Shown: piece after piece, positions 1 through 39,896 of the stretch
Numbering within the stretch: position 1 is the stretch's first letter
How the letters are laid out: each line of letters begins with the position of its first letter
Assembly (NCBI GenBank): GCA_002269645.1
Contig: NIVC01000824.1
Span: 1-39,896, forward strand
From: Macrostomum lignano
Taxonomy: Eukaryota
Reading direction: 5' to 3'
Length of the DNA stretch: 39,896 nt
Translations under genes and position numbers: made by a program
Notes under the pieces: model-generated
Databases searched by the model: none
The model's input: the letters and a program-made list of their open reading frames with translations, nothing else
Told to the model about the DNA's origin: nothing

Positions 1-213
1 GCCTTAGGGATTAGCTCTCTGTGCCAATGGGAAACGCACGAAGATGCCGCCTATCTTGCCAAGAAAACCAAGGAGTGTCCATATCTGTTAAGCAGCGCTG
101 ACCGCGGTTAGTACACTGAACGAGTGACAGTTTAAACCGAGACCTGAAATTTATCCTGCACTCAAACCCTCCAGACCAGTTAGCAATAAACTGTGTGTGC
201 TCAGTGTACTCAC

Positions 214-3054
214 TTTCACCGGCATTATTCATATCCTCGTCAGTTTCGAAGAGGCCCAACTGATCCTGCTGGTCTGGCAGAGCTTCGGGCACGTCGGCAG
301 CGACTTCGGGGCCGCAGAACAGAGTTGGACTCTGGCACATAGAGTGAGTCACCTGCAGTGCACATTAGTAAGCAAGGTGAGTCAGTTGGTGAAGTGTCTG
401 GTTGGTGAGTGTCAGGTTGGTGAAGTGTCTGGTTGGTGGAAGTGTCAGGTTGGTGAAGTGTCTGGCTGGTGAAGTGTCTGGTTGGTGAAGTGTCAGGTTG
501 GTGAAGTGTCTGGTTGGTGAAGTGTCTGTTGGTGGAATGTCAGGTTGGTGAAGTGTCTGGTTGGTGAAGTGTCAGGTTGGTGAAGTGTCTGGTTGGTGAA
601 GTGTCTGGTTGGTGAAGTGTCTGGTTGGTGAAGTGTCTGGTTTGGTGAAGTGTCTGGTTGTGGAGTGTCAGGTTGGTGAAGTGTCAGGTTGGTGAAGTGT
701 CTGGTTGGTGAAGTGTCAGGTTGGTGGAGTGTCAGGTTGGTGAAGTGTCAGGTTGGTAAAGTGTCTGGTTGGTGAAGTGTCCGGTTGGTGAAGTGTCGGT
801 TGGTGAAGTGTCCGGTTGGTGAAGTGTCCGGTTGGTGAAGTGTCTGGTTGGTGAAGTGTCTGGTTGGTGAAGTGTCAGGTTGGTGAAGTGTCTGTTTGGT
901 GAAGTGTCTGGTTGGTGAAGTGTCTGGTGGTTGGTGAAGTGTCAGGTTGGTGAAGTGTCAGGTTGGTGAAGTGTCAGGTTGGTGAAGTGTCTGGTGGTTG
1001 GTGAAGTGTCTGGTTGGTGAAGTGTCTGGTTGTGGTTGGTGAAGTGTCTGTTTGGTGAAGGCACCAGCTGTTAGAACAGTTCATCATATAAAACTCCTAT
1101 ATAGCACTCAACTGACCTGAATTTCCGGAATGGCGGCGCCCCCAGCGGAAGAGTTCAGCTGCTCAGCGTACGAGGCGGAGCAGCTGACGGAAGTTTGACC
1201 ACCAAACTGGCCGCCGTAGCCGCCAAGGCTCAGACGGATCATGTCATCTTGGAGCAGCGGCTGCTGATACTGCTGGAACTGCATCGCCAACTGCTGCTGC
1301 TGGAGATTCAATGGCATCATGATCTGCTGGGCTGGCTGCGGGTGCTGCTGATGCTGCCAGTCGGTGCTCTGCTGCTCCGCCGTTGGCGAGCACCGCTGAA
1401 GCCGCTCAGCAATGTTCGTGTCCGACGAGGCGCGCCTCGGCTGCGGAAAAATCGGCAGCCTCTGCGAATCGTCGTCCAGAAGCAGCTGGGACGACTCTGG
1501 CTGATTCTGCGACTGCTGATGCTGGAGCGCGTGGCGGTGGTGCTGGGCTCGGTAGTGCAGCGGCTGCAAGCTCTGCTGATCGTTCACGGCAGTCAGAGAG
1601 CCGGGGAAGAAGCGGTCCCTAGTCGGTGAGTAGGGATGCGACCGCTGCACACGGGACATCACCATGTCGCGTACGCGCCGCTTCGGCGTACACTGAGTCG
1701 AAGAAGTGTACATCGGGCCGCCGGCGCCGGTGCCACTAGGGTAGCCAGTGGAGCCTGCGGCGCCGGCGCTAGCATACTGAGAGGCTGAAACCAGCGGGCA
1801 GGAGGGACAGCCGGTGAGGGTGGCAGGCGGTGTGCAGCTCACATTGCAGTTGGAGCCGCCGTAGTGGCCGCTAGCTGGAAAATGGCTGCCAGCGATGGCA
1901 GCGGCGGCAGGGCAGCAGCTGCGGCATTGGTGGAGTACCAGCCACCTGCAGCGATGGGCACAGGCGAGCTTGTGCTGTTGACCTCGGCTGCACCAGTGGC
2001 AGCGGCACCAGCAGAGGCAACAACAGTGTTGCTATTATTAGCAGCAGCTCCATCTGTTGGGGCCGCTGCACTTCCAACTGAAGCATTGTTGGCCACATTT
2101 GGTGTTGAGAGACTGTGCGACGAGAGCTCGGGTTAAGCTGTGCCAACATTGGAGAGGTTTGGGAAGGTGAGTAATTTAGCTAAACAAATGAGCATCAATT
2201 ATATATTTTCTCATTACAAAATAATTCTAACAATTCTATTTTTTTCATTAGCTACTTTTAAGCACTTGTAAGTTTTTAAAACTATATTGACTTTAAAATG
2301 TCCTAAATCTTATTTTAACTTATCTAAATATGATTGAAAATGTTAAAAGTTAGAATAAAAAATATGCAAAAATAATTAACTGGAAATATACAATGCTTGG
2401 TTATAATTTAAAAATATTTATTTACTAATAAGTTTGTTAGTTATAATTAGATAATTTTAATTTATATAGTCATTTTGTTTATTGAAGACAAACTTTATAT
2501 AGCATTAGATTATTGGGAATTATATAATTCTTAACCAAATTTTTGCAATAGCTTGGAGCCACTACTTTATCATACTAGATAAATTAATGAATAATTCAAT
2601 TTTTAATTTATCATTGTAGTAGCTAACTATTCTGGAGAATAAAAGAAATCTATTAAGCTATATTATAAAATTTATAATGATGATATTTAAGTCTACTAGG
2701 CTAGCAAATAGCAATCCATAAATTTATCTTAATTTAACTTAAACATAGAAATATGCCAATACTATACCATAGGCCTTTCACATGAAATATCCAAAACAGA
2801 TTAATTTAACATGTCTACCAGCCAATAATAATAATGCTATATAACCAAAGGCTCAATGAAGTAAATAAAAAATTCAAATACAAGAAAAAGACTCACATAC
2901 AAAAAAAGACTCACATTCCTTTAAGAACATTTAGCTCGCAAAGTAGTCTATCAAACTTTTCATTTGACTCGGACTCATTTGCTTTTAATAAAGCAATTTT
3001 TTCATCAAATTTTCTGGGACTACAATTTGAGCTATAATGCGCTTTGGAAGTCAT
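214..3054 (-). CDS. CRTC: CREB-regulated transcription coactivator (CRTC/TORC) ortholog, 3' end beyond the window; exons 3054-2915, 2112-1117, 352-214
   Basis: Exon 1 encodes MTSKAHYSSNCSPRKFDEKIALLKANESESNEKFDRLLCEL, matching the TORC_N motif PRKFSEKIAL. The phase-2 donor (AT|gtgagt, 2915) joins cacag|T (2112) to give LSTPNV (cf. SLPNV). Downstream come HPYSP, RRASSD (cf. RTxSDS), a Q-rich region and IPEIQ|VT (cf. IPNIILT). One base is missing at 1910/1911 in a poly-Ala run. Confidence 0.85.
376..1060. repeat. 16-bp minisatellite (GGTTGGTGAAGTGTCW), about 42 copies, filling a CRTC intron
   Basis: Direct tandem units; occupies most of intron 353-1116. Confidence 0.95.
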
Positions 3055-3529
3055 GTTCTTGAATGAAAAGTTCCTTGCCTTGCAAAAGCAGTCTTTTAAA
3101 CTTAAAAACGATGGGTTGCTCTTAGAAAATGAAACAGAATTTTTATTTATCGGTTTGTCCTTAAACTTTAAAATATTGGTGCTTCGCCAAATGCCAAGAT
3201 GTAGAAAATGCAACTCGTGCACTATATGAGAAAGTAAAAAATTCAGTTCATAGCTCAAATAATGACGTAATTGGTTTCAAAACGATCTTAAAGTTGGATT
3301 TATCCCGCCAGTAAATGGTCTGTAAATCAATGCGTTCGTAGAAAATTGGACGTTCAAAAAAAAAATAATATTAACAAGTAGGAAAAAAATTCTTAAAGAT
3401 TGAGAAAAAGTTATGTTTAGATATTTTTTTCTGAATTAAATAAAAACTATTTGGCTACCTAGCCAGTGAATACTGGTCCTGCTTGTGTCCGAGAAGCAGC
3501 TGAGACGAATTCAAGCTTCTATTGCTTAC

Positions 3530-4111
3530 TGCTGTTGGATCACGAGATCAGTGATGGTGCTGCTGCTGCTGCTGATTTGTGCTGATGAGCGCGATGTTGT
3601 GTGTGATCCAGTGGAGGAGCTAAGCACAGTGACGTAAGATTCAAGAACCCTAAAGTTGCGCTAAAGCAGCAGTACGTATATTGTACACATTTCTAGGAAA
3701 TTAAACGAATTCGTTGAAATTTTCTTTTTTGGAAAATTTACACAATGACGCAGCAGTCAAAAGCAGCAGCACAAAAATTTCAACACTAACAACAACAAAA
3801 AAGCAAAAAATTAAAGCTCTCTGTTTCGATCTTGCTTATAACAATTAGAGCAGCCCGCTCGGCTTAGCACGCAATAAAGCGGCACCGACCGCATTCGAAG
3901 CACCGGCAGTCAAAAAAAACCCGAGTGCGCACCTTTCCTTGCCGGTAGGGTGCCTGTAATGTCAACAGCAGTACCTCTTTCTCACCACCTGTACGCGCGG
4001 ATATGATGTGACTTGCGAGCTGGAATTGCTCGAAGGAGCAACAGTTCGCTTGGACAGACCAGACCGCGCGGTTTGGTGCGGTGATACAGCTACATGTAGC
4101 TTGTACCATTC
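3530..4111 (-). other. Two candidate upstream (5'UTR or alternative) exons of CRTC: 4111-3975 and 3649-3530
   Basis: ttgtag|GAATGG...AAGAG|gtactg and ctttag|GGTTC...CAGCA|gtaagc. They share an open Ser-rich frame with compatible phase 2. No transcript evidence. Confidence 0.4.
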
Positions 4112-4909
4112 CTACAAGCCAATTAAATGCGGAAAAAACAAAAAGCTTCTGCTCAGGACAGGCATGAGTTTGGTTTTGCAGCCTTGGAGTGAAGGAAAGC
4201 TGGTAAACAAAAGCCAGCCACCAAGTGCAAAAGCCTTATAAGAATGCATAGCTATAGTCTAGACTATACTTGAACTCCGTATATGGGCTACTATAGCTAG
4301 TCTACGAAAGTGCAGCTATGCAACTGTTTGCATCTATTCAAACAGTGTATGCATGAATTCGAAGAGTTGCATCATTGTGGACTGCAGTGGTGCATGGCTA
4401 TACAACAGCACAGCTACAGCTAAGCTACCCCTCCGTGCGAGTATTGTGTGCACGTCCAGTAAATTGTTTCCCGCGGTATCAAGCAAATAAAGGCTTCTCA
4501 ACGCACCTGAAGACGGCTTGCTATCAATAATAAAGCTTAGTATCTATGCAACCCCCGCTCCGCCTCGGCTTATTCAATTACATGTAAATAAGAGTCTGGC
4601 ACCGTCTTCATCTCCGAGCTTGACCTAATTCTTAGCAAACAGACAATTTTTTCTGCAAGCAATTATACACCTTTTGCAAGACAAGTAAGTGCGTGTTGTC
4701 TGCTGCGCATCTAGCTTAATTTCATATAACATTATAGTTTAACATGCTTAGTAACTAATCTATATATTATATTTATATGATTTATGTATAACATTTTAAT
4801 TCTCCAAAATTATTGCTATAGAGATGACCGATTAACTACTACTTTGAAAATCGTTAGAGTAACTATAGTTCAAAATCACGGTAAGTTTAATCAGCCATTT
4901 CCATTTTAG

Positions 4910-6639
4910 TGACACGACGCCCCTTGACTGCTGTCGGCATCGCAGCAGCGCTGGTTCTGTTGCTGCCGAACATCTGCGATTCTGCAATGGCTCCAAAGTC
5001 GGAGAGTCACTTTCCGGTGCCCTCATACGAGTCGCCGCAATGGTGGGTGAATCGCGGTCGAGCAGACCTGCTGGCTGCGAAAGCGGCAGCTTCAAACCTG
5101 CAGCGTGGCCGGGCCAAGAACCTCGTGTTCTTCCTGGGCGACGGCCTGAGCCTGACCAGCACAATGGCGGGCCGAGTCTACAAGGGCCAGTTGCAGAACC
5201 GATCCGGTGAGGAGGCTCAGCTATCGTACGAGACATTCCCACAGATTGCTCTGGCCAAGACATACGACTGCGACTTCCAGACATCGGACTCGGGGGCCAC
5301 GGCGACAGCTATTGGCAGCGGAGTGAAGACGAACGATGGAAACATCGGAGTGAATCAGGACGTCATCAGGGGCAACTGCACGACGTACGATCCCAGCAAG
5401 AATTTGTATTCATTTATGCACTACGCCCAACTGGCTGGAAAGTCCGTGGGTCTCGTCACCACAACGCGGATCACGCACGCCACTCCGGCAGCGATGTACG
5501 CGCATTCGCCCAGCCGCAGCTGGGAAAGTGACGCCAATCTTCCTGCCGGAACGGACAAGACAAAATGTCCGGATATTGCCACCCAGCTGGTGTCGAACGC
5601 AGCCGATTGGAATGTCATTTTTGGTGGTGGACGGACCAACTTTTTGCCCACTGCTGAAAGTACCATCGATTACTCGAACAAGAACTCCTCAGTTTCTGGC
5701 AAACGACAGGACGGCGTGAATCTGATCAACCGCTGGCGAAATCTGCAGTCCAGCAAAATGCGGCGCTTTGCCTTCGCTGAGTCTAAGTCGCAGTTCGACG
5801 CGATCGACCCGGCGAACACTGACTACGTCCTGGGACTGTTCGCCACGAGCCACCTGCGCTACCAGTTGGACAACGAGATGGACCCGACCTATCAGGAGCC
5901 GAGTCTCTCAGAGATGGTGGACAAAGCCATTCGCATTCTGTCCCGCAATCCCAACGGCTTTGCCCTTTTCGTGGAAGCTGGTCGCATCGATCACGCTCAC
6001 CATGACAACTACGGCAAGCGAGCCCTGCACGATGTCCTGGAGCTGGACAGGGCAGTCACTCGAGCAATGGGGCTAACCAACCGCGCAGACACCCTCATGT
6101 TGGTGACTGGCGACCACAGCCACGTGTTCACTGTTGGCGGCTGGGGCCTGCGAGGAAACCCGATCCTAGGCCGGGTTGTGAACTCTGACGAGGACAGGTA
6201 CAATTCCAAAGGCGAGGCAGTCGCCTACGACGGCATGCCCTACACTGTGCTGAACTACGCCGACGGTCCTTCCGCTGCTATCGGGACGCCGCGCAAGAAC
6301 CTCACCGATGCGAACACCACGGCTGTGAACTTCCAGTTCCCGGCTTTGTACAATTACGACTACGAGTCGCACGGAGCGGAGGACGTCCCGGTCTACGCCG
6401 CCGGGCCCAGCGCCTATCTGCTGCACAGCACGCACGAGCAGAGCTACATCGGGCATGTAGTGATGTACGCCCTGTGCGTCGGTCCCGAGGCCAGCGTCTA
6501 TTGCGCCGACGAGGAAGCGCCAACGACGATTGGGCCATATATGACGGGACAGCCGCTGCCAAGGTCGGCCAGCGGTCTGACGGCTTCGTCTGTGCTGCTG
6601 GCCTTGGCTTACGGCTTTCGGATTTGGGTCGAGAGCTGA
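4910..6639 (+). CDS. ALP: Alkaline phosphatase (ALPL-like), secreted, probably GPI-anchored; coding region in one exon, with the first base of ATG probably at 4684
   Basis: 576-aa ORF with AKNLVFFLGDG, DSGATATA (catalytic Ser), VTTTRITHATPA, EAGRIDHAHH, TGDHSH and HGAEDV. N-terminal hydrophobic signal and C-terminal hydrophobic tail. Acceptor ttttag at 4909. Confidence 0.97.
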
Positions 6640-7739
6640 AGACCGCTATAGGGAATATTGGCGGAGATAAGTGAGCATGGGCTGAGTATTAGTCCTGAAC
6701 AAAATTGAAAGTTTTAAACTACGAATGAAAAATGACCAACAATAATGCAGATTGCATTGTTAAGAAAATTAGGGGCCAAATTGAGGTATGCTCAGACGTT
6801 ATTGTTGAATCGTTCTTTACGTTTTGAGGTTTCTTTTACGAAGCAGAACTTGAACTTTTTTATTCCGGACACTTCTACGCACTTCTCCATTTTGTCAAAA
6901 TGATAGCCACTTGTTGCTCGTCGAAATTTTTTAGTTTAGTTTTTGCAAGCTATAAAGTTTTTATTTCATCTACAATATCATGCTGCTCTTCTAAAAATAG
7001 TTATTTCGATGTCGTAACTTAAAAGTAAAAAATACTGCGCTTCGCACCCGAAAACCAAATGCACGATTGCCTCTCGATACTCTGAAACACTAAAATATTG
7101 ATTGCTGTGAAACACCCTTCTAAAGCGTTTTTTAAGTACTCTAAGTAGTTCATCACGACAGATATAATGTTTGCAGGGGAATCTATATAACCAAATCTGA
7201 AAAGTTACTATGTATGTATGTACATAATCGATTAAATACAAATATCGACAAGTAAAGTTTTTATTCATAATTATTTTTCAAAAATTATCTGATCTCGGTT
7301 TTCTAAATAATCAAATTCTATCATTCGATAACACAGTTCACGAGTATTTTTATCTATAATAACCCAACAACCAAGCGATTAATTAGGTGCCCAGCTGCAG
7401 TACTTTTAGTCGAAGCAATGACCTGCACGTGCGAGACGTGGCATCAGTTTATCCATAATTTACCAAGAAATCATCCATCATAATTCCGGTTCAGGACACT
7501 TTTACAAGCATCAGCTCGTAGCTCTTATATTTGTGAGGGGTTATTGAATTCGAAATTCGAATGGGGTCTTAAATTTAAATAGCCTCTCTAAGTGCAGACT
7601 TAGCACTGAATAGACACGCTTAGCCACCAGTTGCTTACTCTCTTTGCTAAGGAAAATCAAAATGAAATTGTGAGAAAAATATGCTGTACCAGCTATAAGA
7701 TCGTGTGTTTGGAATGTACATTGAGAACCGGAAACTGCT

Positions 7740-10700
7740 TCATCGGCGCCAGTAAAACACAGCCGCAGTCGTTGCTAAGGAAGCTGCCGAGAGCAACAGG
7801 CCGCCTATCGATTGCCGAGCCGCCTGATTTACTTCCTCCGCCAGTGGCCTATGGAAGGACGCCACATTGCCATTCGATTCGTCTATCGGCTGATCGCCGG
7901 ACCCGTCGTCCACCCAATCCTCGATCTTCTCGGCCGGCCCCGGCCTGTGCCGCCGCTTGCACTCGCCGGCCGTTGTCGGCACCATGTCGCTGTTGACGCA
8001 CTTCATTCCGGAGTACTGGGCAAAGTAGTTGGGCAGCATTACGCAGTGGCCCATGCGGCAGCGGCTGCCCGTGGGCCTGTCGCACGGCCAGTTGGATTGC
8101 ACCGAGACGTCTTGCGGGCAGATCGGCGATTTGCCATCGCAGAACTCAGGAAAGTTGCATCTTGAATTAAGGAAAGTGACTGCGGGATAAGATTCTACTC
8201 ATTCATGAATTTATTATCTCCCTGCAAGCTCCAATGCACAGCAATCAAGTATTATCTACAAATTTCATATGGGTTTGTAGTCTAATCAAATATTATCCAC
8301 GATCTGCAAGGACCCTATCCAGCAGGCTCAGACTATCAACGCAAACCTGGGATCTTCGGCCAGTCTGCACAGAGTGCCCGCGGCCAGCGGGCTGCACGAA
8401 GTCGTGTTGCAGCAGTCGCCAGTTGCGCACGCTGCGCCTTTGACCAGCTTGCAGACGTCGGCCTGGCAGCAGCGATCCTTTCTGCAGGCGAGCGGCCCGC
8501 CGCAGTCGCACTCTTCGCCAGGCTCGACAATCCCATTGCCGCAGGTCGGTCCCCAGTCCTTCGAGTACTCAACGGTGAAGATGTAGCCATCTGGAGGTCA
8601 TTGAGTTGGATCAAGTGGGACTAGCGAGGACTAAATATCGCCTCTGTACACTGACTCTCGCCCTACGACCCATCGTTGGATTCCCAGTGCGGCCACATTT
8701 CCCTCGTATTTCAGGACTTGTGTACACGAATTGGCCGGAAGTTTGTCACGCGATTCACAGCCATGAGGGCCAACCCTCAAGGCATAGCGAGTGTACATGT
8801 CTGACTATTAGAAAGTCACGTTCACTGTACACCCTGCGAGAATGTGTGTGTAAGTGCGTGCCTGCGTACAATATTGGCACGCTTGTACATGTATGTGCTC
8901 AGGAGTGTACAATATTGGCACGCTTGTACATGTATGTGCTTAGGAGTGTACAATATTGGCACGCTTGTACATGTATGTGCTCAGGAGTGTACAATATTGG
9001 CACGCTTGTACATGTATGTGCTCAGGAGTGTACAATATTGGCACGCTTGTACATGTATGTGCTCAGGAGTCAGCGGAATGAGTAGATTATCCTTGCATAA
9101 GCCGTTGGCATAAGTCACTCACTGGTGCTCGAGAAAGGCTCAGCTGTCGCAGACAAGCAGGCTGCGTCTAGTGCCAGGCTGTCCAGCGCGTCCGCGACTT
9201 TGTTGATGCCGCAGTTGGTCCAGCCAACGTACTTGCTGCCATCGTTGCTGCGTCCTACAGAGTCGTCCATCAGGCACTGGGAAAATTTGCACTGGCATTT
9301 ATCCACGGAGTCGTGATTCCCGCCCAACCTGTGAACCAGCTCGTGTGCCAGGGCGAAGCCCGACAATTTTATATAATTCGGCCGTTTCGTGTCCAGCTGC
9401 GGGGCAGCGATAATTGATTGAGAAGTTTCAATAGAAAAGTGACGTTCTGAGATTGCGAAACTTTCCAGAATAATGAATGTGAATTCATATTCAAATGTTA
9501 ATTAGTTGAAGGACTCCCTCAAAAAGGCCTAACTAAAAGCGCAAATATGACTTGAAATTTCCACCCGAAAATGTCGAATGATACTTTCGCAACAAGATGA
9601 GTCAACTACTTTAGGCTACTAATAGCTGGACACAGCAGCTCAGCTGGTAGCGCGTCCGACTCTCACGTCTCCAAGAGAGTTCGAAGTTCGAAAAAAAAGA
9701 CAAATGGAGGTCTCAGACAATAGACTGGCACTCATAGCATTCGCCACAGAGGCGAATAAAAGAGAAAAACCACAGGAGCCAGTAAATCAACTCGCAAAGG
9801 TGAGCTCCAGAGCAAATGGAATCTCGCCATCAGAAGCGACCGCCCAACACACTGGCAGAAGAGAGAAGAAAACAATGAGCAGCGCCCTGGACACTGGCGA
9901 AAGCCAACCAAGCGAGACGGCGCGGCTGACAGGCAAGACTGGAGGGCTTAGAGGGGGCGAGATGTGACAGAAAAATGGCGAGCTCTGGATGAGAAGAGAG
10001 CTGTCCCAACACAAGAACGGCAGCCTACGCCCGCAGGCTTGACGACCGACGGTTCGATGGACAATTTAAAGTGTACAAGAGACAGTGAGAGAGAGACAGA
10101 CGGAAATGCATTCAGCTTTAATAGATTCTTTACTCTCATCAAATGTATCCAGCTCAACCAATGCGATTGCGCACCTCACAAATTACTCTAGCCTCTGCGA
10201 CTTAGCAACATGATAATAAACAGACTCGCTGCACAAGTATAGGGCGCTCTGTCCCGATTAAGACGAGTTGCTCGCTTGGCAATACAGTAGATACAAATAG
10301 TAAACTGAGTACGTATCAATATTAAAGTTTCGACACGTTTCGCACTCCAAGGTGCATCTAGAGGTCAGGTTATTGACGAGAGAGCAGAAAAGATTTGTGT
10401 ACTGAATAGCACTACTAGTTGCGGCTTTTATTAGAAGCAGGGAGGCTGTATACACAGCGGCGCACTTCACCGACATTGTCACACGAGAGGCATTACTGCC
10501 CATTCCACCGACCCCCTGAGCAGGCACACACTCACAGGAGTGTACAGCGGCCCTGACTTTATTTATCGTTAGGCATGTACACTTCACTGCGCCTTGGATG
10601 TTGGCCCTCAAGGGCGTTAATTGCACGAGCAGACACACGTCGAGATTCCAATTCAGCCTCAAATTAATGTGACTGCATTTGGAATCGAGCTTGGGACGCT

Positions 10701-13700
10701 GGCACATCAGAACGCCGCGGCCCACTAAGTACTGCGGATTATAACGGAATTTAAATGGTTGAAGGTGGAAAAAGACTGATAAAAATTTGACTTGGGTTAC
10801 CAGAGGCTAATAAAGTGCAGTTTTAATACAATCTACGTGTCAATAGGGCACAAGAATGTGAAGTGAGGCTTCAATGATCTGAGTTTGAAATCAGATTGAC
10901 GTCTTGTCAATGATTGTCTGACACTCGTCGGATTTGACTTCAATTTCAATTTTCCATGGCTTAAAGCTTCTACATGTATTCCTTGCCGATGAAGATGCAC
11001 GTGAACAGACATCCCGACGGCGACAGCGGAGAAAAATTGTCAATGGTTTTACGAGAATCGGAACCTCGAGCCGGAACGGCATCTCTTTTCGGTGTGCTCA
11101 GGCTTTGCATTGTTTATAATAATTAATAATATTAATAATAATAATAATTGATCACACCTGCCCTAATAGACAGATGTGCAACCGACAGCTCAGCCGCAGC
11201 TATTGCGCGGCGCATCTGAAGGCTGCGTACGGCTGTTCAGTCCAAGGACTGGGGGGTCGCCACACACAGCCTTAATTACCCCAGCTAATGCTGGCACTCA
11301 TTTTACAGCTGAGTGAACTGAAGCAATGCAGAGTTAAGTGTCTTAAGTGTCAAGGATACAAATTGTTCCAGTGGAATCGGGAATCGAACCCCCGACCTTC
11401 AAGTCGTGAGTTCTACGCTCTGACCATTAGGCTACAACCGCACTGTCTATAGAGCTGATTAAATCTCTATGCTATACCAGCACTCATTTTTCTTCAAATA
11501 TTCAAGTGATAATAAGTTAACTGAATCGCTTAAGAACAAAGGCTCTTCTCACGGCAGGCTAGATCAGTGTTTAGAGAATCGAGAGAGTTGAAACACCGGT
11601 GCACAGGACATGTACATACTCGTATATTGCATGAGAAGCATCGCCAGCTACTGAGACATCACCTTACAGAAAGCGACAATCGGGTATTGGATGACAGGTG
11701 CCGGCATTTAAATGGCACAAGATAGCTAAGATGGTAGAAAACAGCCCCCTGGTAGCTACACTGTTTAACAGCCACACAGCTCACAGTGACGTATCCAAGA
11801 CAGGTCGGCCGACCGAGCTGATGCTTGCAGACGTTGCCTTCTGAATCTGAAGCCGTGGAGTTGTCGATACTTCGTGCGCTGCAATGCAAGGGATGTGATG
11901 ATGCGTTGCTGAGAGGCAGTTAGGAAAAACAGCTGATGCCGAAGCCTAAACAGCTGGTATTAAATAATGCTTACGTGAATACAAAGATGCAGTTAACGAT
12001 TTGCTCAACAATAACCCCATAGTTGTTGTACGTGTAAGTATCTCGAATGAACTTGAGCTCGTTCCGGCTAGGAATGTCATAATCTCTAGCCAATAGATTC
12101 CAAGGCAAGTGCAGACTGGTCACCATCAAGTAGGTATTTAGTGGTCTGAGAAGCTACAAAATTATTAATATTTGCTATAGTCATTCAAGGACAAGGCAAA
12201 CCTCGCAGAGCAGTGATCAAAGCTTACCGTGTTTGCGTAGTTGACCACTTGTTTAGCTATGTTGCTCATTTCAGCTTGGTTCCGATTCGTGCGTTTCTCC
12301 TGTTTGAGAATGTTTTCGGTGATGCGGCTGCTATGAGAAAAAGAGCTGCTACTGTAGAGTTTCATTCATTCATAAAACGCTACTGTAAGTAGAGTAACGC
12401 AAAAACGCGCAGAAAAACTTAAACTATGAATCACGTTACTATTTATGTTTCGCAAAATTTTCCTATAAATACAAGCCAAAATTAAAGCGGAAATCTCAGA
12501 CTCGGAACAGCCTCAGAAGAGACTCATCCAGAACAACCACTGGAAAGGGGCTACATCTCTGAGAGAAACGTATACCGATTGGCAAGACTTTGTTGAAGTC
12601 GTTATTTGATTATTGAGTGTTGAGTCATTTTCGGCCGTGACTGATCAGTTGATTTCTGTTGAGTTATTGAATTAAAGGCCTCCATATTCATATTCCTAAG
12701 GGATTGGATAGGATCCACTGGACCGATTCCGATACTCTTGACGATTATCGATTTTTATTGACTTTGGCACCCTGGAGTACCAGATCGAGGCACACGACTC
12801 CCATTCCGTTATTTCTAGAAGAAGACGCCCTTTCTGGAGGACCTCGCGCTATTATTAGGGCGCATCTCTGATTCTGATTACTGATCTCGAGGAATACATT
12901 CCAAGAAACTCCGGAGGAAGACTACATTGAGGAGACGAGCTCTGCCGACCTGCCCGACAAAGAGGAAGAGCCCGCGACAGTACTTGATCACTAAATTCTG
13001 TTCCCAGACTTGCGGTCTGAAAGTATAGGAGTTCTTGAGCGACTGATCACCACCCCTAAACTCTTCACTACGAGCGTAGGAAGCGAGAAACTTACAAACT
13101 CCCTGTCCAAGTAGAGATGCAGCTTGACAATGTAGGGCCCGAATTTGGTCAGGAATCTGAACTGCTGGCTGAGGCTGATGTTCGCCCGAGTGAACTGCAG
13201 CCGGCCAGCTTGGTTGATTTTTCTAGAGCGCGGCGTTGCGTATCTGCGAGTCCTGCTGAGCTGCTCCATCGGCGGCGCAGTGAGGATTGCAGTTCGTGAG
13301 TGGTTTTGTGTGAGGAAGCGCATGACTGAATTCGTGACTGGGTGAGACAGATGTGCAACCGATAGCTCAGCCGCAGCTATTGCGCGGCGCATCGGAAGGC
13401 TGCGTACGGCTGTTCAGTCCGAGGACTGACAGGGGGGGGTCGCCACACACACCCTTAACTACCCCAGCTAATGCTGGCACTCATTTTACAGCTGAGTGAA
13501 CTGAAGCAATGCAGAGTTAAGTGTCTTAAGTGTTAAGGATACAAATTGTTCCAGTGGAATCGGGAATCGAACCCCCGACCTTCAAGTCGTGAGTCCAACG
13601 CTCTGACCACTAGGCCACAACTCCTGCTCGAAAGCTCATGAAAGTGTTTTTTAATAAATTGAATAAATTCAGAATACACGAGTACTCAAGGACGACTCAA

Positions 13701-14317
13701 GTAGGAGGACGGGAAACCTCGTTTCTTTGAAAATTTTTGAAGGCAGGTTTTCCAAAAAATACACTACAGAGATAGGAAATTTTCATTTTTTCAGCACAAA
13801 AATTGTTATTGCTTTTGATAGGAGGCAGATCCAGTGTTATCTTTTGATATGCTGTGCCTTTCTTATTGCTTTATTGATATTCATAGAGCTTTTCGTTCAG
13901 AAAATTAGGATTCTATCTTAACTTTTTATTCTACGTACATTTGCACGTGTCTTCTGCCTAAAAACCATTAAAATGGCACGGCTCGGCTCTTTAGTTTTAT
14001 GAGTCTATTTTATCACCCTTAGCTGAATGTGTCACAAATATGTGTAACAACGATGATAATCGACGAAAAGCTTTCCCGTCCTCCTACTTGAGTTGTCCTT
14101 GCGAGTATTCTGAATGAGAGTTAGTGAGTAAGCTGTATTACTGTTACCAGGTACATTGTCTTACCTGTTCAGATGCGGATGCTGCCTCTGTACCAGCCGG
14201 GTCAGGACTTGCGTCATCATTGTGCTCGACAGACTCACCGAGGCAAACAGACGCCTCTGGAAGCAGCGCAGCGAAGATGCTCGCGCTGACAAGTAACCAA
14301 GTGGCTAGCAAGTGCAT
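7740..14317 (-). CDS. ADAM/reprolysin-type zinc metalloprotease-disintegrin, paralog 1 (516 aa); exons 14317-14239, 14187-14165, 13260-13096, 12299-12228, 12153-11975, 11878-11785, 9396-9123, 8590-8347, 8160-7740
   Basis: Signal [19 protein letters not shown], furin-like [16 protein letters not shown], Met-turn CLMD, disintegrin [15 protein letters not shown]...CNFPEFC. All GT-AG with matching phases; 1551 nt in frame. Confidence 0.9.
8615..9085 (+). mobile_element. SINE family B, diverged copy carrying an internal 41-bp tandem array
   Basis: Shares GAGGGCCAAC..CAAGGC..AGTGTACATG..AAAGTCA..CTGTACAC..GTGCCTGC..CTCAGG..GCGGAATG with the copies at 10426 and 19041. Confidence 0.7.
8867..9070. 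repeat. 41-bp tandem repeat, 5 copies (TACAATATTGGCACGCTTGTACATGTATGTGCTCAGGAGTG)
   Basis: Units start at 8867, 8908, 8949, 8990 and 9031. Confidence 0.97.
10426..10738 (-). mobile_element. tRNA-derived SINE family B
   Basis: Reverse complement closely matches 19041-19407: B-box GCTCGATTCC, central domain, A-rich CTAATAAAA tail. Confidence 0.85.
11171..11439 (-). mobile_element. tRNA-derived CORE-like SINE family A, copy 1
   Basis: Minus-strand head with A-box TAGCCTAATGG and B-box GGTTCGATTCC; CORE-like ACTTAAC..CTGTAAAATG; near-identical to three other copies. Confidence 0.9.
13348..13621 (-). mobile_element. SINE family A, copy 2
   Basis: Near-identical to copy 1, including a ~47-bp 3' extension and the diagnostic GTGTCTTAAGTGT variant. 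Confidence 0.9.
13687..14101. mobile_element. MITE with 30-bp TIRs and 8-bp TSD (P-element- or hAT-like non-autonomous element)
   Basis: TIR CAAGGACGACTCAAGTAGGAGGACGGGAAA at 13687-13716 versus its inverse at 14072-14101 (29/30). Flanks are CGAGTACT and CGAGTATT. Confidence 0.85.
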
Positions 14318-14943
14318 TTCTCTATAGCAGCTGCAATCTCATCCAAAGCAAAATCTTGCTCCCAGCGTAAACTCTTTCCCAGCGCACTGCTGAATACATA
14401 GACCAAATTTGTTGAATCGAAAATAATTTGTTTGTCTAAAAATAGCTCGAGTTCTTTCCTCAGTGTAGCTATCGCTCAGTTTATTTGCTTCGTATGATTT
14501 CGAATCGATAGGAAAAGTTAAAAGGCTACAGAAAACAAAAGTACAAGTGAACCTAGGCCTTAAACTAACGGGAATAGCTATTATTACAGTTTATTAAGCT
14601 CATGAAGCGTTGGTCCAGCTTTCTCCATGGAAGCCTCTGTGTTCGCTTTGCTTTCCAGGAAGAGACACCTGGTCTGCAATTCGCCAGATTTGTAGTCTAC
14701 ATAAAACCAGACCTTTTCGACACCTCTTCGCGGTTTCTTTGTTTCATCTTAAAGTTGAGTGAACTTTTACCAGCTTACCAGCAATAGGGTTCAAGGAAGC
14801 AGTTACCCCTAGCGGAACTCGTTAAGAACGAGATATTTGTCTAATTTTGAATAGTACGTGTAGAGTGAGAAAATCACTGCAGAGCTCTTTGCAAATATCG
14901 TCACTGGGAAAGTCACAAGAGTTCCTTAAGCTAATCTCTGGCA

Positions 14944-17900
14944 CTATAGTATGCATTCAGATTCGAATGAATATCGGAATTCCAACAGGTAAGGCAAGAT
15001 GCCCAGAGCAACGGAAGCCGCGACAACCAACGGGCCGCTCCGCAGATGCTGAGCAGCCTGGTCAGTTTCTTTAACTATCGGCTTTTGACTGGCTTTAGCG
15101 GCGCTATCCGATACAGTCTCGTTGAGACTGTCCGTCCATTCCTCGATCTGCTCAGCAGGGCCGGGGTTGTGCCTTTTCTTGCACCCGCCATCGCTGGCCG
15201 GCACCATCCAGCCGCCGTGGCACTTCGGCCCGCTGTACTTGGCGACCCGTCTCGGCGGCAGGCAGTAACCAAGTCTGCACAGGCCGCCCGTCGCCTTGTC
15301 GCACAGCCAGTCGGGCAGCACAGAGACATCCGGCGGACAAACTGACGATTTACCATCGCAGAACTCCGGGAAGTCGCATCTGGAAGGAGGTGACAAGTGA
15401 ATCTGGCTGACGAATTTCTCGCGAATTATTCACGTTTGACCCTCATAAGCTCGTTTTAACCGATTAAATCAAGTACATTTCCAACAGAGCGGACCAAATA
15501 ATATTAATATTACTATTACTATTATTATTATTACTAAGCAAACCTGGGATCTTCGGCCAGTCTGCACAGAGTGCCCGCGGCCAGCGGGCTGCACGAAGTC
15601 GTGTTGCAGCAGTCGCCAGTTGCGCACGCTGCGCCTTTGACCAGCTTGCAGGCGTCGGCCTGGCAGCAGCGATCCTTTCTGCAGGCGAGCGGCCCGCCGC
15701 AGTCGCACTCTTCGCCAGGCTCGACAATCCCGTTGCCGCAGGTCGGTCCCCAGTCCTTCGAGTACTCAACGGTGATGCTTTGTCCGTCTGGAGATCACAC
15801 AAAATTTGAATGGTTGCAGTTTCAATGTTCAGAAAGCCCATAATCAAAACTTGGGCCGACAAGCCACTTTCCAACTCAGCAATGTAAACAATCTAGGACT
15901 GGCGCGAGGCTTCCCAAGGTTTAACAACTTACAAAATGCAGTTGGATCCACAGTTGAACGTGGAAGAAACCCTCTGGCCAAGACTACCCAGCCGTCTGAT
16001 GCGAGCTAGTAAGCAAACACAGAGCATCTGAAGGCTGCTTACGGCTGTTCAGTCCAAGGACTGGGGGGTCATCACTCACCACACACCCCAATTGCCTCAG
16101 CTAATGCTGGCACCCATTTTACAGCTGGGTGAACTGAAGCAATGCAGAGTTAAGTGTCTTGCTTAAGGACATAAATTGTTCCAGTGGGATCGGGAATCGA
16201 ACCCCCGACCTTCAAGTCGTGAGTCCAACGCTCTGACCACTAGGCTACAACCCCTGCTATCAGATTAATGATGTTAAGTCCTCGCTTCTTTCCAATGCGA
16301 ACGCCCCAGCAAGCAAAGTTGGGGACATGAGGACCCAGCCTTCATATACAATGGAAGGGATTTTGCGATAAACCAGTATAAAACCTTGTACAAGTACAGC
16401 CCAAGAAAGAAAGTTCGCTTATCCTCCTCGCCTTAGTTTTCTGTCCCACCCTTGGCCTGCTACTCGAATCTCGACTTTGGAGACTGAGTATAACAGAGAC
16501 TAAGTTGAACGAAAACTTGACTTAAACAATAATCTGACCTTCAACTTGTGGCCTCCTTGGCCTGGCACTAACGCTTGAGCATTGAATCGTAGAACAAAAG
16601 CCACAAAGACTAGAGCAAACAAAGCGTACAGTATTGCACTCTGGCTCACCCTCGCGAGCTCCAGAGCTCCAGTTGGCGGACAGGCAGGCCTTCCCTAGCG
16701 CCAGAGCATCGAGAGACTCGGCCAACTTGTCGATGCTGCAAGTGGACCAGCCAATCGGACTTTTCTCATCGTCCATGCCTACGTATTGGTCCATCAGGCA
16801 GCGGGAGAACTCGCACCGGCACTTGTCGTCGGCGTTGTCGTGGCCGCAGCCAACTCGGTGGCTGATCTCGTGGGCCAGAGCGACTCCAGCTGTTACGATG
16901 TAGTTTGGCTTGTTCGTCTCCAGCTGTGAATTATGAGCAAGAGTTATCATTCAATGCGTAAAAACAGGCAGAGGGTCAAGCACCAGAACGGAGCCCAAAG
17001 TAAAGCTTTGGATCAAGCAAAACTACAATTTATCATTTGTGGGACAAGTTGATAAAAATGCCGCAAATAAAAACAATGGAATTGGATTTGCAAGTCAACT
17101 TAAGCCTCTTACATCATGGAGAGGCTATAGTTACGCCAAGTTTCAATTTTCATCATAAAAATGGTTCATTCAACCGTTCCCTCACCATGACGAAGCCTTT
17201 GCATTTCGGCTTGCCGTAGTCTTTCTTGCAAGGGTGACCGGATGAGTCCGAAATTGAGTAGTTCATATGGTCCCGGCCTCTGCAAAATTGAAAGAAAAAA
17301 TCTAATTGAAAGTGCTTCAGCTCAGAAACTGTAAACAAATTGACACGAATTCAGCAATATTTTTATTAACTCACAGGAAAATAAAAACGCAATTAATGAC
17401 CTCTTCAAACATGTAAGAGTAATACTGGTAGTTGTAATCGTTCAGAAAATATAATATGTCATTGCTTCGTGGTTCCAGACTTGACCCGACATGCTTCGAC
17501 GGAATGTGCGTGCTCGCCACCATGATGTAGAAGTTGAATGGCCTCAACAACTGCAATCACAAGCAAGGTGTTTGATGTGAGCAACTTTAACATAAATGAA
17601 AAATATTTGTTACAGGCTTCAGAGCGAGTCTAAGTCTCCGGAGGTTTCAACTTCCGTCAGAGTCACTGTGCAAGTGTCAGGGTCGGTTAGAGTAGCTTGT
17701 GGAGTCAGGGTCGATCAGTGCAGCTTGTGGAGTCAGGGTCGGTCAGAGTAGCTTGTGGAGTCAGGGTCGGTCAGAGTAGCTTGTGGAGTCAGGGTCGGTC
17801 AGAGCAGCTTGTGGAGTCAGGGTCGGTCAGAGTAGCTTGTGGAGTCAGGGTCGGTCAGAGTAGCTTGTGGAGTCAGGGTCGGTCAGAGCAGCTTGTGGAG

Positions 17901-20511
17901 TCAGGGTCGGTCAGAGTAGCTTGTGGAGTCAGGGTCGGTCAGAGCAGCTTGTGGAGTCAGGGTCAGTCAGAGTAGCTTGTGGAGTCAGGGTCGGTCAGAG
18001 TAGCTTGTGAAGTCAGGGTCGGTCAGAGCAGCTTGTGGAGTCAGGGTCGGTCAGAGCAGTTTGTGGAGTCAGGGTCGGTCAGAGTATCTTGTGGAGTCAG
18101 GGTCGGTCAGAGTAGCTTGTGGAGTCAGGGTCGGTCAGAGTAGCTTGTGGAGTCAGGGTCGGTCAGAGTATCTTGTGGAGTCAGGGTCGGTCAGAGTAGC
18201 TTGTGGAGTCAGGGTCGGTCAGAGTAGCTTGTGGAGTCAGGGTCGGTCAGAGTAGCTTGTGAAGTCAGGGTCGGTCAGAGCAGCTTGTGGAGTCAGGGTC
18301 GGTCAGAGCAGCTTGTGGAGTCAGGGTCGGTCAGAGCAGCTTGTGGAGTCAGGGTCGGTCAGAGTAGCTTGTGGAGTCAGGGTCGGTCAGAGCAGCTTGT
18401 GGAGTCAGGGTCGGTCAGAGCAGCTTGTGGAGTCAGGGTCGGTCAGAGCAGCTTGTGGAGTCAGGGTCGGTCAGAGCAGCTTGTGGAGTCAGGGTCGGTC
18501 AGAGTAGCTTGTGAAGTCAGGGTCGGTCAGAGCAGCTTGTGGAGTCAGGGTCGGTCAGAGCAGCTTGTGGAGTCAGGGTCGGTCAGAGCAGCTTGTGGAG
18601 TCAGGGTCGGTCAGGATCATACCGAGTTGGCAAAGTTGACGACCTTCTTTGCCGTCGCGATCAGGTTTTTAGTGCTTTTCATCAGGCTCTCCTAAAACAG
18701 TGTTTAAAGTTGATCTGATCACGTTTTGGATTCTGCTAGCATAGCAACAAAGCAATCGTGAATCAAAGTGCATTGCATACCAGATCTTTTTCTAGGTAGA
18801 GATGCAGCCTAATTATATAAGGCCCGAATTTGGTCAAGAATCTGCTCTGCTGGTTTATGCTAACATTGACGCGAGTGAACTGGAATCTGTACTTTAGATC
18901 TACTTTGTGATTGCGCATTCGAGGATCGTATCTGCGCACCCGACTTAGCAGCTGAAATATTTTAGCGCGGTTTAAATGAGTGAACTTCAATTCACGAAGT
19001 ATGAGTTTCTGAGTGAGTTTATAAGTGAATTTATGAGTGAGGGGGGCCGTAGCCCAGCGGTAGCGCAGCTGCTCTGGTGTGCCAGCGACCCAGGCTCGAT
19101 TCCAAGTGAAGCCACATTAATTTGGGGCTGAATTGGAATCTCGGCTTGGCTCTGCTCGTGCAATTAACGGCCTTGAGAGCCAACCCCCCAAGGCGCAGTG
19201 AAGTGTACATGCCTAACGATAATATAAAGTTAGGGCCGCTGTACACTCCTGTGTGAGTGTGTGCCTGCGTACGTATCCGCGCGCTTGTATGCCTGCTCAG
19301 GGGAGTCGGCGGAATGGGCAGTAATGCCTCTCGCCAGTTGTGTGCCTATGTCGCTTAAAGTGCGCCAGGGTGCACACAACCCCCCTGCCTCTAATAAAAT
19401 AAAAAAATTTATGAGTGTCTGTAAGTGAGTTGATGAGTATGTTCAATAGCGAGTTCATGAGTGAGTTTATGTGCGAGTTCAATATTGAGTTTATGAGTGA
19501 GTTTATGAGCCAGTTTATGAGCCAGTTTATGAGTGAGTACAATATTGAGTTTATGAGTGAGTTTATGAGCCAGTTTATGCGCCAGTTTATGAGTGAGTTC
19601 AATATTGAGTTTATGAGTGAGTTTATGAGCCAGTTTATGAGCCAGTTTATGAGTGAGTGATTTTCAGTGCTACAAGCAAAGCCTCTCACCATCTCAGCCG
19701 GGGTCTCCGTTGCCGGTTCTGCAGGTTTGCAATGGAATGGTTTTGTTAAAATTTAATTTGCTGAAGTTAGGATGAACTTCACTGCAATGAAGCAGAAGCA
19801 TTATCATCTTTTGTGGGAAAAATTGTTCTAATTTTTCTGGAATTGGTTGCAGATCTTACTATTTGAGCATTGATTGTCAAGCGCACACACAACATTGCAC
19901 AAATACTAAAATAACTAGTTGGGCCACTCAGCTCATTTACGTGTAAGCTACTTTCAGTTCAGTAGTATGTTAAACAGACGCATTTTAATGTATTTTTAAA
20001 GCCTAGGCTCATTTATTTGCTCTCTTACCCCCAGCTTAAGCCCTCCAACCGCGCCTTTCCACAGTTCCCCCCGCCCCGCCCCAATTTTTATTGTCTTTCT
20101 CGGAATTCCAGCCTAAAGCTGCCATGTACATTTTAGTGGACTGGCTAATGTACATTACTGCTGAACCAATTAGCAAGTTGTTTACGCCTGCAAGCTTGGG
20201 TTTCTAAGCTTATCAAAGTCATTTCAGCTGCCTTGATTTTTATAAAATAGCTTATGTATTCTTTATTGCTACTGAACTGAAAGTAGAAAGCTGTTTTACT
20301 AAGTATATGTGCCTGAGTGGCCCATCTAGTTATTTTAGTATCTGTAAGCGCACCTAAGATGCATCGATCTACATTTAATATCAGACAAGTGTCAGGTTAA
20401 GACAGCAATTGATCCACCACCAGCCAAGTGCCTACCTTGATTTCCAACGATCAAATTAAGCACCACCAAAGCATTGACGAAAACCAAACAGATGTTTTTT
20501 AAATGCAGCAT
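14944..20511 (-). CDS. ADAM/reprolysin-disintegrin paralog 2 (522 aa); exons 20511-20436, 19718-19690, 18951-18781, 18691-18623, 17550-17375, 17279-17186, 16923-16650, 15787-15544, 15379-14944
   Basis: Signal [43 protein letters not shown], disintegrin domain. Same exon phases as paralog 1; 1569 nt in frame. Confidence 0.9.
16030..16252 (-). mobile_element. SINE family A, copy 3
   Basis: Same tRNA head, CORE-like domain and tail as the other copies. Confidence 0.9.
17680..18614. repeat. 28-bp minisatellite (GAGYAGCTTGTGGAGTCAGGGTCGGTCA), about 33 copies, in a paralog 2 intron
   Basis: Direct tandem units filling most of intron 17551-18622. Confidence 0.97.
18975..19660. repeat. 12-bp array (ATGAGTGAGTTT-like) interrupted by a SINE B
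   Basis: Degenerate units at 18975-19040 and regular units at 19408-19660. Confidence 0.85.
19041..19407 (+). mobile_element. tRNA-derived SINE family B, apparently full length
   Basis: A-box TAGCCCAGCGG, B-box GGCTCGATTCC, A-rich tail AATAAAATAAAAAAA. AATTTATGAGTG lies on both sides (19028-19039, 19406-19417). Confidence 0.88.
19900..20344. mobile_element. MITE family 2, copy 1 (~445 bp, imperfect long TIRs)
   Basis: Left TACTAAAATAACTAGTTGGGCCACTCAG..CTACTTTCAGTTCAGTAG is inverted at the right end. A second copy lies at 26163-26602. Confidence 0.85.
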
Positions 20512-21200
20512 GGGCGGCGAACATTCAGCTTTTGACGTTTTTATTTATATGAACTATTTGTCTTCTCAAAAAATCACTAGAATTGTTATTTCTCATTTTT
20601 GTTGGGCTTAGCTAATGCAAAGTCCAAAATCAATCTGTCTATGGTACGGTTTAGTGATTTACATTAAATTCGATTAGCAACAATTACAATATTGGCGGCA
20701 GGGGTGGATTACATGATCGAGAAAACTACAAGTGACAATTTGTCAAGCGACTACGCTTTTGTGGCCAAGCAATCACTGGAATTCTCTGGAGCACATGGCA
20801 TTTAATTAAAATTTGACAAGTAGTCCGTGCGCTTGTCAAGTGTGCATTCAAGCTTTTACTCTCAGTTTTGCAAGCGATCAGCGTGATGTTTAGCGATGGT
20901 GAGGATGAGGACCTTCCGCTTCTTTATTGTCCTTCATTTGAAAAAGGGAAACAAATGTCAAATAACAAATAGGGAGGCTAAACAATCATCTTCTACGAGA
21001 TTAAAGATGCAGAAAGCCTGCTCACTCCGAATAAAACTAAATCTTAATTCAGTAATTACAATAATTACGATAATTAATATGTAGCAGACCGAGAGACGGG
21101 CTAAGAAACCTGGCGATAATATCTACACATTTTGGCCCATAGACATGGAATTTCGGGGGAGCACTTTTGAAAATCGTCAATTGTTTTGTAAAAGCTTCAT

Positions 21201-21419
21201 GAAGGCTGCGTACGGCTGCTCAGTCCAAGGACTGAGGGGTCGCCACACACACCCCCAATTGCCCAAGCTAATGCTGGCACCCATTTTACAGCTGGGTGAA
21301 CTGAAGCAGTGCAGAGTTAAGTGTCTTGCTCAAGGACACAAATTTTCCAGTGGGATCGAGAATCGAACCCCCGGACCTTCAAGTCGTGAGTTCTACGCTC
21401 TGACCACTAGGCTACAACC
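21201..21419 (-). mobile_element. SINE family A, copy 4
   Basis: Minus strand reads TGTGTCCTTGAGCAAGACACTTAACTCTGCACTGCTTCAGTTCACCCAGCTGTAAAATGGG after the tRNA head. Confidence 0.9.
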
Positions 21420-21676
21420 TCTTGCTTAGAGCATGTTATTGTAGTTACATGCTTCAACTCACTTGGACAGCCATTTCGGTTCTGATACAATTTGAAAAGT
21501 TGCTTGACTTCGATTTTGGACTAGAAACAACGAAAATATTTCCGCTTAAACCTTAAATTTGAAGCACTCCATCGCCTGTCTGTTATGCAGATGAGTGAGA
21601 AAAAAACATCAAAAAGCTGCACTCCAGCCAAAATTTAACTCTTCTACTATTGCTACGACGGCAGCATGGCTATCGT

Positions 21677-22935
21677 TAGGTTTCTGTGGAGGTGTCAGGA
21701 TCAGTCAGGTTTCTGTGGAGGTGTCAGGATCGGTCAGGTTTCTGTGGAGGTGTCAGGATCGGTCAGGTTTCTGTGGAGGTGTCAGGATCGGTCAGGTTTC
21801 TGTGGAGGTGTCAGGATCGGTCAGGTTTCTGTGGAGGTGTCAGGATCGGTCAGGTTTCTGTGGAGGTGTCAGGATCGGTCAGGTTTCTGTGGAGGTGTCA
21901 GGATCGGTCAGGTTTCTGTGGAGGTGTCAGGATCGGTCAGGTTTCTGTGGAGGTGTCAGGATCGGTCAGGTTTCTGTGGAGGTGTCAGGATTGGTCAGGT
22001 TTCTGTGGAGGTGTCAGGATCGGTCAGGTTTCTGTGGAGGTGTCAGGATCGGTCAGGTTTCTGTGGAGGTGTCAGGATCGGTCAGGTTTCTGTGGAGGTG
22101 TCAGGATCGGTCAGGTTTCTGTGGAGGTGTCAGGATCGGTCAGGTTTCTGTGGAGGTGTCAGGATCGGTCAGGTTTCTGTGGAGGTGTCAGGATCGGTCA
22201 GGTTTCTGTGGAGGTGTCAGGATCGGTCAGGTTTCTGTGGAGGTGTCAGGATCGGTCAGGTTTCTGTGGAGGTGTCAGGATCGGTCAGGTTTCTGTGGAG
22301 GTGTCAGGATCGGTCAGGTTTCTGTGGAGGTGTCAGGATCGGTCAGGTTTCTGTGGAGGTGTCAGGATCGGTCAGGTTTCTGTGGAGGTGTCAGGATCGG
22401 TCAGGTTTCTGTGGAGGTGTCAGGATCGGTCAGGTTTCTGTGGAGGTGTCAGGATCGGTCAGGTTTCTGTGGAGGTGTCAGGATCAGTCAGGTTTCTGTG
22501 GAGGTGTCAGGATCGGTCAGGTTTCTGTGGAGGTGTCAGGATCGGTCAGGTTTCTGTGGAGGTGTCAGGATCGGTCAGGTTTCTGTGGAGGTGTCAGGAT
22601 CGGTCAGGTTTCTGTGGAGGTGTCAGGATCGGTCAGGTTTCTGTGGAGGTGTCAGGATCGGTCAGGTTTCTGTGGAGGTGTCAGGATCGGTCAGGTTTCT
22701 GTGGAGGTGTCAGGATTGGTCAGGTTTCTGTGGAGGTGTCAGGATCGGTCAGGTTTCTGTGGAGGTGTCAGGATCGGTCAGGTTTCTGTGGAGGTGTCAG
22801 GATCGGTCAGGTTTCTGTGGAGGTGTCAGGATCGGTCAGGTTTCTGTGGAGGTGTCAGGATCGGTCAGGTTTCTGTGGAGGTGTCAGGATCGGTCAGGTT
22901 TCTGTGGAGGTGTCAGGATCGGTCAGGTTTCTGTG
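21677..22935. repeat. Highly homogeneous 29-bp minisatellite (TCAGGTTTCTGTGGAGGTGTCAGGATCGG), about 43 copies, intergenic
   Basis: Near-perfect tandem units; explains the three overlapping 428-460 aa ORFs. Confidence 0.98.
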
Positions 22936-23129
22936 CAAGTGTCAAAGTCGGTCACAGCTGCAGGAATTATAGAATGAGCTATGATAAAAAGTATATTTTT
23001 GGTTTGCAATGAAGAAATTCTTACAAGGGAGAGGTTAAAACCGCTAGAGCTCATTTACTCAGCTCTGCAATATGCCTGACTATGCAATATGCCTGCAATA
23101 TAGTGCAGGTGAAGCTACAAAATTCACTA

Positions 23130-26100
23130 TCAACTCGGCAGCAGAACTGCAAATAATGCAACAGAGGAAGCCACCGCCAGCCAGAGTTCACTACCGACAT
23201 GCCGAAACCCCCGATCCTGCGTCTCTAACACCGGTCGATGGTTCACCGTCGAATTAAGCTTTGAGTCTGTATCTAAAGTGGAATTATTCTCCTTGGAATC
23301 CTCGTTGTGCTCAAACGCAAACACAATGTCGTCCTTTGGCAGCGGGTCCACCCACTCCTCCAGCTGCTCGGCGGGGCCCGGCTCGTGCATCGGCTTGCAG
23401 TCGCCCGCCGTGGTTGGCACCGTCTTGCCGAGTTCGCACCGCGGCCCGCTGAACTTGGCGCCCCACCGTGGCGGCAGGCAAGCGCGAAGGCGGCACCGCT
23501 GGGTCTTCTTCTCGTCGCACGGCCAGTCGGACATCACCGAGAGGTCCGGAGGACACGTCGCCTTCACGCCGTCGCAGAACTCAGGGTAGTCGCATCTGAA
23601 CACGCGATGTGCAGAAAGCTTTGGAGTAACACTAATGAGGTCTCGGTGGTACATTTTTAATGCATGAAAATCCATTCAAAAAAATAAATATTCGCCAAAA
23701 GGGTTGTAATTGGCACCTTGGCGCAGAGCCGTCGGCAACATGGTCCCACAAGCAGCGCTGACAAGCGCGCCAATACTGTACACAGACATGCACTCATACT
23801 AATGGTGCAGAGAAGTGACCAGGTGTAGAAACTTTAACTGAGTGTGATGTGAGCACACAGAAAGATAAATACTACTGAATAAAGAGCATGAGTAGTTTGA
23901 AACCACTTGAAGCGATGTCTCTGCTATCTCACCAAGATTCTACACTGTAAACCTGCTGCGAAACGGACCTGTGATCAACAGCCAGCCTGCAGAGGACGCC
24001 GCTAGCCAGTGGCGTGCACGAAGTAATGTTGCAGCAGTCGCCGAATCCGCAGGCTGCACCTGAGACCAGTTTGCAGGTGTCTGCCTGGCAGCAGCGGTTG
24101 TTCTGGCAGGCGAGCGGTCCGCCGCAGTCGCACTCTTCGTTGGGCTCGACAATGCCGTTGCCGCAGGTCGGTCCCCAGTCCTTCGAGTACTGCAGCATGA
24201 TGCTGCGCCCGTCTGTGAAACATGCATAGCGGGTGCCTTATTAACAAGGGGGGAGCCCGATTTAGAGCTTCAGACTACAGTCTTCAATGGATTCATCTTG
24301 TCGGAACAGTCAATCAAAACTCCTTGGAGTTGAGTTTGCCTGCAGGCAACTTTGGGTCAGCGATCCGCAGTCAGCGAGGATGCAATCAGTCATGTTCATT
24401 CCACTGACACCTGAGCAGGCACACAGGGTGTACAGCGGCTCTGACTTTCTCATTCTCAGGTAGAATTTGCCTGCTCTGTGCCTGTGGATTGACCATCTTG
24501 TGCGAGAACTGCGCAACAAAAAGCCCCGGGTTAATTTTCTTGCTCACCGTTATGAGGCTTCCAGTTCCACTTGGCGGATAGGCAGGCCTTGCCCAGCGCC
24601 AGAGCGTCGAGAGAATCGGCCACACTGTTGATGCTGCAAGTCGACCAGCCAATTGGCTCAGCTTTGCCCTCCGTGACCACGTATTTGTTCATCAGGCATC
24701 GTGGGAAATGGCACTGGCAGTACTTTGAGTCGTGACTGGCGCCTATCCTGTGGCTGAGCTCGTGGGCCAGAGCCAGTCCCGCCGTCTTGATGTAGTTCGA
24801 CTTGCTAAGTTCCAACTGCGGAACGGGGTGTCATGCAGGAAAGTTTTATTCTGATAAGCTGCTCTTGTGAGTGATGCAGCCTGGGTTGGAGCCTACACCG
24901 CTAATGATAAAGCAAAGAAGCCTTTATTGTTGCTAAAGAATCGTCAATAGTCGCTAAGGAATCAACAATGGTCGCTAAGGAAATCACCAATGGTCGCTAC
25001 GGAATCCTCTAGGGTCGCTAAGGAATCCTCTAGGGTCGCTAAGGAATCCTCTAGGGTCGCTAAGGAATCCTCTAGGGTCGCTAAGGAATCCTCTAGGGTC
25101 GCTAAAGAATTACCAATGGTCGCTAAAGAATCACCAATGGTCACTAAGGAATAACCAATTGTTGTTAAGGTACTATAAATGGTCGCTAAGGAATTACCAA
25201 TGGTCGCTAAGGATTTAACAATGGTCGCTAAGGAATTATAAATGGTCGCTAAGGGATCGTCTATGATAGCTTCGCTCCCCAGGATGCGATAATGATCTTG
25301 ACTGGTTTTATCAGCTTTTCAAGCTTTTTCTCTCACCGTAACGAATCCAATGCATTCTGGTCGGCCATAAAGGTCCTTACAGAGCTCGCCAGTGGAGTCC
25401 GACATCGTATAGTTCATGTTGTCGCGGCCTCTGCGAGTGTTGCCGAATATGCCCAAAAGCAGAGTAAGCTTTATAGTTTTCTAGTGAGTTCACTCATGAA
25501 CTCATTCATAAACTCGCTCATGAACTCACTCATGAACTCCCTCATGATCTCGCTCATGAAGTCACTCATGAACTCCGTCATGATCTCGCTCATGAAGTCA
25601 CTCATGAACTCACTCATGAACTCACTCATGAACTCCCTCATGAACTCCCTCATGATCTCGCTCATGAAGTCACTCATGAACTCACTCATGAACTCACTCA
25701 TGAAATTGCCCATAAAGTAACTCATGAACTCCCTCATGAATTCACCCATAATAATCGTACCAAGTGTCATAATAAGGTACTGATAAACTTATTTCACATT
25801 AGTTCTGTCCAAATTTCTGGCATCCAGCGGGGCAAACTTACAAGAACGTGAATATACAATCGATGTTGTCCTCAAACATGTACTGCCAATAGTTTAAGGC
25901 ATATTCGGAACGCAAGAATTCAAGAATATCTTTGTCGGGAACGCTCGGGCTGTAACCCGTAAACTTGGACGGAGAATGCAGACTGGTCACCGTAATGTAG
26001 GCGTTGAATGGTTTCAGGAGCTGCAAAATTACAATGCAATCTGAGCTTGTGATAGTGGGATGACAATAACATTTGAAGGTCAACATTCAAGGACGGCCAG

Positions 26101-29100
26101 ATAAAATGCAGGAGTGGCGACTCCTGCATCTCCAGCCAAAATAGGTTATATAGTATTAAACACAGATGCTAGAATATACTTGGGCCACTTAGCACATTTT
26201 CTTGTAATCTACTTTCAGTAGTAAGTTAAACGGAAGCATTTTAATGTATTTTAAAGCTTAGGCTCATTTATCGGCTCTTAAATAAAAAGCTTAGGCGACT
26301 CGCGCCTTTTCGCACTATAATACGTACCCCACCCGCGCCCAATTTTTATTGCCTTTCTCGGAATTCCAGCCTAAAGCTGCCATGTACATTTCAGTGGACT
26401 GGCTAATGTACATTATTGCTGAACCAATTAGCAAGCTGTTTACGCCTGCAAGCTTGGGCTTCTAAACTTATCAAATTCATTTCAGCTGCCTTTATTTTTA
26501 TAAAATAGCTTACGTATTCTTCATTGCTACTGAACTGAAAGTAGAAAGCTGTTTTACTAAGTATATATGCCTGAGTGGCCCATCTCGTAATTTTAGTATC
26601 TGATGTACTAAACGAATCCTATGGATTTTGAAAGACCGTTCTTCGATCCAGCAAAATAATTCCAAGAAACAACGACCGCGAAAACATCTAAATATACTAA
26701 ATCTCTAAGGTTTGTATGCTTGTCCATGTCCAATATACTAAAAATCAAAACTATGTACCTATAGGAACCTTCGCTTAACTTGACTCTACATGGTCGGAAT
26801 TTCGTGGGGTTTTCTGCATTCGATGCGTATTGATGGTGCGCAGGTACACAAAATTTTGCTAAGAAATTGCTTCATTATTTCGGGCTTAAATATTCGAAAA
26901 ACTCAATTTTCTCCCTGTTTTTTAAAGTTCAAACAGTTCTTTCCGATTGAGAAGCAGTCTGCCGGCCGATGGAATTGTATTGCATCATAACTCAGTGCCA
27001 ACTATAGCATTGGTTCTCCACACTCGCGTGGAGAGCTACAAGCGTTGAAAGGTTGCGCAACACATTTTAATTGAGGGGCGGGTGTCGCTATTCAATTATT
27101 CATGGGCTGGCTTCATGTGGCTTGGTTGTTAATTTCAATGCATCAACTTGCAGGCCTCTTACTGAGCTGGCGCTGAATGTACGCCTTATGAATTTGAATG
27201 CTTTAAAGCAGGAATGTTCAATCATTGTTTGTGCTTCGAGTTTTTTACTTTCAGAAGAGAGCCTTGTATTGCTAGAAAGAGCTTGAAACGCTGAGTTCGG
27301 GAATAATTTCTTTGCTTACTCGTAGATTCGAAAAATTAAAAGCACAGCATTAAAAAGAAGATTCCTTTGAATTTTACTTTATATACTCATTGTACGCTCT
27401 CCAATATCGCAAACCCCTACTTTATCGCAATTCCACAATTCAAGCCAGCGCCATTGAATTTAGATTTAGATTGCGTAACCATATTGGTGACTTTATTTGA
27501 AACTGATACAGACTGGCTGAGAAATTATGTCATAACTGCTTTGCGTGATTTACTCTGTGCGTGGAGTTTTGAAAGTGTTGAATTATGTAAGTGCTACAAT
27601 TTATGTTATCAAAGCATTGAGAGATAGCCTAGAGGTAAACAGACTGACCTGCTAATGCAGCGACGTGGGTTCGAATTTTTAAATTGTAGAAGTATTTTAT
27701 TAAAAAAAATTAATTTTAAACTTTTTAGCTAAAGAAAACTAAAAAAACGTCAGGTAAATCAGGTAGAAGAGAAGCTACGAGTATTATATTCAAAAAAAAT
27801 TATTAAACTGAGATGCCAAGGCTAAGAGGGAATTGCTGAGATATCAAGACGTGAGGGGAATTGCTGAGATGTCAAGACTTACTGGGGGAATTACTGAGAT
27901 ATAAGGGCTTACTGAGAGAATTACTGAGATGCCAAGGCTTAAGAGTGAATTGCTGAGATGTCAAGGCTTGGAGGGAATTTCTGAGGTGTCAGGGCTTGGT
28001 GGGAATTGCTGAGATGTTAAGTCTTGGGGAGGAATTCTATGGATCGGGGAATCTTTGAACGAGAGATGCTTCTAATGGATATCTCGAGGAGATGAGGGGA
28101 TTCTTTGGCCAAGAATTCTATTCATGGGCGGATTATTTGGATGGGAGTTTCTTTGGATTCCTTGAATGGGGGATTCTGTTGATGGGGATTATTTGGACGT
28201 AAAGTTTTTTGAACGGGTTTTTTTAGATGAGGGTATTATTTGGCCAATTATTCTTTTGATGGGAGAATCAATGGATAATGTGGATGGAGATTCTGTGGAT
28301 GGGGATTATTTGGACGTGGATTATTTGCATGGGGATTTTTTGGAGGGAGATTCTTTAGTTAGGAATGGATGGGGATGGATAGGAGGATTCTTTGGATAGG
28401 GATAAATAGGGGCATTTTTTCGATAGGGATGGATGGGGGATTCTTTGGATATGGATGGGTGGGGGGTTCTTTGGATATGGATGGGAGGGGGATTCTTTGG
28501 ATATAGATGGGTGGGGGGATTCTTTGGATATGGATGGGTGGGGGATTCTTTGGATATGGATGGGTGGGGGATTCTTTGGATTTGGATGGGTGGGGGATTC
28601 TTTGGATATGGATGGGTGGGGGATTCTTTGGATATGGATGGGTGGGAGATTCTTTGGATATGGATGGGTGGGGGATTCTTTGGATATGGATGGGTGGGGG
28701 ATTCTTTCGATGGGGACTCTGTGAATGAGGGACTCTTTTAATAGGGATTCTTTTGAAGGGGATTCTTTGCATGTGAGATGTTATGGATGGGCAATGCATT
28801 GGATGGGAAATTCTTCAAATAGGAGAATTCCTTGAATGGGGAATTCTTTGGATCCGGGATTCTATTGATAGGGGTTCTTTGGATGGGAGACTTTTTGATA
28901 TGGATGGAGGTCGAGGATTTTTTGGATAGGGATGGATAGGGGGATTCTTCGGATCGGGGATTCTATCGATGGGGTTCTTTGGATGGGGATTCTCTGCATG
29001 TAAGATTCTATGGATGGGCAATTCTTCAGATAGGAGAATTCCTTGAATGGGGAATTCTTCGGATCGGTGATTCTATCGATGGGAGGTTTTTTGGATGGCG

Positions 29101-32100
29101 GATTCTTTGCATGTGAGATTCTTTGCATCGTGGATTTTATGGGTGGTGTATTCTTTGGATGAGGGATTCTTTGTATGGGAGATTCAGTTGGGTGAAATTT
29201 TATTGCGTGGGAAAACTGTGGCTGGAGTTTGGACGGAAAGCCTCAACGGGAGTTGGAATTGGCTAGCTGAGGAAATTGCTTCATTAATCTTGCTGGGGGT
29301 ACTTTCTACAGGGGTTGCTTGCTATCGGAAGGACGCTTGCTCTTGGGGTATGCTTGCTCGGAAGAGAATTTTAAGATGTCAAGATTTACAAGGGGAATTA
29401 TTGAGATACATGTATAAAATCTTACCTTGGGGAATTAATGACATGTGAAGGCTTAAGTGGGACTTGCTGAGATGCCAAGGCTTGTGGGGGAATTGCTGAG
29501 GTGTGAAGGCTTAAAAAGAATTGCTGAGGTCTTAAGTCTCGGGAGGGGAATCGCTAAGATGTCAAGACTTACTAGAGGAATTACTGAGATATGAAGGCTT
29601 ACTGGGAGAATTACTGAGATATCAAGGCTTGGGGAGGGGAATTACTGAGATGTCAAGGCTTTGGACGGGGAGAAATTGGTAACATGTCAAGGCTTGCGCC
29701 GGAATTGCTTAGATGTCAATGCTTGGGGAAAATTTCTGAGGTGTCGAGGCTTGGGGAAATTGCTGAGATGTTAAGTCTTGGGGGAATTCTATGGATTGAT
29801 GATTCTTTGGATGAGGGATGCTTCTAATGGATAAATTTGAATAGGTGATTCATTGGGCAATTTCTTCGGTGGGGCATTGTTTCGATTGAGGGTTTTTTGA
29901 ATGGGGGATTCTTTAGATGAATGATTCTTTAGATGGGGGTTATTTGAACGGGGGTTCTTTAGATGAGGGGATTCTGGATTCTTTGGCCAATTATGCTTTT
30001 GATGGGGGATTATTTAAGGATGTGAATTATTTAGAGGGGGGATTTTTTGGAGAAGGAATTTTTTGGATATGGATGGTTAAGGTGATTATTTAGATAGGAA
30101 TGGATGGGGAAATTCTTTGGATAGGGATGAATAGGAGGATTCTTGGGATAGGGATGGATGGGGGATTGTTTAGATAGGGATGGATGGGCGATTCTTTGGA
30201 TAGGGATGGGTGGGGGGATTCTTTGGATAGAGGGTTTCTGTGGATGAGGGATTTCTTGAATAATGGATTTATTGGACGGGGAATTCTTCAGATGGGAGGA
30301 TTCCTTGAATGGGGAATTCTTCGGATCGGGGATTCTATCAATGGGATGGGATGGGGATGGGACGGGAAGGATTGGTATTCTTTGCATGTGAGATTCTATG
30401 GATGGGCGATTCATTAAATAGGGAATTCTACAGATAGAGGATTCCTTGAATGGGGAATTCTTCGGATCGGGGATTCTGTCGATGGGAGGTTCTTTGTATG
30501 GGATTCTTTGGATGAGGGTTTTTTGCACGTGAGATTATTTGCATCAGGGACTTTATGGATTAGAGATTCTTTGGATGGGGGGGGGGTTCAGTTGGGTGAA
30601 TTTCTTTTGCGTGGGAAAACTTTGGTAGGAGTTCTGACGGAAAGCCCCAACGGGGGTTGGAATTGGCTAGTCCTATATACTAAAAATGAAAATCTTGCTT
30701 GTTTGTACGCAATCGATTAGAGAAAAAATGGCTTAACCGATTTTCATGAGACTTGCACTGTTCGATCAGAAATTTTCCCGTGACGGTACATGCATCTTGG
30801 CTAAGAAATTGCTCCATGTTAAAGCGATTAAATATTCGAAAAACATGCTTTTTTGCAAAGGTCAAGCAAACTTTTCGACTTGAAATGCATTGTAAGAATG
30901 CTAGAGAAAAAACTGACTGGTTGAATTCTGATTCTGAAATAAATTGCATCATAAATGAATTGTAACTCCGACTTGAATTGCGTCACAGTATTGAAAATGC
31001 AGTGTGGAAGCGTAGCACCAGACGTGATTTAGATTGCGTAACCATATTGTTATCTGATACTGACTGACTGAGAAACTGATTATGTCATAACTGCTTCGTG
31101 TGATTTACTCTATGCTTGGATTTTAAACTGTTGAATTATATATATATAAGGGCAAAATTTGATGTTATCAAAACGATGAGAGCTAGCCTAGAGGTTAGCA
31201 AACTGAACTGCTAAATGCAGCGACGATGGTTCGAATTTTCATAGAGTATAATTTTTTTAATTAAAGCTTTTCAATGTCAGGAAAACTAAAAGACTTTTTA
31301 AAAAGAAGCGTCATGTAAAAATCATAGAAGCGTCATGTAAAAATCGTGGAAGCGTCATTTAAAAAATCATAGAAGCGTCATTTAAAAAATCATGGAAGCG
31401 TCATATAAAAATCATAGATGCGTCATTTAAAAAATCATAGATGCGTCATTTAAAAAATCATAGAAGCGTCATGTAAACAATCATAGAAGCGTCATGTAAA
31501 CAATCATAGAAGCGTCATGTAAACAATCATAGAAGCGTCATGTAAAAAATCGTAGAAGCGTCATGTAAACAATCATAGAAGCGTCATGTAAAAAATCATA
31601 GAAGCGTCATGTAAAAAATTATAGAAGCGTCATGTAAAAAATCATAGAAGCGTCATGTAAACAATCATAGAAGCGTCATGTAAAAAATCATAGAAGCGTC
31701 ATGTAAACAATCATAGAAGCGTCATGTAAAAAATCATAGAAGCGTCATGTAAAAAATTATAGAAGCGTCATGTAAAAAATTATAGAAGCGTCATGTAAAC
31801 AATCATAGAAGCGTCATGTAAAAAATCATAGAAGCGTCATGTAAACAATCATAGAAGCGTCATGTAAAAAATCATAGAAGCGTCATATAAAAATCATAGA
31901 AGCGTCATTTAAAAATCATAGAAGCGTCATGTAAAAAGCATAGAAGCGTCATGTAAACAATCATAGAAGCGTCATGTAAACAATCATAGAAGCGTCATGT
32001 AACAATCATAGAAGCGTCATGTAAACAATCATAAAAGCGTCATTTAAAAAATCATAGAAGCGTCATATAAAAATCATAGATGCGTCATTTCAACAATCAT

Positions 32101-35100
32101 AGAAGCGTCATATAAAAATCACAGAAGCGTCAAGTAAAAAATCATAGAAGCGACGGGAAGCGTCATATAAAAATCGTAGAAGCGTCATATAAAAACCATA
32201 GAAGCGTCATGTAAAAATCGTAGAAGCGTCATGTAAAAAATCATAGAAGCGTCATGCAAAAAATTATAGAAGCGTCATGTAAACAATCATAGAAGCGTCA
32301 TATAAAAATCATAGAAGCGTCATTTAAAAATCATAGAAGCGTCATGTAAAAAATCATAGAAGCGTCATGTAAACAATCATAGAAGCGTCATTTAAAAATC
32401 ATAGAAGCGTCATGTAAAAAATCGTAGAAGCGTCATGTAAACAATCATAGAAGCGTCATGTAAAAAAAATCATAGAAGCGTCATGTAAAAAATTATAGAA
32501 GCGTCATGTAAAAAATCATAGAAGCGACGGGAAGCGTCATATAAAAATCGTAGAAGCGTCATATAAAAACCATAGAAGCGTCATGTAAAAAATCATAGAA
32601 GCGTCATGTAAAAAATCATAGAAGCGTCATGTAAAAACTCAGGGAAGCGTCATGTAAAAAATCATAGAAGCGTCATGTAAAAAATCATAGAAGCCTCATG
32701 TAAAAAATCGTAGAAGCGTCATGTAAAATATCATAGAAGCGTCATGTAAACAATCATAGAAGCGTCATGTAAAAAATAATGGAAGCGTCATGTAAAAAAT
32801 CGTAGAAGCGTCATGTAAACAATCATAGAAGCGTCATGTGAAAAAAATCATAGAAGCGTCATGTAAAAAATTATAGAAGCGTCATGTAAAAAAATCATAG
32901 AAGCGTCATGTAAACAATCATAGAAGCGTCATGTAAACAATCATAGAAGCGTCATTTAAAAATCATAGAAGCGTCATGTAAAAAATTATAGAAGCGTCAT
33001 GTAAAAAATCATAGAAGCGTCATGTAAACAATCATAGAAGCGTCATGTAAAAAATCATAGAAGCGTTATGTAAACAATCATAGAAGCGTCATGTAAAAAA
33101 TCAGAGAAGCGTCATGTAAACAATCATAGAAGCGTCATGTAACAATCATAAAAGCGTCATGTAAACAATCATAGAAGCGTCATGTAAAAAATCATAGAAG
33201 CGTCATGTAAACAATCGTAGAAGCGTCATGTAAACAATCATAGAAGCGTCATGTAAAAAATCGTAGAAGCGTCATGTAAAATATCATAGAAGCGTCATGT
33301 AAACAATCATAGAAGCGTCATATAAAAAAATCATAGAAGCGTCATGTAAACAATCATAGAAGCGTCATGTAAACAATCATAGAAGCGTCATGTAAACAAT
33401 CATCGAAGCGTCATGAAATAATCATAGAAGCGTCATGTAAAAAGCATAGAAGCGTCATGTAAAAAGCATAGAAGCGTCATGTAAACAATCATAGAAGCGT
33501 CATGAAAAAATCATAGAAGCCTCATTTAAAAACTAATGAAAGCATCATTTAAAAAATTAAGAAGCATCATGGAAGAATAAAAGAAGTGTAATGTAAAAAT
33601 CAAAAGAAGCGTCATGTCAGACATGAAGGATGTCATGTAAAAATGAAATGCAGCTATAATGCTGTGCTGGAAGAAAAACTGAGACGTAAAGGCTCTCAGA
33701 GAATAACTGAGATTACGAAGGGGGGGGTTGTTTCTGGGATCTCAAAGCAAAAGTCAGAAGCTACTTCAAAGTTCATGTACTTTACTCAATTTTTTATTGC
33801 ATTCTTTGTTGGCTCGCCATGGGGGGTGCTGATAGAAGAAGAGTCATGTAAAAAATAAAAGTAGCACTATGTATACATAAAAGACAAGTCATGTCGAAGT
33901 TAAAAGATTCATTTGGGAATTGCTACGATGTCAAAGCTTGGTGGAAATCGTTATAGTGCTGTGATTCTTAAAGAAGGAATCACTAAAATGTCAAGGCTTA
34001 GGGGAGAAGAATTGCTGAGATTTCAAGGCTTTAGGTTGGGTTAAAGTTAGGTTTAGGTCAGGTGTGGGTTGAGGGTTATATTTTATCGGGTTTCAAGGTT
34101 AACAGTGGATTTTTTAGATTTCAAGGTTTATGGGGGCCATCGCTGACATGTCAAAGCTTACGGACGGGGGGGGGAATAGCTGAGATGTCAAGGCTCACGG
34201 GGGTATAAATGAGATTTCAAGGCTAAAGTCAGAAGCTACATGTAGTTTATTGAAAACTTTTTATTACATTATTTGATGCCTCCTCAGGCGAGGGATCGCT
34301 GATAAAAAAAGCGTTATGTAAAAAATAAAAGAAGCTTATCGCTATAATGCTGTAGTAGTGCTATAATGACTCTTAGAGAGAATTACTGAAATTTCAATGA
34401 TTTAGGGTTAGGTTAGGGTTAGGGTTAGGGTTAGGGTTAGGGTTAGAAGGTTGACAGATATTTTTAGATTTCCAAGGCTTATTGGGGCATTGCTGAGATG
34501 TCAAGGGGGGAAGTTGATATGTTAAAGCTGGGGGGGGGGGGAATTACTGACATGTCAAGGCTTACAAGGTTTGACAGGAGATTTTTTAAGATTTCAAGGA
34601 TACATGTAGCTTATTAAAAAAACGTGTATAGCATTTCTTTGGCTCCCCAACGGGGGCGTAGATTGCTAGTAAAAACTAAAAATTAGTTAAAGCCAGACAT
34701 TCTTCAAATTAAAATTTCTTCCCTCAAAGCCAGTTGCATAGAACTCAGGCCTGAATAAACTCAAACAACAGACTCACCGTGTTAGCAAAGTTGACAACTT
34801 CTTTCGCTACTTTTATGGCGCCGTCTGAATTTCTAGAAAAGTGGCCATCCTACAGTGCATGGTTTGTGAGTCAGTTTGCAGTCGGACTTGAGAGCTGCCA
34901 ACCAAAGAGTCTAGAAGTCATGCCAAGTCAGCTGGCCCCTGAGCACGCACTCAAAACGGGTGTGTACAGCGGCCCCTGACTTCTCATCGCGTCAGGCATA
35001 CACACACTCCTCGCCCTTGTGAGTTGGACCTTGCGGAATCGAACCAAGGACCAAGGTCCAAGTAGAAGGACGGGAAACTAGGTAACTTTGAATTTTTTAG

Positions 35101-36250
35101 GAGGCAGTCTTTAAGAAATACATGACGGAGAATGAAGGTTTCATTTTTCAGCAAAAAAATTGTTATTGCTTTTCGCATAGGAGAGACCCAAAGTTCATCT
35201 TTTGATATGTCCTACCTTTCTGATAGTTCTGTTGATATTCACAGAGCATTTCGTTTAGAAAATTTGGCTTTTATGTCTTACAGATATTTTACAGATGGCA
35301 CAACTCGACTCATTGGTATTATGAATCTTTTTTATCATTCTGTTACACATCTTGTTACACAGTCACAAGGCAAGACAGAATATGTGGGTATCTTACCAAT
35401 CCTTTGTCCAAGTAGAGATGCAGCTGAATAATGTAGGGACCATTTTTTGTCAGGAATCTGAACTGCTGGCTGAGGCCAACGCTAACGTGAAGTAGTTGAA
35501 ACCTGTCCTTTAAAGGCTTTTTAAATTCGCGCATAGTTGCTCTGCGGACACGTCTGAGCGGCTGAAACTGAAATGCCGTGTTGCGTCACTGAGCATGCGA
35601 GGTTATGAGCGAGTTCACGAGTGACATATGATCAAAGCAAGGACGGGAAATCTCGTCTATTAGAAAACATTTGGGGGGCTGCTCTGCGCCAAAAATATAC
35701 TTTGTACACTACGGAGATAGCACATAAAAGCGATTAATTTTTTCATTGGTTTTTCATTGGTTTCTTCTGTAAAAACGTTCTTATGAAGGTGTATTTAAAA
35801 TTGTACATGCCTTCTTCTATTTAAAGTAAAAATTCATAAAAAATATGACTGGGAAGCTTTTTTTAACAAATAAAAGACTTGATTTGAATCCCGTCTCTCT
35901 CCTTTAATCGTCTTTGGATCAATGTTCTCTATGTTGAAGATCTACATTTATGCATCAAAATGCAGGTGCATAGATGCTAGTTAAATAGTCACACCTAATA
36001 AATTTTGCACTCACCATTTCTGACGATTTCAAAGGCTCTGGTAAATAGGTGTCTTCTAAAGAGTGAAAAAATTAGTGTTTAGATTGGTTTATATCAAAAC
36101 GTTTGACGTACGATATGTTGTGCCATAAAATCGAAATTACTAAATTATAATCGGCAAAAGTATACTGTCACCTTCTTGGCCTGATGCGATGGTAAGCAGA
36201 GTAATCAACGTTACGACTGAAGCGCAATAGAAGGCAAGCGTCCAACGCAT
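23130..36250 (-). CDS. ADAM/reprolysin-disintegrin paralog 3 (529 aa); exons 36250-36172, 36037-36015, 35561-35397, 34849-34778, 26020-25842, 25430-25337, 24815-24548, 24212-23969, 23595-23130
   Basis: Signal MRWTLAFYCASVVTLITLLTIASG, RVRR, AKEVVNFANT|LLKPFN, HELSHRIGASHD, CLMN, disintegrin domain. 1590 nt in frame. The exon 8 donor gtccgt is weak but gives the same 244-nt length as in the other paralogs. Confidence 0.85.
24330..24530 (-). mobile_element. SINE-like fragment sharing the family B central domain
   Basis: Minus strand: AAAGTCAGAGCCGCTGTACACCCTGTGTGCCTGCTCAGGTGTCAGTGGAATG. Its 3' part resembles 37590-37745. Confidence 0.6.
24935..25255. repeat. 21-bp minisatellite (GGTCGCTAAGGAATCCTCTAG and variants)
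   Basis: Tandem units in paralog 3 intron 24816-25336. Confidence 0.92.
25485..25745. repeat. 12-bp array (CATGAACTCACT-like), inverse orientation of the 19408 array
   Basis: Tandem units in paralog 3 intron 25431-25841. Confidence 0.92.
26163..26602. mobile_element. MITE family 2, copy 2
   Basis: Colinear with 19900-20344 along its whole length. Confidence 0.85.
26687..30670 (+). mobile_element. Non-autonomous Helitron-like element, unit 1
   Basis: 5' A|TCTAAATATACTAAA (a second TCCAATATACTAAAAATCAAAA at 26729). 3' hairpin AGCCCCAACGGGGGTT then CTAG at 30667-30670. Internal duplicated 3' end with CTAG at 29263-29266. Confidence 0.7.
28425..28710. repeat. 26-bp G-rich minisatellite (TGGATATGGATGGGTGGGGGATTCTT), about 11 copies, within a wider degenerate G-rich field (28030-30580)
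   Basis: Direct tandem units. Confidence 0.9.
31304..33640. repeat. ~23-bp AT-rich satellite (AGAAGCGTCATGTAAAAAATCAT), roughly 95-100 copies
   Basis: Tandem units with a variable A-run; degenerates after ~33520. Confidence 0.98.
34402..34446 (+). repeat. Interstitial telomeric repeat, (TTAGGG) about 7 units
   Basis: TTAGGG TTAGG (TTAGGG)5 TTAG; a degenerate copy lies at ~34031-34078. Confidence 0.9.
34930..35045 (-). mobile_element. SINE fragment with B-box and family B central domain
   Basis: Minus strand: GGTTCGATTCC..AAGTCAGGGGCCGCTGTACAC..GTGCTCAGGGG. Confidence 0.6.
35050..35340. mobile_element. Diverged copy of the 13687 MITE family
   Basis: CAAGTAGAAGGACGGGAAA left end; internal TTTTCAGCA..AAAATTGTTATTGCTTTT..ATCTTTTGATATG matches 13790-13850. 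Another partial copy lies at ~35636-35915. Confidence 0.65.
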
Positions 36251-36739
36251 GACTTGGTCTGCAGCATAAGACGCGAATTAGCCGAACACTAAGCGTATTA
36301 ACGTTAATGCTTGATAATTTTCTGTTGCTATATAAAAATATCTAACTGGAGCAGCCATAGAGTATTCCTATCCAATTTGCAGGGCAGGAATGTGAAAGAA
36401 ATCTTCAATCCTTTTAGTGTAAAAGAAACAGCGCGTTTTTGCCATAGACAACTGAATATATTTTAGCGCAAAAATTGAATAAACTATAGACAATTAAAGA
36501 ACACGAAATACTTATTAACCAGTTAGTAAGTTACGATGGATGGTATTTTCATATTGTCAAATTTAATATAATAAACTAATAATTAGATAATATAGTAGCG
36601 CGAAAAACTTGCGAGATTAGCCATTCCGTACGTTAGGATGGTGTTTTTAAATTTCCATTTAAATAGTGAACAAATTGCTAACAAAAACTTGTCTTGTGTG
36701 AGTAATGACTCACCTGCAAATGTCTGGTCAATCACTCAC

Positions 36740-37050
36740 TTATAATAAAAATTGAAGTACAATTATTTTAAAAGGCCCAACCAACTGTTGAGGCTGGCCA
36801 GTTAGAGTACCCGTCGCCGTCGCACCTTCTGACACGTTGGGAGATGCCAGATTGACACTGACAGTCGGAACCGTGGCCGGAGCATCGCAGATCTGAACAC
36901 TATCAATGCGATTTTCCGGGTGAAGACACTCACTGAGACAATTGGATAGCTTCTGCTTCTTCTCGGAACTGATCCTATTTGTGTAACGTTGTACAGACTC
37001 GGCGCTCTTGTGTCCAGTTACAGCCTGAATGTCTTGGACAGAAACTTGGA
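36740..37050 (-). mobile_element. Crypton-like (DUF3504/KCTD1-type) tyrosine recombinase C-terminal remnant
   Basis: QDIQAVTGHKSAESVQRYTNRISSEKKQKLSNCL has the box II GH..S....Y layout (His codon at 37012, Tyr at 36985). A shifted-frame NNCTSIF near 36770 resembles the NCTFNF-type tail. Confidence 0.65.
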
Positions 37051-37589
37051 CAGATAGTATTTCTATTTTAATAAAATTCAAGATATTTAGCAGAGAAACT
37101 GAAATTACAGTAAACTTGAGACATATACGAAGCATTAACCCGTGAATTTTACCACTGGACATCGGCAGCGGGCAGGAAATGAAAATTCGAAAAGATTCAC
37201 ACTCAAATAGTATGGAGTTACCATAGACCGGGCAGGAAATGGCGTTTCTGCCCGCCCTTGCAAATTAGGGTCCTTGTTCATAGTTATCAATTTGTCCTTG
37301 GGCAGGAATATCGATACCATAAACCTTGTGAGGGCAGAAAGATAAAGAATCCGAGGGTCGCGAAGCGGCCGTGAATGGTTTATTCACAAATACTCGTAAC
37401 TTTAACTGCTAGGTTGGTAGGTCGTTTGAGAACGACAACAAACAAACGCAAAGCTTGGGAACAAACGTAGACGTTCGCTGTCACTGACTGAATCTGGGGC
37501 GCCCGGCATCAGCCAGAAGCCAGTCGATGAAACGCCGAGTGCGCACCTCTTCCGAGTTCTCTTCGGAAGTGGTTGGTTAGTCAGTTTGC

Positions 37590-37745
37590 ACTTTTATAAG
37601 GCAAGGCGACGTTTGACCTGCAGTCAGCGAGGAGGCAGTCAGTCATGCCCATTCCGCTAACCACTGAGCACTTATATACGCACACATAAGTAAGCAGGCA
37701 CGCATTTATGGTGTACAGCTCTCTGTCTTGTGTTTGACCCCATGG
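37590..37745 (-). mobile_element. SINE-like fragment related to 24330-24530
   Basis: Minus strand: GCTGTACACC..GTGCCTGC..GCGGAATGGGCATGACTGACTGCCTCCTCGCTGACTGC. Confidence 0.55.
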
Positions 37746-37811
37746 GAGAGAATCGCATAACAATGTGTGAGGTTGCCTGCCAGATGGAGTCACCAACAGT
37801 CTCTCTCCGCG

Positions 37812-38445
37812 TCAAACCTCATCAGTGCAGTCCTCTCCCGTCAAACCTCATCAGTGCAGTCCCTCTCCCGTCAAACCTCATCAGTGCAGTCCCTCTCCCG
37901 TCAAACCTCATCAGTGCAGTCCCTCTCCCGTCAAACCTCATCAGTGCAGTCCCTCTCCAGTCACACCTCATCCGTGCAGTCACACTTCTGTCAACCTCAT
38001 CAGTGCAGTCACACTTCTGTCACACCTCATCAGTGCAGTCCCTCTCCAGTCACACCTCATCCGTGCAGTCCACACTTCTGTCACACCTCATCAGTGCAGT
38101 CACACTTCTGTCACACCTCATCAGTGCAGTCCCTCTCCAGTCAAACCTCATCCGTGCAGTCACACTTCTGTCACACCTCATCAGTGCAGTCACACTTCTG
38201 TCAACCTCATCAGTGCAGTCCCTCTCCCGTCAAACCTCATCAGTGCAGTCCCTCTCCAGTCAACCTCATCGTGCAGTCACACTTCTGTCACACCTCATCA
38301 GTGCAGTCACACCTTCTGTCACACCTCATCAGTGAGTCACACTTCTGTCACACCTCATCGTGCAGTCACACTTCTGTCACACCTCATCAGTGCAGTCCCT
38401 CTCCAGTCACACCTCATCAGTGCAGTCACATTCTGTCACACCTTA
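37812..38445. repeat. ~30-bp minisatellite with two unit types (CCTCATCAGTGCAGTCCCTCTCCCGTCAAA / CCTCATCAGTGCAGTCACACTTCTGTCACA), about 21 copies
   Basis: Direct tandem units. Confidence 0.95.
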
Positions 38446-38969
38446 TCAATAGAATTCTTCCTCAGTTATACCTAATTAGTTAAAGTTCGTTCTCCCAATT
38501 TTTTTTCAACATTTAATATCAAATTTAGGTCTACTTAATAGCTGGTAAATTGATCTAACTTAATTTTGATTTGTTTGCTTTTCAGAGTCTTCATATGTAA
38601 TCGTACAATTTTAGAAAATACATGATTTCTGTGGGCTGTCGACAGCTTTATTTTCCTTGCTAAGCAGCATAAAATAACGTCTTTATATTTTATTCAAAAG
38701 CATTTTTTTATTTACTAATTGCTTGCTTGTTCGAAGGCAAACAATTTTGGCATAAAAACAGCTGCATTGAAGATGCGGCAATAAAAAAAGCGATTTGAGT
38801 GCCCGTTAGAGCAAAAAACTAAATAAGGATCTCTCTTGAGATGCAGCAAGAAAGAGAAAGCTGCAATGGGCGAAACAAGCTCCTCAAAATTGAGCATAAT
38901 GACAGAGGAGAAATCTGAAAGGACCTTTAAAGAAGCAAGAGTTTCTCGAACTGCTTAACGCCTCAATAT

Positions 38970-39896
38970 TTATTCCCCATCAGCGCCTTCCTTGTCCATC
39001 TCTTCGACCTCCTCCTCCTCGCCTTCGACGCTGTCCACTCCGACCTCTTCGTAGTCCTTCTGCATGGAGCCCAGGTCCTCGCGCGCCTCAGCGAACTCGC
39101 CCTCCTCCATGCCTTCGCCGACGTACCAGTGCACGAAGGCCCGCTTGGAGTACATGAGGTCGAACTTGTACGCTAGCCGGTCCCAGGCCTCAGCGATGGC
39201 GGTGGTGTTGCTCAGCATGCAGACGGCTCGTGGCACCTTCGCCAGATCGCCTCCGGCACCGTGGTGGGCGGCTGGTAGTTGATGCCGACCTTGAACCCGG
39301 TTGGCACCAGTCCACGAACTGAATCTCGCGCTTGCTTTTGATCTTCTGAACGGCGTCGTTGACGTCCTTGGAGTTGACGTCTCCCGGTAGAGTAGACAGC
39401 AGGCCATGTACTTTCCATGCCTAGGGTCGCACTTCACCATTTGGTTCGTCGCTCAAAACAGGAGTTGGTGATCTCGCGAACCTTAAGCTGCTCGTGATTG
39501 GCTTTTTCCGTTGAGATGATGGCGCGAACGTTGCTAGAGGAAAGTGGATCTTGGGATAGGGCACAAGATTTGTCTGGAACTCAGAGATGTCCACGTTGAG
39601 GGAACCTTCGAAACGCAACGAGGCAGTGAGCGAAGAAATAACTTGACTGACTAATCTGTTCAGGTTAGTGTAAGTCGGCTTCTCGATGTCCAGGTTCCTT
39701 CTGCAGATGTCGTAAATAGCCTCATTGTCAATAATGAAGGTGACATCGGCGTGTCGCAATGTGCCGTGGGTGCACAAGATGGCGTTGAACGGCTCAACAA
39801 CCGCGGTGCTGACCTGCGGCGCCGGGTAGATGGACGTCTGCACCTTGGCCTTTTTGCCGTACTCGATGACAGCTTGTCCATCAGCAGGGAGGTGAA
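38970..39896 (-). CDS. TUBA: Divergent alpha-tubulin, 3' portion, about six frameshifts (sequencing errors or pseudogene); 5' part beyond the window
   Basis: [103 protein letters not shown], spread over three frames. Confidence 0.95.

What the first reader, a model, noticed from the sequence alone, without database searches (positions are those of the whole stretch)
7740..36250. Three tandem prodomain-less, probably GPI-anchored ADAM-like proteases
Seen: all three 9-exon genes are in frame with intact HExxHxxGxxHD and Met-turn. Only ~10-17 residues separate the signal peptide from an RxRR site, so there is no room for the usual ~170-200 aa ADAM prodomain or cysteine switch. After the disintegrin come only a short Cys-rich piece and a linker. 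The chains end in a hydrophobic stretch with no or a very short tail (..AAVFYWRR*, ..ALFAVLLPS*). Known: ADAMs normally have a prodomain, EGF, TM and cytoplasmic tail; snake-venom P-III enzymes are secreted and have a prodomain. Inference: a lineage-specific compact surface protease family that may lack prodomain latency.
Basis: partly seen in the sequence, partly recalled or inferred. Interest (0 to 1): 0.75.

Follow-up and report, generated by a model that had tools for sequence, protein, structure and literature searches.

The report
Three compact flatworm ADAM-like protease genes
The flatworm Macrostomum lignano carries three neighbouring, transcript-supported genes for stripped-down ADAM-type zinc proteases that lack the usual long prodomain and end in a bare hydrophobic membrane-anchor signal; this is an unusual but not unprecedented variant of a well-known protease family.

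Summary
The window is a complete 39,896-bp contig of the Macrostomum lignano genome. On the minus strand lie three tandem 9-exon genes, here called A, B and C (516, 522 and 537 aa). All introns are GT-AG and the intron phases are identical. My models of B and C are letter-for-letter the RNA-seq-derived GenBank proteins PAA76425.1 and PAA76426.1. Each protein has a signal peptide, 5-22 residues, a conserved RxRR site, a conserved ~35-residue segment, a Reprolysin catalytic domain with intact HExxHxxGxxHD and CLM Met-turn, a full disintegrin domain, a six-Cys remnant of the Cys-rich domain, a Cys-free stalk and one C-terminal hydrophobic stretch. Pfam finds no prodomain, ADAM_CR or EGF domain, and the window hides no cryptic prodomain exons. 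Catalytic-domain dN/dS is about 0.2. The nearest relative is a canonical 1031-aa M. lignano ADAM at 31-32% identity, and no orthologue was found elsewhere. "Prodomain-less" is therefore supported, although a mini-propeptide with a furin-type site remains. The GPI anchor is plausible for A and C but untested. B has 12 polar residues after its hydrophobic stretch and looks more like a transmembrane protein. Precedents exist: S. pombe Mde10, ADAMTS13 and predicted invertebrate proteins. I rate it a new variant of a known kind, of moderate interest.

The parts
7740..14317 (-). Gene A (516 aa), 9 exons; only its 3' part is annotated in GenBank (BOX15_Mlig013992, partial)
   Evidence: Model built. 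The C-terminal 310 aa match P0001. All 9 exons are intact in a second genomic copy, L001.
14239..14317 (-). A exon 1: start codon and signal peptide ([26 protein letters not shown])
   Evidence: An in-frame stop lies 7 codons upstream.
14165..14187 (-). A exon 2: 23-nt micro-exon (EAASASEQ). The preceding 51-nt intron is in frame and free of stops.
13096..13260 (-). A exon 3: RTRR site (13254-13243), conserved post-site segment and first catalytic strand ([12 protein letters not shown])
12228..12299 (-). A exon 4: catalytic domain, first helix
11975..12153 (-). A exon 5: catalytic domain
11785..11878 (-). A exon 6: catalytic domain, loop with an extra Cys pair
9123..9396 (-). A exon 7: zinc site [12 protein letters not shown] (9345-9310) and Met-turn CLM (9276-9268)
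8347..8590 (-). A exon 8: disintegrin domain
   Evidence: Near-identical to B exon 8, dS 0.15.
7740..8160 (-). A exon 9: end of disintegrin domain, 6-Cys remnant of the Cys-rich domain, stalk, hydrophobic C-terminus (7811-7749), RR, stop
14944..20511 (-). Gene B (522 aa), 9 exons; equals GenBank PAA76425.1 (BOX15_Mlig026616g3)
   Evidence: The annotation derives from RNA-seq assemblies.
20436..20511 (-). B exon 1: start codon and signal peptide ([25 protein letters not shown])
19690..19718 (-). B exon 2: 29-nt micro-exon ([10 protein letters not shown])
   Evidence: The same junction is used in UniProt model P0005.
18781..18951 (-). B exon 3: RVRR site (18942-18931), conserved segment and first catalytic strand
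18623..18691 (-). B exon 4: catalytic domain
17375..17550 (-). B exon 5: catalytic domain
17186..17279 (-). B exon 6: catalytic domain
16650..16923 (-). B exon 7: zinc site [12 protein letters not shown] (16872-16837) and Met-turn (16800-16792)
15544..15787 (-). B exon 8: disintegrin domain
14944..15379 (-). B exon 9: Cys-rich remnant, stalk, hydrophobic stretch (15039-14983), then the 12-residue tail [12 protein letters not shown] and stop
23130..36250 (-). Gene C (537 aa), 9 exons; equals GenBank PAA76426.1 (BOX15_Mlig019806g3). Intron 4 is 8.8 kb and full of minisatellites.
36172..36250 (-). C exon 1: start codon and signal peptide (MRWTLAFYCASVVTLITLLTIASG)
36015..36055 (-). C exon 2: 41-nt micro-exon (EDTYLPEPLKSSEM)
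35397..35567 (-). C exon 3: RVRR site (35552-35541), conserved segment and first catalytic strand
34778..34849 (-). C exon 4: catalytic domain
25842..26020 (-). C exon 5: catalytic domain
25337..25430 (-). C exon 6: catalytic domain
24548..24815 (-). C exon 7: zinc site HELSHRIGASHD (24764-24729) and Met-turn (24698-24690)
23969..24212 (-). C exon 8: disintegrin domain
23130..23595 (-). C exon 9: Cys-rich remnant, N-glycan-rich stalk, and a hydrophobic C-terminus LWLAVASSVALFAVLLPS that runs to the stop (23186-23130)

Best explanation
These are three old tandem duplicates of a Macrostomum-specific offshoot of the ADAM (M12B adamalysin) family. They probably derive from a canonical meltrin-type ADAM by loss of the ~200-aa prodomain at the 5' end. 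At the 3' end they have lost most of the Cys-rich domain, the EGF-like domain and the cytoplasmic tail, and a terminal hydrophobic stretch stands where the transmembrane segment would be. Shown: gene structure; RNA-based coding sequences for B and C; domain content; intact zinc site and Met-turn; an adamalysin-like predicted fold; purifying selection; absence of prodomain sequence. Inferred: the signal peptide takes the protein into the ER. A furin-type convertase cuts after the conserved RxRR and removes a 5-22-residue mini-propeptide. The single C-terminal hydrophobic stretch tethers the enzyme to the outer face of the membrane. In C, and perhaps A, this would be through exchange for a GPI anchor (candidate attachment residues A N488 and C D510). 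In B it would more likely be a tail-poor transmembrane helix. The mature product would be a short-stalked, surface-tethered zinc endopeptidase with a disintegrin module. It has no cysteine-switch latency, so control must come from expression, compartment or external inhibitors. Substrates are unknown.
For: Exon chains have conserved phases and GT-AG introns. B and C are identical to the GenBank proteins, whose annotation comes only from RNA-seq transcript assemblies and TransDecoder ORFs (PMC5730564). An in-frame stop lies 7-11 codons upstream of each ATG. Pfam finds Reprolysin plus Disintegrin only. tblastn with the prodomain and C-terminal half of the nearest canonical ADAM finds nothing in the window. 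Only about 630 bp separate the B stop from the A start. The zinc motif, Met-turn and RxRR are invariant in the three paralogues. dS is saturated, with dN/dS about 0.2 in the catalytic domain. A and B are intact in a second genomic copy, and B and C are intact in two further annotated copies. In the AF2 model the catalytic and disintegrin parts reach pLDDT 70-89. Foldseek matches P-III venom metalloproteinases and ADAM22 at E about 1e-20, and single catalytic domains at TM about 0.78. There are exactly two hydrophobic segments per protein, one N-terminal and one C-terminal. The best non-self hit is a 1031-aa M. lignano ADAM whose N-terminal extension precedes the aligned region.
Against: No transcript covers the 5' exons of gene A. 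It is annotated only from exon 7 onwards, so its start rests on homology and conservation. No dedicated signal-peptide or GPI predictor and no experiment was available. A ends in RR and B in 12 polar residues, which is atypical for GPI signals. ADAM prodomains are generally regarded as folding aids (my own knowledge of the family), so an ADAM without one might misfold or need another chaperone. The N-terminal 22-74 residues are modelled with low confidence. B has an odd number of ectodomain cysteines, with one inside the zinc motif. No expression pattern or phenotype was found.
Confidence: 0.62

Rival explanations
1. The proteins are the same, but they are anchored as ordinary type-I membrane proteins with minimal or no cytoplasmic tails, not by GPI.
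For: The hydrophobic stretches are 18-21 residues with a Kyte-Doolittle 19-residue mean of 1.6-1.85, long enough to span a membrane. A ends in the stop-transfer-like WRR, and B has a 12-residue polar tail. The ancestor-like M. lignano ADAM has a true transmembrane segment.
Against: C has no residue at all after the hydrophobic stretch. All three have a small residue pair (N-Q-A, D-Q-A, D-R-G) about 10 residues upstream of the hydrophobic stretch, separated by a 7-residue polar spacer. This is the classical GPI-signal geometry. Hydrophobicity is only marginal for a membrane span.
Confidence: 0.35
2. The ~50 residues between the signal peptide and the catalytic domain form a miniature prodomain that still gives latency or folding help, so the enzymes are zymogens after all.
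For: The segment after RxRR (consensus ..[24 protein letters not shown]) is among the best conserved parts of the protein. A furin-type site has been kept in all three despite saturated synonymous divergence. Short propeptides exist in the wider M12B family, for example ADAMTS13 (PMC8275829).
Against: The conserved segment lies after the RxRR site, not before it, so it would stay on the mature enzyme. The part before the site is short, poorly conserved, and has no conserved cysteine. The ADAMTS13 short propeptide reportedly neither chaperones nor modulates activity (PMC8275829). The AF2 model gives no confident contact with the active site.
Confidence: 0.25
3. The genes mainly serve adhesion or ligand functions through the disintegrin module, and the protease domain is not used as an enzyme.
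For: The disintegrin exon is the most conserved part and is homogenised between A and B. Many vertebrate ADAMs are non-catalytic (my own knowledge of the family). The Reprolysin scores are modest at 43-58 bits.
Against: All zinc ligands, the catalytic Glu, the Asp after the third His and the Met-turn are invariant in three paralogues with saturated dS, and catalytic-domain dN/dS is about 0.2. Non-catalytic ADAMs typically lose these residues; one example seen here is P0158.
Confidence: 0.1
4. The missing prodomain is an artefact: exons lie outside the contig or were missed, or the loci are decaying duplicates.
For: The assembly is fragmented and redundant. Gene A lacks 5' transcript support. 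Other annotations of the same locus are clearly wrong fusions.
Against: The RNA-based ORFs for B and C start at the same ATGs. Upstream in-frame stops are close. A lies 630 bp downstream of B, and B lies 2.6 kb downstream of C with a minisatellite between them. All three share the same 5' exon plan. No frame disruptions occur in any of three genomic copies.
Confidence: 0.05

Closest known systems
Canonical meltrin-type ADAMs (ADAM9/12/19/33/8-like); nearest sequence is M. lignano BOX15_Mlig005741 (PAA73542.1, 1031 aa)
   Same: They share the M12B catalytic domain with HExxHxxGxxHD and Met-turn, the cysteine pattern, a full disintegrin domain with ECDCG, and the first cysteines of the Cys-rich domain. 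A furin-type basic site sits upstream of the catalytic domain. Identity to Mlig005741 is 31-32% over about 350-415 residues.
   Different: There is no ~200-aa prodomain or cysteine switch. There is no hand part of the Cys-rich domain and no EGF-like domain. The cytoplasmic tail is absent or only 2-12 residues long, and total length is about half.
Schizosaccharomyces pombe Mde10 (ADAM-family spore-envelope protein, 512 aa)
   Same: It has almost the same compact layout and size: signal peptide, about 50 residues, catalytic domain, disintegrin domain, then a hydrophobic C-terminus with no tail. No Pep_M12B_propep hit is found. It is a characterised ADAM-family protein (PMC13489470, citing Nakamura et al. 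2004).
   Different: It is only distantly related (E about 1e-7, fungal ADM clade) and keeps a longer Cys-rich region. I see no RxRR site before its catalytic domain. The similarity in layout is probably convergent.
ADAMTS13
   Same: [quoted passage not shown] That it ends in a furin-type site is from my own knowledge.
   Different: It is a secreted ADAMTS with thrombospondin repeats, a disintegrin-like rather than a true disintegrin domain, and no membrane anchor. No TSP1 repeat is found here.
P-III snake-venom metalloproteinases (for example VAP1, catrocollastatin/VAP2, bothropasin)
   Same: They are the best structural and sequence matches among solved structures for the catalytic-disintegrin-start-of-Cys-rich unit.
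   Different: They are secreted, made with a full prodomain, and carry a complete Cys-rich domain. Identity is 23-26%. The flatworm proteins are membrane-tethered by prediction, and nothing suggests they are toxins.
GPI-anchored metzincins: MT4-MMP/MMP17, MT6-MMP/MMP25 (own knowledge, not tested here)
   Same: They illustrate the idea of a zinc endopeptidase held on the cell surface by a GPI anchor and activated by a furin-type cut.
   Different: They belong to a different family (M10 matrixins) and have a full prodomain with a cysteine switch.

Membership tests
ADAM / adamalysin (MEROPS M12B) | Reprolysin-type catalytic domain with HExxHxxGxxHD and a Met-turn | tested here: met
   Pfam PF01421 scores above its cut-off in all three. 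The motifs are invariant. Fold matches to ADAM and venom catalytic domains reach TM about 0.78.
ADAM / adamalysin (MEROPS M12B) | Disintegrin domain following the catalytic domain | tested here: met
   PF00200 matches full length (1-75 of 75) at E about 1e-18.
ADAM / adamalysin (MEROPS M12B) | N-terminal prodomain (Pep_M12B_propep) with a cysteine switch | tested here: not met
   No PF01562 hit at E<=1. Only about 50 residues lie between the signal peptide and the catalytic domain, with no conserved Cys. No cryptic exons are found.
ADAM / adamalysin (MEROPS M12B) | Complete Cys-rich domain (ADAM_CR) | tested here: not met
   No PF08516 hit. Alignments to ADAMs and P-III enzymes stop about 30 residues into the Cys-rich domain. 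Six Cys remain after the disintegrin domain.
ADAM / adamalysin (MEROPS M12B) | EGF-like domain, transmembrane helix and cytoplasmic tail | tested here: not met
   No EGF hit. There is one C-terminal hydrophobic stretch, followed by 2 (A), 12 (B) or 0 (C) residues. Whether it spans the membrane is undecided.
ADAMTS | Thrombospondin type-1 repeats after a disintegrin-like domain | tested here: not met
   No TSP1 hit; the disintegrin domain is a true one.
GPI-anchored surface proteins | N-terminal signal peptide, plus a C-terminal signal made of small attachment residues, a ~7-10-residue polar spacer and a terminal hydrophobic stretch with no tail | tested here: inconclusive
   Hand-applied rules only. 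The geometry fits in all three (A N488, B D484, C D510). The terminal stretch reaches the C-terminus only in C. A adds RR and B adds 12 residues.
GPI-anchored surface proteins | Release by PI-PLC, or a lipid anchor shown chemically | not testable with these tools
   This needs an experiment.
Furin-type proprotein-convertase substrates | R-x-[K/R]-R motif in an exposed position of a secretory protein | tested here: met
   RTRR, RVRR and RVRR are conserved in the three paralogues and lie in a low-confidence, probably flexible region of the model. Cleavage itself was not tested.

The most novel reading that the evidence does not exclude
A natural lineage of ADAM proteases folds and works with no prodomain at all. 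In this reading the conserved ~35-residue segment retained after the furin-type cut has taken over the folding-helper role, and the enzymes sit on the cell surface as constitutively active, GPI-anchored sheddases. That would make them a ready-made test case for what ADAM prodomains are really needed for.
Probability: 0.2. Interest if true: 0.6.

Novelty: new variant of a known kind. Interest (0 to 1): 0.4.

Why it matters
ADAM prodomains are held to be needed both to keep the enzyme silent and to help it fold. A family kept under selection in three old paralogues with only a 5-22-residue leader before a furin-type site challenges how general that rule is. It also sits in an animal where transgenesis is available, so the question could be tested directly. 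The family shows how a multi-domain surface protease can be pared down to catalytic domain, disintegrin domain and anchor. The practical weight is modest. Substrates, tissue and function are unknown, similar layouts exist in fission yeast and in predicted invertebrate proteins, and the proteins are already in public databases as uncharacterised entries.

Tried and rejected
1. The first structure prediction, with a 3-sequence alignment, was unusable (mean pLDDT 32). It was repeated with 21 sequences.
It was rerun with B, C and the partial A.
3. I looked for published expression or function of Mlig019806, Mlig026616 and Mlig013992. There were no hits in full texts or in the held supplements of five M. 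lignano papers.
4. Literature searches for GPI-anchored or prodomain-less ADAMs gave nothing specific.
5. The original Mde10 paper is not held.
6. tblastn with the prodomain (residues 1-225) and the post-disintegrin part (601-870) of the nearest canonical ADAM found no credible hit in the window. The best was E 0.02, on the plus strand (the genes are on the minus strand) at 9306-9410. Hidden exons were therefore rejected.
7. The pseudogene idea was rejected because of intact frames in all copies and dN/dS of about 0.2.
8. An upstream extension of the ORFs was rejected because of close in-frame stops.
9. Alternative 3' exons are unlikely, since no GT[AG]AG donor occurs in the last 60 nt of any coding sequence.
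10. The tRNA-like repeats in the introns are not called as tRNAs.
11. The long ORFs through minisatellites listed are artefacts of tandem repeats.

Full report
WHAT THE WINDOW IS. A protein search with the 3' exons of the first gene returned a 97-100% match to 'hypothetical protein BOX15_Mlig013992g2, partial [Macrostomum lignano]'. An exact-sequence look-up then showed that two of my gene models are GenBank proteins located on a contig of exactly 39,896 bp. The window is therefore a whole contig of the Mlig_3_7 assembly of this free-living flatworm. The same locus exists on two more contigs (copies g1 and g2). This fits the known redundancy of that assembly (PMC5730564). One of these copies, fetched as L001, is 95-99% identical to the window.

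CHECK OF THE OBSERVATION. Stop-to-stop frames on the minus strand showed three sets of metalloprotease, disintegrin and terminal exons. Translated comparisons of the three regions with each other revealed the smaller exons. Reading the DNA at each boundary gave three models of nine exons each. Every intron is GT...AG, and the phase of every exon is the same in the three genes. The coordinates are in the parts list.

Models B and C are identical, residue for residue, to PAA76425.1 and PAA76426.1. That GenBank annotation was built only from RNA-seq transcript assemblies with TransDecoder ORFs. The exon chains of B and C, including the 5' exons, therefore have independent transcript support. Gene A is annotated only from exon 7 onwards. 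Its 5' exons rest on homology, on conserved phases, and on being intact in the second genomic copy.

The zinc motif HExxHxxGxxHD, the Met-turn CLM and an RxRR site are present in all three.

ANATOMY OF THE PROTEINS. Pfam finds a Reprolysin domain (about residues 79-280) and a full-length Disintegrin domain (about 318-395). It finds no Pep_M12B_propep, no ADAM_CR, no EGF and no TSP1, even at E<=1. Each protein has just two hydrophobic segments, one at each end.

The N-terminal end:
- It has the shape of a signal peptide, with likely cleavage around residues 22-32.
- RxRR follows 5-22 residues later. This leader is poorly conserved and has no conserved cysteine.
- After RxRR come about 35 residues that are strongly conserved (..QQxRFLTKxGPYI..) and run into the first catalytic strand.

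After the disintegrin domain:
- Six cysteines remain. Alignments to ADAMs and to solved P-III enzymes end about 30 residues into the Cys-rich domain.
- The rest is a Cys-free stalk, partly acidic and carrying glycosylation sequons, followed by the hydrophobic end.

The ectodomain of A and of C has 28 cysteines. B has 29, the extra one lying inside the zinc motif.

With a 21-sequence alignment, AlphaFold2 gave a model with pLDDT 70-89 for the catalytic domain and most of the disintegrin domain. Confidence was low for residues 22-74 and for the stalk, and the model shows a terminal helix. Foldseek matched this model to P-III venom metalloproteinases and ADAM22 (E about 1e-20). It also matched isolated catalytic domains of ADAM8, ADAM33 and P-I enzymes at TM about 0.78.

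IS A PRODOMAIN HIDDEN SOMEWHERE? Four checks argue against it.
- Each ATG has an in-frame stop 7-11 codons upstream.
- About 630 bp separate the stop of B from the start of A. About 2.6 kb, mostly a 29-nt minisatellite, separate C from B.
- tblastn with the prodomain and with the post-disintegrin half of the nearest canonical ADAM found nothing credible in the window.
- The transcript-based ORFs start at the same ATGs.

The three paralogues share this 5' plan although their synonymous sites are saturated (dS above 1). The short N-terminus is therefore old and maintained. No donor-like site lies in the last 60 nt of any coding sequence.

ARE THE GENES FUNCTIONAL? dN/dS is about 0.2 in the catalytic domain and 0.3-0.4 overall. 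All copies in the assembly keep open frames. Between the window and L001, A differs at 1 of 1551 coding bases and B at 6 of 1569. Over the long aligned blocks that hold these genes and their introns and flanks, the two copies are about 95-99% identical.

RELATIVES. An exhaustive profile search of 1.84 billion representative proteins found only the M. lignano proteins themselves. Next came one hit at E 7e-51, and everything else was at E 1e-31 or worse. The 7e-51 hit is M. lignano BOX15_Mlig005741, a 1031-aa ADAM. It has a ~235-residue N-terminal extension ending in RKKR, an ADAM_CR domain, a transmembrane segment and a long tail. Identity to it is 31-32%. Named hits further down are ADAM9-, 12-, 33-, 8- and 19-like proteins and fungal ADM-B/Mde10. 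So the family looks like a Macrostomum-restricted offshoot of a meltrin-type ADAM. This holds only for what the databases contain. Other macrostomid genomes may be missing.

THE ANCHOR. No GPI predictor was available, so I applied the textbook rules by hand. All three proteins have a small residue pair (A N488-Q-A, B D484-Q-A, C D510-R-G). A 7-residue polar spacer follows, then a 17-18-residue hydrophobic stretch of only marginal hydrophobicity. That is the geometry of a GPI signal.

Only in C does the stretch reach the C-terminus. A adds RR and B adds [12 protein letters not shown]. From general knowledge of GPI signals, a polar extension after the hydrophobic stretch disfavours GPI attachment, so B is more likely a tail-poor transmembrane protein. 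I put GPI at roughly 0.6 for C, 0.4 for A and 0.2 for B. Membrane tethering by the C-terminus of some kind is about 0.75.

MECHANISM. The proposed steps are all inferred from motifs:
1. Entry into the ER.
2. Removal of the signal peptide.
3. A convertase cut after RxRR.
4. Anchoring by the C-terminus.
5. Zinc-dependent proteolysis at the cell surface, without cysteine-switch latency.

What is shown is the architecture, the intact catalytic machinery, the selection and the transcripts.

HOW UNUSUAL IS IT?
- The fission-yeast ADAM-family protein Mde10 (512 aa) has a signal peptide, about 50 residues, a catalytic domain starting near residue 69, a disintegrin domain, and a hydrophobic C-terminus with no tail. 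It has no Pep_M12B_propep hit. It is a characterised protein needed for normal spore surfaces (PMC13489470).
- ADAMTS13 has a very short propeptide that does not seem to act as a chaperone or to modulate activity (PMC8275829).
- The exhaustive search also returned predicted ADAM-like proteins in which a signal peptide is followed almost directly by the catalytic domain. Examples are Anthonomus grandis XP_050303471.1 and two unnamed ENA proteins. These are unverified gene models.

What is new here is the combination in an animal: loss of the prodomain with a furin-type site retained, a conserved post-site segment, truncation of the Cys-rich domain, a bare hydrophobic end, and maintenance of that plan in three old paralogues. 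The proteins are already deposited as 'hypothetical' or 'Disintegrin domain-containing' entries. I found no paper that mentions them.

VERDICT. I rate it a new variant of a known kind, with interest 0.4.

Noticed in passing
window 4909-6639 (+): An intronless 576-aa alkaline phosphatase gene (Pfam E 2e-122) lies tail-to-tail with gene A. It has a signal peptide and a GPI-signal-like hydrophobic C-terminus. The same gene sits next to A in the second genomic copy (L001).
   Followed up: partly
window ~1-2150 (-): Gln-rich ORFs here belong to a CRTC/TORC-like gene. The matching gene in L001 carries a weak TORC_N hit and runs off the locus.
   Followed up: no
window 38970-39843 (-): An alpha-tubulin-like sequence (Tubulin and Tubulin_C hits) is split over at least two reading frames and runs towards the contig end. 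It is either a pseudogene or the result of assembly indels.
   Followed up: partly
window 385-1032, 8866-9070, 17676-18614, 21678-22944, 31304-33617, 37797-38448 and others: Many long minisatellites (periods 16-41 nt, up to about 100 copies, some 99% identical) fill the introns and the B-C spacer. The 400-aa 'ORFs' through them are artefacts. They account for the size difference between the genomic copies.
   Followed up: partly
window 13640-13390, 11471-11209, 16272-16021, 21451-21200 (-): A ~250-bp repeat with a tRNA-like B-box (GGTTCGATTCC) occurs in introns of A and B and upstream of B. It looks like a tRNA-derived SINE, but ARAGORN calls none of the copies a tRNA.
   Followed up: partly
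window 8347-8590 versus 15544-15787 (-): Exon 8 (disintegrin domain) of A and B has dS 0.15, whereas the catalytic-domain exons of the same pair have dS above 2. This points to recent gene conversion between the neighbours, limited to that exon.
   Followed up: partly
window 16872-16837 (-), gene B: B has a cysteine inside the zinc-binding consensus ([12 protein letters not shown]). It is conserved in all three genomic copies and gives an odd number of ectodomain cysteines.
   Followed up: no
window 14188-14238 (-), gene A intron 1: This 51-nt intron is in frame and free of stops, so retaining it would simply add 17 residues to the leader before RTRR. Without transcripts for the 5' end of A, either form is possible.
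   Followed up: no
window 14944-36250; UniProt A0A1I8FIT5, A0A1I8H487, A0A1I8H800: Older UniProt/WormBase-type models fuse the tandem genes into 727-, 1475- and 1462-aa proteins, for example the last exon of C spliced to exon 2 of B. These are probably prediction artefacts, although read-through precursor transcripts are common in this species.
   Followed up: partly
window 20070-20345 versus 26328-26603 (-): A ~280-bp element 86-91% identical at the translated level lies in intron 1 of B and intron 4 of C. It is another dispersed repeat of unknown type.
   Followed up: no

Follow-up and report, generated by a model that had tools for sequence, protein, structure and literature searches.

Results

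The window analysed here is the whole contig NIVC01000824.1 (39,896 bp) of Mlig_3_7, an assembly of Macrostomum lignano. Three genes, P1, P2 and P3, lie in tandem on its minus strand, and all of them encode reprolysin and disintegrin domains (Table 1). Exact exon models were derived from the annotated proteins P0041 and P0043 and from the fused model P0049. The spliced P1 model has GT-AG splice sites throughout and matches the annotated protein P0028 as well as the P1 portion of P0049. Older gene models at the P1/P2 locus are fused or mis-spliced across the near-identical tract described below. P1, P2 and P3 are old duplicates.

Table 1. Genes, exons and tract features in the window; all genes lie on the minus strand.
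Feature	Coordinates (strand)	Details
Gene P1	7740..14317 (-)	Mlig013992; annotated only as 310-aa partial; 8 exons, 533-aa open model
P1 exons	14317-14165, 13260-13096, 12299-12228, 12153-11975, 11878-11785, 9396-9123, 8590-8347, 8160-7740 (-)	
Gene P2	14944..20511 (-)	Mlig026616; P0043, 522 aa; 9 exons
P2 exons	20511-20436, 19718-19690, 18951-18781, 18691-18623, 17550-17375, 17279-17186, 16923-16650, 15787-15544, 15379-14944 (-)	
Gene P3	23130..36250 (-)	Mlig019806; P0041, 537 aa; 9 exons
P3 exons	36250-36172, 36055-36015, 35567-35397, 34849-34778, 26020-25842, 25430-25337, 24815-24548, 24212-23969, 23595-23130 (-)	
P1 exon 7, disintegrin (exon E)	8347..8590 (-)	244 nt; phase 1 in, phase 2 out; Pfam PF00200
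P2 exon 8, disintegrin (exon E)	15544..15787 (-)	244 nt; P0043 exact spliced mapping; PF00200 at 5.5e-19
P3 exon 8, diverged homologous disintegrin exon	23969..24212 (-)	P0041 exact mapping; used as outgroup
P1 catalytic exon D, unconverted flank	9123..9396 (-)	P2 partner 16650-16923
P1 last exon F, unconverted flank	7740..8160 (-)	P2 partner 14944-15379
Candidate conversion tract, P1 copy	8341..8578 (-)	232 exonic nt + 6 intronic nt (gtttgc)
Candidate conversion tract, P2 copy, likely donor	15538..15775 (-)	238 nt
Variable site, exon position 136	8455 (P2 partner 15652)	A/G on + strand; GTC Val / GCC Ala in gene sense
Variable site, exon position 56	8535 (P2 partner 15732)	A/G on + strand; AAT/AAC, silent

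In all three proteins a signal peptide is joined by a reprolysin catalytic domain, its zinc site intact, and by a disintegrin domain; the C-terminal stretch, hydrophobic as judged by eye, may be a transmembrane segment or a GPI signal. The HExxHxxGxxHD motif and the Cys-x-Met turn are seen in all three, the twelve-residue zinc-site motif of P1 being encoded by exon 6. Pfam scans of P1–P3 place both domains above curated cut-offs (PF01421 reprolysin, 43–58 bits against 20.8; PF00200 disintegrin, 65–69 bits against 35.1 and full-length at 1–75/75), a likeness shared with the ADAM or adamalysin-reprolysin family (MEROPS M12B). The closest solved relatives are ADAM22/10/17 and the P-III type snake-venom metalloproteinase-disintegrins, and protein searches gave 31–40% identity to vertebrate ADAM15/32/9. 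Unlike canonical ADAMs, the flatworm proteins begin with only a short N-terminal region, closed by a conserved RxRR motif, lack an EGF domain and end in a very short hydrophobic tail, for a total of 522–537 aa. Because neither the prodomain PF01562 (Pep_M12B_propep) nor the cysteine-rich domain PF08516 (ADAM_CR) finds a match in P1–P3 at E<=1, we class the predicted products as short ADAM-like proteins rather than ADAMs of canonical full architecture. From M. lignano, the initial protein search returned the P1 protein alone, and a profile of the three paralogs retrieved P2 and P3; neither search found a homolog above about 51% identity in other flatworms.

The disintegrin exons of P1 and P2 share a tract in which 236 of 238 bases match, the two copies lying 7,197 bp apart in the same orientation. 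The sequence-only reading had reported an identity broken by two bases, and these are exactly 8455 (Val/Ala) and 8535 (silent). The borders also fall where that reading put them. At the 5' side the tract begins 12 nt inside the exon, and P1 and P2 differ at 5 of those 12 bases; at the 3' side it takes in the first 6 nt of the downstream intron (gtttgc, where P3 has gtccgt), beyond which identity collapses. At least 236 matches in 238 would arise by chance with P = 9e-48 at the 61% background identity, and with P = 2e-20 even at 80%. Since six intron bases lie inside the tract, the exchange would have taken place at the DNA level, from a DNA and not a cDNA template. Rfam and tRNA scans found nothing within or near the tract. 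On the plus strand an antisense open reading frame overlaps both copies (8374-8586 and 15571-15843) and has an equivalent in P3 (24014-24229); as it is present there despite 20% divergence, we judged it a by-product of the Cys-rich, GC-rich codons.

Outside the disintegrin exon the two genes are far apart. The proportion of silent differences (pS) between P1 and P2 is 0.052 in exon E versus 0.57–0.77 in exons A, a, B, C, D and F, and third positions are identical at 78/82 sites in exon E versus 36–53% in the other exons. Amino-acid identity elsewhere is 35–58% and nucleotide identity 51–65%. The neighbouring exons, estimated by eye in the earlier reading as about half identical in amino acids, measure 51% for exon D (59.6% nucleotide identity, pS 0.68) and 47% for exon F (61%, pS 0.575). 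The introns flanking the disintegrin exon had been called unrelated, and indeed show a similarity between P1 and P2 no better than shuffled controls and no blastn match. P3, described before as clearly diverged in this exon, is 78–80% identical to P1 and P2 in nucleotides and 74–78% in amino acids, with pS of 0.38–0.41 and third-position identity of 56–57/82.

These contrasts bear directly on strong purifying selection acting on the disintegrin exon alone, without exchange. Conservation is highest in exon E in each of the three comparisons, with dN against P3 of 0.15–0.18 versus 0.26–0.63 elsewhere, as such selection would predict. Selection on the protein nevertheless leaves silent sites free, and the near-complete identity of P1 and P2 at third positions, the inclusion of intronic gtttgc in the tract and a tree of exon E incongruent with the rest of the gene all speak against it. 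We rejected this explanation on the silent-site contrast, and its probability is negligible. Exchange of sequence is further supported by a run-excess statistic, our own permutation following GENECONV/Sawyer logic, in which the longest concordant P1-P2 run across 786 polymorphic sites was 27, against a permuted maximum of 13 in 20,000 permutations (P <= 5e-5). The other two pairs, P1-P3 and P2-P3, were not significant in the same test.

The relationship among the paralogs changes along the gene. In exons B, C and D the closest pair is P2 and P3, with amino-acid identities of 52, 61 and 61% versus 37, 42 and 51% for P1 and P2. At the start of exon E, in 14 nt left unconverted, P2 and P3 are again closest; within the tract P1 and P2 become the closest pair.

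The same tract is found at the other two copies of the locus in the assembly, on contigs NIVC01003785.1 and NIVC01003495.1; these two further copies are called g1 and g2 below, in no particular order. The three copies differ by about 1–2% overall, and the flanking introns of the other two are 0–5% different from those of the window. This fits the biology of M. lignano, a neopolyploid with subgenomes S, L1 and L2 that are reported to diverge by 1.4–2.4% (PMC10733133). Protein models from the older assembly ML2 carry the same peptide in both P1 and P2.

An assembly or polishing artefact, in which reads from one paralog replaced the exon of the other in silico through collapse, mis-polishing or a chimeric consensus, must be weighed against this replication. 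Mlig_3_7 is a Canu assembly of PacBio reads, Pilon-polished with short Illumina genomic reads and RNA-seq reads (PMC5730564), about 36% of scaffold length is reported to be chimeric between subgenomes (PMC10733133), and a read pair is long enough to cover the tract. However, reads from sequence about 20–40% different would fail to map, so polishing could not have brought the two exons to a 99% match over 238 nt, and correction by RNA-seq would neither stop 12 nt inside the exon nor take in six intron bases. The tract lies in three separate contigs with differing intron structure, its peptide is present in the ML2-derived models, and unique introns anchor the multi-kb PacBio reads. This replication is not fully independent, since a single inbred line and a single read set lie behind all three copies and ML2 was built on the same PacBio reads. 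An artefact is nonetheless very unlikely.

Among the six P1 and P2 copies of the tract there are three variable sites and zero fixed differences between the paralogs, as read from Pilon-polished assembly states. At exon position 136 the window and g2 have T in P1 and C in P2, whereas g1 has C in P1 and T in P2; in this one subgenome copy the paralogs carry each other's Val/Ala state. Every P3 copy has C there. At position 56 every P1 copy has T; P2 has T in g2 but C in the window and g1, and P3 again has C throughout. All four combinations of positions 56 and 136 occur among the copies, again as polished states. Both P2 polymorphisms match the P1 state, with a coincidence probability of about 4e-6, subject to the caveat that short-read polishing could have mixed single-base states between copies within a 238-bp identical stretch. 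Because these tract variants are common to both paralogs across the three subgenome copies, they suggest that exchange between P1 and P2 happened several times and not once.

Discussion

Our results are very probably explained by interlocus gene conversion, likely from P2 into P1 and with later exchanges. The sequence-only reading had proposed ectopic conversion confined to the disintegrin exon, and the silent-site contrast, the two breakpoints, the permutation result, the change of tree and the three locus copies bear this out. Its further suggestion, that the exon was homogenised while the catalytic domains diverged, holds as to conversion and fails as to timing: silent sites in the other exons had already reached saturation, and one old module appears to have been overwritten. 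From these patterns we infer the mechanism (conversion as opposed to another form of patch replacement), the direction and the recurrence.

In the proposed mechanism, about 238 bp of the disintegrin exon would be copied by non-allelic conversion at the DNA level to the neighbouring gene 7.2 kb away. Strand invasion and heteroduplex formation would be possible only within the exon, as the introns on either side are unrelated. The homology available before the event was probably a single 244-nt exon only about 80% alike, and the tract would be limited to the exon because no other stretch had enough homology. Limited homology is thus a simpler account of the restriction to one exon than selection for a homogenised adhesion module. 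Once the exons were nearly identical, additional short exchanges would be easy, in keeping with the few tract variants common to P1 and P2 in the three subgenome copies.

As to direction, a transfer out of P2 and into P1 is the most likely. The case for P2 as donor is its sister relation to P3, seen across exons B, C and D and again at the start of exon E, where 14 nt escaped conversion; few sites underlie the assignment. The same 5' end bears on whether a third paralog, unsampled and located elsewhere in the genome, supplied the exon to both P1 and P2. Nothing direct favours such a donor, beyond the high redundancy of the M. lignano genome. Within M. lignano, two protein searches gave only the P1, P2 and P3 gene clusters, P3 itself is 20% different, and the unconverted 5' end of P2 exon E, with its P2/P3-like sequence, runs seamlessly into the tract. 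We regard a third donor as less likely even than an assembly artefact.

Other routes to a replaced DNA patch, namely a double unequal crossover or microhomology-mediated template switching during replication, would leave a product that looks alike, a short patch with two sharp borders, and tandem genes in the same orientation 7,197 bp apart would suit them. A double crossover within 250 bp is, however, much less probable than conversion over a tract of the usual length. There is no copy-number change in any of the three locus copies, and the shared single-site variants 80 bp apart are better fitted by short heteroduplex tracts. Such routes are unlikely, if less so than an artefact.

Interlocus gene conversion between tandem duplicates has textbook cases in the human gamma-globin genes, RHD/RHCE and the red/green opsin genes. 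The P1/P2 tract resembles them in being a short patch, near-identical even at silent sites, between flanks that have diverged; in the switch of tree along the gene; in the same orientation of the duplicates at a distance of a few kb; and, going by the polished states, in polymorphisms that the duplicates have in common. It is a new instance of this well-known process and not a new mechanism. Whereas in the classical cases the entire duplicated unit is still alignable, in the flatworm paralogs silent sites are saturated and the introns unrelated. A second parallel is domain-restricted concerted evolution, in which the ligand-binding exons of paired immune receptors are homogenised and the remainder diverges. 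Here too one putative binding module is near-identical between paralogs that differ in their other domains, a likeness of pattern.

A literature search found the gene identifiers of P1–P3 in no published paper, and work on Macrostomum and gene conversion held nothing on this locus or these genes. Literature joining gene conversion with the disintegrin domain concerned snake venom genes only. The M. lignano subgenome study contains 0 occurrences of the term "gene conversion", and the exchange described here differs from the subgenome exchange that it reports by taking place between paralogs and not between homeologs alone (PMC10733133).

The locus shows how little homology conversion needs, one 244-nt exon having apparently seeded the event amid unrelated introns. 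It also carries a warning for annotation and phylogeny in M. lignano, a species where most genes are present in two or three near-identical copies, since single exons may have a history unlike that of the rest of the gene. More tentatively, the P1/P2 disintegrin exon might form a single gene pool over two loci and three subgenomes, with short, possibly reciprocal exchange ongoing, a proposal that we place somewhat short of even. Were it true, the locus would be a natural reporter of ectopic conversion rate and tract length in a very young polyploid animal, and might reflect selection for a common binding partner beside diverged protease specificities.

An older conversion involving P3 was also considered, prompted by the lowest pS against P3 being in this exon (0.38–0.41) and by a 37-nt identical run between P2 and P3, and was dropped because the permutation test was not significant for either P3 pair. 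Exon E is the least diverged exon with respect to P3, and ordinary constraint or older exchange accounts for some of this conservation.

Probable gene conversion between P1 and P2

Four concordant lines of evidence support the proposal, made in the sequence-only reading, that ectopic gene conversion between the tandem ADAM-like genes P1 and P2 (Mlig013992 and Mlig026616) was confined to the disintegrin exon. Two 238-nt stretches (8341-8578 in P1, 15538-15775 in P2) mismatch just at 8455 (Val/Ala) and 8535 (silent), in every detail as that reading described them, and at 61% background identity the probability of 236 matches in 238 is 9e-48. Identity starts 12 nt inside the exon, five of the 12 leading nucleotides differing, and at the other end takes in the donor site, extending over six intron bases (gtttgc in P1 and P2, gtccgt in the third tandem gene, P3, Mlig019806) before vanishing. 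The inclusion of intron bases favours a DNA template over a cDNA template. Silent differences per site between P1 and P2, estimated per exon by the Nei-Gojobori method, are 0.052 in the disintegrin exon (E) against 0.57-0.77 in exons A, a, B, C, D and F, where silent sites are saturated, and amino-acid identity is 94% as opposed to 35-58% elsewhere. The flanking introns are indeed unrelated, with similarity no greater than that of shuffled sequence on both sides of the exon. In a permutation test after Sawyer's method (786 polymorphic sites, three-gene codon alignment, 20,000 permutations) the longest concordant P1-P2 run spans 27 sites against a permuted maximum of 13, and neither P1-P3 nor P2-P3 has an excess run.

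Different stretches of the gene support different trees. Exons B, C and D, and likewise the 14 unconverted nt that open the disintegrin exon, pair P2 most closely with P3; within the tract, where P1 and P2 are nearly the same, P3 is 20% away. The silent divergence of the tract from P3 (pS ~0.4) resembles P2-P3 rather than P1-P3 distances, which makes transfer from P2 into P1 the probable direction, on the strength of few sites. The conversion reading is supported with refinements: exchange probably recurred, P2 was probably the donor, and the other exons, the catalytic ones included, had diverged long before the event and not alongside it.

In every comparison, no other part of the gene is as conserved as the disintegrin exon (dN 0.15-0.18 against P3). 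A conserved exon amid unrelated introns would be the sole site at which strand invasion finds a partner, and this mechanical account, with homology limited to the exon, is the simplest reason for the restriction; selection to keep an adhesion module in common may conceivably have played a part. Exchange between tandem duplicates by interlocus conversion is well established, and exon-sized tracts as well as domain-restricted concerted evolution are among the known cases. In the literature searched, conversion is not described for this locus, nor, apart from snake venom genes, for any disintegrin exon. The P1-P2 tract adds a further example of a familiar process and represents no new class of phenomenon.

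Three copies of the locus and probable recurrent exchange

The best database match of a trial P2 translation is a Macrostomum lignano protein whose cluster has three near-identical members, one on the window, an entire contig of assembly Mlig_3_7 (GCA_002269645.1), and the others on NIVC01003785.1 (g2; L001/L003) and NIVC01003495.1 (g1; L002/L004), which match the window at 98-99% identity across the region in common. The sequenced DV1 line carries three subgenomes, S, L1 and L2, that diverge by 1.4-2.4% (PMC10733133), and we take the three contigs to be the three subgenome copies of the locus. Introns adjacent to the disintegrin exon differ by 0-5% among them, and intron structure differs as well.

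These copies bear on whether the tract is an assembly or polishing artefact, against which the evidence is good, though indirect. The tract is present in both P1 and P2 on all three contigs despite their differing intron structure, and protein models from the older ML2 assembly have the identical peptide in both genes. Replication is limited, since a single inbred line was used throughout and ML2 and Mlig_3_7 were built from the same PacBio reads. Mlig_3_7 was polished by Pilon with short genomic and RNA-seq reads; polishing would neither halt 12 nt inside an exon nor take in intron bases, and could not confer 238 nt of identity on sequences whose reads would not cross-map.

Across the six P1 and P2 copies the tract has three variable sites, one private to a single copy, and no fixed P1-P2 difference. 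At exon position 56 a derived T occurs in all three P1 copies and one P2 copy; at position 136 a derived T occurs in two P1 copies and one P2 copy, and the subgenome copy whose P2 has this T holds the ancestral C in its P1. All four two-site combinations are present, and the two P2 polymorphisms are exactly P1 states (chance ~4e-6 if mutations were independent). A pattern of this sort is classically seen where duplicates keep exchanging sequence, and recurrence is likely on this basis. Polishing could in principle have mixed single-base states among copies, as reads wholly within the tract map equally to six places, but this is unlikely. P1-P2 differences in the tract (1-3 of 238) do not exceed those of adjacent introns among subgenome copies, which places the last exchange about as recently as the subgenome split, or later.

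The P3 disintegrin exon with 40 nt of flank is 1.5-2.5% apart among subgenome copies. Four of its amino acids vary (Ser/Ala, Ile/Met, Pro/Arg, Leu/Met), in no case matching the P1/P2 state. The P1 last exon in g1 has, relative to the window, a 3-nt in-frame deletion and a further 1-nt deletion inside a G run; the resulting frameshift alters the tail of annotated protein P0029 (261 aa) and points either to decay of P1 in that subgenome or to an assembly homopolymer error. The P3 intron between exons 4 and 5 measures 8.76 kb in the window, 8.80 kb in g2 and 0.78 kb in g1, the extra DNA being mostly minisatellite arrays; the matching P2 intron measures 1,072, 512 and 1,968 bp across the three copies.

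Features of the locus (window coordinates unless a contig copy is named)
Feature	Position	Strand	Details
P1	14317-7740	minus	533-aa protein mapped
P2	20511-14944	minus	annotated protein P0043, 522 aa, exact mapping
P3	36250-23130	minus	annotated protein P0041, 537 aa, exact mapping
Disintegrin exon, P1	8590-8347	minus	
Disintegrin exon, P2	15787-15544	minus	
Disintegrin exon, P3, compared copies	23969-24212; L003 22641-22964; L004 14222-14545		
P1 last exon, g1	L002 11020-11516		
P3 intron, exons 4 to 5	26021-34777		
Minisatellite, P3 intron	31304-33617		23-nt unit x 100
Minisatellite, P3 intron	27808-28711		26-28-nt units; other arrays besides
Minisatellite, matching P2 intron	17676-18614		28-nt unit x 33
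12-nt minisatellite arrays	19424-19658 (P2 intron); 25490-25749 (P3 intron)		opposite orientation, ~76% complementary
41-nt unit x 5	8866-9070		98% matches; P1 intron, catalytic to disintegrin exon
16-nt minisatellite	385-1032		
Dispersed repeat, four copies	11168-11470; 13345-13640; 16021-16272; 21193-21450		~250-300 bp, 88-94% alike
Rfam tRNA matches (weak)	16185-16254; 13555-13624	minus	in two dispersed-repeat copies
Inverted copies, another element	10484-10711; 19073-19333		88-100% complementary
276-bp repeat	20068-20345; 26326-26603		86-91% identity, translated comparison
Alkaline phosphatase ORF	4909-6639	plus	single, 576 aa; PF00245 on matching L001 gene

Gene models and neighbouring sequence

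Every intron in the mapped models is GT-AG, and the last six exons have identical phases across the three genes and lengths that agree within a few codons, the last exon excepted. The P1 protein is part of the fused model P0049, with one residue corrected to the window sequence. The three proteins share one layout, in which a signal-like N-terminus is followed by a reprolysin domain (HExxHxxGxxHD and a Met-turn), a complete disintegrin domain and a hydrophobic C-terminus; the nearest solved structures are ADAMs and P-III type metalloproteinase-disintegrins. In all three, Pfam finds no propeptide or ADAM cysteine-rich domain, and a prodomain of the cysteine-switch type cannot be detected. At residues ~38-60, soon after the signal peptide, all three have a conserved RxRR motif (variants RTRRY, RVRRY and RVRRA) that looks like a proprotein-convertase site closing a very short propeptide. 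The UniProt models P0047 (1475 aa), P0049 (1462 aa) and P0030 (727 aa), derived from ML2, fuse P3, P2 and P1 into run-on proteins and omit pieces of the disintegrin exon, as in '...KGAACDFPEFC...' and '...GINKDRCCQ...'; such models are annotation artefacts located exactly at the repeated tract.

The dispersed repeat is probably a tRNA-derived SINE, given the weak Rfam tRNA matches in two of its four copies; one copy lies in the P2 intron directly upstream of the disintegrin exon. The window-L001 alignment is interrupted at the 41-nt array. The alkaline phosphatase ORF is convergent with P1, and toward the window start there is a gene that weakly matches TORC_N.
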